Virus record (IMG/VR): IMGVR_UViG_3300046779_001841
Coordinates: 224,001-288,000 of that record
Direction: 5' to 3' (one strand)
Origin: a virus
Lineage: Duplodnaviria > Caudoviricetes
Length of the DNA stretch: 64,000 bases
Shown: piece after piece, positions 1-64,000 of the stretch
How the letters are laid out: each line of letters begins with the position of its first letter
How positions within the stretch are numbered: position 1 is the stretch's first letter
Translations under genes and position numbers: made by a program
Notes under the pieces: generated by a model
The model's database searches: none
What the model saw: the letters and a program-made list of their open reading frames with translations, nothing else
What the model was told of the DNA's origin: nothing

Positions 1-2322
1 AGTGCAGAACAACTTAAAGTTCAAAATGTAGAACCTATCGAACTTATCAATAATAGTGATACTACAAGTGGATTAGGTCAACAACAAACAGTCGCAAATC
101 AAAAAGTAACATTAAAACAATTAATCGAACTTGTTAAGTCATATAGATCTTCTAACACCACTGCTTTTGGTCAAGGTAGTAAAGCAAATATTCTTGCCAA
201 TCTTGCTACACGAAAATCTACTTTTGGTGGTGCGATTGCTGGTCATTATAGATATTATAGTTGCTCTCATCCAGATGTTCAAATGCAAGGTGCTATTGAA
301 ATTTCAGTAAAGAAAGGCAAGATTGATTTTAAACAACCACCTTTAATAGAACCTAAACCTAATCTCAAAAATGTGAATGTTGTTTTACCAGATCCTACTA
401 CTGCTAATGATGGTAATCTTATTGAATTTGTAGACGATCCAAATTTTGTTAAAACAGGTATTCGCATTTTTAAGAATATTGGCGAACCACAAGAAATTGT
501 ACCTACAAGTGAAATCAAAGGTCTTGCTTTTCAAAAAGTCGATTTGGAATATCCTACTACTGTTATTACAGATCAAACACAAGGCACTCCTATGGGAAAA
601 ATGCTTGGCATTTCTTATTCTCAAATTGCCAAAATTGTTCGTGATCAATTATTCAGTAATGGCAGACCTTTACTTAGACAAAATAAGATTAGTGTTAATG
701 ATCCACAAATCAATAAAAAAATCACTGAAGCATTATTTGATCCAACCAAAATAGATGATGTCAGTGAAGATATTTTAAAAGCATATGCAGATGGTTCTTT
801 ATGTGATGGTGATGGTTCTTCTCTTGTAGGTGATTACATAGAAGTTAATGGTGAAGGTATTCAAAGAATAATGTCTGTTGCGATAAGAGAATGGTCAAGA
901 AATATTTATGATGCACCTGTTGCAAATGAGAATGGACTTAGTAAAGAACAAGCTAGAAATCATCCAGCTAATATACAATGGAGTACAACACCAAGTAAAC
1001 AGTATATAGATATATATACAGGACAAGATTATCGTTTTGATTGTCAAGTCGCATGGTGTGGCTTATTTGCACAATATTGTATTAAAGAAAGTGGTGCAGT
1101 TAAACCAAGTGTTTATAGTGGTGGTTTTCTTGGTGGTTGTAGTGGTATCTATTCTAAATGGGGCAACACACCTAGATTTTTTAATTTCTATCAAAACAAA
1201 AACACTGAAATCAAAGTGGGTGATATTGTCATCTTTAATGGTATTGATAGTAACACTGGACTACCTACTCAAAATTCAAGTGATTATGGCAAACATATCG
1301 CTTTATGTGCAGAAGTACATAAAGATTTTATTATCTGTATAGATGGTAATTCTCTTGGTGAACATCCTGATGGTAAAAAAGGTTCTGGTGTTGTTAAAAC
1401 TAAAAGAAGTAAAGATATTATATGGTATCTTTATCGTTTCCTACCTGAAGATTTTATTCCACTAACACAAACAAATCAATCTAATCCAAATGATAGTGTA
1501 TATAAGATTAAACTTAACAATGTTGTTACCAATCTTATGACTAAACTTGAATCAAAACATACTGTTCTTGCAGATCTTAAAAAAGCTAAAGAAAATACAC
1601 AAGCCATTCAAAAGATTTTTAATGATCAAGGTGTAAATATAGAGAAACTACAAACAGATTTAAAAATTCTTTTAGATCGCATTGGTGGTTTCAAACTTAC
1701 ACCAAGCAATAGTTTTACTGCAGGTGAAGGTCAATATAATAATGATCCTACTGTTATGCCAGTATTTCCTGTTTCTGATGAAAATGGTTATGAAGTGTTT
1801 GGTAGTTATCCTTATGGTCGTGGTCTTACTTTAAGAAAAGGTGGTACTTTTGAAAAACTTTTAAAGAAAGATAAAACATCATCTGTATCTTTAGAAGATA
1901 CAAAAGAAGATATAGCTGGTAGTGAATTGGCAAATATCACTATTCAAGAAAGCAATAACACAATAAAAAATGCAGTCAGTTCGGATGTCAATCTCAATAA
2001 AGAAATGGCATCAAATATAATTGATAGTGGTCTTGCTAATCAGCCAGTCAATCAAACTGCAGTGGATCAAGGTCTTATTATTGAAACAGTGCCAAAGCGA
2101 CTACAAGATATTATTCCAAACTATGATAAAAAAGGTGCAGTTTGTGATTGCAGATCTTATGATAGAGATTTACAACTTTTAGGTATCAGTTTAGATGGTG
2201 CATATAATTATGTAAATGTTGGTCAAGAACAACTTGTAAAGAAAATGGCAAATGATAATTTCTCTAAAGCAGAAGTTTGGATTTCTAACCAAAAACAATT
2301 AATAGGCGGTGAAAAGAAATGA
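1..2322 (+). CDS. Baseplate hub-like virion protein with CHAP/NlpC-like amidase domain (5' partial)
   Basis: Frame 1 is open from base 1, so the ORF extends upstream of 283; AWCGLFAQYC...VGDIVIF...KHIAL...IDGNS fits a Cys/His amidase; overlaps the spike gene start. Confidence 0.6.
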   Translation, partial: SAEQLKVQNVEPIELINNSDTTSGLGQQQTVANQKVTLKQLIELVKSYRSSNTTAFGQGSKANILANLATRKSTFGGAIAGHYRYYSCSHPDVQMQGAIEISVKKGKIDFKQPPLIEPKPNLKNVNVVLPDPTTANDGNLIEFVDDPNFVKTGIRIFKNIGEPQEIVPTSEIKGLAFQKVDLEYPTTVITDQTQGTPMGKMLGISYSQIAKIVRDQLFSNGRPLLRQNKISVNDPQINKKITEALFDPTKIDDVSEDILKAYADGSLCDGDGSSLVGDYIEVNGEGIQRIMSVAIREWSRNIYDAPVANENGLSKEQARNHPANIQWSTTPSKQYIDIYTGQDYRFDCQVAWCGLFAQYCIKESGAVKPSVYSGGFLGGCSGIYSKWGNTPRFFNFYQNKNTEIKVGDIVIFNGIDSNTGLPTQNSSDYGKHIALCAEVHKDFIICIDGNSLGEHPDGKKGSGVVKTKRSKDIIWYLYRFLPEDFIPLTQTNQSNPNDSVYKIKLNNVVTNLMTKLESKHTVLADLKKAKENTQAIQKIFNDQGVNIEKLQTDLKILLDRIGGFKLTPSNSFTAGEGQYNNDPTVMPVFPVSDENGYEVFGSYPYGRGLTLRKGGTFEKLLKKDKTSSVSLEDTKEDIAGSELANITIQESNNTIKNAVSSDVNLNKEMASNIIDSGLANQPVNQTAVDQGLIIETVPKRLQDIIPNYDKKGAVCDCRSYDRDLQLLGISLDGAYNYVNVGQEQLVKKMANDNFSKAEVWISNQKQLIGGEKK

Positions 2323-4541
2323 GTAATACTGCACTCACTAATAACCTAAGAAATGAACTATCACCTAAATCATCTTCTCAAGGATGGACTAAACTTTCTA
2401 TTTCACTCGCAAGTATCATTAAAGTTTATGCTGAAGAACTTAGATGTGATATTAAAGTTGTTCAAGGTGAAAAAGATGAACCTATCTATTCTGGTGTTGA
2501 AATCATTTTACCAGCATTTGGTGCTAGACATTTTCTTGGTGCTATTCCAGATGTTAATGATCTTTGTATCGTTGGCTGGATGGTCGTTGATCAAGATGGT
2601 AAAAGAAAACCTGCTATCTTAGGTTGGTTTCCTAAAACTCCTTTTCTTGGTCATGACTGGTTGCCTACTCAATCTACTACTACCGAAGAAGGTATGCTTA
2701 ATACACCAAAAGATAGACTTGAACTTAAAGGTATCTCTCATCGTATCAGAAATAAATTAAGACACTTTCAAGCTGGTAATATTGGTGCTTCTTCTTCTCA
2801 AGGTGCTGATCTTGTTTTAGATGAAAGTGTTTTATTATCTAACAGAAGAGCAAATGAAATTCGTTTAAGAGATCAAGATCAAGCACTGGTTGTTAGATCG
2901 CAACAACAATTTCACACAATGAGTGGTGCTAGAATTTATGGTGGTATTGTTCAAAGAGATGCTAGAACTTTACCTAAAGAACTTATTTCCGATGGTAGTG
3001 ATTGGGCTGATCCTTATCAATTAGATGTAGATGGTAAACCTAAACGAAATTTTAAAAACGATAATGTTTCTCAAGATAACTACAAACCACATAATCTTTT
3101 TAGAAAAGAAAGTCTTAAAGAAAAGAGCAACTTTGAAAAAGATGGTGGCTTTATCACTTTAGATCCTTATAAATTCGTTTATAATGCAAATCTTGTTAAT
3201 GAGTTTTTTGAAAATGAAAGCGAAACAAGAAGTCTTGTTTATGGTGGTAAAGCTATTCTTAGACTTAATACAGAAGGCAAACCATCTTTTAACACAAACA
3301 TGGCAACTGAATATCGTATTGAACTTAATCATCTCACTGATGGTACTTTACCTGTTAGCGAACAAACAGATGGTTTTGATGTTGATCGTTTATCCGAAGT
3401 AAAAGAAAGCAAAGACAAACTACCTTTTGTCGAATTTGTTTTAGGTTCTGTTGTTGGCAATGAAGCATTTACTCTCACTGGTAAAGATTTATATGGCAAA
3501 CCATTATCACCTAAAATTGAATTTGGTGCAGGTTCTTCTCTTGTAGATGCTTCGGTTTTAGATTTAGAAGAACATTCTGCAACACTTATAAAAGTCCAAC
3601 CTGTTGTTGGCGATGACCCAGCATCTTTTATTTCTTTTACCAAAGGTGGTGCTTTAAGAGCATTTATTGGAAATTCCACTACTGAATATGGTGTTAAAGC
3701 CAAAGTAAATAGTGGTGTTGGTCTTTCTGCACAAAAAGTTAATGTACAAACAACATCTAATTTAGATATGGTTGTAGGTGGTCAAGCCAATATCAATGCA
3801 AATAACAATATAAGTGTTTCATCCAATAAGACTATCAATATCAATGCAGTCAATACGATCAATCTTAATTCAAGTGAAAGAATAAATCTATCAGCACCTG
3901 TAGTGTCTTTAGCAGATGCAGGACAAGTAGTTCTTAAATCTCAAAGTGCTTTAAATTTTAATAGTAGTGAAACGATCAATTTATCATCTAAAGGTAAAAA
4001 TGAAACTATCATGGGTGGTTCAAACACTACTATTAGTGGTCCCAAAGATTTTAATATGTTATCGGGTCCACCAAGATCGACTAAAATCTTGGCATCACCA
4101 GCAACAGGTCAAGTCGCTGGGATTGTAGATGAAAAAATAGTAGCTTATGGTGATGAACTAAATACCTATTTAACAACAAGCAATATCACTGATCTTATTA
4201 CATCTGGAACAAAAAACATTGTGATTGGTGCGGGTGCTTTAAATATGACTGTTGGTACAAATGCTATCAATCTTACACCAGCGACTGCAATTATTAATGC
4301 TACTACTGGTGTTGCATCTGTAAATGCTTTAAGTGGTATTGCGAGTATGGTAGGTATAGGTGGTGCTGTTGTTAGTAGTGAAGCAGTTACTACTATTCGT
4401 GGTGGTGGTGCTTTAATTTTAGCAAGTAAAGGCACGAGTGTTGGTTTTATTATGTGTGGTTCAGATAGAGATACTATTACAGGTTTGCCATATACTGCAT
4501 TAGGTTTAATTCCAAGAGGACAAGTTTTAAGTGTTGGTTAA
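2319..4541 (+). CDS. Baseplate central spike (Gp5/VgrG-like)
   Basis: N-terminal OB-fold-like segment (IIKVYAEELRCDIK...GAIPDVNDLCIVGW) and C-terminal beta-helix-type repeats (NINANNNISVSSNKTININA). Confidence 0.7.
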   Translation: MSNTALTNNLRNELSPKSSSQGWTKLSISLASIIKVYAEELRCDIKVVQGEKDEPIYSGVEIILPAFGARHFLGAIPDVNDLCIVGWMVVDQDGKRKPAILGWFPKTPFLGHDWLPTQSTTTEEGMLNTPKDRLELKGISHRIRNKLRHFQAGNIGASSSQGADLVLDESVLLSNRRANEIRLRDQDQALVVRSQQQFHTMSGARIYGGIVQRDARTLPKELISDGSDWADPYQLDVDGKPKRNFKNDNVSQDNYKPHNLFRKESLKEKSNFEKDGGFITLDPYKFVYNANLVNEFFENESETRSLVYGGKAILRLNTEGKPSFNTNMATEYRIELNHLTDGTLPVSEQTDGFDVDRLSEVKESKDKLPFVEFVLGSVVGNEAFTLTGKDLYGKPLSPKIEFGAGSSLVDASVLDLEEHSATLIKVQPVVGDDPASFISFTKGGALRAFIGNSTTEYGVKAKVNSGVGLSAQKVNVQTTSNLDMVVGGQANINANNNISVSSNKTININAVNTINLNSSERINLSAPVVSLADAGQVVLKSQSALNFNSSETINLSSKGKNETIMGGSNTTISGPKDFNMLSGPPRSTKILASPATGQVAGIVDEKIVAYGDELNTYLTTSNITDLITSGTKNIVIGAGALNMTVGTNAINLTPATAIINATTGVASVNALSGIASMVGIGGAVVSSEAVTTIRGGGALILASKGTSVGFIMCGSDRDTITGLPYTALGLIPRGQVLSVG

Positions 4542-4553
4542 TAACCATTTTAT
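4540..4553 (+). promoter_or_regulatory. Putative late-promoter motif AATA-N5-TTTAT (representative copy)
   Basis: Same spacing upstream of several probable late genes (see findings); the motif is AT-rich, so specificity is low. Confidence 0.35.
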
Positions 4554-4585
4554 TCTTTTTTGTTTCTAAGAAACGAGGTCAAAAA

Positions 4586-5617
4586 ATGAATAAATATGCC
4601 ATCCAACAAATCTATCAATTAGCTTTGCATGAACAACATTCTAATACTTTAAGAATGGCTTGTATTAAAGCACTTAAAACATCATCTAAAATTCAAAAAT
4701 TCGGTAGTGATGAAAGTCATGCAAATGCTTTGAATAATCTATCACCATCTGAACAACAAGAAGTGAAAATTGGTATCTTTACACAAATCACAAATAAAAT
4801 TAAATCACTTGTTGAAACAGAAATTGGTCAAGATGTTTTGGAAACGATTACTGATTTAATCAACACTTCTGGTATTTCACATAAGATCAACAAGATCGAA
4901 ACAAAATTGAAAGCACCTAGCAATGAATTTGAAAAGATGATAAGTAATAAAGCGAAATCTTATGCTAAGGCATCAGATGCTTTAGCTTTTATTGCTAGAT
5001 TAACACAAGCTGAGAAACCAGAAGATATTGTTAAAGCCTTAGATGTATCTATGGATGAATTAGAACAAACTATTATGAATGTCACTGGTGAAAGTGTTGG
5101 TGGTTTTATTAAAGAGAAACCTGCTAATTGGTATAGACATTTTTATAAAGCTATTGCAGATATTAAAGAAGTATCTAAACTTTACACAGTAGAGTTGGCT
5201 GTTACTTTATTAGAGATTTCTATTGTTGGTGGTATTGGTATGTTTTTAGCAGGCAATCATGATGTTATGAGTATTTTTGGAAACTTATGGCATGGTGTAA
5301 AAGAAGTAATCACTTTAGTGATTGTGTCTGTAATACTCATGGATGTAAAAGACTCTGCTCAATTTATTAGAAAACAAGATATTTTTATCAAAGCGATACC
5401 TGTTGTTCTTATGAATGATCTTATTCGTGTTTTAAAATGGTCTTGGTCTAAAGTTGTTAGTTTCTTTAGTGATAAAATAGACGATGTTTCTGATTTCTTT
5501 TCTGATTGGTTAGGCAATGATAGTAAGACTGCATCGAACAAAGTATTTTTAGAAACTTTAAAATTAGCTAAACAAAATCCACATTTCCAAAACCAACTTC
5601 TACAAGTCATTTCTTAA
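4586..5617 (+). CDS. Hypothetical membrane-segment protein, paralog of 23998..24984; putative head-internal protein
   Basis: Shared N-terminal (I.QIY.L...N.LRMAC) and C-terminal (KTAS..V..E..KLA) motifs and a hydrophobic centre. Confidence 0.6.
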   Translation: MNKYAIQQIYQLALHEQHSNTLRMACIKALKTSSKIQKFGSDESHANALNNLSPSEQQEVKIGIFTQITNKIKSLVETEIGQDVLETITDLINTSGISHKINKIETKLKAPSNEFEKMISNKAKSYAKASDALAFIARLTQAEKPEDIVKALDVSMDELEQTIMNVTGESVGGFIKEKPANWYRHFYKAIADIKEVSKLYTVELAVTLLEISIVGGIGMFLAGNHDVMSIFGNLWHGVKEVITLVIVSVILMDVKDSAQFIRKQDIFIKAIPVVLMNDLIRVLKWSWSKVVSFFSDKIDDVSDFFSDWLGNDSKTASNKVFLETLKLAKQNPHFQNQLLQVIS

Positions 5618-6182
5618 CAATTTTAGCTTGAACTTTCTTTTTTCTTTGTAGATTTAATTTAGCTTCTCGCTTCATCAAATCATAAGCATGGAACTTTTGC
5701 TTGGCATCTAATTTCATATTGCCTTCTATTGTTGCAAATCCACTATCTTTATCTATTCTTCTGGATGTTAAACCTAACACATTTGGCATAAGTGTCTTGA
5801 TAAGTTTAGGATCTATCATGTTAATAGAAATATCCCAAACCATAGCTAAGATCATAGGCGCACATACTTTTAATGGTTTTCCATCATATTCGCATGGCAT
5901 CTTTTCTTTATATAAAGAAACACCACTTTGTGTTTTTAATTCCATATCAAAGAAATAAACATCTTTAGGTTCTTGATTAAAAAATTCAAAATTGAAATGT
6001 AGATGTAAATTCTTATCACCAAAGATTGGTTTAATTTCTGTAATCGTTTGCCAACCATGTATCACGATTTGCAAATCTCTTGATTCGACTAAACGACTAA
6101 TAAATTCTTGTTCGATTTCTGTTAGTGGAATATATAAAGAATTTTTATTTCCACCACCAAACAAATTAGTGTCTTTACTCAT
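5607..6182 (-). CDS. Hypothetical protein
   Basis: 191-aa ORF with AGGA RBS. Confidence 0.7.
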   Translation of the reverse strand: MSKDTNLFGGGNKNSLYIPLTEIEQEFISRLVESRDLQIVIHGWQTITEIKPIFGDKNLHLHFNFEFFNQEPKDVYFFDMELKTQSGVSLYKEKMPCEYDGKPLKVCAPMILAMVWDISINMIDPKLIKTLMPNVLGLTSRRIDKDSGFATIEGNMKLDAKQKFHAYDLMKREAKLNLQRKKKVQAKIVKK

Positions 6183-6406
6183 TTGTTTAATCCTTCTGGT
6201 CTTTCATCAAAATCACAAGTTTCTGGATTTACATCACATTGGTTATTGCAATCACATTTTGTAGTCGCATCACACCTAAATGGTGAATCTAAATGTTTTT
6301 GTTTTTCATCTTTAGATAATGCACACCAATCTGCTTTAGATCTTACTTCTTTATGTTGCACATGACCAATATTCAGTATCATTAAAAATAAGATTAAGTT
6401 TTTCAT
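6179..6406 (-). CDS. Small secreted Cys-rich protein
   Basis: Signal-peptide-like N-terminus, 6 Cys, RBS AAGGG. Confidence 0.55.
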   Translation of the reverse strand: MKNLILFLMILNIGHVQHKEVRSKADWCALSKDEKQKHLDSPFRCDATTKCDCNNQCDVNPETCDFDERPEGLNK

Positions 6407-6477
6407 AGATATTTACCCTTTCTTTGTATATATATTATACACTACAATATAAATAATTTCTTATTTATATTTTTTAT

Positions 6478-6550
6478 GGACTCGTAGCTCAATGGTTTGA
6501 GCAATGCTCTCATAAAGCAGAGGTTCTGGGTTCAATCCCCAGCGGGTCCA
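6478..6550 (+). tRNA. tRNA with CAT anticodon (Ile2 or elongator Met), CCA not encoded
   Basis: Acceptor GGACTCG/CGGGTCC, D-arm GCTC/GAGC, anticodon loop CTCATAA, T-arm CTGGG-TTCAATC-CCCAG, discriminator A followed by CTT. Confidence 0.9.
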
Positions 6551-6565
6551 CTTTCTTAAAAAAGG

Positions 6566-6763
6566 ATGGTTATTATGGCAATGATGAAAACAGGCACACC
6601 TGCAACACAAGTAAATACTGAAACTATTCGTGGTTATCAAGATGGACTACAAGGCAATTCCAATCCACCAGAAGATAATGTACAACTTCAATTCTATAAT
6701 CAAGGATATGAACTTGGTCAAAAAGTTAAAAATGGTCAAGCACAAGCACCTATTTGGGCTTAG
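6566..6763 (+). CDS. Small hypothetical protein
   Basis: 65-aa ORF with AAGGA RBS; RGYQDG/QGYELG repeats. Confidence 0.6.
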   Translation: MVIMAMMKTGTPATQVNTETIRGYQDGLQGNSNPPEDNVQLQFYNQGYELGQKVKNGQAQAPIWA

Positions 6764-6795
6764 TTCAATAGTTTATTTATATTAATATATTAAAT

Positions 6796-6866
6796 GTAGT
6801 CACCTCCTGCAATTAGGTGTTCCTTGTTCGTGCGCACGAAACGATCCTACAAAAATTCGTGCAATT
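6796..6866 (+). ncRNA. Candidate structured RNA or regulatory element
   Basis: GC-rich intergenic island: GTAG/CTAC, CACCT/AGGTG hairpin, perfect palindrome TTCGTGCGCACGAA, second TTCGTGC at 6856. Confidence 0.3.
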
Positions 6867-6917
6867 ATCTTCTTTTCTTTGTATATCTTATTAAATTCTT
6901 AAAGAAAGGAATGACTT

Positions 6918-7316
6918 ATGAAATATCTTATCTTTTTCTCCTTGTTGCTTAATCATCTTTCTCTCTTTGCTCAAGAAGATAACCAACAATTATTATTGCC
7001 AGAATATCAACTTGTTAAGACTGCAGAAACAATTAAAGAATCTGCTAAAGTAGATCTAAGCACAATGGCAATTTTGCCTTTCTTAAATGATAATGTTAAG
7101 AAACTTGAATCGCTTTTAAAAGAAAAAGACAATCTTTTAAGAGAAAAAGATGCAGAGATATTAAAACTTATTCGTGCAAATACTCAACTTTCTCTTGAGA
7201 AAAAAGAATGTGAAGTAGATTATAAACATTGTAAAAATAGCACTTATCTACAATTAGGTATCACTGCACTTTCTACTGTTTCATCTGTATATGCAGGTGT
7301 TAAATGCACTCAATAA
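6918..7316 (+). CDS. Secreted coiled-coil protein with C-terminal hydrophobic segment
   Basis: Signal peptide MKYLIFFSLLL, coiled coil, terminal hydrophobic helix. Confidence 0.6.
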   Translation: MKYLIFFSLLLNHLSLFAQEDNQQLLLPEYQLVKTAETIKESAKVDLSTMAILPFLNDNVKKLESLLKEKDNLLREKDAEILKLIRANTQLSLEKKECEVDYKHCKNSTYLQLGITALSTVSSVYAGVKCTQ

Positions 7317-7394
7317 ATAAAAAAAGAGTGGATTTATTTTAAAGAATAATATAATCTGTATTGCAGATACAATCATTTACACAAAAGGTTATAA

Positions 7395-8408
7395 ATGTCG
7401 TGGATACTACCAAAAAATTTAATCACATCTCTTTATGCGCAGGATACGGAGGCATTGATCTTGGATTGTCAAGAGTTATCTCAAACTTGCGAACCATTGC
7501 TATTTGTGAGATCGAACTATATCCAATCCAAAACTTGGTTGCAAAAATGGAAAAAGGAATGTTACCTCCAACCCCCATTTGGCCGGATGTTAAAACTTTC
7601 CCATACCAAGACTTTTATGGAAAAGTGGATTTCTTTAGTGGAGGATTCCCATGTCAACCTTTTTCCAGTTCAGGAAAAAGAAAAGCAGATGACGACCCAA
7701 GACATCTCTTCCCTTATTTCAAAATGGGAATCCAGTTATGTAGACCTGCCTTTGTTTTTCTTGAAAATGTCAGAGGAATCATCTCAAGTACCATCAACAA
7801 TGATGGATGGTCAGATCCCAAAGGAACTCCAGTTTTGCTTCATGTCTGCAGGGAATTGGAAAGAATTGGTTATCAAGTTAAGTGGGGATTGTACACTGCG
7901 AGTGAAACAGGCTTGCCACATTCAAGACACCGAGTTTTTATCTTGGGTGCAAGAAATGACATCAAACAAGACCAATTCAAAGAATTTTCAAAATACTTCT
8001 CTTCTACCGAAAACAGTCAAGAATCAAACTTACAAAGAATTGGACAAGATTTTGCAGGTGTCGAAACCATCAAATCTAAGTACATTGCCACACCTAGAGG
8101 AAGAAACAGACAACAAGATAGACTTGAACCAAGAAGAACAAGATTACGAACTTCTAATGGAAGCGAATTGGGTAACACCAACCAAGAGCGATCCAGTGAA
8201 CATAGGCTTCGAGTATGTGATGAGAAGGTATCTGAACAACAGACAATTAATGGTAGCGGAACAGATAGCATTAGACATGAAACATCAATATCAGAGCCAA
8301 GAGAAATTAGATGTGAATCCACGATGGGTAGAAATGTTAATGGGTCTTCCGATTGGCTGGACTATGAAAGACTCTGCAACAGTTTTTCAAATATACAAGA
8401 TGAAATAG
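7395..8408 (+). CDS. Putative beta subunit of a split C5 DNA methyltransferase (overlapping frame)
   Basis: 337 stop-free codons in an alternate frame; ends in VNPRWVEMLMGLPIGWT (motif IX-like); AAAGG RBS upstream of the ATG. Confidence 0.7.
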   Translation: MSWILPKNLITSLYAQDTEALILDCQELSQTCEPLLFVRSNYIQSKTWLQKWKKECYLQPPFGRMLKLSHTKTFMEKWISLVEDSHVNLFPVQEKEKQMTTQDISSLISKWESSYVDLPLFFLKMSEESSQVPSTMMDGQIPKELQFCFMSAGNWKELVIKLSGDCTLRVKQACHIQDTEFLSWVQEMTSNKTNSKNFQNTSLLPKTVKNQTYKELDKILQVSKPSNLSTLPHLEEETDNKIDLNQEEQDYELLMEANWVTPTKSDPVNIGFEYVMRRYLNNRQLMVAEQIALDMKHQYQSQEKLDVNPRWVEMLMGLPIGWTMKDSATVFQIYKMK

Positions 8409-8488
8409 CTTTGCTTGGTAATGGTGTTGTCCCTGCTACTGCTGAAGTTGCTTTTAGAGATTTATTTAAACAACTGCTCGATGAATGA
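7400..8488 (+). CDS. DNA (cytosine-5) methyltransferase, alpha subunit
   Basis: Motifs I (SLCAGYGG), IV (GFPCQPFS), VI (ENVRG), VIII (PHSRHRVFILG), X (LLGNGV); likely GTG start at 7400 rather than TTG 7361. Confidence 0.9.
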   Translation: MDTTKKFNHISLCAGYGGIDLGLSRVISNLRTIAICEIELYPIQNLVAKMEKGMLPPTPIWPDVKTFPYQDFYGKVDFFSGGFPCQPFSSSGKRKADDDPRHLFPYFKMGIQLCRPAFVFLENVRGIISSTINNDGWSDPKGTPVLLHVCRELERIGYQVKWGLYTASETGLPHSRHRVFILGARNDIKQDQFKEFSKYFSSTENSQESNLQRIGQDFAGVETIKSKYIATPRGRNRQQDRLEPRRTRLRTSNGSELGNTNQERSSEHRLRVCDEKVSEQQTINGSGTDSIRHETSISEPREIRCESTMGRNVNGSSDWLDYERLCNSFSNIQDEIALLGNGVVPATAEVAFRDLFKQLLDE

Positions 8489-8549
8489 AACTCAATAATT
8501 TATTTATATATCTTCTATTAATAGATTTTTCTAAAAAAGGGTTTCTAAA

Positions 8550-8829
8550 ATGAGATTTACTAGCTAAATTCTTTGTAGGTTGGTTATTAGAATCTGATTG
8601 CATTATTCAATATAAAAACAATAAAACTACCTTTAAAGATAATGTTTGGAATGGTGGTATCAAATATTACGATTGGACAAGACAAGCTGAACAAAAGTTG
8701 GCTAAAATTCATCAAGAACTTGATGAATTTCAATATGATTTAATCAAGTCTTTTTGTGAAGATATAGGTAAGTATCTTATGAGTATGATTGATGAATTAA
8801 TCAGATTAACAGCACTTTTTCAATCTTAA
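8550..8829 (+). pseudogene. Possible frameshifted hypothetical gene
   Basis: RBS plus ATG at 8550 closes after 5 codons, while the +1 frame reads about 90 open codons (DLLAKFFVGWLLES...) with no start of its own. Confidence 0.35.
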
Positions 8830-8847
8830 AAAGATGAATCTAATGGT

Positions 8848-9843
8848 TTAATAAAATATATGTGCTTGGCTTTCTGCATAAGCCTGATTACTAATTTCCA
8901 CCCATTTCGCTTTAAATTGTAATTCTCTTATTGTTCTTGCTCCACTATAACTCAATCCACTTCTTATATTGATTGCTATCTCATCCAATATATCATCTAC
9001 AGATCCTTTATATCCTACTTGATGACTTACACCTTCTACTGATCTCACTGTTCCTCTCCATTGTGATTGTGCTTCTTTACTTGCCATTCCTACATACTTC
9101 TTATATTTATTTCCATGTTCATCTGTATGCACTTTACCTGGTGCTTCATCTGTACCTGCTAAATATGAACCTAGCATTACAAAATTCGCACCACCTGCTA
9201 GACACTTAACCATATCACCTGTTGTCTTAATCCCACCATCTGCAATAATTGGCATCTCATAAGTTGAACTTGCACAATCAAATACACTCGCAAGTGTTGG
9301 AATACCATGTCCTGTTTGTATTCTTGTTGTACAAATAGAACCACCACCTATTCCTACACGAACTGCATTTGCACCAGCATCTATTAAAAATTCATAACCA
9401 TCTTTAGTCGCTACATTTCCAGCGATTACATATACTTTACCATAACCATATCTTCTTCTGATCTCTTTTAAAGCATCTCCTACAACTTTTGTATGTCCAT
9501 GTGCAACATCCAAACAAAAATCTGTAATTCCCATTTCTACAAATTTATCCAAATCATTGATCTCATTACAACCTATCGCAACACATGAACTTCTTGATCT
9601 GGATGAAAGTGAAATTCTTTCTTCTATGGTATTATATCTATGAATAACACCATAACCACCTTTTTTATTCATTGCCAAAGCCATTTCATCTTCTGTTACT
9701 GTTGTCATTGGTGATGACATAACAGGTAAAGATAAAGAACGATCACCTAGTTTAGAAGATAAATCTATTTCATCTCTGGATGCTATATCTGAATATTGTG
9801 GTGAAATAAGATAGTCATTGAAAGTTTTTAAAAGCATTTGCAT
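8848..9843 (-). CDS. IMP dehydrogenase / GMP reductase family (no CBS domains)
   Basis: [27 protein letters not shown] (catalytic Cys), [23 protein letters not shown]. Confidence 0.9.
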
Positions 9844-9909
9844 ATTCCTTATATAAAAGACAAACCAAATAATTATACTATCTATTTCTATCCTACAAGC
9901 ACGAATTTT

Positions 9910-12900
9910 TTATTGATTTTTAAAATACCTTCTTGTGAATAAGACCAAGATCATTAGCATAAACAATAAATTCGCTGTGTGATCTATATTCTGGCAACTA
10001 CCACCTTGAAATTTTGTCTTTTTAGTTGTGCCTTTGTCTTCATACATTATAGGATACATATCATCTAGTGGTTGCACTTTCATGTCTTTAATCATTTGAT
10101 CTAAAAGCATATCAATATCTTTATCTACTCGCATATCATTTTCTATACTCATATCATTTTCTTGAACATTAAGATTATTGTCACTTAACACTCGTATTCT
10201 AAATGACTGTTCTGTTCTACCACCATCATATAGATAATGATCATCACTTCCTTGATAATCTAATGCGATCAAATTTACACTCGCTTCTGTTCCTGCTAAA
10301 TTTGATGCTACTCTCCATTCTAATCTAAATAAATTCTCATCTATCTGTTCGATTGTCATTTCTGTTGGTGACCCTGCACCTAATTTCACTTCAATCAAAT
10401 CAAACTTTCCTTGATCTTTCACTTGTATATCATATTTATATATCCTACCTGCATAAGCTATTGTATCTGGCAAACTAATAAATACTGGTGCAGTGTTTGT
10501 GACATGAACTCTAATCTTGTTATAGTAACCAAATGGTGAAATCATTTTAATCGTGTAAATACCATCATCTTCAAATAAATATGATACTTCTTCTCCATGC
10601 TTATCCACTTCATTTTCCAGCAACCATAAATAATCACTCGTTTCATCTGTTTCAAGATTACAATTTTCCAAATTCACTTTTGGATTATCTATTTCTGTTG
10701 CACTTAATACTACACAACGACCTTCTTCACTTTGAATATTATCCACTGTTAATAACCATGCTTCTACATCTACTTGCTTGATTATTTCTGTTGTTGTATT
10801 TGACCACTCATCATGTATTAATATTTTCACTGGCATTACACCTGCTCTATGTGCTTCATATATTTGATTACCACTCCAACTTCTTTCTCTCTCAAACACA
10901 CCATCATTCTCAAAATCTATCGTATATAACAAGTCATCTACATCTATGTCATTTGCCATAACATTTAATGTTAATACACCATCATCTTGCCATACTTGAA
11001 CTTCATTTAATTCTGTTGGATGATTTACTACTTGGATTTCTTTTGTAAAAATTTCCGATTGTCTGTTTGATGTGAAACCTTTAATCTTTACTAGATATGG
11101 TGTTTCTTTCCACTCATATTTATGTTCAAGAGAATTATTGACTACACCATCATTCCAATCCACTTCATAGTTAAGAAATAAAGTATCACTGATTACTCTT
11201 AAATTTACTAATCCACCTGCACCTATCTCTACATCTACATCCGAAATCAAAGGTGTTGGTTGTGGTTCAATTACAATAGAAATCTCTGTTTCTACATTTG
11301 ACCAAGTATCTTTGACTTTAAGATATAAGGTATGTTGCTGATTTACATCTAAATCAAAGATCTCTAAATTTGTTCTTTCTTCATATTCTTGATCTGCATT
11401 TACTTTCCAATAATATTTTAAGACACTTGTATCTGGATCTGTTGCATTTACTACAATTAGATAACTACCACCTGCTAATAAATGTTTATTCATGTTTAAG
11501 ATTGTAGGTGCATCTGGAATAATAATCTCTGTAATTCTTGAAGTGCTTAAACCATTTGTGTCTTTAACTGTTATTAAAGCAGGATAAGGTTCTGTTCGAT
11601 AAGGTAAATCAAAATCTAATTGTGTATATGTATTACCATTCACTTCTACTATATAAGATAACTCATCATTGTTTGGATCTTTGGCATCTACAATAAGCCA
11701 ACATTTACCTGCATATCCTATGAGATTTGTGATCGAATTAATCATAGGTGCTTGGTTTTCCATGAAGTTTAATGTTTCTAATATTTGTTGTGATTGCGAA
11801 CCACGACTATCCATTACACTCACACTTGGAGTAAAACTACCATAAGATGTATATGTATACACAAATATGCCAGTGTTATTTGTTATAGACGAACTACCAT
11901 CACCTGCATTAAATACATATTGCAAACTATCATTATCCATATCAGTCGCATTTACAAACACTGTTATCGTATTTGTGTTTTGTGTTACATCTACATCTAA
12001 AACTAATGGTGCTTGATTAAAAGTATTTAAATTGACTTGATATTCTCTCTCTAAACCTAAATTGTCTTTTACTATAATGCGAACTGGTGTTTCATCACTT
12101 GTAGCTTTAAATGTATATGTATTCAAACTACTATTCACTACTTCTACATAAGCAATATCATTTATATCTATTGTGTAAGATAAGCTATTCGCCTTGTTAA
12201 ATGAATATGCTTGACTATATAGACTACTTGTATCTGAACCATCAAATGCACTTACTGTAAAAATACCAGTGTTTAGACTTACTATATATGGTGTAATAAA
12301 TGGTGGTGTATCTACAACAATATTGTCATTAAAAGTAGCAGTGATGAATGGATCAAAATCTGTTATTGTTGCAATACCTTTTACTTCGATCATTGGATTT
12401 GGTTCTGCATAGATTTGTATCTCATAGAAACCATTACCTTGTTTTTCTATTTCTACTGATGAAATAATTGGACTTAAATTTCTATGCTCAACTAAAAGAC
12501 TTTCTATCACTGGTGGAATATTTGGCACTTCTACATATATACTTTTTGTTGATACTAGACCACCACTATCAGTAGCAGTCACTTTAATCGTATCTATTCT
12601 ATAACCATCGCCTACAGGTATATATTCATACACACCTGTTGCGATTTCATTAAAACTACCTTGACCTGATATAACTTCTACTTGATAAGACACATTTAAA
12701 TTCTCAGGATCAAAAGATTGATTAAGATCTATGAGATTATTCGATACTGTTTCTACAATGACTGGTGGTTGAGTATTTGGCAAAATATTTACGATCACCG
12801 AACCAAAAGAACATAAAGAACAATCTGTTTTTTCTACACCATCAAGACAACTATCTGTCCATTGACCATCATCACAAATTTTAAAAGGAATAGATATTTT

Positions 12901-15063
12901 AGATAGATTACTTGGTAAAACATAAGATGCTTCTTGTTGTGTAAATACACCATCAAGATTGCTATCAAATTCCACTGATGAAATGAAATCTCTTGGATGA
13001 TTACCAAAAGGATCTTGATTTACATCTGCATCATAAGAAGAGTTAGCATTTAAAGTTAAAGTTTGACCTGTATATCCAGTAAAGATTTCAGTGATTGGAA
13101 CAGGTGCATGATTATATTTGCTTATGCTTATAGATACTGCATCTACATCATCTACAATTCGATTAAGATTATCTATTGTTCTAAGTGTTACTTTTTGTTT
13201 AAGTGTTTGACCCCAATCTACATTATTTGTGTAGGTATATGTAAATTTTTCATTGATGTCATTTGTTGTGAAATCCCAGATTGTTTCATTTTCGTCAACA
13301 ATAAGGTTCTTATTTATATCTTCATTGCAGTTATTAATCTCATTTATGGAACAATCGGGTAAAGTATGATCTATATGGTCGATCACATTCCATTTAAATG
13401 TAGTAATGCTTACTTCTGGATCAAGAACATAAGACCATGAATGATCAAAAGTAACAGTATTGTTAGGTGAAATAAGTTGTGGTGTTGCTTTGGCATAAGG
13501 TTGAACTTCTAACCAAGATTGAATAATTTGTGTAATAACAGATGTTCTTTCATTAGTAGAGAAAGAACCACTCCAAAGCCAATTACCAGTCCAAGTCCAA
13601 GTACCATTTGTTTGTTGTTTAGAAGAACCATTAGAATTTTTATTTGGATTTTTTCCAGTGATAAAGAAATCAGTAAATTCATTTGACCAATGAATACCAT
13701 TTGGCAAATAAGTTATTTCTGGTGAAAAAGATCTAAGACCTTTTGTAGAAGCGTAGATATAGTAAAGACCCCAATGGTTACTATCAGTAAGATACCAAGA
13801 TTGGATAGCATTAATAGAATTATTAACTTGTGCATTTGTGTTTAAGTCCTCGTTTTCAGTCCATCCATAACCAACAAGTGTATTACCTGCTAGTTTGCCA
13901 TTACCATTACCATCATAATAACATATACCATTTGGACAATAAAGTGACAACCAATCTCTTTGTTTTGTTTTAAAAGTTTCATAATCTACATTATTAAATT
14001 TTCTTTTAAGAATACGAATAGCTTCTGGTGCCCAACCATTTGTTGAAGCATCATCTGTTGCACCAGCAAGATTACTGCAAGTATAAAACCATGCACCATC
14101 TGAAGTAGTGCATTGTAAAAGACCATCAATAATATCTTGACCAATATTTTTAAGATCTACACCAAAGATACCTTGCCTACCTACAGGTGAAATATAAGAA
14201 GAATTACCAAAATTTGCCAAAGGTTCTGACCATGCAGTCGATTCATAACTTGACCAAAAGAAAGCATTAAGATTATTTAATGCTACAAATTCCATTCCTT
14301 TACCTGCATTACCTAAAACATCAGTATCTGTAAATCCTATGTTCTTTAATTGCATTGTAGATAAAATAGAATGTAATCCACATTGTGTAAGATGTCTATA
14401 ATATGGATCGTTATCTTTATTTAAACCAAAACCATGTCCTCGTCTTAGAAAAGCATTTAAAGCCATACCTGTAGAATATAATGTTTGATTGCCAGGTACA
14501 TAACATAGGTGTTCATTATGACCAAGAGAATCATTTCCTTTATGAATAGCTTGTCTAAACAAATACCATAAAGCTATATCTACTGCACGACTAGAATAGA
14601 TTTGTCTTGTTAAATTAAGATTGCCATCGTTCGCATTACAATTCGCATTTAAAGGATCGTTGTAGTAATTATTGCAAATACGATCTACATGGATAAGAAC
14701 AGGCATGATAGCAGATGCAATTTCATTACCACAAGACACTTCTACTTTAGGATATATATAAGTGTTACCTAAAACATTTGGATATTGATATGAGAGATGA
14801 AGTGGTGCAAAAAAAGGATTGCCAGTGATTGAGATACTTGTTTCACTCGCATCATCAAAATCACCATCACCATTTACATCCCATCGATAAGAATAAGATG
14901 CACAATTACCACCTTCAACAATAGCTTGTAAATGAGTAGGCAAACCATTTAGTGCGATATGTGGAATATCTGGATTAGATTGCACATAAGGAATAGTAGA
15001 TACTTTTAAAGGTTCAGCATAAAGAGAACTGAATAAAAGTAGGAATATAAGCAGGTATTTCAT
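9910..15063 (-). CDS. Large secreted alpha/alpha-barrel plus PKD/Ig-repeat protein with MYXO-CTERM-like sorting signal
   Basis: Signal peptide; QW-like repeats (QCTTSDGAW, QQTNGTW); repeated N-x-[AP]-P Ig starts; DM-rich linker; GGSCQ, TM helix, TRR terminus. Confidence 0.75.
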   Translation of the reverse strand: MKYLLIFLLLFSSLYAEPLKVSTIPYVQSNPDIPHIALNGLPTHLQAIVEGGNCASYSYRWDVNGDGDFDDASETSISITGNPFFAPLHLSYQYPNVLGNTYIYPKVEVSCGNEIASAIMPVLIHVDRICNNYYNDPLNANCNANDGNLNLTRQIYSSRAVDIALWYLFRQAIHKGNDSLGHNEHLCYVPGNQTLYSTGMALNAFLRRGHGFGLNKDNDPYYRHLTQCGLHSILSTMQLKNIGFTDTDVLGNAGKGMEFVALNNLNAFFWSSYESTAWSEPLANFGNSSYISPVGRQGIFGVDLKNIGQDIIDGLLQCTTSDGAWFYTCSNLAGATDDASTNGWAPEAIRILKRKFNNVDYETFKTKQRDWLSLYCPNGICYYDGNGNGKLAGNTLVGYGWTENEDLNTNAQVNNSINAIQSWYLTDSNHWGLYYIYASTKGLRSFSPEITYLPNGIHWSNEFTDFFITGKNPNKNSNGSSKQQTNGTWTWTGNWLWSGSFSTNERTSVITQIIQSWLEVQPYAKATPQLISPNNTVTFDHSWSYVLDPEVSITTFKWNVIDHIDHTLPDCSINEINNCNEDINKNLIVDENETIWDFTTNDINEKFTYTYTNNVDWGQTLKQKVTLRTIDNLNRIVDDVDAVSISISKYNHAPVPITEIFTGYTGQTLTLNANSSYDADVNQDPFGNHPRDFISSVEFDSNLDGVFTQQEASYVLPSNLSKISIPFKICDDGQWTDSCLDGVEKTDCSLCSFGSVIVNILPNTQPPVIVETVSNNLIDLNQSFDPENLNVSYQVEVISGQGSFNEIATGVYEYIPVGDGYRIDTIKVTATDSGGLVSTKSIYVEVPNIPPVIESLLVEHRNLSPIISSVEIEKQGNGFYEIQIYAEPNPMIEVKGIATITDFDPFITATFNDNIVVDTPPFITPYIVSLNTGIFTVSAFDGSDTSSLYSQAYSFNKANSLSYTIDINDIAYVEVVNSSLNTYTFKATSDETPVRIIVKDNLGLEREYQVNLNTFNQAPLVLDVDVTQNTNTITVFVNATDMDNDSLQYVFNAGDGSSSITNNTGIFVYTYTSYGSFTPSVSVMDSRGSQSQQILETLNFMENQAPMINSITNLIGYAGKCWLIVDAKDPNNDELSYIVEVNGNTYTQLDFDLPYRTEPYPALITVKDTNGLSTSRITEIIIPDAPTILNMNKHLLAGGSYLIVVNATDPDTSVLKYYWKVNADQEYEERTNLEIFDLDVNQQHTLYLKVKDTWSNVETEISIVIEPQPTPLISDVDVEIGAGGLVNLRVISDTLFLNYEVDWNDGVVNNSLEHKYEWKETPYLVKIKGFTSNRQSEIFTKEIQVVNHPTELNEVQVWQDDGVLTLNVMANDIDVDDLLYTIDFENDGVFERERSWSGNQIYEAHRAGVMPVKILIHDEWSNTTTEIIKQVDVEAWLLTVDNIQSEEGRCVVLSATEIDNPKVNLENCNLETDETSDYLWLLENEVDKHGEEVSYLFEDDGIYTIKMISPFGYYNKIRVHVTNTAPVFISLPDTIAYAGRIYKYDIQVKDQGKFDLIEVKLGAGSPTEMTIEQIDENLFRLEWRVASNLAGTEASVNLIALDYQGSDDHYLYDGGRTEQSFRIRVLSDNNLNVQENDMSIENDMRVDKDIDMLLDQMIKDMKVQPLDDMYPIMYEDKGTTKKTKFQGGSCQNIDHTANLLFMLMILVLFTRRYFKNQ

Positions 15064-15166
15064 ATTTACCTCGTCAAAGAAAAAGTCTTAAACAAAGTAA
15101 AAACATTTAAAGTTTAATAAATGATTTATTTTAAAAGTCTTTGTTAAAAAACATTTAAAATAAAGG

Positions 15167-16168
15167 ATGGTAAAAATGGCTGTTCATTATGTAGATATAA
15201 CCAAAGACGATTTAGAGAATTGGTTGGATAGTTTAGGTAAAAAATGGACAAAAGATGTCACAAAAGCAGGTATTTATTACATACATTTATCAAATACTGT
15301 TGCTGTTAAACTATCAAGTACTTTGTCTGGCACTCAAACAACAATGGATTATGCCAAAGCATCAATGAAGTTATCTTTAGTAAGTTTGGTAACAAAGAAA
15401 CTCTTAAATAAGAAAGATGCAGATCGTTCGCATTTTAAGAGAACTACAAATTGGAAAACAACATGGAAAGAAGGTGTTGATCATTGGGAATCCGTGTATA
15501 AAAATGCCAAAGGTTTTTATGATCGTATATCAGTAGTAGAAGACCAAGAGCAATATAAAGAAAATTGGTTATCTAAAATAGAGAGTGTTCAAAATTGGGA
15601 AAGTGTTTCTATCTTATCTCAATTACATAATAAGGTGCAAACAGGCACGATTTTAAGTCCAAATCAAGAAGGTGCGATTCTTAAATTTGTTAAGAATGTA
15701 AGATCAGTGCCAACACCTGTTGTGGAAGAATCAAGAACACCAGTATCATCTTATAAAGAAGAATGGTTATCTAAGATAGAAATTGTTCCAAATTGGGAAG
15801 ATATAGATTTCTTATCACAAGTACATGATAAAGTGTTAAGAGGTGTGAGATTAAGTCCAAATCAAGAAAATGCCATTCTTAAATTTGTTAATAATGTAAA
15901 ATCAAGGTCAAGACCTGTCCATGTAGAACAACAAAGACCTGTAATGCAACAAAGACCTGTTCATGTAGAGCAACCTGCAACACAAGTACATTTTACACCA
16001 GAGCAACAAAGAGCAATGGCAAGATTAGAAGCATTAGTAGAAGTAGCAAGTCCAGTGGATTCAACTTTTACACTGATCATGATCAATAAAGCTAAAAAAG
16101 GCATTAAGTTGTCTGATGAAGAAAAACAAAAACTTATTGGCTTATTAAGACAATATAACATTCAATAA
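15167..16168 (+). CDS. Hypothetical protein with tandem helical repeats
   Basis: 333-aa ORF; two 49-aa repeats (WLSKIE...LSPNQE.AILKFV) plus a degenerate third. Confidence 0.75.
   Translation: MVKMAVHYVDITKDDLENWLDSLGKKWTKDVTKAGIYYIHLSNTVAVKLSSTLSGTQTTMDYAKASMKLSLVSLVTKKLLNKKDADRSHFKRTTNWKTTWKEGVDHWESVYKNAKGFYDRISVVEDQEQYKENWLSKIESVQNWESVSILSQLHNKVQTGTILSPNQEGAILKFVKNVRSVPTPVVEESRTPVSSYKEEWLSKIEIVPNWEDIDFLSQVHDKVLRGVRLSPNQENAILKFVNNVKSRSRPVHVEQQRPVMQQRPVHVEQPATQVHFTPEQQRAMARLEALVEVASPVDSTFTLIMINKAKKGIKLSDEEKQKLIGLLRQYNIQ
15554..15898 (+). repeat. Two 147-nt coding repeats (15554-15700, 15752-15898)
   Basis: Visible at DNA and protein level. Confidence 0.8.
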
Positions 16169-16179
16169 GGAGAAGATAA

Positions 16180-19100
16180 ATGGCTAAGAGTAGAAAAATA
16201 GCTATGTCTGATGAACAAGAAGAAGTCTTAGATAAAAAGACTTTACTCGATCTAACAAGATTTCTTTTAATTTTAAAGAAGTGTGTTGATCTTCAGTTGC
16301 CTGAAAACATTATAAATGATGGTTTAGATCTATATCGTTTAAATATTTCTAAGATTCAAGAAATAGGCGATATGCTCTTTGATGAGATCGTAGCTAATAG
16401 TTCTCGTCTGAATCCTTTTTATACCAAATATCGTTTAGCTAAAAAAACCTTTGATGTAGAATCCTTAAATAACAGGATTCCTTTAATAGAAGGTTGTTTT
16501 AAGTATTTGCATTTAAATCAAGTTTCTTTAATAGAATTTGCAGAAAATGAACCAGTATTGGTATTGAACCTTAAAGATATTATTCAAGGTATTTTAGAGA
16601 ATAATTTGAATGAGAGTTTAAAGCTACTATTGAACATTCCATCATTCTTATTTTTAAAGTCTGGTGCAAGATCACCACAAAATTGGATTGAGGCTTTAAT
16701 TAAAGCAAATATTACAGGTGCAAGTAAGACACAAAAAGTCGATGCAATCTTGGCAATCAATCAAAGCTATGTAAATCTTGCTAAAGATATTAGAACTCTT
16801 GATACACAGATTAGAAGTTTCACTCCAAATTCAAGAGAATTTATAGAGAAACAAGAGCAAAGACAAGAGTTATTAACAAAACTTATAAATGAAGTTCAAG
16901 ACAAAGAAGGTAATGATGCTAAGAATATCTTGTCAAATTTGACAAGTATCATTCATAGTAGTGAAACACATCAAACTGTAGTCGGTGCTAGATTAAAATT
17001 AACACCTGAACAAGAAAATGCCATGATGGTAGATGGTAAATCAATTATCGCGGCTGGTGCAGGTTCTGGTAAAACTCGTGTCTTGGCTGGTCGTGTTGCT
17101 TGGCTGATTCAAGAAAAAGGTGTTCCTGCATCAAGTATCATGGCAACATCCTTTACAGCCAATTCTGCAACAGAATTAAAAGAAAGAATTGAAAAACCAG
17201 AATTTGCAGGTGATGGTGCAATTCAAGGTAAAGGTTTTGGTACTTCACACTCAATCGCATTTAGTATCTTGCAACAATTTAGTCCAGTATCAAATGTAGA
17301 TTTCAATTTAGATAGTAAGTTGATGATTTTAGCTTTAAAGCAAGTACAAATGTCACCTACAAGTGGAGTACCTTTAGGCAAGATGTCTAATAAGCCAATC
17401 TTTAATCAATATACACAAAACGATATTGATAACTATATTAAGATGGTCAATACCTTTATGGACTATGCAAATTATTTTCTTTCTCAATCTAGTACACCAC
17501 CAGATGCAAAAGAAGATTTGAAAAAAGATATTGTTGTTTTGAACCAAATTATTCAAAACAAGTTATTGCCTTATGATCTTTCTAAAGATCAAAAAGACCA
17601 TTTAAATAATATGATTGCATCACCTAGAGGCAAACAAGTTTTTAATAGGTTAATAGGTGAATATAAACTTACTCATTTAGAGAGATTACAAAAAATAGGT
17701 TCAGAAGAAGAGAACCAACCATATAGAGATTTACAGCGTGAATCTGATAAAAGACAAAAAGGCAAATCTCCAAAAGATTCACCTTATAACACTGAACCTG
17801 CGAATATGTGGTTTAATTTAGGATTAAATCAAGAAGGAATAGAAGCACAAGCTAGTCTATTAAAAAATGCTGGTTTATTTGATAAGGCAGATAATTTACA
17901 AGATGATTTTGAAGAATTTTTAAAAAAGGCACATGGCGAATCCAAGTTCTTCCAAAAGCAAGTTTCTAAATGTTATAACAATGTGATGTCTGTAAAACAA
18001 CTTAAAGATTCTTTAAAGCCTAATTTCTTGAATAATGCTTTAGTTGCAGTTTATGGTGCTTATTTGTGGCTAAAAGAAAATGATCTTACTTTTGCTAATA
18101 CTATCAGTGGTGATGATATGTTAATTAAGGCAATAGGTTTGATGTTAGAAAAGCCCAGTGTTTTAAGTGCATTACAAACTCAATATAAACATATCATGGT
18201 AGATGAAGCACAAGACTTAAATAAATCACAACATATCTTCTTTGGATTGATCGCAGGGACAATCAATCCTGGTAATTTATTACCATATACAGATGGTAGA
18301 CCAATGAGAGCAAAATCTTTTGTTTTGATTGGTGATGATAAACAAGCGATTTATGAATTTAGAGGTGCTACACCACAAACATTTATTGAGAAGTCTGATT
18401 TATTACAAGGTGATTTTAAGACTGCTATTATTCCTACAAACTTTAGAAGTGGAAATAGTATTGTAGATTCAGCTAATAAATTGATTGCATATAATGATCA
18501 AATTCCTATGACTTGTGTATCTGTACCATCCAAAGGATTGGGAACAATCTATACAGAAAAAACACCAGATCCATCATTTACTGCACCTGCTATTCATTTG
18601 ATGGCTGAGATTAAAACACATATTGGATTAGGTGGTAAAATAGAAGATTATGGTGTGGCAACAAGAAGTAAAAAACAAGCATTCCCATTCTTATTAGAAG
18701 CATTAAAAGAAAAGATACCATTTAGATCACAAATTAATCCTTTATCTAAAGAAAACTTTCAAGCTATTTTTAGATGGCTTGAATTTATCAGTCTTCCAGA
18801 TAGTGATGTTTCTAAATTAAATAGTTTGATTTTAGAACTATATAAGGGCGGTACTGTTTTCTATTTAGGTGAAAAGAACTTTACTGAACCTTTAAAAGAA
18901 TATCTACAAGCTAATAGAAATGCCAATCTATTAACAAATATGCCACTTCATTTATTCCCACAAACATCAACTTCTTTTGTGAAGAGTAGTGTTGAGAAAT
19001 ATTTGAATGTTTTAGTATCTGCAAGACAAATTCAAGGTAGTGCGACTGATTGTCTTGTGAAATTATTAAAACTTAAAGATTTAAAGAAACATACTTTTGC

Positions 19101-19662
19101 AGAAGTTTTCTTTCCTATACAAGAAGATGATGGCAAAGAAAAAGATGATGAAGAAGAAGATAAATCAAAAGATTATGAGATCATGTTATCTTTATTAGAT
19201 TTTACAGATAATCCAGCAGTAGTAACTTTAGCAGATGTTATTGTAGAGATTAAAAAATTCACTAAAACTGTAGAAGAAGGTAGAAAAGAAAACAAAGGTA
19301 TGTTGATAGACACTATGCACCAATGGAAAGGTTTAGAGTGTAAATATCTCACCACTATTTTTGCTGATAATTTCCCAAGAATGAAAGGTGATGATATGAC
19401 TGATGAAGAGTATGAAGCAGAATTAGCAAGTGAAAGAAGACTTGCTTATGTTGCTTTAACTCGTGGTCAAGATCAAGTGCGTGTTATATCTAATACTCAA
19501 GTTAAAGTATGGGATAGTACTGTAAAAGATTGGAAAATGAAAAATGTTACACCATCTAGGTTTATTGAAGAGGCTTGTATTCCACAAAAATTTAAAGTAG
19601 AAAAACAATCTTCATTGGAAATTCATGTAGAAGATATATTGCATTTCATGATTAAAAAATAA
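16180..19662 (+). CDS. UvrD/PcrA-family SF1 helicase with long N-terminal extension
   Basis: AGAGSGKT, DEAQD, GDDKQAIYEFRGA, TNFRS, TMHQWKGLE, ERRLAYVALTR. Confidence 0.9.
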   Translation: MAKSRKIAMSDEQEEVLDKKTLLDLTRFLLILKKCVDLQLPENIINDGLDLYRLNISKIQEIGDMLFDEIVANSSRLNPFYTKYRLAKKTFDVESLNNRIPLIEGCFKYLHLNQVSLIEFAENEPVLVLNLKDIIQGILENNLNESLKLLLNIPSFLFLKSGARSPQNWIEALIKANITGASKTQKVDAILAINQSYVNLAKDIRTLDTQIRSFTPNSREFIEKQEQRQELLTKLINEVQDKEGNDAKNILSNLTSIIHSSETHQTVVGARLKLTPEQENAMMVDGKSIIAAGAGSGKTRVLAGRVAWLIQEKGVPASSIMATSFTANSATELKERIEKPEFAGDGAIQGKGFGTSHSIAFSILQQFSPVSNVDFNLDSKLMILALKQVQMSPTSGVPLGKMSNKPIFNQYTQNDIDNYIKMVNTFMDYANYFLSQSSTPPDAKEDLKKDIVVLNQIIQNKLLPYDLSKDQKDHLNNMIASPRGKQVFNRLIGEYKLTHLERLQKIGSEEENQPYRDLQRESDKRQKGKSPKDSPYNTEPANMWFNLGLNQEGIEAQASLLKNAGLFDKADNLQDDFEEFLKKAHGESKFFQKQVSKCYNNVMSVKQLKDSLKPNFLNNALVAVYGAYLWLKENDLTFANTISGDDMLIKAIGLMLEKPSVLSALQTQYKHIMVDEAQDLNKSQHIFFGLIAGTINPGNLLPYTDGRPMRAKSFVLIGDDKQAIYEFRGATPQTFIEKSDLLQGDFKTAIIPTNFRSGNSIVDSANKLIAYNDQIPMTCVSVPSKGLGTIYTEKTPDPSFTAPAIHLMAEIKTHIGLGGKIEDYGVATRSKKQAFPFLLEALKEKIPFRSQINPLSKENFQAIFRWLEFISLPDSDVSKLNSLILELYKGGTVFYLGEKNFTEPLKEYLQANRNANLLTNMPLHLFPQTSTSFVKSSVEKYLNVLVSARQIQGSATDCLVKLLKLKDLKKHTFAEVFFPIQEDDGKEKDDEEEDKSKDYEIMLSLLDFTDNPAVVTLADVIVEIKKFTKTVEEGRKENKGMLIDTMHQWKGLECKYLTTIFADNFPRMKGDDMTDEEYEAELASERRLAYVALTRGQDQVRVISNTQVKVWDSTVKDWKMKNVTPSRFIEEACIPQKFKVEKQSSLEIHVEDILHFMIKK

Positions 19663-19697
19663 TTGCAAATTTAGAATTTCTGTGTAATGTAATAATC

Positions 19698-19753
19698 GTG
19701 ATTGCTAAAGTGGACTTAGCTTTTTCCACCTGTATGACATAGGCAGGTATCAC
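19698..19753 (+). ncRNA. Candidate small pseudoknotted RNA
   Basis: GTGAT/ATCAC closing stem, GCTAA/TTAGC hairpin whose loop GTGGA can pair with downstream TCCAC, ACCTG/CAGGT hairpin; TTGCAA...TAATGT upstream. Confidence 0.35.
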
Positions 19754-19786
19754 AAAAACTATGTCAATTATCTTTTTTTTATATAT

Positions 19787-19835
19787 GTTGCAAAGATAGC
19801 TAAACCACAAGTGTTATATATATGTCGATAATGAC
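19787..19835 (+). promoter_or_regulatory. Conserved promoter-like element, copy 1
   Basis: GTTGCAAAGATAGC-N8-AAGTGTTAT-N3-TATGTC-GATAATGA. Confidence 0.8.
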
Positions 19836-19861
19836 AAACTCTCAAAAAAGGAAAATGAGAT

Positions 19862-20083
19862 ATGAAAACTTTTACTCACAATGAAATTTTAGCAATGATA
19901 CAGGAAGCATTTCTTAAACCAATGTCTGAGATACTTGAAACAATCACAAAACTTGAAGCAAATGAAGTAAGAGATGAAGTAAGAATTGCTTATCTTTATA
20001 AAGAATACCATTCTAAAAACTCTGAAAGAGAAAAAGCAGTAAAAGCTATGGAAGACTACTATTTTAGAGAAGGAAAAAAATAA
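19862..20083 (+). CDS. Hypothetical protein
   Basis: RBS; directly after the promoter element. Confidence 0.7.
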   Translation: MKTFTHNEILAMIQEAFLKPMSEILETITKLEANEVRDEVRIAYLYKEYHSKNSEREKAVKAMEDYYFREGKK

Positions 20084-20367
20084 TGACTATCATCTATGAA
20101 ACTACCAATCCAATGTTTGAAACTATCTGTTCAAATATTGAACATTCTCATTCAATAGCTATAGTAACATATATTCAGAATATTGATGGTGGTGTTATTG
20201 TAAAACTTGATGATGTAGAAAGTATCTATGATAAGATAACTATCTTAGAAAAAGATGACAAGTATGATGTTTGTTTTGAATATCATGGTTCAAAGCCACA
20301 TACTGAAATCATAGAAAAAGAAAACTTAGGAATGTATTTAAGAAAAAAGACCACCATGTTTGTTTAG
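20083..20367 (+). CDS. Hypothetical protein
   Basis: Translationally coupled ORF. Confidence 0.65.
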   Translation: MTIIYETTNPMFETICSNIEHSHSIAIVTYIQNIDGGVIVKLDDVESIYDKITILEKDDKYDVCFEYHGSKPHTEIIEKENLGMYLRKKTTMFV

Positions 20368-20870
20368 CAAGGTGTCACTTTTAAAGGATATTTGAAAGTA
20401 TAATAAGTTGCCATGCAACCATGAATAGTTTTATGAACATATTCATGATCGTCTGGATTATCACTTTCAAAATAAAAGCGAACATAATCATAAGTTGTAC
20501 GATAGACACATAGAAAAAGAATTACATCTTCTCTCTTTCTATATTTAGAAAGCAATTCTTCATATATAGAAAAAGCACAATCATATTCCGATCTACCGAA
20601 AAGAACAGATTCGTATTTAGTATCATCATCAAAACGAAAAGGTGTGATCTGATTTTTTTTACAGAATGGGTAAAAAAACTTATTTCTTTCTTTAGCATTT
20701 AAATCTTTCACATCAAATCGGTATTCATCACCATATTTTTTTATGAGATTTTTATCAGTGCTATTTGCCAGTGCATCTAGCAGTATGTCTTTATCTTTAA
20801 AATAGAGATACATTTTTAATAATCCTTTTATATGTTGATAAATATATTGAAAGAATACAAAGGACTTCAA
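20364..20870 (-). CDS. Hypothetical protein (start probably internal, MYLYF)
   Basis: ORF with internal AAGGA RBS. Confidence 0.6.
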   Translation of the reverse strand: MKSFVFFQYIYQHIKGLLKMYLYFKDKDILLDALANSTDKNLIKKYGDEYRFDVKDLNAKERNKFFYPFCKKNQITPFRFDDDTKYESVLFGRSEYDCAFSIYEELLSKYRKREDVILFLCVYRTTYDYVRFYFESDNPDDHEYVHKTIHGCMATYYTFKYPLKVTPC

Positions 20871-20872
20871 TT

Positions 20873-21121
20873 ATGTTTAAACGATTCGCTAGAAATCTTA
20901 AAATAGAAAATGCTATTCATAATATAGATGATATGCTTGATGATATTATGGAAATAAAAGTATCTTTTCAAGATACCGAATCAATAGCATATACTGAAAT
21001 TCAAAATAGTAATCTCTTTCAACAAAACATTGGTGGTGTAATGCCAGCACTTAAAGCGATTTCCGAAGCAGAAAAACAACTTAATATTGCTAAAAACCTA
21101 TTGTTAAGACAAGGTAGATGA
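20873..21121 (+). CDS. Hypothetical protein
   Basis: 82-aa ORF with AAGGA RBS. Confidence 0.6.
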   Translation: MFKRFARNLKIENAIHNIDDMLDDIMEIKVSFQDTESIAYTEIQNSNLFQQNIGGVMPALKAISEAEKQLNIAKNLLLRQGR

Positions 21122-21122
21122 A

Positions 21123-21722
21123 ATGAGAAAATTAAGAATTTTAAGAGCAAAACTCGAATTTGTTAAAAACAAATTTATGGATCTTGATAATGCAACATTG
21201 CAAAATCACCCAGAAGATCAAGAAGAAATTTGGAATATGTATGAACAATCATACAAGAATATTGGTATGCACTTAAACAAGACTAAATTATTGACTAAGT
21301 ATGATGATTGGGCTTTAGAAGATGTGGATGAAGATCCATATGCAGACATTTTCATTACATTTACAGATACACCACATGGTAAAAAATTAGGTGTTGCTGG
21401 TAATGATGGTGGTTCTGAAGCTAAAACTGCTATTAAAAATGCTATTGGAAAATATCTTACAAAGCCAGGATATTATGCAGAACTTTCTTTAACTTTAGAA
21501 TACATTGCACAAAAACGCGGAGTGCCTTTCATTGATAATGAAGAAATTGTTACCGAAGTTTTAGGTGGCAAAGCGATTGAATGGGAAGGTGATGGTTATT
21601 ATTCAAGACAATTAGGTGAAATGGGTCGTGTTTCTAAAAGACTTTATGGTTATCCAAAAGGTGTAGATCAAGCATTATTACAAGATAGTCTTAGATTTAA
21701 AGGTGAAGTTAGAAATCATTAA
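21123..21722 (+). CDS. Hypothetical protein
   Basis: 199-aa ORF. Confidence 0.7.
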   Translation: MRKLRILRAKLEFVKNKFMDLDNATLQNHPEDQEEIWNMYEQSYKNIGMHLNKTKLLTKYDDWALEDVDEDPYADIFITFTDTPHGKKLGVAGNDGGSEAKTAIKNAIGKYLTKPGYYAELSLTLEYIAQKRGVPFIDNEEIVTEVLGGKAIEWEGDGYYSRQLGEMGRVSKRLYGYPKGVDQALLQDSLRFKGEVRNH

Positions 21723-21738
21723 AATATTTTTCATTTCT

Positions 21739-21786
21739 GTTGCAAAGATAGCTTATCCAGAAGTGTTATATATATGTCAGTAATGA
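21739..21786 (+). promoter_or_regulatory. Conserved promoter-like element, copy 2
   Basis: Matches consensus. Confidence 0.8.
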
Positions 21787-21811
21787 ATAACAAAACACAA
21801 AGGAAAAAAAA

Positions 21812-22102
21812 ATGATTGCACAAGAAATCTTAAATCAATTAGGTGGTGGTAGAAAATTAAGTTTCATGATTGGTCTTAAAAATGCTATTGGTAAACCTAA
21901 TGGACTTGATCTCAAGTTTCCTAAATCACCAAAAAAAATAAACTATGTCAAGATCACTTTGAATGAAAAAGATTTATATGATCTTGAGTTTTGTACTTTA
22001 CATAATAGTGTTCTTAAAACTATCTCTGTTGAAAATGACATCTATGCAGAAGATTTGAAAAGATGTTTTGAAAGAAACACTGCATACTATTTAACTTTTT
22101 AA
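21812..22102 (+). CDS. Conserved-looking small phage protein
   Basis: ILNQLGG...KITLNEKDLYDLEF...DIYAEDL pattern reminiscent of a common phage hypothetical family. Confidence 0.65.
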   Translation: MIAQEILNQLGGGRKLSFMIGLKNAIGKPNGLDLKFPKSPKKINYVKITLNEKDLYDLEFCTLHNSVLKTISVENDIYAEDLKRCFERNTAYYLTF

Positions 22103-22152
22103 TTTATCAATTTTCTTATCCTATATATATAACATCTAAAAAAGGATAAGTC

Positions 22153-23148
22153 ATGTTTAAGCATATATCTAAAGAACGATCTGATGAAGAAAAAAAAGAA
22201 ATCTATGACAAATGGAAAAAACTTATTAATATGTCTGAGAAAGAACTTAAAGAATGGGGTGATAATCCAGATCATCTTGAAGCATCTTTAAATAGAGAAG
22301 AAGCTAAAGATAATGGCAAAATCCAATCAGGTTATGATTCTTTTCATCGTATCAAAAGAAGAAAAGACAAACCATTTGAAGAATGGACTGCACAAGATTT
22401 TGATAATGCAAGTCAAGAGAATGGTTTTAATGGTCGTATGCTTGGTGGTAATCCAGGTAAACCTGTAGGTTCAACAGGTAGAAGTAAATGGGAAATATCT
22501 TTAAGAAATTGGGGTCATGATCCAAGTAAAGCAAATAGTCCTGGTCATAGTAAATGGAAAAAATGGAAAAAAGATAATGAAGAAGAAATTAAAAAATCTA
22601 AAGCTAAAAAAGAAGCATCTCTTGTTATGCGTGCCTATGAATTAAGCTACCTTTTTGAGAATACTAATGATCTTAGAACTGCTTGTGTGAATTGCCTTTT
22701 ACAATCCAATCCACAAACAAAAAACGAATTTAAAAAAGAACTTTTAAGAGTAGCTAGTAGAAACCATGTATTTAATGAAAGCATAGTTTCTAATACTTTT
22801 GCCATGCGAAAAGCAACAACAATCAATCAAATCAAATCTGCATTAAATCCATCTATTGTACCTAGCACAAAACAAATCATTGGTGAATACACTGGCAAGA
22901 ATAAAGTAAACACTTTTCAAGTCGGTGAATATCAAGTAAATGTTTTACTTGATGCAAATGATAATGTGTTTGTAAATTGTGATTGTGGTTTCTGGAAATA
23001 TCAAGGTGCAGAATATCATGCGAAACAAGATGGTTATTTACTTGGTAATCCAAAAGGCACTGCAGAAAAGCCACAAGTAAAAGATCCAAATGGAAATAAT
23101 AAAGTTTGCAAACATATCTTAGCAGTCTTAGAGAAAATAAAAAGTTAA
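22153..23148 (+). CDS. DUF3140-like plus SWIM zinc-finger fusion protein
   Basis: WKKLINMSEKELKEW N-terminus; C-terminal CDC...CKH. Confidence 0.6.
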   Translation: MFKHISKERSDEEKKEIYDKWKKLINMSEKELKEWGDNPDHLEASLNREEAKDNGKIQSGYDSFHRIKRRKDKPFEEWTAQDFDNASQENGFNGRMLGGNPGKPVGSTGRSKWEISLRNWGHDPSKANSPGHSKWKKWKKDNEEEIKKSKAKKEASLVMRAYELSYLFENTNDLRTACVNCLLQSNPQTKNEFKKELLRVASRNHVFNESIVSNTFAMRKATTINQIKSALNPSIVPSTKQIIGEYTGKNKVNTFQVGEYQVNVLLDANDNVFVNCDCGFWKYQGAEYHAKQDGYLLGNPKGTAEKPQVKDPNGNNKVCKHILAVLEKIKS

Positions 23149-23183
23149 GATCTCTTGTATAATAAATAAAAACAGGAGTTATT

Positions 23184-23576
23184 ATGCCTACATATACATA
23201 TCAATGTAAAGAATGTGAATTAGAATTTAATGTCACAAAAAAGATGTCTGAATCTTCAACACCAGAAAATTGTCCAGATTGTTCTGCGAGTGATTGTGTT
23301 AAAATACCATCTATGCCACAAGTCATGTTTAAAGGTGATGGTTGGATTGATAAAAACAATCGTATAAGTAAACAAATGGAAAGTAAAAATAAGAAACTCG
23401 AAGTAAGAGAAAATGAAATGAAAAGAGATGCACCTAGTGTTAAACTTGTACCTAATGTAGATGGTGAAAGAGTAGATTCATGGTCTGATGCTCAAAAGTT
23501 GGCAAAAGACAAAGGCAAGAATACAGAAAGCTATAATGATCTTGTTAAGAAAGAAGATACTTTAAAGAAAAATTAA
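23184..23576 (+). CDS. FmdB-family zinc-ribbon protein
   Basis: MPTYTYQCKEC...CPDC...FKGDGW. Confidence 0.8.
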   Translation: MPTYTYQCKECELEFNVTKKMSESSTPENCPDCSASDCVKIPSMPQVMFKGDGWIDKNNRISKQMESKNKKLEVRENEMKRDAPSVKLVPNVDGERVDSWSDAQKLAKDKGKNTESYNDLVKKEDTLKKN

Positions 23577-23601
23577 TACATATTCTATAAGTATTTCATA
23601 T

Positions 23602-23937
23602 ATGAACATAAACACAAAAGGATTAAAAATGAAAAAGCTATCATCTCTTAAAAGAAGATTAAAGAAAGCCAGTGAAATGCTTTCACACACCATGTTTGAA
23701 GAATATGATTTTAATGAAGATCAAATGATTGGTCGTGATGAATGGGAAGGTGAAGATGAAGTATTTTCTTTATTAGATACTAATAAAGATGAATATCTGG
23801 ACAATGATGAAATAGGATATGGTGTTGGTCAATCCTTTGCAAGACAAGCGAGTGATGAAGAATATTTAACACCACAAGAAATTGCAGATATTTTAGGTGG
23901 AACATTAATGTCTGTTAGAAGAAATGAAAGACCTTAA
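23602..23937 (+). CDS. Small EF-hand protein
   Basis: Two 12-residue loops DFNEDQMIGRDE and DTNKDEYLDNDE; start probably MKKLSS. Confidence 0.65.
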   Translation: MNINTKGLKMKKLSSLKRRLKKASEMLSHTMFEEYDFNEDQMIGRDEWEGEDEVFSLLDTNKDEYLDNDEIGYGVGQSFARQASDEEYLTPQEIADILGGTLMSVRRNERP

Positions 23938-23997
23938 ATATCAATAATCTTTTTATTTTCTATCTTTGTTTGTTAATAAAAACCACAAGGATTAAAA

Positions 23998-24984
23998 ATG
24001 AATAGATCACAAACTATCGCTACATTATATAAATTATCTTTCCAATCACCACAAGGTCATAATTTAAGACAGGCTTGTCTTATGGCAATGGGTAAAATTC
24101 GTCTTGCAAATGAACAAGACAAAGTAGAAACTATTGTTGAAGATTTGGAAAATGCACCTAAAAATGTTCAAGATGAAACTAAGCTAAATATAGTTAGTGA
24201 ATTGGCAATCAAAACTATTGAAGAAGAAACCAAAAGACTTGCACCTAAAGGTTTGAACTTAATTAAAGCATGGATTAAGAAACATAGTGTTCAAATAAAA
24301 GATATTCAAAACAAAGCATTTGCAATAGCGACTTCTCCTATTGATGCAGTTTCCATCGCTTTTGATGTTATACAATTTAATCTAAACAAAAAGAAAGATG
24401 GTGGTGATCTTGTAGGCACTATTGGTTTTATTGCATCTGTTCTTTCTGCTGATTCTCCAGAAGATCTTGTTGAATCAGAAAGTAAAGAATGGGAAAAATT
24501 TAAACCTTATTTACCAGCATTTTTAGGTTTGGGTGCGGCCGCTGTTGATGAACATTGGATTCATATTCAAAAATATGTTTTGAAATATGGATATGAAACA
24601 ATGACTGCAGTTAAGATGTGGATAAAAGGTGCATCTTGGTTAAAAATTGTAGGTACTGTAGCAGGTTCTTTTACAATCATTTTAGCACTATGTGTTCTTT
24701 TTGGCACACATAACATTTATATGTTACTTAAAAAAATCGCAACACTTGTCTTTGGTTTACCTTTAGCTATTCTTAATGATGCTATTTCTGTTTTGAGATG
24801 GGGATTTAGCGAAATTAAATCTTTCTTTAATAATGCTGGTAAAAAAGTTCAAGACTGGTGGGATGAAGAAGAAGGTGAGATTGTTAAAAAAACTGCCAAT
24901 CGTATTGTCCTTCGTGAATTTAAAAAACTTGCTTTACATGATGAAAGATTTTATCGTCTTGCAAATAAATCCTTTGGTCTTTAA
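23998..24984 (+). CDS. Hypothetical membrane-segment protein, paralog of 4586..5617
   Basis: N-terminal TIATLYKL...NLRQAC, hydrophobic centre, C-terminal KTAN...EFKKLA. Confidence 0.6.
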   Translation: MNRSQTIATLYKLSFQSPQGHNLRQACLMAMGKIRLANEQDKVETIVEDLENAPKNVQDETKLNIVSELAIKTIEEETKRLAPKGLNLIKAWIKKHSVQIKDIQNKAFAIATSPIDAVSIAFDVIQFNLNKKKDGGDLVGTIGFIASVLSADSPEDLVESESKEWEKFKPYLPAFLGLGAAAVDEHWIHIQKYVLKYGYETMTAVKMWIKGASWLKIVGTVAGSFTIILALCVLFGTHNIYMLLKKIATLVFGLPLAILNDAISVLRWGFSEIKSFFNNAGKKVQDWWDEEEGEIVKKTANRIVLREFKKLALHDERFYRLANKSFGL

Positions 24985-25041
24985 TATTTTTTTAATTAAA
25001 TCCTTTCTTGTATATGATACTCATTTTTAAGGATTTATTTT

Positions 25042-25758
25042 ATGTCAAGAGGTAGATTAGCACCAAGTCTTAACACTAGATCTAAAGGTCTAGTCGATAT
25101 GTCATTGCGAAATGATTTATTACGAGGTATGGATCAAATTGAAATTGCTGGTGCGAGTAATATCACTACTGCATATAATGCACCTAAATCCATGTTCACT
25201 GTTAAAGTAGGTTCTTCTTTTAGATCTGTTACTATTAAAACTACTAAAAGTTTAGCTGATGAAAATAATAGAGATTTAACACGATGGATTTTTGATCCTA
25301 ATGATTATGCAGATACTATTCCTGTTGATCCTGCTGATACTAAATTACCACCAGATACTGATGTTCTTTATATTCGTGTTCGTGGTAAATATAGACATAA
25401 TCAACAATGGTCGGATTACGGACCCATTATTTGTATTCCACCTTTTGATTTCTTTACTACTGCACATCCTGTTTTTACTTTCACTGGTACTGCACCTGCT
25501 TTAGCAACTGAACCTGATGTTATGGATTTTGGTTCTATGAATATTCATTTACCTTATTTCTCTCATACAATTAGTGTTGCCAATTTAGATGATACCGATT
25601 CAGGTTATGTTGCTTTTCATCCTGGTATGAATCCTACGATAATAAGACCTTATGGTGAAATTGGTTTAACTGGTGGTGGTGCGCCTGAATTGTTTATTGC
25701 AGGTGCTGGTGCTGAAATTCGTTTCACTGTTAGAATGGTTTTAGTAAATCATTCTTAA
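25042..25758 (+). CDS. Putative virion structural protein
   Basis: Beta-rich composition; lies in the structural cluster. Confidence 0.5.
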   Translation: MSRGRLAPSLNTRSKGLVDMSLRNDLLRGMDQIEIAGASNITTAYNAPKSMFTVKVGSSFRSVTIKTTKSLADENNRDLTRWIFDPNDYADTIPVDPADTKLPPDTDVLYIRVRGKYRHNQQWSDYGPIICIPPFDFFTTAHPVFTFTGTAPALATEPDVMDFGSMNIHLPYFSHTISVANLDDTDSGYVAFHPGMNPTIIRPYGEIGLTGGGAPELFIAGAGAEIRFTVRMVLVNHS

Positions 25759-25814
25759 TAAACATTTAATAATTATTCTTTAATAAGAAAGATTATACAA
25801 AAGGAGATACCGAA

Positions 25815-26495
25815 ATGCCTTATGTGCTACCAAGAAGAACTGACTTGCAAGATGGTGCAATTCAAATCAAAGATTTATTTTTCAATAAATCTCAATACAA
25901 AGCAACTACCGAACCTTATGCACAGGGTCCCTTATATGTGAGAGCATCCGATTTGAACAAATCAGGTCATACTGCACCTATGATTGTTTCAAATGGTGAT
26001 GAAAGATCATTTTTAAGAGCAACACATGGTCTATTAGCTTATGTTTTAGTTTATGTCGATAATAATGGTGTTGCATTAACAAAAGCACAAGCTATTGAAG
26101 TTGTAGATGCTATTCAACAAGAACTTGTTGATGGTAATGTTTTAAATAATTTACAAGCAGTTGTAACAGCGATTGATGCAGATTATGATTTCAATGGTGA
26201 AGTAGAAGATGTTCTTCGTATTTTATCAGGCGATAAGTTTGAATTTAATGCTGGTGTTACATTCCAAGATGATGCAGGTGCTTATGTAGTTCCTGTAGGT
26301 GTTGGTAGTTTCTCAACACCTAATGATAGAAGATTGATCACTGGTGATACTACTTGGGAAACTTCTCTTGCAAGTGGTGAATTGTATCAATATTCAACAA
26401 ATGTTACTACTTATGCTGGATCTAAACAAAAAGATTCAGCTAATAACGATATTCCTTTAATCATTGTTTATAAAAACGATGGCACTTTAGCTTAA
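25815..26495 (+). CDS. Putative virion structural protein, paralog of 26508
   Basis: RRTDLQDGAIQIKDLF.NKSQY...QGPLY...IIVYKNDGTL. Confidence 0.6.
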   Translation: MPYVLPRRTDLQDGAIQIKDLFFNKSQYKATTEPYAQGPLYVRASDLNKSGHTAPMIVSNGDERSFLRATHGLLAYVLVYVDNNGVALTKAQAIEVVDAIQQELVDGNVLNNLQAVVTAIDADYDFNGEVEDVLRILSGDKFEFNAGVTFQDDAGAYVVPVGVGSFSTPNDRRLITGDTTWETSLASGELYQYSTNVTTYAGSKQKDSANNDIPLIIVYKNDGTLA

Positions 26496-26507
26496 TAGGA
26501 GATTCAA

Positions 26508-27212
26508 ATGGCTAATGTATTTATTACTCTTAAAAGAACAGATATTCCAAATGGTACTATGATCATTCGTGATCTATGGCCTAATCCTTCTCAATACAAT
26601 CCTGTTATTGATCCACTACCACAAGGACCCTTTTATCTTAGCAATGTATCTAATGGTTCTGTTACTGTTGTTGTTAATGGTGAAGTTCGTACTTTGAAGA
26701 AAGCATCAACAGGTTTAACAGCTTATTTACTAGCTACCATGAATGGTGTATCTAATGGTGTTGCAGATTTTAATTCTTTGACACAAGCAGAAGCTACATC
26801 GATTGCAACAGCTATTATCACTCGTATGCAAAATGGTTTGAAATTAGAAGATACTGATATTGAAACTTTGGCACAAGCAGTTCAAGCTGATGTTGATCTA
26901 GCTGAAAGTACAATTAGTGTTGCTAATATTCTTGCTATTCTTTCAGGTGCAGTCTTTACTTTACCTGCAGGTCATCAAATTCAACAAGCAGGTGCTGGTA
27001 CTGGTATTTTCACATCACTATCAGTAAATAATCAAGCACAATATTTTGTAGGCGATACACATCAACGATTAGTAACTAGCGATTTGGCAGTATCAAGTGC
27101 AGAAGGTGCTTTATCTGTTATGCTTACAGATGCCTTTACTTATAAAGGTATTGAAGCACAAGCAGTTGTCATTTATAATGATGATGGTACATTGTACGAT
27201 CCTAATGCTTAA
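26508..27212 (+). CDS. Putative virion structural protein, paralog of 25815
   Basis: KRTDIPNGTMIIRDLWPNPSQY...QGPFY...VVIYNDDGTL. Confidence 0.6.
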   Translation: MANVFITLKRTDIPNGTMIIRDLWPNPSQYNPVIDPLPQGPFYLSNVSNGSVTVVVNGEVRTLKKASTGLTAYLLATMNGVSNGVADFNSLTQAEATSIATAIITRMQNGLKLEDTDIETLAQAVQADVDLAESTISVANILAILSGAVFTLPAGHQIQQAGAGTGIFTSLSVNNQAQYFVGDTHQRLVTSDLAVSSAEGALSVMLTDAFTYKGIEAQAVVIYNDDGTLYDPNA

Positions 27213-27244
27213 TTGAGATTTTAAAGTTATAAAGGAAATAACTG

Positions 27245-27454
27245 ATGAAATTAAATTTAGAAGATAAGAAAGTGATACAGGCTTTCTTCAATAAAAAGAA
27301 ATTTGAATCAAGATGTTTTACATCTGATGGTTTCAAATTAAATGCCACTTGGGGCGAACAAGTTGCTGAATGGAAAGATAATAATATTGTCTATAATACA
27401 GAAAGCAAGAAAACTAAACAAATCCTTGATCAAGTAAAAAGTCTTTTAAAATGA
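27245..27454 (+). CDS. Hypothetical protein
   Basis: RBS AAGGA. Confidence 0.6.
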   Translation: MKLNLEDKKVIQAFFNKKKFESRCFTSDGFKLNATWGEQVAEWKDNNIVYNTESKKTKQILDQVKSLLK

Positions 27455-27687
27455 TTTATAAAACATCAGATCTGTACTTTGCATCTTTTCTTAAAGCCAA
27501 AGGTATTATCCTTCAAGCTACCGAAAAAAATGACTACAAAGTTACTTTTCTTTTCCAAGATGATGGTTCAATTAAAGATTTGAAAAAAGAATATTTTAAC
27601 AGACAAGCTACTATCACTGCTCTTGATCTTGTAGATGAAATTCGTTCTATGAAATCTTTAACATATATGTCTAAAAAGGAATCTTAA
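27451..27687 (+). CDS. DUF5659-like small protein
   Basis: YKTSDLYFASFLKAKG...KVTFLF pattern. Confidence 0.5.
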   Translation: MIYKTSDLYFASFLKAKGIILQATEKNDYKVTFLFQDDGSIKDLKKEYFNRQATITALDLVDEIRSMKSLTYMSKKES

Positions 27688-27688
27688 C

Positions 27689-28018
27689 ATGGCAATTTAT
27701 CCAAATGATGTATATGCACATAATGTCTTTTTTACTTCACCTGAAGGTATTCCTATTGTTGCCACTGATACTACATATACCTTATATAGATTTACTGATG
27801 AAAATGTCATTGAAAAGTTAATTGAGAATGAACCTATGGAATTGCTTGATGAAGATGAACCATCTAGCTGGACTGCTTTTATTACTATTCCTAGCGATAC
27901 TGCAGGTCAAACTCTATATATAAAAGTGAATGCTTTAAATCTGGATGAAGAAAGAATTGTAAGAGAATCTACAATCAATATAGATTCTGTTCGTGGTATG
28001 AAAATTAGTTTTGTATAG
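27689..28018 (+). CDS. Putative Ig-fold virion accessory protein
   Basis: Beta-rich 109-aa ORF. Confidence 0.45.
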   Translation: MAIYPNDVYAHNVFFTSPEGIPIVATDTTYTLYRFTDENVIEKLIENEPMELLDEDEPSSWTAFITIPSDTAGQTLYIKVNALNLDEERIVRESTINIDSVRGMKISFV

Positions 28019-28051
28019 TAGTTAAACTTTTTCCCAACAAAGGAATAAAAA

Positions 28052-28372
28052 ATGACTATTGATTTAAGCACTCAAATGAAACCTGTTTTTGAATGTCTAA
28101 AAGACAAACTATCTTTCACTGATGAAGATATTCAACATCTTAGAAATAATGGCAAGATCATTTTTAATGATTTAAAGATCAAATACTATTTCAATCATGC
28201 AGGTCAAACTCGATTTAAAGTTAAATCCAGTAAAACCAAAGATGGTATTACTTTCTCATGTGAAGAAATCTTTTTCAAACCAAGTATTGTTACAGATAAA
28301 GACATCAAGAAATTTGAAAAGAAGCTATCCAAATTTCTTGGAAATAAATATGAAAACCATATTGTAGATTAA
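28052..28372 (+). CDS. Hypothetical protein
   Basis: RBS AAGGA. Confidence 0.6.
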   Translation: MTIDLSTQMKPVFECLKDKLSFTDEDIQHLRNNGKIIFNDLKIKYYFNHAGQTRFKVKSSKTKDGITFSCEEIFFKPSIVTDKDIKKFEKKLSKFLGNKYENHIVD

Positions 28373-28373
28373 A

Positions 28374-28523
28374 ATGTTCGCACAAGCACTCAAAGATTTA
28401 CTAGAGAAAAAAATCATCGTTAAATATGATCTCACTAAAGATGAACTTTTACTTATCTGGGATATTGCTTTTGCTTTAGGTTACACTACAGAAACCAAAG
28501 AAGAATTTTTAAAGAATTTATAA
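28374..28523 (+). CDS. Small hypothetical protein (49 aa, not in ORF track)
   Basis: MFAQALKDLLEKKIIVKYDLTKDELLLIWDIAFALGYTTETKEEFLKNL; fills the gap exactly. Confidence 0.5.
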   Translation: MFAQALKDLLEKKIIVKYDLTKDELLLIWDIAFALGYTTETKEEFLKNL

Positions 28524-28561
28524 ACTGCACTTTGTTGATTATTTGAACAAGGATAAAGACA

Positions 28562-28867
28562 ATGGCAGTCATATTTAAACAAGGTGATACACCTACTAAA
28601 TGGGATTTAAGAATTTATATTCGTGATGACAAGAATAGATTTTTTGACCCTTATTCTATCACTTATGCTTTTTATTCAGTAGCTGGAAAAAATAGAATAG
28701 GTATGGCAGAAAGAACACCTATCAAGGAAAGCACTGGATATTACTTTGTAGGTGAGAAATTTAACACTGCATTTATAAAAGGCGATCATTATGTTGAATG
28801 GTCGATACAAAGAGATCCAACATCACCAATAGAAGTTGCAAGACAAGAATTTGCTATTGTTGGTTAA
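28562..28867 (+). CDS. Ig-like virion protein, paralog of the N-terminal domain of 36541..37431
   Basis: FKQGDT...DLRIY...SITYAFY...GYYFVG versus FKRGQT...DLDIF...SITYAIY...GEYYAS. Confidence 0.6.
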   Translation: MAVIFKQGDTPTKWDLRIYIRDDKNRFFDPYSITYAFYSVAGKNRIGMAERTPIKESTGYYFVGEKFNTAFIKGDHYVEWSIQRDPTSPIEVARQEFAIVG

Positions 28868-28870
28868 GAC

Positions 28871-29605
28871 TTAATATGGAGGATCAAAATCATCTTCTCT
28901 ATAACCAGATACATCATATAACACTTCAACATCAAAAAGAAAATTGAGTTTATTGCCACTCCAATCTACATCTTTAAAAGTAACAAAGGCTTCCGCCAAA
29001 TACTGTTCTCCTTTTTCTAAATTACGATTAAGAGATACATAATCTTTATCCAAATCATGATTCACTAAAAAATCTTCTATATCTTCACCTGTAAATTCAA
29101 CTTTTGATTTCTTAATTTCTTGCTTAATAAACATTGCGACTGCATTTAAATAAGAACCTTCTTTAAGACTTTTTAGAATACCAGCAGGCAAGATCTTACC
29201 ACTTAAGAATGATTTGGCTTTTTCATTTAAATCTTTAGATAATTCTTCTGCTACTTGTTGTAAGTCTACACCCACATTTAATGTTAAAAATTGACCCATC
29301 GGACCCCTTTGTGTGTCTTGTTCCCAACCTGTATCACGCCAATATTTACCTTCTCCTATAAGCACTACTTCATCTTCAATAATTTCTTGCTTTACAACTT
29401 TCAAATCATAATTATAATCTGAATAAAAATGCAGAATATTAGGATAAATGTTTGCAAGACTTTCAACAATCACATCAGATACATGATCTTTAGCTTGATT
29501 GGATAATTCTTTTAATGCGAACATTACACTGGGAAATGCAAGTAAAGAACCATTACCTGCTTGTTTTTGCATATATAACTTAGCAATCTTTTGATTTAAT
29601 CTCAT
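28871..29605 (-). CDS. Hypothetical protein, putative head-internal
   Basis: Starts MRLNQKIAKLYMQKQAG. Confidence 0.65.
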   Translation of the reverse strand: MRLNQKIAKLYMQKQAGNGSLLAFPSVMFALKELSNQAKDHVSDVIVESLANIYPNILHFYSDYNYDLKVVKQEIIEDEVVLIGEGKYWRDTGWEQDTQRGPMGQFLTLNVGVDLQQVAEELSKDLNEKAKSFLSGKILPAGILKSLKEGSYLNAVAMFIKQEIKKSKVEFTGEDIEDFLVNHDLDKDYVSLNRNLEKGEQYLAEAFVTFKDVDWSGNKLNFLFDVEVLYDVSGYREDDFDPPY

Positions 29606-29694
29606 TTTTAAAACCTTTCGTTTAGTTTCTTTAATAACAAATTTATAAATACTTTATTGCAGAGATTACTTTAATTTTTATAAAGGAATGAAAA

Positions 29695-30126
29695 ATGGCA
29701 AAGAAGAAAGCTACATTACCACCATCACCATATACCTATTATGCAGATGTCTTAGAAGTCTATGATGGTGATACACTCACTGTTACTATTGATCTTGGTT
29801 TTAGTTTAACTGTTAAAACTAAAGTTCGTCTTATGGGTATTGATACTGCTGAAATGAAATCAGAAGATCCAGAAGTTAAGAAACTCGCTATTGCTAGTAG
29901 AGATTTTATTCGTTCTCAAGCACTCGATAAGAAAGTTTTATTGAAAAGCCATAAGCCAGATAAGTATGGTCGTGCTTTAGCTGATATTTGGACTTTAGAT
30001 GCTCAATGGCAACCAGCACCTAAGACTTTAAGTGAAATGATGATTGAACAAGGATTTGCCAAAGCATATGATGGTGGTACTAAAGATCAATTTACTGCAG
30101 ATGATGCACTCAATGGTGTTAAATAA
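29695..30126 (+). CDS. Thermonuclease (SNase-like)
   Basis: VYDGDT, VRLMGIDTAE, DKYGRALA, GFAKAY. Confidence 0.85.
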   Translation: MAKKKATLPPSPYTYYADVLEVYDGDTLTVTIDLGFSLTVKTKVRLMGIDTAEMKSEDPEVKKLAIASRDFIRSQALDKKVLLKSHKPDKYGRALADIWTLDAQWQPAPKTLSEMMIEQGFAKAYDGGTKDQFTADDALNGVK

Positions 30127-30154
30127 AGTGTAATTCTTTTTTTAGAAAATATAA

Positions 30155-30181
30155 GTGTTTTTGTCTATGTAGACAAAACAC
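30155..30181. terminator. Intergenic hairpin
   Basis: GTGTTTT(T)GTCT-ATGT-AGACAAAACAC. Confidence 0.4.
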
Positions 30182-30202
30182 ATTTCTTAAAAAGGATAAA
30201 CC

Positions 30203-30463
30203 ATGTCTTTAAGTTCGCATTATGAAATCTTTTCTTATGTTAAAGAAAACTTTAGTGATATATTGAGTAATATTGACCATCTTGCTGGTGATATATTTGG
30301 ATATGTAAAGAATACACATAAACCTATTATCTTCTTTTATGCACATGATACAGATGATTGTATTGGTATTAGTCTAGTGTATGATGATAGAACTTTAAAA
30401 ACTCATTTTCCATGCAATGATTTAGAAAGTATTAAAAAGTATTTAATCGAAGAATGTGCATAA
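30203..30463 (+). CDS. Hypothetical protein, paralog of 33795
   Basis: YVKENFSDILSNI versus YVKDNFSDLLINI. Confidence 0.6.
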   Translation: MSLSSHYEIFSYVKENFSDILSNIDHLAGDIFGYVKNTHKPIIFFYAHDTDDCIGISLVYDDRTLKTHFPCNDLESIKKYLIEECA

Positions 30464-30550
30464 TCAAAAAAAATCATAATCTTGTGTAAAATTTAAGAAT
30501 AAAAATATAAGTAAATACAACATTAAATCACTTAAAAAAGGATAGTAAAA

Positions 30551-31063
30551 ATGGCAAGAGCTATATCTAAAGATCTTGTTGTTCTTGAAAGATTATATCG
30601 TAGGCTTTCAGGACATAAATGTAATAAAGGTCGTGTTCATACATATCATCTAGGCAATCTTTATTGTAGATTTTGGGGTTATGGTCAATGGGCAGGATTA
30701 GGTTCAGTACAACCTATTGAACCTAAGGAAAAACTTAGTGATGCTACTCGTCAAGAATATGAAAAAATGGCTAATGAAGCTATTAAACTCCAAAACACGA
30801 TTGATACATCTGTGGTACGATTGAACACACTCAGACAAGAAATTTCAACATACCTTTGTAGTAAAGGTGTTGAACCAGAACACATCCACAAAGATTTTTT
30901 TGTTGTTGACGATTATGAAAACTATAAAACAATAGAAACAAAAATCAAAGATTTAAGAAAGCAACTTAAACCCTTACCTAAAGACAAAACAACACTTTCA
31001 CTAAGAAAATCCTTAAAACTTGAAATTAAAAACTTACAAAACCAACTGGCAAAACTTAAATAG
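30551..31063 (+). CDS. Tandem paralog family member 1
   Basis: LERLYRRLSGHKCNKG...RFWGYG...KHIHKDF-type motif, C-terminal coiled coil. Confidence 0.75.
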   Translation: MARAISKDLVVLERLYRRLSGHKCNKGRVHTYHLGNLYCRFWGYGQWAGLGSVQPIEPKEKLSDATRQEYEKMANEAIKLQNTIDTSVVRLNTLRQEISTYLCSKGVEPEHIHKDFFVVDDYENYKTIETKIKDLRKQLKPLPKDKTTLSLRKSLKLEIKNLQNQLAKLK

Positions 31064-31074
31064 GAGCAAATATC

Positions 31075-31584
31075 ATGAGAGTTATTTCCAAAGCAAAAGC
31101 TACTCTTGAAGAAAAATATCGTCAAATCACAGGTCATCCATCTAATGATGGTTATGTCGAAAATTATATCATCAATAATATGTATGAAAGATTTATTGGA
31201 TATGGTCGTAGTGTATGGTTAGGTGCATATTATTGGCTTCCCAATGATCATGGTTTAAGTCCAGAAGTTGAAGCTGAATACAATGCTCTTTATAAGAGAT
31301 TTCAAGAATTAGATCGCGCTCTTGATTCTACTGTTAAAGAAATGAACAACCTTAGAATTGAAGGTGTTGAATTTCTTCAAAGACAAGATATTGATAGAAA
31401 AGACATCCACAAAGAGTTTATTGTCATCAATGATTTTGAAACATATACTGCACTTGAAACCAAGATTAAAGCACTGAAACAAATTCTAAAAGAAACACCA
31501 AAGAATAAATCTACTCTTGCAGATAGAGAACACTTAACACAACAAATCACTGACTTAGAAACACAACTAAGACAAGTGAAATAG
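31075..31584 (+). CDS. Tandem paralog family member 2
   Basis: LEEKYRQITGHPSNDG...RFIGYG...IDRKDIHKEF. Confidence 0.75.
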   Translation: MRVISKAKATLEEKYRQITGHPSNDGYVENYIINNMYERFIGYGRSVWLGAYYWLPNDHGLSPEVEAEYNALYKRFQELDRALDSTVKEMNNLRIEGVEFLQRQDIDRKDIHKEFIVINDFETYTALETKIKALKQILKETPKNKSTLADREHLTQQITDLETQLRQVK

Positions 31585-31596
31585 GAGTTATAAATC

Positions 31597-32124
31597 ATGG
31601 GAAGAAAAAGAGGCATTACTCAAGAAAGAGCAACACTTGAAAGAGTATATCGTAATCTCAGTGGTCATAAATGTAATGATGGCTGGGTTATGGACTGGAA
31701 ATCTTGGAACTGCAGTTATAGATTTTGGAGTTTTAATCGCAGTGCTTGGCTAGGAGAATTTTATCCTATTGAAAAAGATGAACACATCAGTGATGAACTT
31801 CGTGCTGAGTATGAAGCCATTCAAAAACAAGCTACTGAACTTCAAAGAACTATCGATTATTCTATTTCTACATTAAACGATCTTCGTAGGCAAGGTGTTG
31901 AGTTTTTTACCAAGCATGGTATTGATAGAAAAGACATCCATAAACCTTTTGAAATTCGTCAAGATCCAGATTACGAACAAAAGTACCAAGCACTTGAAAC
32001 TCAAATCAAAGAGTTAAGAAAACAAAAAAAAGCAATACCTAAAACTAAAGACACTCTTGCACAAAGAGCTGATTTAACTAAACAAATTGTTGAACTTGAA
32101 AATCAACAGAAAGCACTTAATTAA
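31597..32124 (+). CDS. Tandem paralog family member 3
   Basis: LERVYRNLSGHKCNDG...RFWSFN...IDRKDIHKPF. Confidence 0.75.
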   Translation: MGRKRGITQERATLERVYRNLSGHKCNDGWVMDWKSWNCSYRFWSFNRSAWLGEFYPIEKDEHISDELRAEYEAIQKQATELQRTIDYSISTLNDLRRQGVEFFTKHGIDRKDIHKPFEIRQDPDYEQKYQALETQIKELRKQKKAIPKTKDTLAQRADLTKQIVELENQQKALN

Positions 32125-32125
32125 A

Positions 32126-32698
32126 ATGTCTAAAAGACGATTCATCACAAAGAAAGAAGAATTAGCTTATCCTGTACTAGAAAAAATCTCTGGTGGGAAA
32201 AGATGTAATTTTTATACAAGAGATTTTTCTTGGTATAAGGCTTATTCCGAAACAGGTGGTTGGGGTTCAGTTCATTATTACAATGATAGCATTTCTAACT
32301 ATGAGTTAGATCGTGATCCTTATACTAGCTTATTTCAAGCTATGCCAGAAATTAAAGATAAATTTATTGAAATGGTAAAACTCGGTAATCAAGTCCAAGA
32401 TACTGCTCGTGTCTATGACAAGTTAAGAGAAGAGATCATTGACCAACTCAAAGATACTTTCTTTGATAGAAATGCTAATTCCGAACACGCTTTTATTGTT
32501 ATGACTGATGAACAAGAAGCACAATGGAAAGATTTAAAAGCAAATCGTGAAAAGATCGAACCACTTAAAGTTCGTTTAGGTGAATTACTTGAAGAATTAG
32601 ATAACATTCCTAAAGGTAAAAAAGATCCAAAACGAAAACCACTTGAAGATGAAATTGAAAGTATCACTACTCAACTAAGACTTGTTAATGCTATTTAA
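32126..32698 (+). CDS. Tandem paralog family member 4 (divergent)
   Basis: LEKISGGKRCN..., similar size and C-terminal coiled coil; ATG at 32126. Confidence 0.55.
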   Translation: MSKRRFITKKEELAYPVLEKISGGKRCNFYTRDFSWYKAYSETGGWGSVHYYNDSISNYELDRDPYTSLFQAMPEIKDKFIEMVKLGNQVQDTARVYDKLREEIIDQLKDTFFDRNANSEHAFIVMTDEQEAQWKDLKANREKIEPLKVRLGELLEELDNIPKGKKDPKRKPLEDEIESITTQLRLVNAI

Positions 32699-33109
32699 TA
32701 AACTTTCATAGATTGCTTGTTCATCTCTTATTTGTTTCATAAATTGATCATATAACACACTGCTTGTATCTAAAATCATATTTATTGCTTCTTCAAAATT
32801 TTGATCTGCACCATTGATCTTAAATGATGATCTAACATCATCTGGATAATATATGATAGGTAAAGGCTGGATTTTCCCTTCATATACAAATTTAATGGTC
32901 TTGTCTTTATCATTTATTTGTATTGCTATGAATGGTGAAAAAGGATTTGCTTTATACAAGACCTTTTCTTTACCTATCTCTTTTATTGTTCTATGACTTA
33001 TATCATCAAAAAAATTTCCCAAGATTTCTATCATTGGTTTTTGTTCATTTATGATTTCATCATTTGGTTTAGATCTACATCTACCATTTTTAAATTCTGT
33101 ATATTTCAT
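32675..33109 (-). CDS. Hypothetical protein
   Basis: 144-aa ORF, GGAGG RBS. Confidence 0.65.
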   Translation of the reverse strand: MKYTEFKNGRCRSKPNDEIINEQKPMIEILGNFFDDISHRTIKEIGKEKVLYKANPFSPFIAIQINDKDKTIKFVYEGKIQPLPIIYYPDDVRSSFKINGADQNFEEAINMILDTSSVLYDQFMKQIRDEQAIYESLLNSINKS

Positions 33110-33280
33110 CTATCCTCCATAATATTCTTCACAAGTGATTTGAGTTAAGAAATCATCAAATTTTTGTTCTTCAACTTTCTTTACTTCAACACCATCTTGT
33201 TCCCAAGAGAATTTATCATCATCACAATAAAATTCTTCACAAGTGATAGAACTTAAAAAATCATCAAAGTAGTTATTCAT
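33110..33280 (-). CDS. 56-aa acidic peptide with two FDDFL..ITCEE[FY]Y motifs (not in ORF track)
   Basis: MNNYFDDFLSSITCEEFYCDDDKFSWEQDGVEVKKVEEQKFDDFLTQITCEEYYGG; RBS and promoter element upstream. Confidence 0.75.
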   Translation of the reverse strand: MNNYFDDFLSSITCEEFYCDDDKFSWEQDGVEVKKVEEQKFDDFLTQITCEEYYGG

Positions 33281-33314
33281 AGGTTTTTTCCTTTTTTTAG
33301 GTTTTTGGTTTCAA

Positions 33315-33362
33315 TCATTACTGACATATATATAACACTTCTCATTGAGCAACCTTTGCAAC
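33315..33362 (-). promoter_or_regulatory. Conserved promoter-like element, copy 3
   Basis: Matches consensus. Confidence 0.8.
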
Positions 33363-33372
33363 AAGAATGAAA

Positions 33373-33633
33373 TTATTTTTTATAATTTACATCTTTCAAA
33401 ATGAGATATGCTTCATAAGTAGTATCATCACTGGCAAATGCACCTTGTGTTTCTTTACCATCTACATTGAGTGTATAGGTAGCATCATCACAAGTGAAAC
33501 TCAAGCTATTGAGATTGGTAGTAACTCCATTTGGTGTCAATGCAAGTGAATGGTTGGTAGTGGTATGCCAGAAACCTTTGTTAAAGGTATGATCTGAAGT
33601 ATTGAGCAATTTACAAATTTCATAAGCAAACAT
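33373..33633 (-). CDS. Hypothetical protein
   Basis: Follows promoter element, AAGGA RBS. Confidence 0.65.
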   Translation of the reverse strand: MFAYEICKLLNTSDHTFNKGFWHTTTNHSLALTPNGVTTNLNSLSFTCDDATYTLNVDGKETQGAFASDDTTYEAYLILKDVNYKK

Positions 33634-33650
33634 TTGAAATCCTTTGTTTA

Positions 33651-33699
33651 GTCATTATCGACATAACCATAACACTTGATCTCATGCAATCTTTGCAAC
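33651..33699 (-). promoter_or_regulatory. Conserved promoter-like element, copy 4
   Basis: Matches consensus. Confidence 0.8.
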
Positions 33700-33794
33700 G
33701 AATGTTAAAAAAATTAAATCTTTTTTTTAAGACAAAAAGAGTGTCTTTAATATAATAAGAATGAAAACACACAACTCGCACCAAGAATGTAGAT

Positions 33795-34073
33795 ATGTTT
33801 GACATTAAAAAGTATGTAAAAGACAACTTCAGTGATCTACTGATTAACATTATGAGTTTAGATACTAATATCATGTGTATGGGTATTTTGGAATCTCATT
33901 TCTTAGAAGATGATATGATCATCGTGTTCTCTATTAAAGAAGATGAAATGATCTTAGTAGAAAAACAATATTGGGATGAGATAGGCGATCTTGAATTGAA
34001 ACCTAAAATTTTAAAAAATGCAGTTTTCCATACCAGTCATCTGAATGAGATTAAAAACTTTATATTGGATTAA
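33795..34073 (+). CDS. Hypothetical protein, paralog of 30203
   Basis: Shared YVK.NFSD.L.NI motif. Confidence 0.55.
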   Translation: MFDIKKYVKDNFSDLLINIMSLDTNIMCMGILESHFLEDDMIIVFSIKEDEMILVEKQYWDEIGDLELKPKILKNAVFHTSHLNEIKNFILD

Positions 34074-34491
34074 TCAAAAACACTCGCACTGGAAAACCAC
34101 TTTGCCTATGTAAAATACCCATCTTTGTTAATCGTGTATTTCCAGCTATTAGTTCATATTCATCTGCATACTTCATAACGATTGGCAATTCTATTCTTAT
34201 ATCTGTTTGATTAAACATTTTTGTAATTCGTCTTTGACGATCTCTTGTTATATATTTTTTAAAAGCATACTGCATAGCATCCAAAGATTGATCATAATCA
34301 GTATTCTTGATTATACCAGCTAAACATAATGTTTCTGGATCTATCTCTTTTCCATGTTGTATAGCATTTAACCATGTTTCTTTAGTAGTGAATATGTGTG
34401 GGTATCTTTTTGCTTCACACCATTCAAAATCTGCATTTGGAGGATCAAAAATAATATTCATCATACCAAGATCATATAATTGATTGCACAA
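34060..34491 (-). CDS. ParB/Srx-like domain protein
   Basis: IELPIVMK...YELIAGNTRL. Confidence 0.5.
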   Translation of the reverse strand: MCNQLYDLGMMNIIFDPPNADFEWCEAKRYPHIFTTKETWLNAIQHGKEIDPETLCLAGIIKNTDYDQSLDAMQYAFKKYITRDRQRRITKMFNQTDIRIELPIVMKYADEYELIAGNTRLTKMGILHRQSGFPVRVFLINPI

Positions 34492-35624
34492 GTTTGTGGC
34501 GCACCACTTTGATTATTTAGATCAAACTTTACAGTAGCACTTACACCATTTACTCTTGATGCGATATAAGGTGCTTTATCTAAGTTTAAATTTAATACTT
34601 CTGGATATTCTACTGTTACTAGAATTGGACTTGTTGCAGTGATCAAACTACTATCTAATTGTACACTTGTACCATGTTGTCCATTATTAATAACAAATGC
34701 TAGTCTACCATAAGGACTTGATATAACATCTTCACCAGATACAACTAATAGACCATCATCATAATTCTTAATAACTACTTTACCATCACTTGCACCACCT
34801 ACTCCAGCTACAGGTTCTAATATAACATCACCAGAACTATGTCCACCACCATTCCCTAAACCTGATTTAATTGTGACATCTCCACCTGTATTTACCCAAC
34901 CACCTACACCAGGATTACCAATACCACCTGCTTCTATTAAAATTGAACCACTAATACTAGCTTCTCCTGTGGTAATAGAATTACCACCATATATATTCAC
35001 ACCACCAGCTTCTGCACCTGCTACCCAAGCAGGTCCACCAGATATATTTACACTACCACCATTACCTGTAGGTTTATCTCCTGCATATAAAATAATATCA
35101 CCTGCAGTTCCTGTACTACCACGACCACCATATATGATCACATCACCACCATTTGTTCCCTCACCACCAGTCAATCCAATATAACCACCATTATTATTGT
35201 TTGAGTTTCCACCTTGTAGCTGAATATCTCCACCTGTTTCTTCTACAGAATTACCTGCTTTTACATTAATATTTGTACCAACATCACTATTAGTGTTATC
35301 TCTCAAATAAAAAGTATTACCTTCATAAGATACATTGAGTTTATAACTGCCATCTTCATCTGTACTCAAGAGATTTACATCTCCCATCACAAAAAAGGTT
35401 TCTATTAAACCTTGATCTATAAAAGATCGAATAGCACCATTCTCATAGCTATATTGTACTTGTTCTGTAAATAAGACAACGACTGATCCATTCGCAGGAA
35501 CATATTGATAAGGTTTACGATTATTGACACGACCATTTTGATCTTTACCATCATGTATGTCATTAATATAGAGAGAAGATTGAGAACCAACATTAGTAAT
35601 TCTTAAAGATAATGAATTTGCCAT
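34461..35624 (-). CDS. Glycine-rich fibre protein
   Basis: Repeats GGDIQLQGG/GGDVIIYGG/GGSVNISGG. Confidence 0.65.
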   Translation of the reverse strand: MANSLSLRITNVGSQSSLYINDIHDGKDQNGRVNNRKPYQYVPANGSVVVLFTEQVQYSYENGAIRSFIDQGLIETFFVMGDVNLLSTDEDGSYKLNVSYEGNTFYLRDNTNSDVGTNINVKAGNSVEETGGDIQLQGGNSNNNNGGYIGLTGGEGTNGGDVIIYGGRGSTGTAGDIILYAGDKPTGNGGSVNISGGPAWVAGAEAGGVNIYGGNSITTGEASISGSILIEAGGIGNPGVGGWVNTGGDVTIKSGLGNGGGHSSGDVILEPVAGVGGASDGKVVIKNYDDGLLVVSGEDVISSPYGRLAFVINNGQHGTSVQLDSSLITATSPILVTVEYPEVLNLNLDKAPYIASRVNGVSATVKFDLNNQSGAPQTCAINYMILV

Positions 35625-35674
35625 TTTTTAAACCCCATGTAAATATACAATAAAGTTTATCTATTTAATCAATA

Positions 35675-36442
35675 TTAAACCTTGATAGCTGTGAAATAAG
35701 TACCTTGACTGGTGCCTGAACCAGATATTACATGAGAAGTAGGATTTGCACTATATGCAGTAAATTGAATATAATCTGTTGAACCATCTAAATAGACAAT
35801 ACTTGAATTATATAGAGTAGCACCTATTGATGTTGGTATTGGCGATTGTGCAATAGCAACAGTATTACCATTTTTTCTCATCTGTATATTCATTTGATTT
35901 AAAGATGATGATCCTGGTTGAAACCAAACACTAAAACAAATATTATAATATCCTGCTAAAGTAGGTTGATATTTATAGGTGCTATTATTCCACCATCCTA
36001 AAGGATCAACAGAAAATGTACGATCATTTTTAAACTGTATAACAGTATCGTCTGAAAGACTAAGAGTTTGATCGTCTGCTAATCTACCTGCACATATATA
36101 AGAAGCACTATTACTGACTTTGACCCAACCACTACTTGTAGATACTACTTCTAAAGTATCCTTCTTATCATACATGAGATAAGAATTTAAACCATCAATA
36201 GTAGAACTATTGGTAGAAGCATTTATAGTAATATTTGAAGATAAATCACTAGGTGCTTTTATCACATATCTATAACCTAAAACAGATGATGGTGCAGGTA
36301 GATTTATTGTTTGACCACTATATCCTACATAAATACTATCGAATGCAGTTAAAGTATAAGTAGTCGCAGATGCAGATACTTTTACAGGCACTTTATTATT
36401 TTGATAATGAACAGTCATATCTAAACCCTTTAAAATAAACAC
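35675..36442 (-). CDS. Fibre protein with C1q-like C-terminal domain
   Basis: INLPAP...YVIK neck motif; YQPTLAGYY.I.F...IQMRKNG...YLDGSTDYI...TYFTAIKV; start likely MTVHY. Confidence 0.6.
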   Translation of the reverse strand: MFILKGLDMTVHYQNNKVPVKVSASATTYTLTAFDSIYVGYSGQTINLPAPSSVLGYRYVIKAPSDLSSNITINASTNSSTIDGLNSYLMYDKKDTLEVVSTSSGWVKVSNSASYICAGRLADDQTLSLSDDTVIQFKNDRTFSVDPLGWWNNSTYKYQPTLAGYYNICFSVWFQPGSSSLNQMNIQMRKNGNTVAIAQSPIPTSIGATLYNSSIVYLDGSTDYIQFTAYSANPTSHVISGSGTSQGTYFTAIKV

Positions 36443-36540
36443 ATATTAAACAAAGAATAATAAAAACTTTATCAATGAGAAATTTTAATATCTCTTTTAT
36501 ATCTTTCTTTTGTTTATATTACTTAAACAAGGTAGATAAA

Positions 36541-37431
36541 ATGAGTGTTGCATTTAAAAGAGGTCAAACATTAAGTCGTGGTGACTTAGATATATTTTTG
36601 ACTAATGCTAGTGGAAATGTTGCTAATGCTTCATCCATAACTTATGCCATTTATTTTGTAGATCAACAAGTTGATGTCTTGATTGGCGATCCTGCAAGAA
36701 TACCAGAAAATCCAGCAGTTGGTGAATATTATGCTTCTTTGAGAATACCAGCTACTGCATCTTATGGTACATATAGAATAAAATGGAAAATAAAAGAACT
36801 TGTAAATAGTCCAGAACAAGAAGTAGTACAAGAATTTGGTGTGGTTACTGATAATATTATCTTAGGTGCATCTTATTCCACCAATCAAAGAACAATGATA
36901 GATAAATTAAGATTGCTACTAAGAGATCAAAATCCAGATAAATTTTATCATTTTAGACCACCTGAAGCAGAAGCTAATGTTGGTCAATACAATCGAGTAT
37001 TTGGTCAAGTTTGGGAAGATGCAGAATTGTTAGAATATATTGAAAGAGCATTAGACTGGTGGAATATGATGCCACCAGAAACAGATGGTGAATATAAAAA
37101 TATAGATGTTTTATGTAATCAAAAACCTGCATGGAGAACTGCTATCTTTCAAGGTGCAATTCAGTTTGCGGCCATGGCTTTACAAGCAAATTGGATTGTA
37201 GATGAATTTGATTATTCGATTGGTGGTATCTCTTTAAACATAGATAAATCATCTAAATATGAAGGTTTAAGATCGGCCGCTGAAAGCCAATGGCAAACTG
37301 CTACCGAAATGAAAGCTAGAACAACAAAAATCATTCGTGGTTTGCAACAACCTAAATATGGTGTTGGTATTCGATCAGCATTCGGTCCCCATGTTGGTCG
37401 TGGTGTCCTTTCCCCAAGAAATTTCCTCTAA
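36541..37431 (+). CDS. Putative head-tail connector/neck protein with Ig-like N-terminus
   Basis: MSVAFKRG start; helical C-domain (MIDKLRLLLRD...DAELLEYIERA...DYSIGGISL). Confidence 0.5.
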   Translation: MSVAFKRGQTLSRGDLDIFLTNASGNVANASSITYAIYFVDQQVDVLIGDPARIPENPAVGEYYASLRIPATASYGTYRIKWKIKELVNSPEQEVVQEFGVVTDNIILGASYSTNQRTMIDKLRLLLRDQNPDKFYHFRPPEAEANVGQYNRVFGQVWEDAELLEYIERALDWWNMMPPETDGEYKNIDVLCNQKPAWRTAIFQGAIQFAAMALQANWIVDEFDYSIGGISLNIDKSSKYEGLRSAAESQWQTATEMKARTTKIIRGLQQPKYGVGIRSAFGPHVGRGVLSPRNFL

Positions 37432-37447
37432 AAATAAGATATAGAAA

Positions 37448-37762
37448 ATGACAGAACAACAAAACGAACAAATAAGAAAATGGATAAGTTGGGCAATGAA
37501 AGGCTTATCAGCCAGTGTTTTACCACTTATCTATTGGCTTAATGACATAAGTGTTGAAAATGCGGTACTTGAAAACCAAATAATCAATATACAGAACAAA
37601 ATAAATCAAATAGAATATCAAGTGTATGAAGTTAAAAAAGATGTTGTTAATGATAAAGTAATGGATGCTCGTACAGAACAAGCATTAAAAGATATAGAGA
37701 AAGATATTAACAACATTGAAAAAAACTTAAATGAGATCCAAAAGATCATTATTGAAAAGTGA
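37448..37762 (+). CDS. Membrane-anchored coiled-coil protein
   Basis: One hydrophobic helix then coiled coil. Confidence 0.55.
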   Translation: MTEQQNEQIRKWISWAMKGLSASVLPLIYWLNDISVENAVLENQIINIQNKINQIEYQVYEVKKDVVNDKVMDARTEQALKDIEKDINNIEKNLNEIQKIIIEK

Positions 37763-37769
37763 GTTTAAA

Positions 37770-38066
37770 ATGAAAATATACTCTTTAGCTATTATCTTTA
37801 CATCTGTTTTCTTTCTCATATCTGGAACTGATGATTTCTTTAAACATCAAAAGATTGAGATGACTACTACTCATGCAAATGAAATGAATTTTGTTGAGAT
37901 ACCACCACCAAAAAATCTTTTACCAGAAAAAGAAGTAAAAATAAATGATATTAAGAAGAAAACAGATTGTATAAATAAAACATCTAAAGATATATTACAT
38001 AAACTCAAAATGAAAAAGGCAATACAAAATGCAAAGCACAATCAAACAGATAGGGACACTCTCTGA
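37770..38066 (+). CDS. Hypothetical secreted/membrane protein
   Basis: Hydrophobic N-terminus MKIYSLAIIF. Confidence 0.55.
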   Translation: MKIYSLAIIFTSVFFLISGTDDFFKHQKIEMTTTHANEMNFVEIPPPKNLLPEKEVKINDIKKKTDCINKTSKDILHKLKMKKAIQNAKHNQTDRDTL

Positions 38067-38292
38067 ACAACAAATTCAAAAATTTGCAGAATTAAAACAA
38101 AATGCTATTCAACTTGTCAATCAGCTTGGCAGTCTTGAATTGAAAAAGCATGGTGTTATTGATGCACTAAATAAGAATGAAACAGAAGCACAAAGTCTTT
38201 TAAATCAAATCAAATTTAAGTTCGATTTGAAAGAAGATCAAGCATTTCAAATTTTAGATGATGGTAAAGTTGTTATCAAGGTTGAAGAATAA
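38029..38292 (+). CDS. Hypothetical coiled-coil protein
   Basis: 87-aa ORF. Confidence 0.6.
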   Translation: MQSTIKQIGTLSEQQIQKFAELKQNAIQLVNQLGSLELKKHGVIDALNKNETEAQSLLNQIKFKFDLKEDQAFQILDDGKVVIKVEE

Positions 38293-38965
38293 TCTCAAAA
38301 GTATAATAATCTGTATTCTCACCTTCCATCCATTTTAAATAAGATAATCCTGTTTCTTTTTCAAAACTATCTATAAACTTATGATCTATTCTTACTCGAA
38401 TTTGATCTTGATCTTTAAATGAATTTAAATCTGTAACCCATTCACTTGGCTGGTTATCATCATTCACTTTATCTATATAAGCACTATGATTGTGTAAAAG
38501 ATCAAATAAAACATCTTTACTGCATGATGCGATTTGTTCAAATGGTCTTACATAAGGTATTGTTGGTTCAGTGCCTTTAAGATATGCCATGATATGATCG
38601 TGTGCAATAGGATATTGCTTTTTATGTAGAACTTTGTGGAACTTTCTAATAAAGTTCCAGTCAAGACTGCTCAATAATAATTCTTTTGCCATATCTATCC
38701 TTTCATGTTTAAATGCACAAGCTACAAAAAAAAGGATTTCTCTTTGGCTTATGGTTTCTAAAGATATGATTTGTTCTCTTGTTAAATCCGATGTTGGATA
38801 AAACACATAAGTTGTGTGTTTTTGTTCTTTAAAAAATTCTACTTCTGCATTTTTCTCATCTAGTGAAAAAGCAAAATAATTGGATTTCATTGGTGGCAAT
38901 TTATCAGTCTTTGGTATGATATAGACAAGATACATACTTTTACTTGTAGATAATTTTTTAATCAT
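38276..38965 (-). CDS. Hypothetical protein
   Basis: 229-aa ORF with RBS. Confidence 0.65.
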   Translation of the reverse strand: MIKKLSTSKSMYLVYIIPKTDKLPPMKSNYFAFSLDEKNAEVEFFKEQKHTTYVFYPTSDLTREQIISLETISQREILFFVACAFKHERIDMAKELLLSSLDWNFIRKFHKVLHKKQYPIAHDHIMAYLKGTEPTIPYVRPFEQIASCSKDVLFDLLHNHSAYIDKVNDDNQPSEWVTDLNSFKDQDQIRVRIDHKFIDSFEKETGLSYLKWMEGENTDYYTFEIILQP

Positions 38966-39042
38966 TTTATGCTTTATCCTTTGTTAAGATAAAGCACTTA
39001 TATTTTACTTATGAGTTTTATCCACATGAAAGGAAGAATATT

Positions 39043-39390
39043 ATGAAAAAAGATTTTGAAATGGATGAGAGAAGTTTCTTTGGCAAAAGAGAAATAGGCG
39101 AAGATATTCCAGAGTATGAGTATACAGATAAGAATAGTGATAGAGTACTCAAATTATATATACGAAAAATAAAACAAGATTTAAAAGATGTAATGAGTAT
39201 TGATTTTTTGTTAGATGCTTCTTCGGATTTACAAGAACATAAAGAAAATATTGAAAACATAACACAAGACAAAGAGATTATTCGTGCATTTGATTATCTT
39301 GCAAGAAGTTTTGAAAAAAACTACCAGGAATTAAATAAAGACATTCATTTTTTTAAAATGCAACTTAAATCTAAAAAGATAACTTTATAG
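39043..39390 (+). CDS. Hypothetical protein
   Basis: 115-aa ORF, AAGGA RBS. Confidence 0.6.
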   Translation: MKKDFEMDERSFFGKREIGEDIPEYEYTDKNSDRVLKLYIRKIKQDLKDVMSIDFLLDASSDLQEHKENIENITQDKEIIRAFDYLARSFEKNYQELNKDIHFFKMQLKSKKITL

Positions 39391-40441
39391 CACCACGATT
39401 TTCACCATAGGTATATCCAATATTCTTAACACCTGTATATTGTTTAATTCTATTTAGTAATCCAAGTAATGGTTCTACATTATCATCATTCCAAAAATCT
39501 GTAATTTCCCAATAGTCCCTTAGTGTCTTGATCTTTAAAACACCTACTTGCAATGGTATATCTGTTTTTGTAATGATCAAAGTATCTACACCATTTACTT
39601 GAATGGCTTCTCTTAAACCATCTAAATCAAGCCAACCTATCTTTCTAGGTCTACCTGTAGTTGCACCATATTCTTTTCCTATCGTCCTATATTTTTCTGA
39701 TAGTTCTTCATCCAATTCTTCAAAATCACCAGTGCCTACTTTTGTTTCATAAATTTTAGCTACACCTATCACTTCATCTACTTGTTTATGATTTAAACGA
39801 GTAGAATAAAAAACTGCACCTATCGTTGTACATGATGATGTTACATTTGGATATTCTTCACCCCAAATATCAAGACGATAACCTTGACAACCTTCAAGAA
39901 TAACATTTCTACCATAAGAAACCATATCTCTAAGAAATCCTTCTGCATCACCTACATAAGATTTTAAAATTTGTGCTTCTTCTAAATAAGAAAACTTTTC
40001 CATCCATGTATACAGATTGAAATTATCTCTTGCGATAAAATCTTTAAGTGCGGGTCCGATACCTTTTGCAGTAGTTCCTAACCTATGCTGGTATTTAAGT
40101 TTATCTTCATCTATATGCCAAGACATGACAACAGGACAATAATTAGATACTAGCAATGTACTTGGTTGTACATTAAACTCTTTGATTTCTTTTACAAGTT
40201 GAACAGGATCTACAATAGTTGCTCTTGTAATCACATTTACTGCATCTGGAGTTAAGACACCACTTGGCAATAAATGAACAACAGATTTATTGCCATTTTG
40301 ATCATATATCGTATGACCAGCATTTGCACCACCTTGATACCTAACAACAACTGGAGTTTGTGTATTTTGACAAAGATCATCTACAACACGACCTTTACCT
40401 TCATCACCATTTTGTAATCCAAGAATAACTTTGACTGACAT
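39371..40441 (-). CDS. purA: Adenylosuccinate synthetase (short form)
   Basis: GDEGKG, GGANAGHT, HLLPSG, GTTAKGIGP, EGCQG, YPNVTSS, EYGATTGRPRKIGWLD, TKTD. Confidence 0.92.
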   Translation of the reverse strand: MSVKVILGLQNGDEGKGRVVDDLCQNTQTPVVVRYQGGANAGHTIYDQNGNKSVVHLLPSGVLTPDAVNVITRATIVDPVQLVKEIKEFNVQPSTLLVSNYCPVVMSWHIDEDKLKYQHRLGTTAKGIGPALKDFIARDNFNLYTWMEKFSYLEEAQILKSYVGDAEGFLRDMVSYGRNVILEGCQGYRLDIWGEEYPNVTSSCTTIGAVFYSTRLNHKQVDEVIGVAKIYETKVGTGDFEELDEELSEKYRTIGKEYGATTGRPRKIGWLDLDGLREAIQVNGVDTLIITKTDIPLQVGVLKIKTLRDYWEITDFWNDDNVEPLLGLLNRIKQYTGVKNIGYTYGENRGAIKLSF

Positions 40442-40557
40442 AAAACCTCACTCAGAAAATAGAATTTGAATGATTATACAATAGAGATAGATCAATAATT
40501 GATTTATTTTAAAACACTTCTTAAATGATCTGTAAACCTTTAAAAAGGAAAAATAAA

Positions 40558-41004
40558 ATGAGAAAACAAAGTTTGTTTCGTGAAAAAATGGATCTTAGTA
40601 ATGTTAGCAAAATACTCACTAAAGATGTTGAACTCTTAGAAGAAATTTATACTACATATTTAGATATTGAAAAATATCTAAATATTGATGTTTTGACGGT
40701 GGCACAAGATAAATTAGAAGATGCGATAAAACTACTTTCACAATCGAATAGATTGGCAAGTTTAAAAACAAGATTGGCTTTTATTGAAACTTTCATGAAA
40801 TTGAAAACACACTATGATATATATAGTAATCTTGGTAGTCTTAAAAATATCGTCAATGATTGTATCACTGCACGAAATTTCTATTATAATAGCACCAATC
40901 CAAAAGAAAAAGAAGCCAGCAAGAAATTACAACAAGTGATTACTCTTTTGATGGACTTCTCTGAAGATTTAAAAGAAGTTAAAAAGTCTATTCCTTTAAT
41001 TTAA
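40558..41004 (+). CDS. Hypothetical protein, putative head-internal
   Basis: MRKQSL start; RLASLKTRLA. Confidence 0.6.
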   Translation: MRKQSLFREKMDLSNVSKILTKDVELLEEIYTTYLDIEKYLNIDVLTVAQDKLEDAIKLLSQSNRLASLKTRLAFIETFMKLKTHYDIYSNLGSLKNIVNDCITARNFYYNSTNPKEKEASKKLQQVITLLMDFSEDLKEVKKSIPLI

Positions 41005-41292
41005 ATATAATTCACCTTTATGTGTCAATATCCAGCCACTCACTGCTATGGCAACTAAACCTTCTTCTCTTAAACTTTGTAAAAGTTCTACAAGATTTAA
41101 TTGATGCTTATTTTCTTCCATGAGAACTCTTATATCCATTGGTTCATCAATAGATAACATACTCAAAACACTTTTGATTGTTTCTGTATTAAACATCTCA
41201 TGGTATCTTGATCTCTTTTTTTCTTGCATCATTTCATGAAAATAAAAATTAATCATTCTCTTTTTCACTTTCTTCTTGCATTGCAAGTTCAT
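40996..41292 (-). CDS. Winged-helix-like small protein
   Basis: LLQSLREEGLV...GWILTHKGELYL; true start probably MINFYF. Confidence 0.5.
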   Translation of the reverse strand: MNLQCKKKVKKRMINFYFHEMMQEKKRSRYHEMFNTETIKSVLSMLSIDEPMDIRVLMEENKHQLNLVELLQSLREEGLVAIAVSGWILTHKGELYLN

Positions 41293-41389
41293 TCAAAATG
41301 GCTTGTTTTTCTTCTTCTGTAATTCCACTTTCACTATAAAATTCTTCACAAGTGATTTGTGATAAGAAATCATCAAAGTAGTTATTCAT
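41249..41389 (-). CDS. 46-aa acidic peptide with FDDFLSQITCEEFY motif
   Basis: Paralog of 33110..33280; ATG at 41389. Confidence 0.7.
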   Translation of the reverse strand: MNNYFDDFLSQITCEEFYSESGITEEEKQAILNELAMQEESEKEND

Positions 41390-41390
41390 A

Positions 41391-41588
41391 TTATCTATTT
41401 CCTTTCTTTTCAAAGAGTGCTGAAATTGTTTTGTCATCCCAAGCATCTGCAAATCTATTTTTAGATACTGGCTTTATGCCATATGCTAAAAGGTCTTGGT
41501 CTTTAAAACTCAATGCTCTTTTACTAGCAGTGGTTCTAGGTGTTTTCATGATTTTGCCAGCAGGCACATTTCTTAATGTTCTTGACAT
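41391..41588 (-). CDS. Small basic hypothetical protein
   Basis: Follows promoter element. Confidence 0.6.
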   Translation of the reverse strand: MSRTLRNVPAGKIMKTPRTTASKRALSFKDQDLLAYGIKPVSKNRFADAWDDKTISALFEKKGNR

Positions 41589-41601
41589 TTTTTTTCCTTT
41601 C

Positions 41602-41649
41602 TCATGTCTTACATATCTATAACACTTATCGTTTAGCTATCTTTGCAAC
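41602..41649 (-). promoter_or_regulatory. Conserved promoter-like element, copy 5
   Basis: Matches consensus. Confidence 0.75.
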
Positions 41650-41681
41650 CAACATGAAAAAAATTTTTATTTAGTGATGGA

Positions 41682-42035
41682 TTATTCATCATCATCTTCT
41701 TCTTCTAGTGCTTTTAAAATGATCAATTCATCTTTTCCATATTGCACACCATTTTTAAGCCAATCATATATGGATTCTTCTAATTCTTCACCGTCCTTTG
41801 AGAACACATCATTACCTTCTAAGACTACCTCACCAGATCTTCTTCCACATCTTGTTATTTCAAGATCAGTGTGAATTTCAGTGTCTTTTACTTTTAAAGT
41901 AAAAGACACTTCAATGTACTCACATTCAACATTTACACTGAGCATTAAGTGAATAAGATTCTCACTCCACTGAGAATCGACTACTCTCCATTCAACATTA
42001 CTACCAATTAATTTTTTTAGTTTATTCATATTCAT
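41682..42035 (-). CDS. Hypothetical acidic protein
   Basis: Leader AAGGATTAACACCT shared with 42919. Confidence 0.65.
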   Translation of the reverse strand: MNMNKLKKLIGSNVEWRVVDSQWSENLIHLMLSVNVECEYIEVSFTLKVKDTEIHTDLEITRCGRRSGEVVLEGNDVFSKDGEELEESIYDWLKNGVQYGKDELIILKALEEEDDDE

Positions 42036-42052
42036 AGGTGTTAATCCTTGTT

Positions 42053-42919
42053 TTAGTGGTGGATGATCTCAAGTTTTGTCAATTCAAAATTTTTGAGTAA
42101 ACTATCATAATTATCAATGTAAGGATTGCTAGAATGTTTTTTGAACAAATCATAAAAAACATGAACATTTTCATATGTTTTTGTCAAAAGATAATAGCTA
42201 CTTTTGATTTGATAAAAGTCAAAAGTAGTGTTGCTTTCAAGATCAATGTCAAACTTTTTCAATAACTCATTATGAGTGTTATAATGCAATCTATTCTTTT
42301 TGTTTGCATTCTCAAAATCTTTAAGAGTTTTCTGTTTCTCAACACTATTCAAAAAAGTATCTCTCATATCATTAATAATCTTCATCTGACTATCAAGGTC
42401 ATTTTTCAAGATACTTGGCATATACTTGAGAAATGAATCAAAATCCTTAATTTTACCATCAGAGATTTGTTTAAAATCATCTGTATTGAAAATTTCATTA
42501 TCTAATGATTTGATACTAATTAGATCACTATCCATATCTAAGTCTTCATAAAGACATTCATTAAATGGATAATCTATTGAAACTAGAACATCACCATTGA
42601 GTATTGTTTGCATTTTTCCAAAGTGTAGATCAACAGCATAATTAATACCTAAATCATGAGAGATGCAAATTGAAACATCATCTGAGAGATGAAATTCCAT
42701 ACCATATTCACCTTTTTCATCATCACAAATTTTATTTTTTGTGTTTTCAACAGAAAGAAATACATTTTTTACCATTTGATAGTATGCTTCTTTTACTTTA
42801 TCATGATAATTGTTAAAAGTCATAGTGGTATCCTCTTGTGTTTGAAAATCACTCATTGAAAGATCTAAGTTTTTCAAATCTGATAAACTTACTTGTGTTT
42901 TTCTTACTTCTTTTTTCAT
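42053..42919 (-). CDS. Hypothetical protein
   Basis: 288-aa ORF after promoter element. Confidence 0.7.
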   Translation of the reverse strand: MKKEVRKTQVSLSDLKNLDLSMSDFQTQEDTTMTFNNYHDKVKEAYYQMVKNVFLSVENTKNKICDDEKGEYGMEFHLSDDVSICISHDLGINYAVDLHFGKMQTILNGDVLVSIDYPFNECLYEDLDMDSDLISIKSLDNEIFNTDDFKQISDGKIKDFDSFLKYMPSILKNDLDSQMKIINDMRDTFLNSVEKQKTLKDFENANKKNRLHYNTHNELLKKFDIDLESNTTFDFYQIKSSYYLLTKTYENVHVFYDLFKKHSSNPYIDNYDSLLKNFELTKLEIIHH

Positions 42920-42946
42920 AGGTGTTAATCCTTTGTTTTTGGGTTA

Positions 42947-42994
42947 TCGTTATCGACTTAACAATAACACTTGTTGATTTGCTATCTTTGCAAC
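42947..42994 (-). promoter_or_regulatory. Conserved promoter-like element, copy 6
   Basis: Matches consensus. Confidence 0.75.
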
Positions 42995-43018
42995 AGAAAT
43001 GAAAATTTCAATAAAGTT

Positions 43019-43417
43019 TTATTTAGTGGTGGTTGTAGTTTTTTTAGGTAACCAAGATTCTAGTTTCTTCTGAATTGTTAAACAGTCTGCTTCTGTTTTT
43101 AATACTATAACATGATCTTCAATAGGCTTATTACCACCCATGAGAAATGAATTAAGAGAATATGCTTCAAATTTAACATGAGCATATTCATTTTTATTAC
43201 ATGAATATCTTCTATCAGGTAAGTAGATAGATATTTCATATTTATTATTGTTTAAAAGACTACTCAAGTAGTATTCTTTTCTTGTATAATCCCAACCATA
43301 TTCCTTAGTAGCTTCTACTACTTTTTCAATTTCAGTGGCACTATTTTGGATAGATGGTTCAATCCAATTTTTTCCAATCAAGGTAGCATAGTTTTTTAAA
43401 GTAATATCCATATCCAT
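43019..43417 (-). CDS. Hypothetical protein
   Basis: True start MDMDITL at 43417, because the track start runs through the promoter element. Confidence 0.65.
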   Translation of the reverse strand: MDMDITLKNYATLIGKNWIEPSIQNSATEIEKVVEATKEYGWDYTRKEYYLSSLLNNNKYEISIYLPDRRYSCNKNEYAHVKFEAYSLNSFLMGGNKPIEDHVIVLKTEADCLTIQKKLESWLPKKTTTTTK

Positions 43418-43443
43418 AACTTTTTTCCTTTGTTTTTTGTTTA

Positions 43444-43491
43444 TCGTTATCGACATATATATAACACTTCTCATTATGCTACCTTTGCAAC
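43444..43491 (-). promoter_or_regulatory. Conserved promoter-like element, copy 7
   Basis: Matches consensus. Confidence 0.8.
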
Positions 43492-43494
43492 ACA

Positions 43495-44196
43495 ATGGAT
43501 TTTTTTATGAAAATTTTAGGTATCAGCACAACTACTCATGCACCTGTTCCAGAACATCCAGAACCATCTGCATCTTTTGAAACATTAAAGATCTTATTAG
43601 ATATGCTAAAGGGATTTGGACATGATACATCTTTTATAGATGCCAATAAATTGCATATCATTAAAAACCTATCTTGCTATTCTACAGATAAAAAGAATTG
43701 TGGATCTAAAGATGCAGGTAAATATAGATGCTGGGCTACTCATCTTTCTCATGAAAATCCAGATGAATATGGTGGCAAAGATGAAATGACATATATATAT
43801 GATGGTATCGAGTGGGCAGATGTTATTATCTTTTCTACATCTGTTCGCTGGATGAACCATAGTGCATTATTCCAAACAATTATTGAAAGACTTAATGTTA
43901 TTGAAAATGTTCATAGTGTCTATGAAGAACCAAATTCTGTTTCTAATAAAAAAGTAGGCTTTATTGTGATTGGACAACATTATCAATCGCAACAGGTATC
44001 TAGTCACTTAATAGAAGTCTTTAGTCAATTAGGTTTCATTACAGATAGTAGAGATGGTTCTTTTACATGGCAAAGAACACTCAATAGAAATTTAGAACAA
44101 GATGGTAGCAATAGACCACATATAATATCATATCTTGCGACTTCTGAAGGTACAGATCAGCTTAACAATTTTATTAATTGGATTGAAAGCATTTAA
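43495..44196 (+). CDS. Flavodoxin-like NAD(P)H-dependent FMN reductase family
   Basis: MKILGISTT...CYS...C...C...WADVIIFSTSVRW...IIERL...KVGFIVIG. Confidence 0.7.
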   Translation: MDFFMKILGISTTTHAPVPEHPEPSASFETLKILLDMLKGFGHDTSFIDANKLHIIKNLSCYSTDKKNCGSKDAGKYRCWATHLSHENPDEYGGKDEMTYIYDGIEWADVIIFSTSVRWMNHSALFQTIIERLNVIENVHSVYEEPNSVSNKKVGFIVIGQHYQSQQVSSHLIEVFSQLGFITDSRDGSFTWQRTLNRNLEQDGSNRPHIISYLATSEGTDQLNNFINWIESI

Positions 44197-44324
44197 ACAT
44201 ATTTGTGATATACATATTGTGCATAGACAAATACAGGCACCAGTATATATGGATTATCATACATCCATATAAGAGTTATAGTTAGCAAGATAAGACATAA
44301 GATGATATGAAAATAATTATTCAT
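44193..44324 (-). CDS. 43-aa hydrophobic peptide (not in track)
   Basis: MNNYFHIILCLILLTITLIWMYDNPYILVPVFVYAQYVYHKYV. Confidence 0.4.
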   Translation of the reverse strand: MNNYFHIILCLILLTITLIWMYDNPYILVPVFVYAQYVYHKYV

Positions 44325-44335
44325 TTTTTGAACCT

Positions 44336-44384
44336 ATTGCAAAGATAGCTTATCCACAAGTGTTATTTATATGTCAATAATGAC
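44336..44384 (+). promoter_or_regulatory. Conserved promoter-like element, copy 8
   Basis: Matches consensus (A instead of G at position 1). Confidence 0.8.
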
Positions 44385-44404
44385 TTAACACAAAGGAAAA
44401 GAAA

Positions 44405-44692
44405 ATGGAAAATTTAATTCAAGCACTCAAAAACAGATTTAACAATAGTGAAGTCAATATCAATGGTAAAACCATTGAATTGGTGATGGATAATTTTCTT
44501 GCTAAGATTGAGATATATCAAGAAGAAGATGAATATGAATATCATTATAGTACTTATAATGTGATTTGGTTTTTTGATTGGAATAAAAAGAAAGGTTTTC
44601 TTAGACCTATAAGTGAAAAAGATTTTGAAGCATCAATACCTAATCTTTTAGCTAGTCTTAGTTCTGATTATTATGAATCTCAAGAAGATTAA
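44405..44692 (+). CDS. Hypothetical protein
   Basis: Follows promoter element. Confidence 0.65.
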   Translation: MENLIQALKNRFNNSEVNINGKTIELVMDNFLAKIEIYQEEDEYEYHYSTYNVIWFFDWNKKKGFLRPISEKDFEASIPNLLASLSSDYYESQED

Positions 44693-44829
44693 ATTACATT
44701 CTTATGATAAATGATTTCTTTCTTCACTTGTGGTTTAGGTTTTGAATAATGTGCAAAAATAAGACTGGCAACAATAAGAATGATCGCAGTGTAATTCGCA
44801 TACTTTGAAATTTGACTATTTGATAACAT
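44689..44829 (-). CDS. 46-aa membrane peptide (not in track)
   Basis: MLSNSQISKYANYTAIILIVASLIFAHYSKPKPQVKKEIIYHKNVI. Confidence 0.4.
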   Translation of the reverse strand: MLSNSQISKYANYTAIILIVASLIFAHYSKPKPQVKKEIIYHKNVI

Positions 44830-44896
44830 AATTCATGTCCTTGTTGTGAGAAAGAGATACATATATGTATATCATGGGTATTTTCGCTATGCAATT

Positions 44897-45373
44897 TTAA
44901 TCCTTAATAAAACCCCACTGATTACTATTTCTCGAATATCTAGCACGATAACCTAAGCGTCCAACACCTAATTTCAAATGACTAAAAAAAGTCTTATATA
45001 AATCTTCTTTAGGTATTGGATCTAAACTTTTCTTTCCATAAAAGAATGGAATTTTAGGATTATACTTTTCTGTTTCTACTAATACAGAATCTGCATCTTT
45101 TTTTAAAAGGTATGTTGTTCTCAAATTCGTTTCTAAATTCAAAACAACAACATAAAGATCATTATCCTTTAATCCAACAGAGAAAAGGATTGTTGCTTTT
45201 GTTTCAGAACCTATTTGAATTTGGCAACCAGTCAAACTTTGACTGAAAGAAACACCAAGATCTGGTTTTTTATAATTAGTACCATACCAACCAGATTTAA
45301 TATTAGCTACTTGTTCGCCAAGTCGAACACACTCATAACTTGTATTTATACCATTTCTAAAGACTTGAAACAT
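44897..45373 (-). CDS. Hypothetical protein
   Basis: 158-aa ORF, AAGGA RBS. Confidence 0.6.
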   Translation of the reverse strand: MFQVFRNGINTSYECVRLGEQVANIKSGWYGTNYKKPDLGVSFSQSLTGCQIQIGSETKATILFSVGLKDNDLYVVVLNLETNLRTTYLLKKDADSVLVETEKYNPKIPFFYGKKSLDPIPKEDLYKTFFSHLKLGVGRLGYRARYSRNSNQWGFIKD

Positions 45374-45436
45374 TTGAAAATATCCTTTCTGAAATATATA
45401 GATATACTTATAATATTTAAGAAAGAATTTACATTA

Positions 45437-45817
45437 TTAAAACAAAGAAATGATATAAGGCTTTACAAATTTTAGCATTAAACTCGAACCTATACCTGCA
45501 CCGACTGCTTGACTTAATCCAATCACTATTCTTTGTTTATTATTCTCTGCATTAACAAAAAGAAAAGACATACACAACCATGTAATTTGACTTGAAAACC
45601 CAGTGACCATTTGAGTATAAAACCAATCATGGGTCATTGCATAATTATCCAGCGAACTGATAAGATCTCCAATCAATACAATAAACATAGATAAGAAGAT
45701 TGTTCTGTAAATGATTAGCTTATTTCTTCCACTAAACTTTTCAAAATCTTTTTCAATCTTCTCTTGTTTTTCAAGATAAGAATTAACCCAATGTTCTTGT
45801 AAATCATCATTAGACAT
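45437..45817 (-). CDS. Membrane protein (about 3 TM helices)
   Basis: Hydrophobic segments. Confidence 0.6.
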   Translation of the reverse strand: MSNDDLQEHWVNSYLEKQEKIEKDFEKFSGRNKLIIYRTIFLSMFIVLIGDLISSLDNYAMTHDWFYTQMVTGFSSQITWLCMSFLFVNAENNKQRIVIGLSQAVGAGIGSSLMLKFVKPYIISLF

Positions 45818-45880
45818 TCTGTATCCTTTGTAAAATAAACACTATCTAAATAAAGATTTCACAATTCCATTTGTTAGATT

Positions 45881-45969
45881 TGAGATTTTAAATATCTATG
45901 CAGGATTTAAACCTGCATCACCTAAATTGGCATTTTTACAACTTAAAATAAAAGATACTTAAAATCTCA
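45881..45969 (-). ncRNA. tRNA-like small RNA candidate
   Basis: 17-bp terminal stem with one G-U on the minus strand, T-arm-like ATGCAGG-TTTAAAT-CCTGCAT abutting the 3' strand; TTGAAA-N18-TATAAG upstream. Confidence 0.45.
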
Positions 45970-45986
45970 TGTGGTTCTAACACTTT

Positions 45987-46016
45987 CTTTATACAAGAAA
46001 TCTCAAACTCTTTTCA
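45987..46016 (-). promoter_or_regulatory. sigma70-like promoter
   Basis: TTGAAA-N18-TATAAG on the minus strand. Confidence 0.45.
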
Positions 46017-46059
46017 ATTTTTTTTATATATATTCTGTGTTATAAAAAAGGAGTTTATT

Positions 46060-46548
46060 ATGTTCGATAAAGAAGAAATGGCAATTCGCATAGCGAGTGT
46101 CTATATAGCTAAAGAGAAAGATAAAGGTTTGCCTAAAAAATATCTATCTGGACTTAAAGGCAAAGATCGTAAAAAAAGAGTAAATGAAATAGATAAAAGA
46201 AAAAAAGAAACAGATCCAAAGAAAAAATTTAAACCTTTCAAATCAGACAAAGATGAGAAGACTACTAAAAGCCAGTATTCTAAAACAGATATTGCTAAAA
46301 AGATAAGAGAAAAATTAGATGGTCAAGGTAAAGATGCTTTTATTGAAGCATCATCTAAAGCATCTGGTGTTTCTAAATCTATATTAAGTGAAGTCTATGC
46401 AAGAGGTGCGGCCGCTTGGGCTACAGGTCATAGACCAGGTGCTACACAACATCAATGGTCGATTGCAAGAGTATATAGTTTTTTAAGTGGTGGTAAAACA
46501 CAATCTACTGCAGATAAAGATTTAGCTGAGAAAGCTGGTTTGATCTAA
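46060..46548 (+). CDS. DUF5824-like protein
   Basis: KASGVSKSILSEVYARGAAAWATGHRPGATQHQWSIARVYSF; N-terminal AIRIASVY. Confidence 0.6.
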   Translation: MFDKEEMAIRIASVYIAKEKDKGLPKKYLSGLKGKDRKKRVNEIDKRKKETDPKKKFKPFKSDKDEKTTKSQYSKTDIAKKIREKLDGQGKDAFIEASSKASGVSKSILSEVYARGAAAWATGHRPGATQHQWSIARVYSFLSGGKTQSTADKDLAEKAGLI

Positions 46549-46609
46549 CCTAGATTTCTTTTTTATTTATTCTCAAATTCTTTGTATTATTCTTTTAAAA
46601 ATTTTATTA

Positions 46610-47431
46610 ATGAAAGGTATAAAAATGGATTTGAGAGATAATTTTAAAAGCAAATGTCCTGTTCGATACAATACAGATGGTACTCATTGGTATTGTAAAA
46701 GACAACTTAGTGAAAAACAAGAGATCGAAAGTAAAACCTGTAATTATTCAAGATGCCCTGGCAGAGAATTGACGGCTGAAGAAGAAACAGAACGATTACT
46801 TCAAATCGAATCTAAAATGAAAGACACTAAAACAGAAAGTAAGAGAGATCCTATGGATGCACTTATTAGAAGAATGAAAAGAGAACTTGAGCGAATTGAA
46901 GCTGAAGAACTTAATTTTAAAAAGTGTGATATTAAAGTAAATGATAATAATAAATGGTTTTGTAAAAAGAACATGGATAGTCCTTTACCTATGACTGATA
47001 AAGAATGTTATCGTGATTCTTGTCCTGGTCGTAAATTGACTTATGAAGAAGAAACTGAAGAAACTCGTAGAAAAGAAAATGTTCAAAAAGAATTAAATGC
47101 TTTGGAAAAGAAAGCAGTAAAGAAGAACACTAAAAAGAAACCAATCGATATTGTAGAAGAAAAACTTATCGTAGAAACCACACCTATTATAGTAGAAACA
47201 CCTATTGTAGTAGAAACACCTATTGTAGAAATCGCACCTGTTATTGTAGAAACACCTAAAACAGAAGTTATCTTAAAAAAGTGTGAATGGCATATTTGTC
47301 CAAATTATTTTGAAAGTGGTGGTAAAAAAGAAAAGTTTTGTTGCGAAAAGTGTAGACGAAAAGACAATAGATTAAAATCAAGAAGAAGATGTGCTTTAAG
47401 AAAGAAAGAGAGTCTTGCCAAAGGATTGTAA
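46610..47431 (+). CDS. Cys-rich multi zinc-finger protein
   Basis: Two C..W[YF]CK..C...CPGR.LT.EEE repeats, VETP linker, C-terminal CEWHIC..FCCEKC. Confidence 0.65.
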   Translation: MKGIKMDLRDNFKSKCPVRYNTDGTHWYCKRQLSEKQEIESKTCNYSRCPGRELTAEEETERLLQIESKMKDTKTESKRDPMDALIRRMKRELERIEAEELNFKKCDIKVNDNNKWFCKKNMDSPLPMTDKECYRDSCPGRKLTYEEETEETRRKENVQKELNALEKKAVKKNTKKKPIDIVEEKLIVETTPIIVETPIVVETPIVEIAPVIVETPKTEVILKKCEWHICPNYFESGGKKEKFCCEKCRRKDNRLKSRRRCALRKKESLAKGL

Positions 47432-48454
47432 TTTCTTGGTCATTTTTTCTAAATGAAATCTTAATTGTCTTTCTGGAATACCAATAGATTTAGACCATAC
47501 AGTTACACTTGGATAAGTTTGATATAGCTTATCTAAATATAATTGATTATAAAATTCATAACCATCTGGAAATTTCATTTTTAAACATTCAAGGACTTTC
47601 TCATTTAGGTATTTTTCTCTAATGCTTAAATCAAAATCTTCTTCTTCTTCATTAAACATATCTAAAACTTCACCTGTTTCATCTTTGATTTCTTTTGCCA
47701 CTACTTTAGCTTCAAAGACTTGTTCAATTCCTAAACTTCTCTTCATTAATTGTGCTTGTGTTCTTGCACCTTCTTTTTCTCTTGATAAAGCATCTTTGCC
47801 AGCTTTATGACCTAATCTAATTAACCATTGTGTAAAATGATGCCAAATTGCACCAACTTTAATAGTATTTTCTTTCTCTAAGACTGGTCTTAGATGGTCT
47901 ACTTCTACCATCCATACCATAAAATCTCTTACTCTATCTACATGATCTGCAACTGCTATTTTAAAATAGGTAGCATTTTTTAAATTCTTGGTTAATTCAA
48001 TCTGCAATTTTTCAAATCTATTATGTGCAGGATGGAAAATCCATTGTTCTGTTAAATTCACATCATTTACTTTTTTAGTAAATTTTGGTCTTGCTTTGAC
48101 AATAGGTTCTTCTTTTTTAGGCATCATCTCTTCTTCAATTCTTTCAAGAAGAGCATTTTTTCTTGCTTCTATTAAAGAATAATAATGATCTAATACATCT
48201 TGTTTAGATACAGATTGCCTTTGTATGCTATTTTGTCCAATCCATTCATTATAATGGTCTAAGACATCTTGAGATGAAACACTTTTTCTTTGTATGCTAG
48301 ACCATTCATTATAATGATCTAATACATCTGATGCAGTTACACATTGTCTTTGTATCTTGTTTTGTTCATTCCATTCATTATAATGATCTAACACATCTTG
48401 AGAAGATACACATTGTCTTTTAATAGGTAAAATAGTAGTATTTAGATATGACAT
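47396..48454 (-). CDS. Repeat-containing protein with C-terminal sigma-region-4-like HTH
   Basis: Four DVLDHY repeats; C-terminal WSKSIGIPERQLRFHLEKMTKKL. Confidence 0.6.
   Translation of the reverse strand: MSYLNTTILPIKRQCVSSQDVLDHYNEWNEQNKIQRQCVTASDVLDHYNEWSSIQRKSVSSQDVLDHYNEWIGQNSIQRQSVSKQDVLDHYYSLIEARKNALLERIEEEMMPKKEEPIVKARPKFTKKVNDVNLTEQWIFHPAHNRFEKLQIELTKNLKNATYFKIAVADHVDRVRDFMVWMVEVDHLRPVLEKENTIKVGAIWHHFTQWLIRLGHKAGKDALSREKEGARTQAQLMKRSLGIEQVFEAKVVAKEIKDETGEVLDMFNEEEEDFDLSIREKYLNEKVLECLKMKFPDGYEFYNQLYLDKLYQTYPSVTVWSKSIGIPERQLRFHLEKMTKKLQSFGKTLFLS
48180..48420 (-). repeat. Four in-frame 20-23-codon repeats
   Basis: QRQCVSSQDVLDHYNEW-type units. Confidence 0.85.
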
Positions 48455-48597
48455 ATAAAGTACTCCGTATGGGTTATGTTATAGATAGGCAATATGACAA
48501 GTTTTTTTCATTCAAAGGTCGTGCCTAATTTCTTTCAATAGTTTATCTATATTTTCTTTTTTTGTCAATAACATTCATTCAAATGAAAGGTAAAAAA

Positions 48598-49926
48598 ATG
48601 AGCCTTATTAAAAAAGCACACTCTTTGCTTCTACAAGCAAGAACCGAAACTAATCCACAAAAAGCTATTTTATTGAAAAAAGCATCTGCTGATTACTATT
48701 CACAAATTATCACTTTTGGTTACATTTATGGTATTGTCACGGGTGAATCTAATCCAAATGAACTTTATAGATTCATGCAACAAGCAGGATCTTTAACGGA
48801 ACAAGTTGTTAAATTGATTAAAGAAAAACAACTTCTAACTGATTTTGAAACTAGACTTGCTAAAAGATTAGCAACAGAGTTCTTTAATACAAGTAACTTG
48901 GCGACCATGAATTTTCACAATAAGATGCTAAAATCTTTTTCTATTGCACTTAAAAGTAAAGTAAAAGCGGAAGATGCAATTCACAATATTTTAGCTGGTC
49001 TTAACCCTGTGACGGGTAGAGAATATCGTAGAGTGGAAGAAAAAAATCAATTTGCATATGCAGGTCAAAGTAATGAAACTGTGAGAAATCTTTTTCTTGT
49101 TACAGTGGAAGAATTAAATGGCAATCCAAATGCACTTATTCAAAGTGCGAGTGATGATATTGCAAGAGGTATCTATTCTACCATTAGTCTTATTGAAACA
49201 AGATTAAAATATGGTAAAGGTGAAAGAACTGAATTTTTAGAAGATATTCAAAATAGAAGAAATCAACAAACAAATATTGAAAGATCTGTTGAAGATTCTT
49301 TACCATCTACAACTGAAGAAAATTTTGAAAATCCAGTTTTTACTCTCTCTCAAGAAACTATTAATCAATTAATTGATCTCTTTCAAAAAGGGTATGGGTG
49401 GAAAAAAAAGAAATCTGCAGTAGCAAGAAAAGTTATTGCTTTCTATCTTTTTGGCATTACAATTTCTTTTGAAAAAAATGACTTGCAACAATTTGTAAGT
49501 GATGAAGAAGAACAAGAACTTTTAGATAATCTTTCTATTGATCCAGACAATTTAATGTCATCATTTGGTGTTGAAAACATGAGTAGAAAAATCGAAAGTG
49601 TACATAGTATGCTAATCGAAAAATTAAATAGTTCAACTAGCGACTTTTTAGATGAACTTGAAATTCTGTACAAAGAAATCAATCCATTTCCTGATGCACT
49701 TACTGAAACAGCGGGGCTACAGGCTTGGGATAAAGGTTGGACTAACTTTTTAAAAGAAATTGGTCAAGATATTCTTGCACTTAAGAATGATATGAAGTTA
49801 CCAAATAATCCAGATGCAGAAAATGAAATCGAAAGAGCATCTTTTATTTTCAAACTAGGTTCAAAAAAGAAAGCATCTCTTAAAAATAGAGTTGCATCTT
49901 TACTTAGACGATATTATCAAATCTAA
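48598..49926 (+). CDS. Hypothetical protein, putative head-internal
   Basis: Start MSLIKKA; ends KKASLKNRVASLLRRYY. Confidence 0.65.
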   Translation: MSLIKKAHSLLLQARTETNPQKAILLKKASADYYSQIITFGYIYGIVTGESNPNELYRFMQQAGSLTEQVVKLIKEKQLLTDFETRLAKRLATEFFNTSNLATMNFHNKMLKSFSIALKSKVKAEDAIHNILAGLNPVTGREYRRVEEKNQFAYAGQSNETVRNLFLVTVEELNGNPNALIQSASDDIARGIYSTISLIETRLKYGKGERTEFLEDIQNRRNQQTNIERSVEDSLPSTTEENFENPVFTLSQETINQLIDLFQKGYGWKKKKSAVARKVIAFYLFGITISFEKNDLQQFVSDEEEQELLDNLSIDPDNLMSSFGVENMSRKIESVHSMLIEKLNSSTSDFLDELEILYKEINPFPDALTETAGLQAWDKGWTNFLKEIGQDILALKNDMKLPNNPDAENEIERASFIFKLGSKKKASLKNRVASLLRRYYQI

Positions 49927-50721
49927 TGGTGCATTTGAGAACACGATCATTATTATCTGATCTAACTTAGATTTCTTTTTCATTCTCTTATAATACTTGT
50001 TTATACTTACCATATCACTCATTATTGAATGTGCATATTTTATTGATTTAGATGGACATGACTTACTGGTGTTTCCATAATTATAATGACATAATAATTC
50101 TACCATGTTTTTCTTATAGATACTCGCATAAGTTTGTATCGCTATGATACCTGCTTTTTCTAAATCACATTCCACATATTCACAATTATCTAAATTGCAG
50201 TATATCTCTTGGCATTGTTCATCATAATAATGATTTACTTTTAACTTCTTTTTCTTTTTACACGATCTCTGTATCTTAGGTAAAAATAAGACATCTGTTT
50301 TACTATTCCAATCATCTCTACCTGTTTGTAATTTACACCACCATTTAGGTATGACTTGTAGAACACCTAAACTTGGACTTCCTTTTATTTCTTCTTTATC
50401 CATTCTCACTATCTTATTTGCTAGTGTGTTTTTAGGTAATGGTGGTTTAGATATTTTACTTATGCCACCTACAATTTTTCTGGCAAACTTACTCTCATGC
50501 TTTGCGATAGAAATTGCTAAGATAGGATCTACATTTTCTTTTAATGCTAAATTTCCTATTTCAACACAAGATCTTATTCGATCTCTTCTAGCTTCATTTA
50601 TATTCAAACTTATCTCAACCAAAGAATTATTATAAACACTTGGATAAGTCTGTTCTATACTCATACCATTCACAAGCATCACACAAGTTAAGATGATCTC
50701 ATTTATGGTATTATATATCAT
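49900..50721 (-). CDS. Lytic transglycosylase (SLT-like)
   Basis: DPILAISIAKHESKF, SLGVLQV, LCHYNYG. Confidence 0.7.
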   Translation of the reverse strand: MIYNTINEIILTCVMLVNGMSIEQTYPSVYNNSLVEISLNINEARRDRIRSCVEIGNLALKENVDPILAISIAKHESKFARKIVGGISKISKPPLPKNTLANKIVRMDKEEIKGSPSLGVLQVIPKWWCKLQTGRDDWNSKTDVLFLPKIQRSCKKKKKLKVNHYYDEQCQEIYCNLDNCEYVECDLEKAGIIAIQTYASIYKKNMVELLCHYNYGNTSKSCPSKSIKYAHSIMSDMVSINKYYKRMKKKSKLDQIIMIVFSNAPLDLIISSK

Positions 50722-50750
50722 TTCCTAGTACCTTGTTCATTTATCCTCCT

Positions 50751-51917
50751 TTATGAGAATAAAGGTGTTACTTTCAAACTATTCCTTTCAGCATTTAGTT
50801 TTTCCAGTAAATGCAAAATCACTAATTGATGAAAGGGTCGCAATGTTTTTAATGTAGTGTTTTTAAATTCATATGTATTGATCTTGGTCTTGTTCAATCT
50901 TTCTAAAACAAGTTCTTCAAAATCTATTGTATATACAATACCTTTCTTAGTGCAAAAATCTTGAACCATCTCTCTAAAGGATCTTTCTTCTTTATACAAA
51001 CATAACACTGCATCACGATAAAGAATTTCACAGAAACCTTTGCTGACATCTAAAGCATCCACTGGTGTGAAATCTAAATCTTTGGTTGTTGCTGTTTTAG
51101 AAAGATACTCACTACCTATATTGTGTTTAATCAATAAACTATTGATTGCTCCACTCAATTCTAAATATACATTTAATGGCAACGACCAATTCTCTTGTTC
51201 TCCATCTATAAGAATAGATAGTCTTTCATTTAACCATTCTTGTATTGTCATCATCTTTTGTGCTTGTGATTCATATTCTTTTGTCATGAACTTTCTCAAA
51301 CCCTCTAAAAGTATCACTATACTTTCATTGGTTTTTTCAAACACTTGTCTTGAACTTGGATAAATTGTTGTCATTGTTTGAATTGGACTACTTCTTTCAT
51401 ACCCACGATTTTTGAGAAGAGCATTAAGAGTACCTGATGCACCTTTCATTCTTTTATTTGCAGAAAACCAATCAACACCTATGCACATCAAAAAATCTTC
51501 AATTTCTAATCCTTGTGGATAACTTGGATTTTGATATTCTTTTGCAAATCTTTCAATATCAAAAGAGATACCAAATCGTGTCTTAATTAAAGACCAAAGA
51601 TCAGTCTGTAATTCAGTCTGTAATTCAGTCTGTAATTCAACGACCTCGGGCTTCTTTTCTTCTTGAATAGGTTGAACTTCAACTTTTTTATCTGTAACAC
51701 CATTTAAATTGTTGAAAAGTGTTTCTAAATCTTTTAAGTTAAAACCTAATTCAGAAGCCTCCAAAAGATAACTCAAGATCTCATGTGCCTTTTCTACACC
51801 ATGTGTAGCAACAATACCTTGATAGCTATCAAAACCTAAAACTTTTAGTTGTCTTGCTTTTTGAATGAATTGGATCATGTCCATAGTCTTTTTCCTTTTT
51901 AAAGAAAGTAGGTGCAT
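50751..51917 (-). CDS. Hypothetical protein
   Basis: 388-aa ORF; ELQT x3 repeat at 51601-51636. Confidence 0.7.
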   Translation of the reverse strand: MHLLSLKRKKTMDMIQFIQKARQLKVLGFDSYQGIVATHGVEKAHEILSYLLEASELGFNLKDLETLFNNLNGVTDKKVEVQPIQEEKKPEVVELQTELQTELQTDLWSLIKTRFGISFDIERFAKEYQNPSYPQGLEIEDFLMCIGVDWFSANKRMKGASGTLNALLKNRGYERSSPIQTMTTIYPSSRQVFEKTNESIVILLEGLRKFMTKEYESQAQKMMTIQEWLNERLSILIDGEQENWSLPLNVYLELSGAINSLLIKHNIGSEYLSKTATTKDLDFTPVDALDVSKGFCEILYRDAVLCLYKEERSFREMVQDFCTKKGIVYTIDFEELVLERLNKTKINTYEFKNTTLKTLRPFHQLVILHLLEKLNAERNSLKVTPLFS

Positions 51918-52662
51918 CTTGCTAGAGCAATATACTTATATGAAATTAAATCATGGTGGACACAAAGTTTTAAAAAAAAACGAAAAATTTATCATCAATA
52001 ATCTTGAACTCACTGCTTTAGAATTTAAAAAAAAATTTGGCAAAATTCCAGAACTCTACTTTGAAATCAAATTACCACTCCATCTCAAAGGTCTTTCTTC
52101 TATCTTTGATATTATTAAACATAAAGAAGAAATTAAATCAAGCAAGAGAAAACTCGGTGTGGATGTTGAAGCTAAATCAGAAGACATCAAATCCATCTTC
52201 TATAAACATTTTGCCAAAATGTGTATTCAATCTAAATATGATCCAGAAGAAATGCTTCAAGAAATCTATCTTGGTATTCTTCATCGCAATAAAGGTAATT
52301 GTCCTTTTGATCCAGCTAAATCTTCATTATCTACTTATATTGTTATGGTAAGTAGATGTATTCTGTTTAACATCTTCAATAAAGAAAATAAAACAAGATC
52401 TAGGCTTTTTGAACCTAAAGAAAAAGATGATTTGTTTAGACTTATCAAAGACAATCATGACTTTGATACTAAATTCTTAATTGAAGAAGCTAGAAATCTT
52501 TGTAAAACAGAAGACATGAAAAATGTTTTTGATCAAATGTTGCTTGGATATAACATCACTCAAATCTCAAGCAACTTAAAAATTGAAAACAGAAAAGTCA
52601 GTGAAATGACTTCTAAAATCAAAAAAACTATATCACCTTTGTTTTATAAGGATACCGAATGA
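51865..52662 (+). CDS. Phage sigma70/ECF-like RNA polymerase sigma factor
   Basis: Region 2-like EEMLQEIYLGIL...FDPAKSSLSTY; region 4-like GYNITQISSNLKIENRKVSEM. Confidence 0.7.
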   Translation: MNWIMSIVFFLFKESRCILLEQYTYMKLNHGGHKVLKKNEKFIINNLELTALEFKKKFGKIPELYFEIKLPLHLKGLSSIFDIIKHKEEIKSSKRKLGVDVEAKSEDIKSIFYKHFAKMCIQSKYDPEEMLQEIYLGILHRNKGNCPFDPAKSSLSTYIVMVSRCILFNIFNKENKTRSRLFEPKEKDDLFRLIKDNHDFDTKFLIEEARNLCKTEDMKNVFDQMLLGYNITQISSNLKIENRKVSEMTSKIKKTISPLFYKDTE

Positions 52663-53261
52663 TTACTTTCTTCTATTCCACTATTAATGCTGGCAAAACT
52701 GCTAATCTCATTTTATCTGCACACGCTTGTTCTCAAAGAAATATTAAACATCTTATTTTTGTTCCTGCTGTTGCGAGTGGTAGAGATGGTTTTAATAAAG
52801 TCAGTTCAAGAATTGGCATACATCAAGATGCTATATCTGTTAATGAAAATGACAATCTCTATGAAATGGTTTCTACCGAAATCATTACAAATAAAATAGA
52901 TAACCATCCTTTACAAATTATCTTTGTAGATGAATCCCAATTCTTAACACCTAAGCAGGTTGCTCAACTTACTCAAATTTGTGATATTTACAATGTGCAA
53001 GTTCATGCTTATGGTTTGAGAACAGATTTTAAAGGTGAACCATTTGAAGCAAGTAAATATCTTTTAGCTTGGGCTGATGAAATTAAAGAAATTGAAACTT
53101 GGGCTGAAGAAAGTGATACTGCACAAAAAGCACTTATGAATATTAAAATTGATGAATATGGCAATCGCATTACCAGTGGTGATTCTGTTTCTGTTGGTTT
53201 TGCATATAAAGCAGTTTCTCGATCTGAATTTAACATTAACAGAAATTGGAATAGAAAATGA
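52659..53261 (+). CDS. tdk: Thymidine kinase
   Basis: STINAGKT, IFVDESQF, YGLRTDFKGEPFEASKYLLAWADEI. Confidence 0.9.
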   Translation: MITFFYSTINAGKTANLILSAHACSQRNIKHLIFVPAVASGRDGFNKVSSRIGIHQDAISVNENDNLYEMVSTEIITNKIDNHPLQIIFVDESQFLTPKQVAQLTQICDIYNVQVHAYGLRTDFKGEPFEASKYLLAWADEIKEIETWAEESDTAQKALMNIKIDEYGNRITSGDSVSVGFAYKAVSRSEFNINRNWNRK

Positions 53262-53581
53262 CTGTATATAATAACAAGAGCAAAGGTATCAATTTCTGGA
53301 TTAGACCAAATGGACAAAACACTTTAAAAGGTGTTGAAAATGATGAATTAAATCCTCCTGTTTTACCTGCTACTCTTATTCAAGAAATGCTTAGTGATTA
53401 TCCAGATGCTAGAAAAGGATATTTAGAACTTTTGCCAACCATGTTGCCAGAAGAACAAGAACGACTACAAGCTATTATTGATGATTGTCCAAATGTTATG
53501 AAAGATAAGCCTAACCATCAACAATTAGAAGATAGTTTTCAATCCAAATTAAACAAACCTGTTATCAGGTTTCCTAAGTAG
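53258..53581 (+). CDS. Hypothetical protein
   Basis: Coupled ORF. Confidence 0.6.
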   Translation: MTVYNNKSKGINFWIRPNGQNTLKGVENDELNPPVLPATLIQEMLSDYPDARKGYLELLPTMLPEEQERLQAIIDDCPNVMKDKPNHQQLEDSFQSKLNKPVIRFPK

Positions 53582-53591
53582 TGAATAAAGA

Positions 53592-53861
53592 ATGAAAATC
53601 CAGATAGACAAAATGCCACTACAATCTAAAAAATTTATCGCTTATCTTATAAGTGAGATTGGCTGGAAAATCACTCTGTTTTATGTGTTTTGGAAAATAC
53701 AAGGTAAGATTGATCCATCTGATCTTACACTTCTCATTACTATTGTCTTAACCAGTGGTTTCATTCAAATTGGATATATACTTGGTCAAACTGCATTAGA
53801 TAAATATGTTCAATTATCTTTAAGAGATGATGATGATGATGATAAGCCTAGTGCAAAATAG
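53592..53861 (+). CDS. Small two-TM membrane protein (holin-like)
   Basis: SKKFIAY..., two hydrophobic helices, charged C-terminus. Confidence 0.45.
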   Translation: MKIQIDKMPLQSKKFIAYLISEIGWKITLFYVFWKIQGKIDPSDLTLLITIVLTSGFIQIGYILGQTALDKYVQLSLRDDDDDDKPSAK

Positions 53862-54408
53862 GTGATACACCTAAATCATAATGAATTAAACTTTGAAAAA
53901 ATGGTGACATCATTCCTTTTTCTAAAATTTCATCATTTGTTCTTTTAATCACAAGTTTCTCTTCTGTTCTTTCTATATTAGCTAGAAAGACTTTACTAAA
54001 GTTTTCCACTGATACGAACAACACAACAAGACCATTCTCTTTTGTCAATTCATCGGTAGCGAGTTCTTTTCGTGTATATGAAGATTCACATACAACAAGA
54101 TAACCCATAGGTTTCCGATAATCTACAAGATTACGAATGATACCACCCCAATCTTTCTTAGAATAAATCAAGTTTGACATTAAACCATCTTCAAAATCTA
54201 AGAAATATGGAACATCTGGTGATAAGCTATTCATATCATCTATATCATCTGGAGTTAGTGTAATTAGAAATGCTGGCATTGGATTGTTTGCCGACCAATC
54301 AGCCACTCTATCCCAATTATTTAAAAAACTCTCAGCTAAATCAATAGTCCAGTCTATGGTTTGATCTACAAAATTTTCTTCTTCACTCATTTTTCTTATC
54401 CTTTTCAA
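53848..54408 (-). CDS. Hypothetical protein
   Basis: 186-aa ORF. Confidence 0.65.
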   Translation of the reverse strand: MKRIRKMSEEENFVDQTIDWTIDLAESFLNNWDRVADWSANNPMPAFLITLTPDDIDDMNSLSPDVPYFLDFEDGLMSNLIYSKKDWGGIIRNLVDYRKPMGYLVVCESSYTRKELATDELTKENGLVVLFVSVENFSKVFLANIERTEEKLVIKRTNDEILEKGMMSPFFQSLIHYDLGVSPILH

Positions 54409-54436
54409 AAGAGTTTGTTTGATACATACTCATATA

Positions 54437-54838
54437 TTATTTGATAAAGATTATTCTTCTTTTTTCTATTTCTTTTAATAAAATATCATCTACATCAAAT
54501 TGTTCTACACTTAACACTCTAGGTATTACTCTACTCATATATTCCAATCTCATTAGTTGTGGTTCTCTTTGAAATGTACTTGCATCTAATTCATACAGAT
54601 AACCTATCTTGTCTTTATATATCTTCTCATAAGCATTTGGATATTGTTCATACATATAAATAACATCATCTTTTACATATTGCTTAAAATCACTATCTTT
54701 CCACTTAGATAAAAATGTTAATGCGAGTGTTTTATTTGGTGTGCCAAAGACAACAGGATTATCATTCGCTAGATAGTGATTTCTTAATTCAAATTGAGAT
54801 ATAAGATATGGACTACCATGATAAATATGATTAATCAT
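54437..54838 (-). CDS. Putative ADP-ribosyltransferase-fold protein
   Basis: IYHGS...VFGTPNKTLA...GYLYEL pattern. Confidence 0.4.
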   Translation of the reverse strand: MINHIYHGSPYLISQFELRNHYLANDNPVVFGTPNKTLALTFLSKWKDSDFKQYVKDDVIYMYEQYPNAYEKIYKDKIGYLYELDASTFQREPQLMRLEYMSRVIPRVLSVEQFDVDDILLKEIEKRRIIFIK

Positions 54839-55032
54839 TAGTATCCATCTTTAAACCAACCTGCACCTTTTAATGAGAAACTGCTTGGTGCTAAAATCTT
54901 TTCTAATTCACCATCACAATCAGTTTTAGGTTGGACTTCATTACAGACTTTAGGTTGTGGTGTAGAGATAGTGCTTAATCTCACATTGACTTCTCTTTCA
55001 CATTTTTTGCATTTATAACTGTACATTGGCAT
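54838..55032 (-). CDS. FmdB-family zinc-ribbon protein
   Basis: MPMYSYKCKKC...C...C...FSLKGAGWFKDGY. Confidence 0.8.
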   Translation of the reverse strand: MPMYSYKCKKCEREVNVRLSTISTPQPKVCNEVQPKTDCDGELEKILAPSSFSLKGAGWFKDGY

Positions 55033-55216
55033 TTTTCTTTTTCTCCATTTCTTTAATGTAGTCATCAAGTTGTCTTAATATTCTTTTTAATGGTTCTGGA
55101 TCACCATTCTCTAGTCTATTAACTTTAGATTGTACAAATCGTATCTGATTTCTTATATCTTCTAAATTCTTTTGTATTATCTTTAAATCTCTAGTTTTAG
55201 TTCTATCTTCTTCCAT
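55013..55216 (-). CDS. Small coiled-coil protein
   Basis: Start MEEDRTK. Confidence 0.55.
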   Translation of the reverse strand: MEEDRTKTRDLKIIQKNLEDIRNQIRFVQSKVNRLENGDPEPLKRILRQLDDYIKEMEKKKNANVQL

Positions 55217-55228
55217 AAAGGCACTCTC

Positions 55229-55717
55229 ATGTTTGTTATTGATTTTGAACAAATTTTACAACAAGTTCGGCAACAAAGTTTTGATTATTTTATAAAAACA
55301 ATAAAAGAGATGCTAGTCTTTTGGTATCAAGATGCTTGTAAAGATAATCTTTTTACTTTTCCAGTGGTTTATATCTCACTCACATTCAAAGGTTTTAATG
55401 CAGATGAAGGTTCTTTAATCTTTACTACAGACCCACCTGAATTATTAAATGAGAATGGCATTTTAAATGATGATGTCTATAATAACATTCAAAATAAGAT
55501 CGCAACGAATTTAAGTACATTAAGCTATGTTTATTGTTTTCAAGAGAATGATCTTTTACATATTCACTATGAAGATCTTAATGGCTTAATAGATTTTAGA
55601 TTAGAATTTGAAGTGAATGAAGAAAATTCTGTTGTTTTCTTGAAAGAAGAAAAAGAAGAAAACACTGTTCGATTTAAGTTACTAGAAAATATCTTTAAAG
55701 ATCATAAACCACAATGA
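55229..55717 (+). CDS. Hypothetical protein
   Basis: 162-aa ORF. Confidence 0.6.
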   Translation: MFVIDFEQILQQVRQQSFDYFIKTIKEMLVFWYQDACKDNLFTFPVVYISLTFKGFNADEGSLIFTTDPPELLNENGILNDDVYNNIQNKIATNLSTLSYVYCFQENDLLHIHYEDLNGLIDFRLEFEVNEENSVVFLKEEKEENTVRFKLLENIFKDHKPQ

Positions 55718-56668
55718 TTATTCTATATTTCTAAAAGGTACAATCTTTCTACCATAAAAACCAGAAATCCACAAAGTTCTTAGAAGTCTTTCTTTTTGTT
55801 TTCCCTCAAGTCTATTAGGTGTTATTAACCAAAGTCTAAAAGTTTCTGCCCAATCTTCATGTGGTGAATCATGTAATTTACTAGGCACTTCTAAATCAGT
55901 TACATAATTTAAACTATTAATATATCTTTTCACTTGTGATGTTTCTAAGTCTTGTTTATTAAAATAAAATTTTATGCGAGTTGGAAAATCTTTAAATAGC
56001 AAATTTTGATTTGCAGGATCTGAAAAAAAATCCTTTATAACAGTACTACCTTCTATTTCATGAAAAGGTTTCATTTTTTTAAAATGATTTCTCAATTTCT
56101 CATATTCAAAATGATATTCTTCTAATCGAATATGAAATAGACAAAAGAACTTTAAATAATCATTCAAATTATCAAATTCAATTTTTGAAATATCACCTTC
56201 AACCTGAAAAAGTCTTTTGATAACACTCAATACAAAACTATTAGAATTTTTAAATGTTTCAAAAGTATATTCGATCCAAGGGGTATTCCAAAATTGAAGT
56301 GCCTCTGGATGTAAATTTTCTTGTAGTGCATGAGAAATTTCATGCACTAAAGCATTAAAATAAAGCGGTTCTTCATTCTTAAAAAAATTAGCTTTACTTT
56401 TTTGAATTATTAAAATAATTCTGTTTACAGGTGGTCTATAATATAGACCATAATTAGATGAAGAATCATAAAACCCTTCTTTATGTCTAAGAATTATTCT
56501 ATCCAAAACTTTTTCTAAACCTATAATATTTTTGACATCTAAAAAAGAAAACACATCTTTTATCATCGAAAAAAATTCTTTCGATAGTTTTTCAGTGTCC
56601 AAATAAGAAACAACTTGAATATTATTGATCTTCATAGAACTTCTGGGTTTTTCATAATTCCTAGACAT
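55718..56668 (-). CDS. Putative zinc metallopeptidase
   Basis: LVHEISHAL (HEXXH) and SPHEDWAETF. Confidence 0.6.
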   Translation of the reverse strand: MSRNYEKPRSSMKINNIQVVSYLDTEKLSKEFFSMIKDVFSFLDVKNIIGLEKVLDRIILRHKEGFYDSSSNYGLYYRPPVNRIILIIQKSKANFFKNEEPLYFNALVHEISHALQENLHPEALQFWNTPWIEYTFETFKNSNSFVLSVIKRLFQVEGDISKIEFDNLNDYLKFFCLFHIRLEEYHFEYEKLRNHFKKMKPFHEIEGSTVIKDFFSDPANQNLLFKDFPTRIKFYFNKQDLETSQVKRYINSLNYVTDLEVPSKLHDSPHEDWAETFRLWLITPNRLEGKQKERLLRTLWISGFYGRKIVPFRNIE

Positions 56669-56677
56669 TTTTATTAA

Positions 56678-57913
56678 TTAACCTAATCTTTTCAGTCTTT
56701 GATATAACTTAGCTAGTTTTGCACTACCTGGTTGAGTAGTAGGTAATCCTTGAAATACTGCATCATCATCCTGCATTACATCAGTTTGATTTAGTATATT
56801 TTTTAAAGTATTTCTTGCTCTAGGCTTAGTACCAACAAATTCCTCTTGATGTTTATTTAAAGAATAGGCATTAGACTGTGGTATTGAAATCATAGATTTT
56901 GCAAAACCATCTTTTTCATCAAATGGTTTTCTGATCACACCTAAGCTATCTGTACAAGCATTTAAACATGGCAATAAATCTTTCATTGGCAAGTTCACTG
57001 CAAAACAACCTAATGTTAAACTTGCATCTCCACCACCTTTATTTTTTTTCAACCATTGGGATACTTCACCAGTAGCACCTACATTCCAAATATCTGTGAA
57101 AGTATTTGTAAGATCTGTTCTACCATCATCTGTTACAACACCAATCAATTTTTCAGGACTGTAAGTGTTTAATAAACTAATGGCCGCCCATCTATGATGA
57201 CCATCTACAATAAATCCTTCTTTAGAAATAATAGATGCAGTGTTTGGATCAAATTTAGTTAAACCAGGAAATTTACCAAGCAAATATGCTCTTGCCATAC
57301 CAAACGCTTTATCCATATTGATTTCTTTTTGTGTTGGTCTTAATCCAGTTGCAGGAACTTGTACTCGTTTTACAGCAACTTTCATTGGCACTATTGTTGA
57401 TTTCTCATGGTATCTATAACCAGCTGATGTTTCATCAATATCTGCTTCAAAAAGATCTTCTGCATCCATTTTAGATAATTGCAATAGTTTACCCTTAAGA
57501 GGTCCCTTCATTGCAAATACATATCTTTCTTTTAGTGCATTTTTTGGTGGATTTTTCCAATCAATAACACCTGCTTGTAGATTTTTAATAATCAATAAAA
57601 GTTTTGCTCCTTCCAACACAGGCATTTCTGCTCTTGGAATATTCTTTTTACCTTGACACAAAGAAGCATCTGCATCACAAAAATCTACTTTGTTTGAAAA
57701 ATCAGCAGTTCTTGTATTCGCAGTATACATACCATCTTCTAATTGATCTGGATATAAAGCATATGCCAAAATAAGTGACTTATGACCTCTTGCATCATCA
57801 TCACTAACTCTAATATTGTTAGCTTTTAATACCATTTTTGCATTTCTTAAAATACTTCTACCTTCAGATGTTTCTAAGTATGCTCTAATTTGTCTTGCTT
57901 GTCTTGATAACAT
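56678..57913 (-). CDS. ParB/Srx-like domain protein, putative head-internal
   Basis: LRPTQKEI...IISKEGFIVDGHHRWAA; ends AKLAKLY. Confidence 0.65.
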   Translation of the reverse strand: MLSRQARQIRAYLETSEGRSILRNAKMVLKANNIRVSDDDARGHKSLILAYALYPDQLEDGMYTANTRTADFSNKVDFCDADASLCQGKKNIPRAEMPVLEGAKLLLIIKNLQAGVIDWKNPPKNALKERYVFAMKGPLKGKLLQLSKMDAEDLFEADIDETSAGYRYHEKSTIVPMKVAVKRVQVPATGLRPTQKEINMDKAFGMARAYLLGKFPGLTKFDPNTASIISKEGFIVDGHHRWAAISLLNTYSPEKLIGVVTDDGRTDLTNTFTDIWNVGATGEVSQWLKKNKGGGDASLTLGCFAVNLPMKDLLPCLNACTDSLGVIRKPFDEKDGFAKSMISIPQSNAYSLNKHQEEFVGTKPRARNTLKNILNQTDVMQDDDAVFQGLPTTQPGSAKLAKLYQRLKRLG

Positions 57914-57973
57914 TTGGTTATCTCCTTTTCTTTAAAGAAAACTCATTTCTATTAAAATGAAAAAATAAAAAGA

Positions 57974-59047
57974 TTATCGAAATCTTTGTCTAAGTAAATA
58001 TAGATTGGTTTCATGATCATTTGCTGTTGCCATGATGAAATCATCCAATCCTAATGACATTTGTCCTTCTAATCCATCATAGACAACTTCAAAGAGATCT
58101 TGTAAAAACTCTTCTACACATAATGCTCTATGTAATGGATCTGTTGATGCTTCACTGATTGCTTTGACTTGCATTGACATTTCTGCCATTTGTGCATTCA
58201 TCTCAACTGCTTCCGCACCAAACTCTGCTACAATCTTTTCTGCCAAAGCATCTATTTCTTCAGGCAAACTATTATATAGCTTGTCCATCAATAAATGATC
58301 TCCATAATATGGCATACCTTTGACTTGCCAATGGCTTGTCCAATGACTTAAATGTGCTGATCTTAAACCAGCTAATAACATCAATAGCATTTGCAATTTA
58401 TTTACTTGCATACTTGATCTCCTTGTTTTTAATCTTTGATATTTCTGTGGATTTTTTCTTCTATGTTCATAATAAAGTTTTAATCTTGGTCTGTTCTTTC
58501 TTTGATATTCTCTTACTTTTCGTTTTATCTTAAAACGATTCTTCTGATAATATCTCTTAGCATCTCTTCTTGCTTGTCCTCTTTGTTTATGTTGACGATC
58601 TTGTCTTCTTGGTGGTCTCCATTCTATCTTTGCCTGCTTTTCTTCTTCTGCAGTCATTGTTCGTCTTTGATTTATCATTGTTCCTTGATCTATATATGGA
58701 TGTCCATATTGATCTCCTGGAACACCAGTTGTTCTTGGACTTTGATGTAATGGCTTTCCCATTGGCTTTGGACTTACTGCATTTTGAGATCTAGGTTTAC
58801 TATAATTTGATGAATTATCCATACTATCTGATGGTGTGTTATATGCAGGTGGCCCTGGTCGCTTTTCTTCACGACCATCTGGATGTCCACTTGGTAATGG
58901 TAACACTCTATCTCTTTGTGGTTTCCCATCTGCATAATCTTCTCTACTCTTTTCTGGTTTAGTAGTATCTGTACCAGATTCTGGTTTTACCCATGTCTTA
59001 GCACCAGATAAAGATTCATCAGATCTGTATGAATATTTATTTGTCAT
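57974..59047 (-). CDS. Fusion of low-complexity/basic region and Dps/ferritin-like domain
   Basis: HWTSHWQVKG..YYGDHLLMDKLY...IDALAEK...HETNLYLL. Confidence 0.65.
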   Translation of the reverse strand: MTNKYSYRSDESLSGAKTWVKPESGTDTTKPEKSREDYADGKPQRDRVLPLPSGHPDGREEKRPGPPAYNTPSDSMDNSSNYSKPRSQNAVSPKPMGKPLHQSPRTTGVPGDQYGHPYIDQGTMINQRRTMTAEEEKQAKIEWRPPRRQDRQHKQRGQARRDAKRYYQKNRFKIKRKVREYQRKNRPRLKLYYEHRRKNPQKYQRLKTRRSSMQVNKLQMLLMLLAGLRSAHLSHWTSHWQVKGMPYYGDHLLMDKLYNSLPEEIDALAEKIVAEFGAEAVEMNAQMAEMSMQVKAISEASTDPLHRALCVEEFLQDLFEVVYDGLEGQMSLGLDDFIMATANDHETNLYLLRQRFR

Positions 59048-59405
59048 TTTTCATATACCTATTTGCTATTCTTCTTGCACTTGGATATGGATTAAACTTA
59101 CTCGCTATATCTACTAATTCTCTATCTTCATGTGGCAATCTTTGACGATAAAACCCTTCACCTAACTTGATTAAAGCATAAGTTGTCTTATCTAATTCTC
59201 TTGCCATATTATCTGCTGATAAAGGTATTGTTAATAACACATCACCACATAGTTTTTGTAGTTCTTCTTCTAGTTCTGGATTTTCTTTTATTCCTTCTAG
59301 TAATTGTTTTACACATACACTTATTCGATGTGCTTCTACTCTAGCAGAATTTACACCTTCACTTATTAAACTCCAACTCGCTTGACTATTTGATTTCTTT
59401 TTCAT
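59037..59405 (-). CDS. Hypothetical protein, putative head-internal
   Basis: Ends SARRIANRYM. Confidence 0.65.
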   Translation of the reverse strand: MKKKSNSQASWSLISEGVNSARVEAHRISVCVKQLLEGIKENPELEEELQKLCGDVLLTIPLSADNMARELDKTTYALIKLGEGFYRQRLPHEDRELVDIASKFNPYPSARRIANRYMKNDK

Positions 59406-59455
59406 TATTCCACCTTTATTTGAAACTACAAATAAAGACTTTTATAAATAAAATA

Positions 59456-59797
59456 TTAAGATAGACCAATAATCACTGCTACAAATATCAATGTTAAAGA
59501 TAATATGGCTTTTGGATTAAAACCAAAGAAATATGTATTCAATATCATCTCTATGAGAAATAATGTTACTTGCCATATTAAAGATGCTTTCCATATATCA
59601 TAAACATCTCTTAAATACCACCATGCAGTTAAACTTGCATAGGTAGTCAATAAACTTGTATATATCCACCATTCTATTGGTGTCCATTGCAAATCAAACA
59701 CTTCTTTGGCATTTGATCTAAACCAATAGACTAATGCACAAAATACAATCAAACTTAAACTATATAGCATATCTTTTCTTTCTTTCAAAAACACCAT
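59456..59797 (-). CDS. Small four-TM membrane protein
   Basis: Hydrophobic throughout. Confidence 0.6.
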   Translation of the reverse strand: MVFLKERKDMLYSLSLIVFCALVYWFRSNAKEVFDLQWTPIEWWIYTSLLTTYASLTAWWYLRDVYDIWKASLIWQVTLFLIEMILNTYFFGFNPKAILSLTLIFVAVIIGLS

Positions 59798-59824
59798 ATA
59801 GTCGATCTATATTAAATGAATATC

Positions 59825-60802
59825 TTATTGTTCTGCCAATGCTTTATCAATCGCTTTTACAACACCATCTGTTTCAATCGCTTTAATTTTAGCTAAAGTT
59901 TCTGCATCATTACCATATTTCTCTACTGCTAACTTTACACGATGTTGCCAGTGCTTTGATTTATCCCATGCAAATTCTTCACTTTGTCCAATAATCACTG
60001 CACCTGTTGATGGATTTGATTCCAATGCTTCGATTGTTTGTAAATCTTCTTGAATTGATGATGTTGCTTCTACAATAGGTTCAAGATTTAATTCACTTGA
60101 TGGTTCTTCACCAGCTACTGTAACTTCTTCTGCTTGATTTAAAGCATCTGTTAATTCATCTTGTGTAATTACAGATCCTACAATCTCACCACCTTGTTGA
60201 TCTTCTACCACTACTGGTTTTCTTACTGCATCTCTTTGTAAGTTTTCTAACTTTGCCATCTCTTTGGTAATTTGACTACCATCAGAAATCACTATCTTTT
60301 GCTTACTTGCAGTCTTTAATGGTATCTTTACTGATTCTGCACCTTGTTGTGATGATACATTATCCATTGCACTTGATGCTCCTGCGATTGTTGCACCACT
60401 CTTATTTTCTACCTTATGCACTGGACGAATATCTGCATCTTGACTTTCTACTTGAATTGGAAATTTCTTTTCAACAATCACTTCTTTCTTTGATACTTCG
60501 CCTACTGACTTTTCTTCATCATAGACTTTTTGTACTGGCATTTCTTTCTTTGGCATTGCAACAGGTGCAGTTGCTTTCTTTTCTTCTACATAATCTGCTG
60601 GATCTACGATTGTTAACCAGCCTCTTTTAATGCCTGATTTAAGTTCTGGCATGACTACATCTTGATTGCCTACTCGCAATGTTACTCCATCAAATTCTAC
60701 AACATCACCTTGATATAAATTTCTTTCAAGTTTTCCCAAGTGGATTGTTGTATTTGCCTTTACACGAATAAACACACCTTTATTGAAATTCACTTCTGAC
60801 AT
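59825..60802 (-). CDS. Hypothetical protein downstream of the capsid block
   Basis: 325-aa ORF with conserved-looking N- and C-domains and an acidic linker. Confidence 0.65.
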   Translation of the reverse strand: MSEVNFNKGVFIRVKANTTIHLGKLERNLYQGDVVEFDGVTLRVGNQDVVMPELKSGIKRGWLTIVDPADYVEEKKATAPVAMPKKEMPVQKVYDEEKSVGEVSKKEVIVEKKFPIQVESQDADIRPVHKVENKSGATIAGASSAMDNVSSQQGAESVKIPLKTASKQKIVISDGSQITKEMAKLENLQRDAVRKPVVVEDQQGGEIVGSVITQDELTDALNQAEEVTVAGEEPSSELNLEPIVEATSSIQEDLQTIEALESNPSTGAVIIGQSEEFAWDKSKHWQHRVKLAVEKYGNDAETLAKIKAIETDGVVKAIDKALAEQ

Positions 60803-60875
60803 TTCATTCTTCCTTTTTAATTTGAGTTTAGAAACATATTATATATACATAAACTATAAACATTTTATCAAAAAT

Positions 60876-60911
60876 AAAAAAAGACTAAGTATTTTTTTAC
60901 CTAGTCTTTTT
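60876..60911. terminator. Probable bidirectional intrinsic terminator
   Basis: AAAAAGACTA...TAGTCTTTTT. Confidence 0.5.
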
Positions 60912-61036
60912 CTCTTATTTAATGTGCCTTAATCAATATTGACTAAGGCACAATACACAACAACAAACACACTTATAAGCAAGAGTGCTTATCTCTTTAT
61001 AAAACATTCTCTTTTTTACTGCAAATTTTTTTTCAA

Positions 61037-61369
61037 TCAATTATTTTCTTCATTCTCAAGAGATTTCATATATTCATTTTCTAACTCAAGATTAGAAATT
61101 TCTTCATCAAACATATTTGATATTGTTTGACATAACAAAGCCAAATCATAATTATCAACATCTAATAAATCTTCCCAGTCATATCCTATATCAAATCTAT
61201 ATACAGATCTTTGCACCAGTGCATTGTCTGTTGTTAATGATAAAGAATATTCAATTCCTTCTTTCTCTAAAAGGACAACAAGTAATTCATCATTCACACT
61301 CTCTACTTCTGCAGTGATTGAGTGATTAGTAAGAGCATTTAAAAGTTTGGAAATCATTGAGTTCATCAT
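61037..61369 (-). CDS. Hypothetical acidic protein
   Basis: Follows promoter element. Confidence 0.65.
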   Translation of the reverse strand: MMNSMISKLLNALTNHSITAEVESVNDELLVVLLEKEGIEYSLSLTTDNALVQRSVYRFDIGYDWEDLLDVDNYDLALLCQTISNMFDEEISNLELENEYMKSLENEENN

Positions 61370-61386
61370 TTTTCATTTTCCTTTTA

Positions 61387-61435
61387 GTCATTATCGACAT
61401 ATCTATAACACTTCTGGATAAGCTATCTTTGCAAC
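61387..61435 (-). promoter_or_regulatory. Conserved promoter-like element, copy 9
   Basis: Matches consensus. Confidence 0.8.
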
Positions 61436-61450
61436 CAACAATAAAATATT

Positions 61451-61750
61451 TTATAATTGCCAATAAGCATTTTCTGTTTTGATTAATCTGTTTATCTTTT
61501 TTGTTAGTTGAACTGGATCTGTATATTCTCTATCATTGATAGATTCAAACATATCTAAGTCTTCATTGGTATGAACTTTAAGAAACACATCATATTCATC
61601 TTTTTCACAAGAGATCACTAAATCAATATGACTTGCTTCTAAAGCAGGGTGCTTGATCTTAATGCTCTTACAAGCCACTACTTGACTATAATCAATACCT
61701 TTGCTTTTAAGATTGAGTTTAAGAGCATTTAAAATTTCTAACTTTGTCAT
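61451..61750 (-). CDS. Hypothetical protein
   Basis: Follows promoter element. Confidence 0.65.
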   Translation of the reverse strand: MTKLEILNALKLNLKSKGIDYSQVVACKSIKIKHPALEASHIDLVISCEKDEYDVFLKVHTNEDLDMFESINDREYTDPVQLTKKINRLIKTENAYWQL

Positions 61751-61780
61751 AGGTTTTTTTCCTTGATCTTGAGTTTGTCT

Positions 61781-61825
61781 TCATTGACATACCTATAACA
61801 CTTATGACCTAGCTACCTTTGCAAC
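61781..61825 (-). promoter_or_regulatory. Conserved promoter-like element, copy 10
   Basis: Matches consensus. Confidence 0.75.
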
Positions 61826-61904
61826 CAAATGAAAATATTATTGTCTTTTGTGTTTTTATTTTCTCTAAATTTAGGAGAACGGAGCAAGAAAACTTGCTCT
61901 TTAA

Positions 61905-61941
61905 AATAAAAAACCCAGTGTCTAAAAAGACACTGGGTTTC
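61905..61941 (-). terminator. Intrinsic terminator after the major capsid gene
   Basis: 13-bp stem AAACCCAGTGTCT/AGACACTGGGTTT with U-tract on the minus strand; second hairpin at 61882-61899. Confidence 0.8.
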
Positions 61942-61972
61942 TAAACATCCGAATAAACCAAGTAATTTACGA

Positions 61973-62854
61973 TTAACGAGTTACTGTTAAACGAGTTAAA
62001 CCACGAGGATTGTAAGCCCCAATACCCAAATTTTCAAAAACTGAAAAACCGATTGTACGAGCCTTAGGATCATCAGCAGAAAGAACAGTCAATTCAGTAC
62101 GAACAGGAATACGACCAAACATTTCAGGTTCACAACATACATATACAGTACCTGGATTTACCAAACGACTTGTAATGATTTGTGCGCCCCATAGAGTGGC
62201 TTGAAGACCTGTCTTTAACAAACTTGCTTGACTTTCGATGTCCAAGATGTCACGACCAAACTTTCTAATATCTGCATAATCACGAGCATTGATAAATACA
62301 CGAGCAACACGAAGATCATGCTTTTCAATTTGTGCATAAGCATCTGCAAGTACTGCACCATTTAAAGGTGCAATTACAGGAATATCAGGATTGGTTTGTC
62401 CAGCTACACCATCAAAACCTTGAGTCGCAACTGCATCAAGAATAGCAAATACTCTTTCATCTTCTGCGGCCTGGATTTGCGCTCTAGCTAAATCTTGCGC
62501 TCTCTCAATGAGATCAAATCGTCTTTCCTTAATTTGTGTTAAAGGAATTTCTGGATTTGATGCAATTTCAAAGAGAGGGAAAATCACTCTGCGTGGCTTG
62601 GTAATTGCAAGAATGTTTTCACCTTCTTCACCAACTACGAAAGCTGTTACATCTGGATCTTTGTCATAAATTGGCAAAGCACCATCAGGTAATTGTTCTA
62701 CCAAGAAAGTCTTACGACCAACACTGGTATAATCTCTTCTAAGACGCAATGGTTGTGTCATAGAAGATGCTAACTTAGCACGACCTTGTGGGGTCTTGAT
62801 GTAATCAGAAATAATCTTTTGTTTTACTGCATTATCGACATTTACATTAGACAT
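61973..62854 (-). CDS. Major capsid protein (HK97-like fold)
   Basis: Position after scaffold and decoration genes, strong terminator, PLFEIASNPEIPLTQIKERRFDLIERAQ...AEDERVFAIL pattern, biased codon use. Confidence 0.7.
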   Translation of the reverse strand: MSNVNVDNAVKQKIISDYIKTPQGRAKLASSMTQPLRLRRDYTSVGRKTFLVEQLPDGALPIYDKDPDVTAFVVGEEGENILAITKPRRVIFPLFEIASNPEIPLTQIKERRFDLIERAQDLARAQIQAAEDERVFAILDAVATQGFDGVAGQTNPDIPVIAPLNGAVLADAYAQIEKHDLRVARVFINARDYADIRKFGRDILDIESQASLLKTGLQATLWGAQIITSRLVNPGTVYVCCEPEMFGRIPVRTELTVLSADDPKARTIGFSVFENLGIGAYNPRGLTRLTVTR

Positions 62855-62875
62855 TTTAACTGTTTCCTTTCTTAA

Positions 62876-63511
62876 TTAAATTCTTTGGTCATAAACGAGT
62901 TCATCAGATGATGTATCGCTTGAAACAGTTAAAATACCAATAGTCCATGAACCACCAGCGGCGGGACCTGAACCATGATCTGCATCATGTCTATCACCAG
63001 CAATAGAATTTGTCAAATAACCATTTAATGATGCAAATAATTCATCACCAATAGTATATTGCAAAGTATCGCCAATATCATCACCAGTAAGAACTTGTGT
63101 TTCGTAAAGGCTGTTACCATAAGTACCTTGTGCAGATACATAGGGTCCACGATTTGATGCAACACCAGGTTGATTAGTAAATGCAAGACCAACAGCTGTA
63201 TTAATAAATACACCTAGTGGCTTTTCATTAACATTTGCAGGATCACTAGCAGTGGGTCCACCATGAAAATATTCACCTTCGTCATTACGAGCGAAAGCAA
63301 TAGAACCACTTAATACACCAAGAACGCCAGCAGTAAAACCAGATGCAGTGGTCTTAGTTCCAGCAGTTGTAATTACAGGTGGATTAGTTTGAGTAAAAGA
63401 ATCAGCAGTCAACTGACCGACTGTATTGCGAACACCTACATGAAGGATACGCAATGCACTATTACTTTGAGTAAATCCACCACTCGCTTGTCCAAGTAAA
63501 GAAATAGACAT
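62876..63511 (-). CDS. Capsid decoration/cement protein
   Basis: Directly upstream of MCP; KPLGVFIN...TIGDELFASLNGYLT; start MSISLLG. Confidence 0.55.
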   Translation of the reverse strand: MSISLLGQASGGFTQSNSALRILHVGVRNTVGQLTADSFTQTNPPVITTAGTKTTASGFTAGVLGVLSGSIAFARNDEGEYFHGGPTASDPANVNEKPLGVFINTAVGLAFTNQPGVASNRGPYVSAQGTYGNSLYETQVLTGDDIGDTLQYTIGDELFASLNGYLTNSIAGDRHDADHGSGPAAGGSWTIGILTVSSDTSSDELVYDQRI

Positions 63512-63630
63512 AATGTCACTCCTAAATCTCGTACTCTCTGTTTTCAAGAGAATGGTTATTGTTAAAGATTTTTTTAAAAGTTTTAAAGCCCAGTTATTTT
63601 TAATAACTTCACTTATCTATACTTTGTTTA

Positions 63631-63644
63631 ATAGATAAACTATT
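63631..63644 (-). promoter_or_regulatory. Putative late-promoter motif before the capsid genes
   Basis: AATAGTTTATCTAT, identical to 48537-48550. Confidence 0.45.
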
Positions 63645-63737
63645 AAAGATTTAATAGAAATCTACTACTTTTTAATCATCTTTTTAGCATATTTCTTAAA
63701 TGCACTAAAAACATGACTATAAAAGAACACCTAAATC

Positions 63738-64000
63738 TTAGCAAAAGAACTTGCTAACATCTGGTGCGGATTGCCATAACTTTGACAATTCATTAGCATC
63801 ACTTGCAGTTCTACTAATATTGCCTAAAGTCTTTACACTTGCTTGTTGTGTCTTTGGTCTTGGGGTGATTGATGCTTTCTTAGATGATGCCTTGCCTTCT
63901 TCTTTAGCAGGTGCTTCTTTCTTAGGTGCTTCTTTCTTAGCAGGTGCTTTCTTTGCTGGCTTTTCTTCTTCTTCTTCAGATTCTTCTTCTTCAGATTCTT
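63738..64000 (-). CDS. Scaffold/prohead protein C-terminus (5' partial, not in track)
   Basis: ...ESEEEE KPAKKAPAKKEAP...SKKAS...ISRTASDANELSKLWQSAPDVSKFFC; upstream of the capsid genes. Confidence 0.55.
   Translation of the reverse strand, partial: ESEEEESEEEEEKPAKKAPAKKEAPKKEAPAKEEGKASSKKASITPRPKTQQASVKTLGNISRTASDANELSKLWQSAPDVSKFFC

Follow-up and report, generated by a model that had tools for sequence, protein, structure and literature searches.

We found that a C5 methyltransferase gene of a 316-kb jumbo phage is open in two reading frames over nearly its entire length. The gene lies in the 64,000-nt stretch of DNA analysed here (the window), and its two frames, which we call alpha and beta, are both stop-free over 1,009 shared nt at 33% GC, with beta in the +1 frame (Table 1). 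We put the probability that this locus specifies a two-chain DNA (cytosine-5) methyltransferase, with one DNA stretch read in two frames, at roughly 0.8. Our analysis points most likely to an orphan methyltransferase that is a heterodimer like M.EcoHK31I and whose beta chain is full-length and overprinted. The alpha frame (frame A) is open from position 7355 to its stop at 8486-8488, and the start that is homologous across the family is GTG 7400. Because a TAA at 7392-7394 directly precedes it in the beta frame, ATG 7395 is the earliest possible beta start. The two starts therefore lie 5 nt apart in the sequence ATGTCGTG, which is not an overlapping ATGTG, and the weak SD (AAGG) stands at aligned spacings of 11 from the ATG and 16 from the GTG.

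Table 1. Features of the two-frame gene; positions are counted from the first nucleotide of the window
Feature	Position	Strand	Length, basis or remark
SD-like AAAGG common to both starts	7384..7388	+	Sequence; best SD match AAGG
TAA stop in the beta frame	7392..7394	+	Immediately 5' of the beta ATG
Beta open reading frame	7395..8408	+	337 codons and stop at 8406-8408; +1 relative to alpha; frame kept across the family
Beta N-terminal motif M-S-W-I-L-P (family consensus MWI.P)	7395..7412	+	Conservation in 44 beta sequences
Alpha open reading frame	7400..8488	+	362 codons and stop; GTG start homologous to the family's GTG within ATGTG
Alpha motif I, CAGYGG, AdoMet binding	7436..7453	+	Sequence motif
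Alpha motif IV, GGFPCQPFS, catalytic Cys	7640..7666	+	Sequence motif
Alpha motif VI, ENVRG	7763..7777	+	Sequence motif
Beta helix 152-179, over alpha motifs VII-VIII	7848..7931	+	Predicted, pLDDT 82-94; holds W155, S151, R169 and A173
Alpha motif VIII, HSRHRVFILG	7919..7948	+	Sequence motif
Alpha linker, about residues 206-337	8015..8410	+	Alpha-frame reading of the beta recognition segment; predicted disordered (residues 208-339), pLDDT 33-55
Beta WVTPTKSD, W.TP recognition-segment motif	8169..8192	+	In the predicted interface set, residues 254-266
Beta motif IX, NPRWVEMLMGLPIGWT	8316..8363	+	pLDDT 92; weak profile match
Alpha motif X, LLGNGVVP	8411..8434	+	Begins right after the beta stop

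The motifs of a C5 methyltransferase are divided between the two frames. Motifs I, IV, VI, VIII and X could be read directly in alpha, and motif IX is absent from this chain. The match of alpha to PF00145 (E = 5.7e-37) covers profile positions 1-252 of 324 only, and its TIGR00675 score is 108 bits against a cut-off of 100.65. Alpha does not hold a recognition region and motif IX on one chain between motifs VIII and X, as judged from the end of the Pfam match at position 252 of 324, the disordered linker and the occurrence of motif IX only in the +1 frame. In beta, motif IX ends 14 residues ahead of the stop. The one database match of this chain is weak and falls on the motif IX part of phage methyltransferase profiles (PHROGs); profile searches of Pfam, NCBIfam and the PDB gave no family beyond this weak match, and the ESM Atlas returned only viral hypothetical clusters with scores below 0.9. 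An earlier note on this DNA had proposed that alpha lacks motif IX and that beta supplies it as in M.EcoHK31I, that the overlap spans nearly the whole gene, and that one ribosome-binding region serves both starts. The motifs read in both frames agree with the first of these proposals, given the description of that enzyme in PMC2836561 and PMC3404938. The overlap is as long as proposed, with 1,009 nt shared, and both ATG 7395 and GTG 7400 stand behind the same SD-like AAAGG. Besides motif IX, beta holds the target-recognition segment too, which corrects the earlier reading.

The open double frame is far beyond chance. In the same region, the third plus-strand frame contains 37 stops and the minus-strand frames contain 19-28. 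Across the window's other long genes, +1-frame stops occur at 0.079 per codon, and the longest open +1 run is 110 codons. When alpha was recoded with the codon usage of the window, 13.9 stops were expected in the +1 frame and none of 3,000 recodings was stop-free; recoding of beta gave an expectation of 33 alpha-frame stops. The codons TTA, ATA and GTA are avoided within the first 190 codons of alpha, where TTG takes their place. The same phage has four canonical C5 methyltransferase genes, which served as controls: all of their motifs lie in one frame, none has a long second frame, and the three of these paralogs that were counted contain 29-37 stops in the +1 frame.

The two-frame layout is a trait of a whole family. 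A search for relatives with the single alpha protein as query found none, and relatives were retrieved with a four-sequence alignment as query. The family comprises 84 loci (80 uncultured viral contigs, 3 GenBank phages and the window) and spans 32-64% GC. An interruption of the beta frame in close homologs, which the earlier note had named as evidence against its reading, is the opposite of what we found: in 72 of 77 scorable loci no stop interrupts beta between the start of the gene and the end of motif VIII, and five beta-frame stops were seen over that region against 316 expected under synonymous permutation. The median length over which both frames are open together is 962 nt. In 64 loci motif IX could be located, in every one of them only in the +1 frame; 73 loci have motif X in frame 0, and 6 have it in the +1 frame. 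Of 72 loci, 57 have a linker without alpha-frame stops (over the window's linker, 0 alpha-frame stops vs 9.9 expected). Among full-length loci, the alpha open frames run from 273 to 557 codons, and linker length and sequence vary widely.

The start region is likewise conserved. The beta ATG overlaps the alpha GTG as ATGTG in 53 of the 84 loci, 7 more have GTGTG or TTGTG, and in many loci the GTG of ATGTG is the sole possible start of alpha. Where ATGTG loci have a recognisable SD, the modal aligned spacing is 12 to the ATG and 14 to the GTG. Three loci are without an open beta N-terminus. L008 and L029 carry a single stop at an identical site, followed by a Met codon, and in Paenibacillus phage Leyra beta starts internally. 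The N-terminal part of beta is therefore dispensable in some lineages. A tblastn match in Phage C75C1 was considered as an independent homolog of the beta N-terminus and was rejected, because it lies in the +1 frame of that phage's own methyltransferase gene and belongs to the same family.

Comparison of 44 sequences, chosen for open frames and dual start, indicates that selection acts on the amino acids of the N-terminal part of beta, beyond keeping it stop-free. Between distant pairs, the N-terminal identity of beta is 0.347, compared with 0.233 in a null that preserves alpha and keeps beta free of stops (z = 33); the same excess in the singly coded alpha tail is only 0.019. The signal can be traced to individual sites. 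Alpha A167 is encoded by GCG in 44 of 44 sequences, so that R169 of beta is found in all 44 as well. The third base of alpha L153 is G in 41 of 43, which gives beta W155, and alpha V149 is GTC in 37 of 44, which gives beta S151. In contrast, the third bases of the invariant residues G18, P84, P87 and P105 are random. At several positions the beta column exceeds the overlapping alpha column in conservation, and W3 and P6 are invariant and I4 at least 90% conserved among the 44 beta sequences. This site-specific conservation of beta at synonymous positions of alpha lends support to an extra function in the long beta N-terminus, which the earlier note had raised as a possibility. Up to motif VIII, 31, 19 and 50% of substitutions fall on alpha codon positions 1, 2 and 3, respectively, and after motif VIII the corresponding values are 39.5, 27.5 and 33%. 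The dominant frame thus switches from alpha to beta after motif VIII.

Structure predictions suggest that beta is placed around alpha. Modelled alone, alpha is predicted with confidence in its catalytic domain and in the C-terminal motif X helix, the linker between them being disordered, and the model matches M.HaeIII and M.HhaI over only ~184 columns. The model of beta alone is poor, with a mean pLDDT of 54.6 and low values over residues 1-133. The predicted complex of alpha and beta scored 0.85, compared with 0.00 for the best control; in calibration, 58 of 80 solved complexes but also 2 of 110 mismatched pairs reached that mark, counts that hold only roughly here because our own alignments were used. 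At least 61% of the contacts were common to three runs, with a partner pLDDT of at least 56. In the complex model, beta residues 1-10 lie on alpha 57-63, the beta helix 152-179 packs against alpha 150-177, and beta motif IX makes its lowest-error contacts with alpha motif X. The motif IX/X part resembles solved single-chain enzymes, and for that part the score may therefore reflect this likeness and not evidence for the particular pair. Beta sites with excess conservation were not enriched in the predicted interface (13 of 43 vs 29 of 123; odds ratio 1.4, p = 0.25). A comparison of the C-terminal 182 residues of L008 alpha with the PDB, for a linker shared with 3g7u (prophage CP-933R methyltransferase), gave no match.

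The data above show the two open frames, the division of the motifs between them, their conservation across the family and selection specific to each frame. The mechanism that we propose has parts that we infer, namely dual initiation, formation of the heterodimer, the role of the beta N-terminus and a protective role for the enzyme. One mRNA with one ribosome-binding region would present two starts, ATG 7395 for beta and GTG 7400 for alpha, and each initiating ribosome would commit to a single frame. Alpha (362 aa) would contribute the large catalytic domain with motifs I-VIII, an unstructured linker of ~130 residues, and a motif X helix that folds back. Beta (337 aa) would contribute the small domain, made up of the W.TP recognition segment and motif IX, and its motif IX would pack against motifs X and I of alpha. 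The first ~190 residues of beta, overprinted on the codons of the alpha catalytic domain, probably wrap around alpha. Somewhat more tentatively, and at a little under even odds, we suggest that this part of beta is a domain born by overprinting and held by selection, which assembles with alpha as a clamp, possibly while the two chains are emerging from one mRNA, and that the ratio of the chains is set by competition between the start codons at one RBS. No nuclease partner was recognised near the gene, and for that reason we infer an orphan or anti-restriction role; most likely the enzyme would be an orphan methylase guarding the jumbo phage DNA.

As an alternative explanation of the locus, translation from an internal start could yield nothing more of beta than a short C-terminal chain, as in M.EcoHK31I (61 aa), with the upstream open frame as a functionless, tolerated leader. 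The loci of Leyra, L008 and L029 demonstrate that the gene tolerates an internal beta start or an interrupted N-terminus, internal Met codons of M.EcoHK31I beta can serve as starts (PMC2836561), and the beta N-terminus modelled alone is of low confidence. We nevertheless regard a functionless leader as unlikely, because stop avoidance in the N-terminal part is strong (5 vs 316 expected), the 5' start codon is conserved beside the alpha start, and W3 and P6 of beta are invariant. Moreover, alpha synonymous sites are fixed at specific positions in a way that keeps beta residues, and the singly coded control region has almost no such excess. If instead a full-length beta had an extra role of its own, for example as a DNA-binding regulator or a counter-defence factor, completion of the methyltransferase would be only part of what it does. 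In favour of such a role, the N-terminal region of 190 residues is selected for its amino acids, falls in no known family, and has conserved sites that are not enriched in the predicted alpha interface. However, beta always ends in the recognition segment and motif IX while alpha always is without both, the complex model puts the N-terminal segments on alpha, and no beta-like protein without an overlapping alpha frame was seen among the loci examined; we consider an extra role improbable.

Two further explanations would do away with a separate beta chain. A double programmed frameshift, +1 after motif VIII and then -1 back into motif X, would join alpha, beta and alpha into a single chain with the canonical order of motifs I-VIII, recognition segment, IX and X. 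Such a chain needs neither the beta frame before motif VIII nor the alpha frame of the linker, yet across the family neither has been allowed to close; linkers differ greatly in length and sequence between loci, and a start codon and an N-terminal motif of its own are conserved in beta. These features argue against a double frameshift, which we set aside and judge slightly less probable still than an extra role of beta. The same motif split would result from a +1/-1 pair of compensating indels, whether as a sequencing or assembly artefact or in a decaying pseudogene. This was rejected and is very nearly negligible, given that most of 84 independent loci, spanning 32-64% GC, share the layout and that stops are avoided throughout both frames, beyond the supposed indel interval. 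A two-chain methyltransferase remains our preferred reading.

Such an enzyme has partial counterparts among known systems. M.EcoHK31I (E. coli HK31, YGGCCR; Lee, Kam and Shaw 1995) is described as an alpha/beta C5 methyltransferase in which alpha carries motifs I-VIII and X, beta carries motif IX in another frame, and activity needs both chains (PMC2836561, PMC3404938). By this description, the window gene is alike in that an other-frame beta supplies motif IX and alpha keeps motif X. However, the beta chain described for M.EcoHK31I has 61 aa and lies wholly inside alpha, whereas the window beta, of 337 aa, begins 5 nt upstream of the alpha start and shares 1,009 nt with alpha. The same accounts assign the recognition domain of M.EcoHK31I to alpha, whereas in the window the W.TP segment is in beta and the alpha linker is predicted to be disordered; the window beta also has its additional, selected N-terminal region of ~190 residues. 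M.AquI (CYCGRG; Karreman and de Waard 1990) is described as a C5 methyltransferase of two polypeptides, with motifs I-VIII on one chain and the distal variable region and motifs IX-X on the other (PMC3404938). Six relatives of the window gene (including L020, L023, L043, L063 and L075) resemble this description in having motif X in the beta frame, and their beta still overlaps alpha from the gene start. The window gene itself differs, since its motif X stays in the alpha frame and motifs IX and X are not together on the second chain. With M.HhaI and M.HaeIII (PF00145, TIGR00675), alpha shares the catalytic-domain fold and motifs, and beta motif IX is predicted to lie against motif X as in the monomer; here, by contrast, the small domain would be on a separate chain in another frame.

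The start region also has a precedent. Kohl et al. (2022) showed for pqiA that translation starts in both frames at AUGUG with a spacing of 12/14 (PMC9841429); they also cite the nested rnpA-rpmH pair of Thermus, which uses AUGGAUG for two frames. The family is similar in having one RBS with two start codons, with ATGTG in 53 of 84 loci and 12/14 as the commonest spacing. It differs in that the E. coli alternative frames are short (15 codons in pqiA), whereas the second frame here has at least 300 codons and is selected. The window departs from the AUGUG/GUGUG geometry of that study, as the starts within ATGTCGTG are 5 nt apart with spacings of 11 and 16. The ShiLan hidden-HNH paper (PMC11855218) was considered as a precedent and set aside, since it concerns an insertion in such methylase genes and not the alpha/beta layout. 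In the searchable literature we found only M.EcoHK31I and M.AquI, with a single E. coli enzyme of the two-frame kind described, and no description of a family-wide two-frame layout.

Few long overlaps in bacteria and phages are described in the available literature. A same-strand overlap of 1 kb, with amino-acid selection acting in both frames and kept across 32-64% GC, is a strong natural case. The conserved ATGTG links the family to a mechanism that has been shown experimentally only for short alternative frames (PMC9841429), and ambiguous initiation would be directly testable here, with DNA methylation as an easy read-out. If the clamp reading is true, the family would be the largest natural set of long same-strand overlaps with both frames selected at the amino-acid level, and the first large natural use of AUGUG-type ambiguous initiation for two long functional proteins. 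Work on targeted methylation has already drawn on natural split C5 methyltransferases as platforms (PMC2836561), and the family offers many more split enzymes for this use. Beta is most likely the chain that sets the target sequence; as it is unannotated in most members, any prediction of specificity from alpha alone would be blind. At such loci a single gene is recorded by annotation pipelines, and beta is either absent from the record or a nameless hypothetical protein without a Pfam domain.

The C5 methyltransferase gene of the window contains two same-strand frames, alpha, its catalytic part, and beta, which are jointly open over 7395-8408. Alpha matched PF00145 (E = 5.7e-37), with the match ending at profile position 252 of 324, and its TIGR00675 score exceeded the family cut-off. 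By direct reading, motifs I, IV, VI and VIII of alpha are followed by an R-, S-, E- and N-rich stretch of about 130 residues and then by motif X (LLGNGVVP). Against the family profiles beta gave a single weak match, in which residues 305-325 hit the motif IX section of profiles for phage methyltransferases; the 3' part of beta encodes WVTPTKSD and, near the C-terminal end, NPRWVEMLMGLPIGWT. When frame positions and motifs were read again, the earlier note's description of both frames proved correct to the base. The two-frame observation is confirmed, and its interpretation as a two-chain methyltransferase is supported by sequence comparison and structural modeling.

Features of the two-frame gene, its neighbor and the canonical paralogs (plain positions are those of the window; G000:C1 is the 316-kb record of the phage itself)
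Feature	Position	Strand	Remarks
Alpha (frame A)	open 7355 to stop 8486-8488	+	start GTG 7400, by homology
Beta (frame B, +1 relative to alpha)	ATG 7395 to stop 8406-8408	+	337 codons
TAA	7392-7394	+	immediately 5' of beta ATG
IMP dehydrogenase / GMP reductase family gene	8848-9843	-	PF00478, E = 9e-93; adjoins methyltransferase
Canonical C5 methyltransferase L084	G000:C1:179736-180881	-	
Canonical C5 methyltransferase L085	G000:C1:310256-311353	-	
Canonical C5 methyltransferase L088	G000:C1:3928-5016	+	
Canonical C5 methyltransferase L086	G000:C1:5031-6125	+	

The double-open stretch exceeds chance. Over the same bases the third forward frame has 37 stops and the minus frames 19-28, and the other 35 long ORFs of the window (12,817 codons) carry 0.079 +1-frame stops per codon, with a longest open run of 110 codons. 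Recoding alpha by window codon usage gave a mean of 13.9 +1-frame stops and never zero (0 of 3,000 recodings); beta recoded likewise gave 33 stops in the alpha frame. Within alpha's first 190 codons, TTA is rare (16 per thousand versus 41 elsewhere), TTG is frequent (42 versus 14) and ATA and GTA are absent, which are just those choices that avoid +1 stops. The 316,221-base virus record that contains the window holds five PF00145 genes. The other four, which include a tandem pair, are canonical and keep motifs IX and X in a single frame. In three of these the +1 frame is interrupted by 29-37 stops, its longest open runs measuring 32-54 codons, and the fourth lacks any second ORF of 100 codons.

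The two-frame layout is shared across the family. It recurs in three distant GenBank phages matched by alpha: Phage C75C1 (alpha 480 aa, beta 459 aa, starts 7 nt apart), the GC-rich Synechococcus phage Ssp-JY39 (PP438429.1 53281-54396), in which the CDS annotation, as a 'hypothetical protein', falls on the beta frame, and Paenibacillus phage Leyra, in which both frames are annotated as cytosine methyltransferase and the beta start is internal. The Ssp-JY39 record leaves the catalytic alpha frame without any annotation. An alignment-based scan of IMG/VR yielded at least 576 relatives; 80 loci were retained from these, for a total set of 84. Joint open length has a median of 962 nt and reaches at least 700 nt in 76 of the 84. 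A strict motif IX pattern is present in 64, invariably in the +1 frame only, and motif X falls in frame 0 at 73 loci and in the +1 frame at 6. The earlier note had named interruption of beta in close homologs as refuting its reading, and the outcome favors that reading: the 77 scorable loci include 72 in which beta is stop-free from gene start through motif VIII, and two of the remaining five are contig ends. Permuting each gene's own synonymous codons predicted 316 beta-frame stops over this region, versus 5 observed. Across the linker, the alpha stretch between motifs VIII and X, alpha is uninterrupted in 57 of 72 loci; in the exceptions, mainly, alpha ends early and beta bears motif X, as in M.AquI, or beta extends beyond the alpha stop.

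Several loci depart from this pattern in detail. L008:2498-3613 and L029:2492-3457 share one beta-frame stop at an identical position shortly past the motif IV region, followed two codons later by a Met and then an open frame that takes in both the recognition segment and motif IX; they seem to be a lineage with an internal beta start. Most relatives conserve W-P-x-R-P-G-x-x-Q-x-x-W-E-x-P-R-V in the otherwise variable alpha linker (family alignment A4), directly upstream of where motif IX overlaps (as in the alphas of L008, L017 and L020); the window's alpha is without it. At L042:171-1750 (IMGVR_UViG_3300032233_001101), the beta stop follows a degenerate motif IX, and beyond it the same frame encodes a Cys/His-rich, HNH-like segment while alpha reads straight through (527 codons). 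This segment looks like the hidden-HNH insertions reported for the ShiLan methylase (PMC11855218).

The long N-terminus of beta, for which the earlier note had suggested a possible extra function, is, on this evidence, more than a stop-free leader: fixed synonymous sites in alpha point to amino-acid selection on this region. We compared 44 paired alpha/beta sequences up to motif VIII, using pairs below 55% alpha identity. Beta-frame identity in these distant pairs was 0.347, versus 0.233 (sd 0.0035) under a null that preserved each alpha protein, the gene's own codon usage and the lack of +1 stops. Past the beta stop, in the short, singly coded tail of alpha, the same excess was only 0.019, and shared ancestry at synonymous sites is therefore not the explanation. 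A codon-by-codon check of alpha in the 44 sequences showed that the signal is site-specific. All 44 sequences, even that of this phage with its 33% GC DNA, encode alpha A167 by GCG, leaving beta R169 invariant; likewise, 41 of 43 have an L153 codon with G as its third base (beta W155), P59 is CCT in 41 of 44 (beta L61), and V149 is GTC and G171 GGC in 37 of 44 each (beta S151 and A173). The third bases of alpha G18, P84, P87 and P105, residues just as invariant, are random. Several beta columns exceed the overlapped alpha columns in conservation, and beta W3 and P6 are invariant despite a variable alpha N-terminus. The excess forms two blocks, at beta residues ~30-82 and 150-186, and is missing over alpha motif IV, a region dominated by alpha. 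Among moderately close pairs, alpha codon positions 1/2/3 take 31/19/50% of the substitutions upstream of motif VIII and 39.5/27.5/33% downstream of it, so that the most variable position shifts from alpha's wobble base to beta's. The window's beta retains W3, I4, P6, D17, D24, S151, W155, R169 and A173.

Both frames begin at nearly the same point. The start sequence is ATGTG in 53 of 84 loci and GTGTG or TTGTG in 7 more; the first codon belongs to beta and the GTG two bases on to alpha, for which it is the sole available start in many loci. The commonest aligned Shine-Dalgarno spacing, among loci with a recognizable one, is 12 to the ATG and 14 to the GTG. In the window, a 3-nt insertion (ATGTCGTG) sets the starts 5 nt apart, with AAGG at spacings of 11 (ATG) and 16 (GTG). 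AUGUG and GUGUG sites can initiate both frames in vitro and in vivo, depending on this spacing, with pqiA as a native 12/14 example (Kohl et al. 2022, PMC9841429); nested rnpA-rpmH of Thermus is cited there as the only prior bacterial single initiation site for two frames. The mechanism needed by the two-frame family therefore has experimental precedent, and we infer that dual-frame initiation operates in it.

Predicted alone, alpha has a confident catalytic domain (1-205) and a confident C-terminal helix (345-361, motif X), with 208-339 between them unstructured in the model; it matches M.HaeIII, M.HhaI and DNMT1 over ~184-225 columns, which span just the large domain. Beta alone is mostly of low confidence (mean pLDDT 54.6), except for motif IX and a long helix at 152-179 (pLDDT 82-94) that coincides with its second conserved block. 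Modeling of the full-length complex, which the earlier note had suggested, scored 0.85 (runs 0.88, 0.85 and 0.81), versus 0.00 for the best control; among solved complexes 58 of 80 attain this mark, and among mismatched pairs 2 of 110, counts only roughly valid here because the run used our own alignments. At least 61% of contacts are common to the runs, and the partner has a pLDDT of 56 or more. Predicted error is lowest where beta motif IX (308-323) contacts alpha motif X (335-346), motif I and residues 167-172. The pairing of motif IX with motif X resembles solved single-chain enzymes, and its pass may come from that likeness. The modeled N-terminal contacts, of beta 1-10 with alpha 57-63 and of the beta helix with alpha 150-177, are without a solved counterpart. 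The model supports, but does not show, binding of alpha to beta.

The closest described system, compared by description, is M.EcoHK31I, to which the earlier note had likened the gene; the motif split is the same, with motif IX on an other-frame beta. M.EcoHK31I alpha holds motifs I-VIII and X as well as the recognition domain, and its 61-aa beta, with motif IX, lies wholly within alpha (PMC2836561, PMC3404938); C5 methyltransferases are otherwise monomeric, M.AquI and M.EcoHK31I being the named exceptions (PMC3404938). By its sequence, the window's gene would work like M.EcoHK31I, with alpha and beta in two frames, but its beta runs across the whole gene, carries the recognition segment and has an additional selected domain. 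No account of the family-wide layout turned up in the literature searched: the Paenibacillus phage paper names two cytosine methyltransferase genes but does not comment on them, and the ShiLan paper (PMC11855218) concerns a hidden HNH gene within such methylases, not an alpha/beta design.

In the mechanism that we consider most likely, one mRNA and one ribosome-binding region would bring ribosomes to two adjacent start codons. Alpha would form the large domain, its passenger linker needing only to stay open and keep motif X attached, and beta would form the small domain, made up of the recognition segment and motif IX, with an overprinted, now selected region N-terminal to it that probably grips alpha. 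Production of beta from an internal start only is viable, as three lineages show, but would leave the conserved 5' start and the fixed synonymous sites unexplained. A double programmed frameshift would need neither 'unused' frame segment, yet both are kept open. Beta might also have a separate role of its own. An artefact is excluded by the 84 independent loci.

Five C5 methyltransferases in one jumbo phage suggest self-protection of phage DNA as the natural role of the proposed two-chain enzyme. No nuclease was recognized among its neighbors, which had no Pfam match besides the opposite-strand PF00478 gene, an auxiliary nucleotide-metabolism gene of the phage.

Follow-up and report, generated by a model that had tools for sequence, protein, structure and literature searches.

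The closest described systems are the promoter-early stem-loop (PeSL) cassettes of the T4-like phages RB49/phi1, PST/T4, and nt-1/KVP40 (Arbiol et al. 2010, PMC2839356; Comeau et al. 2014, PMC4122927). In the 64,000-nucleotide stretch of DNA analyzed here (the window), which belongs to the 316,221-bp IMG/VR genome of an uncultivated lake jumbo phage, a repeated element resembles them closely. In each case an intergenic module is repeated, with AT-rich DNA upstream, a promoter of two blocks, and, at its 3′ end, a Shine-Dalgarno sequence and a start codon, and the copies cluster densely in hyperplastic ORFan islands (PMC2839356, PMC4122927). In both, each phage has a lineage-specific version of the consensus, and recombination between neighboring copies drops or adds single ORF units between close relatives. 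However, the phage studied here does not belong with the T4-like phages; it has a phage G-type head protein, which shares 37.6% identity with that of phage G. The element also differs from PeSLs in having a non-canonical -10 with G at -11, and instead of a G/C-rich terminator stem-loop it carries just a 4-bp inverted repeat, which lies at the start site and lacks a U tract. In addition, stacked units leave no space for a terminator, and the cargo is purged of CG. The element family is a real set of PeSL-like promoter and recombination cassettes, in a phage unrelated to the T4-like ones. From the anatomy and the gene content, we consider it likely (probability about 0.7) that the element is the main pre-replicative (early or middle) promoter of this phage, packaged as a recombining cassette.

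Two other systems invite comparison. The early promoters of T4 likewise form a set of several dozen strong promoters that are conserved outside the hexamers as well and have A/T tracts upstream, and the genes behind them are small, non-essential early genes dispersed over the genome; they retain the sigma-70 -10 (A-11, T-7), however, which the element lacks. The morons of lambdoid phages are units of promoter, gene, and terminator. Like them, the units here are self-contained, independently transcribed accessory units between conserved genes, variable among relatives; unlike them, they share one promoter, have no terminators of their own, and form a regulon in a lytic-type jumbo phage. In the phage studied here, one near-identical promoter module heads 47 small gene units and marks where units are gained, lost, and moved.

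An initial annotation had listed ten copies in the window, and all ten are there, with zero expected by chance. The pattern GTTGCAAAGRTWGC-N8-AAGTGTTAT, with up to three mismatches, matches at 19787+, 21739+, 33362-, 33699-, 41649-, 42994-, 43491-, 44336+, 61435-, and 61825-; on the minus strand, the coordinates first given mark the lower end of each of these copies. The core is exact in nine of the ten, the copy at 44336 having one mismatch, and 100 dinucleotide-preserving shuffles of the window gave no match. The genome-wide scan that had been suggested as a check found 46 to 47 copies in the whole 316,221-bp genome, and a reversed control pattern had no match in the same genome. This confirms the observation itself, a real repeat family with 47 copies heading small gene units; the interpretation placed on it is partly supported.

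The module runs from an A5/T3 UP-like tract through GTTGCAAAG-RTWGC-N8-AAGTGTTAT, TATGTC, and a GTCR-N4-YGAC inverted repeat to an A-rich leader, AAAGGA, and ATG. Conservation had been described as reaching into the spacer and past the likely +1, and it extends further still: in the position profile of the 47 copies, it covers the A5..T3 tract at -17..-8 relative to position 1 and on the downstream side takes in TATGTC and RATAAY-GAC, reaching about position 50. Within the spacer, AAG at 7-9, GC at 13-14, and AAG at 23-25 are invariant, and the words TTGC and TWGC lie 9 bp apart; T37, G38, and T39 are invariant in the information profile. A start codon follows on the same strand, 62 to 83 nt from position 1 (the first G), in all 47 copies with one exception at 176, and the earliest ribosome-binding sites begin at position 50, in agreement with the claim that every copy points at a ribosome-binding site and a small ORF. 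Both pairs of shared leaders were also found as claimed, AAGGATTAACACCT ahead of 42035 and 42919, and GGAAAAAA(A)CCT ahead of 33280 and 61750. The regulatory module would measure about 100 bp, with the UP-like A/T tract followed by a two-block promoter of -35 TTGCAA, 18 bp, and -10 TGTTAT.

The cargo was compared with that of a sister phage, G001, which is collinear with this genome at about 80% nucleotide identity. Copy 1 (19770-19836, plus strand; exact core), with its UP-like tract, TTGCAA/TGTTAT, and GTCG-ATAA-TGAC inverted repeat, heads CG-free ORFs of 73 and 94 aa (19862-20367, plus) that match nothing in Pfam or PHROG; the 94-aa ORF has a weak homolog in G001 and the 73-aa ORF has none. 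Copy 2 (21722-21788, plus; exact core) heads one CG-free 96-aa ORF (21812-22102, plus) matching phrog_9437, of unknown function (E 3e-25). The CG-free zone stops with this ORF, and the following gene has 8 CG. Copy 8 (44319-44385, plus), whose one mismatch is A for G at position 1, heads a CG-free 95-aa ORF (44405-44692, plus) that was scanned against Pfam and PHROG.

The remaining copies, all with exact cores and on the minus strand, form the tandem stacks that had been described (33699/33362, 43491/42994/41649, and 61825/61435). In the 33699/33362 stack, the lower copy 3 (33313-33379) heads CG-free ORFs of 56 and 144 aa (32675-33280, minus) with no G001 homolog, the 56-aa ORF being a paralog of the 46-aa ORF at 41249-41389. 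The upper copy 4 (33650-33716) heads a CG-free 86-aa ORF (33373-33633, minus; scanned against Pfam and PHROG) whose stop codon is about 10 nt ahead of copy 3, too close for a terminator to fit between. The three-unit stack is topped by copy 7 (43442-43508), back to back with an FMN-reductase-like gene and heading a CG-free 132-aa ORF without a G001 homolog (43019-43417, minus). Below it, copy 6 (42945-43011) heads a CG-free 288-aa ORF and a 117-aa ORF (41682-42919, minus), also without G001 homologs; the 117-aa ORF has a paralog at 38.8 kb of the genome. Copy 5 (41600-41666) has the shortest leader, with ATG at position 62 and a ribosome-binding site from about position 50. Its CG-free 65-aa and 46-aa ORFs (41249-41588, minus) are conserved in G001, where the orthologous gene has a G001-type promoter. 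Copies 9 (61386-61452) and 10 (61776-61842) occupy a variable island beside a conserved anchor, the major head protein gene (61973-62854, minus; phrog_2522, E 1e-51), with copy 10 about 80 nt past its terminator; in relatives the site holds 270 bp or another ORF. The CG-free 110-aa ORF of copy 9 (61037-61369, minus) is 34% identical in amino acids to its sole G001 homolog, which is found in another island, flanked by two promoters of the G001 type. The 99-aa ORF of copy 10 (61451-61750, minus) belongs to a four-member family, each with its own element, and the other three members lie in tandem at 117.6 to 119 kb of the genome. This 61-kb pair, following the major head gene, is the part of the window that fits the description of islands inserted among structural genes; the other islands lie beside a helicase, the FMN-reductase-like gene, adenylosuccinate synthetase, and unknown genes.

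Genome-wide, the first gene behind the element has a median length of 120 aa, against 174 aa for all genes, and 44 of the 47 first genes are CG-free. Family matches of the cargo bear out that the element heads genes of pre-replicative type as well as ORFans: short ORFans accompany an NAD-dependent ligase, an AAA ATPase, an HDAC-like deacetylase, and an HTH/HNH protein, which points to a pre-replicative regulon. "Early" timing is suggested by this gene content; a search for RNA runs containing the sequence listed none. The proposal that the cargo serves host takeover or anti-defense found no support in the tests; among the 11 cargo ORFs scanned in the window, 9 had no family match and 1 matched only phrog_9437, with sub-threshold Pfam hits for 2.

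The copies had also been proposed as recombination points, and several results agree. There were only two clean strain-level indels, each of exactly one promoter-plus-gene unit. In a contig from the X7 run, 41660 is joined to 43024 with 33 diverged letters between, and 41661-43023 is missing; contig L124 is missing the unit bounded by the elements at 38791 and 38280 of the genome and carries a hybrid promoter. Two other strains have the same organization. Within the element, 149 of 153 site pairs have all four gametes. Paralogous cassettes are dispersed around the genome, with DNA homology spanning from one element to the next. The 47 copies are long repeats; homologous recombination between them would delete, duplicate, or relocate promoter-plus-gene units, making the islands of small genes hyperplastic in the way known from the PeSL cassettes of T4-like phages.

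Comparison of island content with a relative, a check that had been put forward, shows that the cargo is less conserved: 17 of 33 cargo genes have a G001 homolog, against 135 of 168 other genes (p = 0.0014), and about half of the cargo genes are missing from G001, although at 80% identity breakpoints relative to G001 are not placeable inside the element. G001 has 26 copies of a sister-type promoter, GAAC-TTGCAA-TAAA..N15..AGTGTT-TA, and one copy of the type found here, the core common to both phages being TTGCAA-N15/16-AGTGTT. Nine orthologous genes have this genome's type here and the G001 type there. Elements share an identity of 0.76 inside this genome and of 0.71 inside G001, and orthologous pairs across the phages have 0.61, the same as random cross pairs. 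Because the same genes carry a different promoter version in each sister phage, the copies have, judged by their sequences, evolved in concert. Gene conversion among the 47 copies would keep them alike, though selection by a lineage-specific factor could produce the same pattern.

What would read the element? A ribosome-binding site as early as position 50 places the start of transcription upstream of about position 45, near G38-R41, most likely at the invariant G38 of TATGTC. This start makes TTGCAA/TGTTAT the putative -35/-10 pair and excludes RATAAY as a -10. A bacterial RNA polymerase holoenzyme would read the element. Housekeeping and primary sigmas need A at -11, and the -11 of TTGCAA-N18-TGTTAT is G in all 47 copies, so the missing A that had been pointed out is a feature of one regulon-wide, non-canonical promoter class. 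Canonical sigma-70 sites are not enriched in the genome (100 found, 116 expected). These two observations give a slight preference to a non-housekeeping sigma, with slightly less than an even chance of being correct. The best candidate is an ECF-like phage sigma factor of about 240 aa with sigma-2 and sigma-4 domains (51940-52662, plus). It matches Pfam PF04542 weakly, phrog_1740 at E 6.5e-6, and TIGR02937 over positions 11-161 of 165 (E 2e-4); its homologs carry the JGI name sigma-70 family, and its best 30 PDB matches by fold are sigma factors, ECF-type in nearly every case. ECF (group 4) promoters are two-block, with a 16- to 17-bp spacer and a GT-containing -10 (e.g., CGT or GTC) that has no need of A-11, and phage-encoded sigma cascades are known from SPO1 (gp28 and gp33/34). 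The two-block promoter and the two-domain sigma fit this scheme. However, the -35 here is TTGCAA rather than an AAC-type motif, and ECF sigmas are usually autoregulated, whereas this sigma gene has no element copy and no recognizable promoter of its own. If the phage sigma reads the element, infection must be started by something else.

The element could instead be a classic host-dependent early promoter, which we rate as possible but somewhat more doubtful. Here, a primary sigma holoenzyme, aided by the UP tract and with no phage factor, would read TTGCAA/TGTTAT or an extended -10 (TGT-TATANN, start at R41), and the extra conservation would reflect only strength tuning and homogenization of copies. 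A phage needs time-zero promoters, and elsewhere in the genome there is no enrichment of canonical sigma-70 sites. Host sigma-70 reads both PeSLs and the early promoters of T4, which are likewise AT-rich upstream. The layout also fits, with two blocks, a 17- to 18-bp spacer, and the A5/T3 tract at about -54..-45, in the region bound by alpha-CTD. The G at -11 in the 18-bp reading speaks against it. A TGnTAT reading supplies near-invariant T-12, A-11, and T-10, but with a 21-bp spacer and without the conserved T at -7 (A22/G15/T9), and in G001 the TA is shifted by one base relative to TG, while the distance from AGTGTT to TTGCAA is kept. Dependence on a phage factor is plausible, and such a factor could also be an activator of the T4 middle-mode kind, binding the TTGC/TWGC words or AAGTGTT and recruiting a remodeled host holoenzyme. 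The invariant spacer bases, the 9-bp word spacing, the -10 poor for primary sigma, and middle-type functions in the cargo (e.g., the ligase) would suit it. We nevertheless think it improbable: the second TWGC and GC 13-14 do not occur in the 26 promoters of orthologous genes in G001 and so lie outside the shared functional core, and a Pfam search, a weak test, found no homologs of the MotA C-terminal domain (MotCF) or AsiA. Least probable by far is that the element is not a promoter but an intergenic repeat for site-specific recombination or packaging. Indel end points do coincide with elements, but no integrase-type partner was noted, the 47 copies are strictly oriented at a fixed distance from the ribosome-binding site and start codon, the layout is -35/-10-like with an UP-like tract, and the core is retained ahead of orthologous G001 genes. 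No further abundant two-block promoter class was seen in the genome; a second promoter class, T4-late-like TATAAGT(A), lies 23 to 76 nt ahead of about 24 other genes.

With a start at G38, the first 12 nt of the RNA would fold into a small 5′-terminal hairpin, GUCR-N4-YGAC, followed by the A-rich leader, a strong ribosome-binding site, and the start codon. The inverted repeat may act as an RNA stabilizer or as an operator. The palindrome at 38-50 (TGTCRATAAYGACA) could instead be a DNA operator at which a dimeric phage repressor shuts off the regulon late, with no RNA hairpin. It is a 14-bp near-perfect repeat centered on 43/44 and overlapping the likely start site, its strict form is confined to elements (17/17), and it is lineage-specific, missing from most G001 promoters. 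We regard this as unlikely, with no candidate repressor identified and with pair 41:46 allowing G-T (9 to 11 copies) and A-C in only 1 copy, a better fit to RNA pairing than to independent half-sites. The hairpin itself is small, with 3 to 4 bp and folding energies between -1.9 and -4 kcal/mol at 37°C, and 10 to 12 copies lack it, as do nearly all promoters of G001. In 37 of 47 copies the 5′ end folds into the stem, and 86.5% of stem cells pair. One pair in the stem covaries, among related copies: the counts at 41:46 are AU 18, GU 9, GC 8, and other 4, and the observed covariation was reached by 1 of 500 shuffles.

The repeated element is a real, highly non-random promoter family that doubles as a recombination substrate. 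The repeat family itself, its anatomy, and its tie to variable small-gene units are well supported, and the copies presumably act as promoters. The initial annotation had placed ten copies in the window, and the core pattern finds them there, at 19787(+), 21739(+), 33362(-), 33699(-), 41649(-), 42994(-), 43491(-), 44336(+), 61435(-), and 61825(-), with no match in dinucleotide-preserving shuffles. Scanning the whole genome (316,221 bp, 31% G+C) raised the count to 46-47 copies, and the reversed control pattern gave 0. A position profile over 47 copies, numbered from the G of GTTGCAAAG, defines the anatomy: an A-tract (-17 to -13) and a T-tract (-10 to -8), GTTGCAAAG itself (1-9), RTWGC (10-14, where G13 and C14 never vary), a semi-variable stretch (15-22), AAGTGTTAT (23-31), TATGTC (35-40, where T37, G38, and T39 vary little or not at all), RATAAY (41-46), and GAC (47-49). 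The 3' part is an A/C-rich leader followed by AAAGGA and ATG. In 46/47 copies the start codon lies at element position 62-83, with AAAGGA as ribosome-binding site; in the shortest leaders this site begins at about position 50. The motif has no counterpart in Rfam, where only a tRNA matched in the window, and a word search of the literature returned nothing relevant.

How far does the element extend among relatives? Close relatives of the head protein (61973-62854, -) are encoded by about 575 IMG/VR contigs. No copy of the element was found in 80 loci related by this gene, even with up to 5 mismatches allowed; a pattern scan of IMG/VR gave 0 contigs, and the phage collection searched held no DNA relative. 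The nearest large relative is a sister phage, G001 (195,689 bp), which is collinear with 102-301 kb here at about 80% nucleotide identity. It carries one copy of our phage's own promoter type and 26 of a sister type, (T/A)GAAC-TTGCAA-TAAA..N15..AGTGTT-TA. A 48th, degenerate copy outside the window, at genome positions 95,800-95,860 (+) in a gene-poor stretch (GTTGCAATGAAC..AAGTGTTATAGATAT), resembles that single own-type copy in G001. The core TTGCAA-N15/16-AGTGTT is common to the two lineages; peculiar to the one studied here are the second TWGC word, the GC pair at 13-14, and the palindrome at the start site. Nine genes with orthologs in G001 are preceded by the own-type promoter in this phage, and their G001 counterparts by the G001 type. 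Over a 56-bp promoter region, mean pairwise identity is 0.76 among the copies of this genome and 0.71 among those of G001; across genomes, orthologous promoter pairs (0.61) are no more alike than random pairs (0.62). The promoter family has therefore undergone concerted evolution, including a one-base spacer change across the whole family. Inside the element, all four combinations occur at 149/153 pairs of polymorphic sites, as expected if the copies recombine.

The proposal that the elements serve as recombination points was borne out by two deletions between copies and by island content that differs in G001. A 6.6-kb contig from sequencing run X7, about 97% identical to the phage, joins 41660 to 43024 (41661-43023 missing) and so is short of precisely one unit, which comprises the promoter at 42994 with its UP tract and the two ORFs of 288 and 117 aa. 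At the joint stand 33 diverged letters, which belong to the end of the preceding gene. In metagenome contig L124 (96.6% identical), sequence from upstream of the element at genome position 38791 runs into a hybrid promoter and then into the gene that follows the element at 38280; the unit that separates these two elements in our phage is missing from the contig. Within the region collinear with G001, only 17/33 first genes (those directly behind a copy) have G001 homologs vs 135/168 other genes (p = 0.0014). The 110-aa ORF behind the copy at 61435 has its only G001 homolog in another island, between two G001-type promoters. About 20/47 first genes have a paralog behind another copy elsewhere in the genome, and in a four-member cargo family at 118 kb and 285 kb the DNA homology extends from element to next element. 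Directly after the head gene, two cassettes occupy a site that is empty in related contigs L035 and L037 and contains a different ORF in L039. Two other strains, reached by exact-protein look-ups (43495-44196 and 21123-21722), showed unchanged organization.

Most other apparent joints between elements (e.g., 33297 to 42964 and 41673 to 44337) were rejected as rearrangements, since they come from cross-mapping of contigs with other element copies; the letters inserted at these joints correspond to copies located at genome positions 117579 and 104873/104903. Metagenome matches L122, L125, L126, L127, and L129 (35-44% GC) were set aside as unrelated chance matches, and L128, whose first 172 nt map to a distant gene, was treated as a possible assembly chimera. 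Other kinds of variation were also seen. Strains L170 and L172, with an identical head protein, carry an extra LAGLIDADG homing endonuclease gene (L170:2322-3251, L172:2122-3051) between the head-gene terminator and the copy at 61825; this gene lacks the element and is served by an AAGGAGG ribosome-binding site of its own, and the sister phage has a different ORF at this site (L039:11030-11960). In the X7 strain, 366 other letters replace 37 at 36446-36484, a divergent intergenic region between 35675-36442(-) and 36475(+) that is not at an element.

First genes behind a copy tend to be short: their median length is 120 aa vs 174 aa genome-wide. The first genes with recognizable function are pre-replicative in type: an NAD-dependent DNA ligase, an AAA ATPase, an HDAC-family deacetylase, and an HTH/HNH protein. 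Cargo in the window consists of ORFans without an informative family match, one of which matches a PHROG of unknown function. The islands had been described as inserted among structural genes, which fits the pair next to the head gene; other neighbors in the window are metabolic or replication genes: a DNA helicase, adenylosuccinate synthetase, an FMN-reductase-like protein, and thymidine kinase (16180-19662, 39371-40441, 43495-44196, and 52659-53261, respectively). The cargo is also purged of CG. The dinucleotide is absent from 44/47 first genes (0.56 vs 8.9 per kb, p = 6e-22), and each unit in the window is outlined by its CG-free zone. This zone starts right after element position 47; CG is tolerated within the element up to that position and nearly absent beyond it. 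G001 orthologs of the cargo retain CG (4.9 vs 0.1 per kb here), so the purge is specific to the lineage with the extended element. A 352-aa gene at 47396-48454 (-) also has zero CG in 1059 nt, yet no copy of the element; a TTGACA-N17-TAAACT site lies upstream of it at 48568-48540.

Where within the element would transcription start? Most likely, the promoter pair is TTGCAA (2-7) and TGTTAT (26-31), 18 bp apart, with a putative start at G38 preceded by T37. Possibly, TGT-TATANN is instead an extended -10, with the start at R41. Ribosome-binding sites from about position 50 place the start upstream of about position 45, which excludes RATAAY as the -10; positions 42 and 46 of that motif also vary. 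On the 18-bp-spacer reading, the -11 base is G in 47/47 copies; on the extended -10 reading (TGnTATANN), the spacer is 21 bp, and -7 is neither conserved nor T in the 47-copy profile. In neither reading do A at -11, T at -7, and a 16- to 18-bp distance from a TTGACA-like -35 occur together. Both thus fit a primary sigma factor poorly, and the initial annotation was right to remark that the usual A at -11 is missing. Three other readings were discarded: sigma-28 (GTCGATAA), since 26 copies carry A at position 41 and TAAA is lacking 15 nt upstream; sigma-54, since the GG element is missing; and the Bacteroidota TAnnTTTG motif, since its spacing is wrong and it is absent in G001.

Around the putative start lies an inverted repeat, GTCR (38-41) and YGAC (46-49), whose arms are complementary, with 86.5% of stem cells pairing. 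The strict palindrome occurs only within elements and nowhere else. Pair 41:46, scored in 39 copies, is AU in 18, GU in 9, GC in 8, and other in 4, and A-C appears once among all 47 copies. The observed covariation was reached by 1/500 shuffles, which is modest evidence for a stem, as the stem is short, one pair varies, and the copies are interrelated. If transcription starts at G38, the stem would lie at the extreme 5' end of the RNA; it folds in 37/47 copies, at -1.9 to -4 kcal/mol at 37°C and with a mean of -4 at 15°C. One reading is that this 5'-terminal stem protects the mRNA, and the other is that the repeat is an operator for a dimeric repressor. A terminator or attenuator stem-loop was not found in the element, where the stem has only 3-4 bp and no U tract, nor were terminator-like sites found at the ends of units, which are stacked with gaps of 10-25 nt.

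Which factor reads such a promoter? ECF-type sigma factors use promoters of two blocks spaced 16-17 bp, with a GT-containing -10 and no A-11, so a protein of about 240 aa encoded at 51940-52662 (+) is a reasonable candidate reader. It has a weak Pfam sigma-2 match and a match to phrog_1740 ("RNA polymerase sigma factor"), and an ECF sigma superfamily model matches over both domains. Its homologs, at 45-51% identity in contigs of up to 372 kb, are named sigma-70 family by JGI. The best 30 PDB matches of its AlphaFold model (mean pLDDT 71) are all sigma factors, nearly all of ECF type, and the model superimposes on an isolated -35-binding domain with an rmsd of 1.9 Å. The promoter layout fits an ECF factor (TGCAAA-N17-TGTT) and a two-domain sigma is encoded, but the AAC motif is missing from the -35. 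The sigma gene, for which no recognizable promoter of its own was found, lies head to head with the divergent gene 50751-51884 and overlaps that gene's promoter. Nearly as likely, the element is read by the host primary sigma factor. The UP-like tract, the spacing of the promoter blocks, and the need for time-zero promoters all speak for the host factor, and the invariant G at -11 speaks against it.

A bolder reading is that the 47-member regulon depends on the ECF-like sigma of the phage itself, which would be synthesized very early or brought in by the virion, rather than on the host primary sigma. The promoter, the 1-bp spacer change relative to G001, the start-site hairpin, and the CG purge would then be one lineage-specific package, spread and kept uniform by gene conversion. 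We give this combined reading a tentative probability of about 0.3. If true, it would be a self-contained mobile early-expression system for plugging new accessory genes into an uncultivated jumbo phage.

Searches for other phage-encoded readers were all weak tests. A six-frame scan for the motif D[FYW]DGD, expected of multisubunit giant-phage RNA polymerases (phiKZ/AR9 type), is a weak test for a phage polymerase and found none, and the search for a T7-type single-subunit polymerase (PF00940) gave no match, but its control was also silent. MotA (PF09158, the C-terminal domain MotCF) and AsiA (PF09010) had no match in the genome, again a weak test, and the profile shows no sigma-70 -10 at 12 bp from TTGC; T4 middle promoters pair such a -10 with a MotA box at -30. 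Ten giant proteins (1257-2847 aa) were scanned with no polymerase or transcription family match, which is likewise weak evidence; 9/10 have no PHROG match, and the 1720-aa one matches only a tail protein family. Three paralogous giants (1871-2141 aa) and the 2847-aa protein, at genome positions 187736-206003 and 120915-129458, are among those with no PHROG match, and it is possible that they include a virion-borne enzyme.

The element is not the only promoter-like motif in this genome. A second class, (A/T)TAA-TATAAGT(A), lacks a -35 and is positioned 23-76 nt ahead of the start codons of about 24 other genes, about 10 times above the expectation from genome frequency; sites in the window are at 23586(+), 30150(+), 30506(+), 39002(-), 45412(-), 51940(-), and 60977(-). 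The T4 late promoter TATAAATA is similar to it. For canonical sigma-70 sites there is no enrichment (100 found vs 116 expected). The element is thus one of at least two promoter classes, most likely the earlier one, and its timing would be early. The sequencing-run searches listed no RNA run holding the element sequence. We noted a candidate small RNA at about 60865-60985 (-), in the gap that separates the last cassette from the conserved gene beyond it, and also at L037:4090-4330. Its features are a TATAAGT promoter, a stretch rich in G and T, a hairpin, and a clear terminator. Rfam has no match for it; relatives conserve it, there preceded by a TTGCAA-N19-TGTTTAT promoter.

Among known systems, the PeSL cassette of T4-like phages comes closest: an early promoter, present in repeated copies, that has AT-rich DNA upstream and carries a stem-loop plus a Shine-Dalgarno sequence with start codon (PMC2839356, PMC4122927). 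PeSLs cluster in hyperplastic regions, where they recombine to delete or insert ORFans, and their consensus is lineage specific (PMC2839356, PMC4122927). The likeness drawn in the initial annotation stands for the promoter and recombination role. Like PeSLs, the element is a many-copy intergenic motif (47) with an A5/T3 tract and TTGCAA-N18-TGTTAT, sigma-70-like in layout alone; it ends in AAAGGA and ATG (positions 62-83, 46/47 copies), is concentrated in hyperplastic regions next to ORFans that differ between close relatives, and has lost the DNA between copies in two cases (X7 and L124). Unlike PeSLs, which are read by host sigma-70 in T4-like myoviruses, it has no terminator stem-loop and no sigma-70 consensus (the -10 lacks A-11), and the phage is not T4-like, having a head protein of the phage G type. 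With two defining features failing, we class the element as PeSL-like and not as a PeSL member.

Modular shuffling mediated by promoters had been described for T4-like phages, and it operates in an unrelated giant phage as well. The element can also be used as a tag: candidate early accessory genes are found with one pattern in this phage and with a related one in the sister lineage. These tagged genes are where to seek host takeover and counter-defense functions in jumbo phages that are widespread in freshwater and marine systems and have no cultured member. Orthologous genes with lineage-specific promoters and a one-base spacer change make this a clean case of concerted evolution in a promoter family. 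Because the -10 is unusual and the phage encodes an ECF-like sigma, a direct and cheap in vitro test is feasible without the host.

The distant relative G004 (38% GC) lacks the TTGCAA/AGTGTT element, and its frequent 10-mers were rejected as coding words. As to the TATAAGT class, the word ATTTATAAG is enriched upstream of genes in G004 too. G004 (contigs L154-L169) has about 10 intergenic modules in which a G-run/C-run stem-loop is followed by TTGATAATA-AGGGTAAA, for example at G004:142140-142230 and 142950-143040, and these look like classic terminator-promoter cassettes of the PeSL type.
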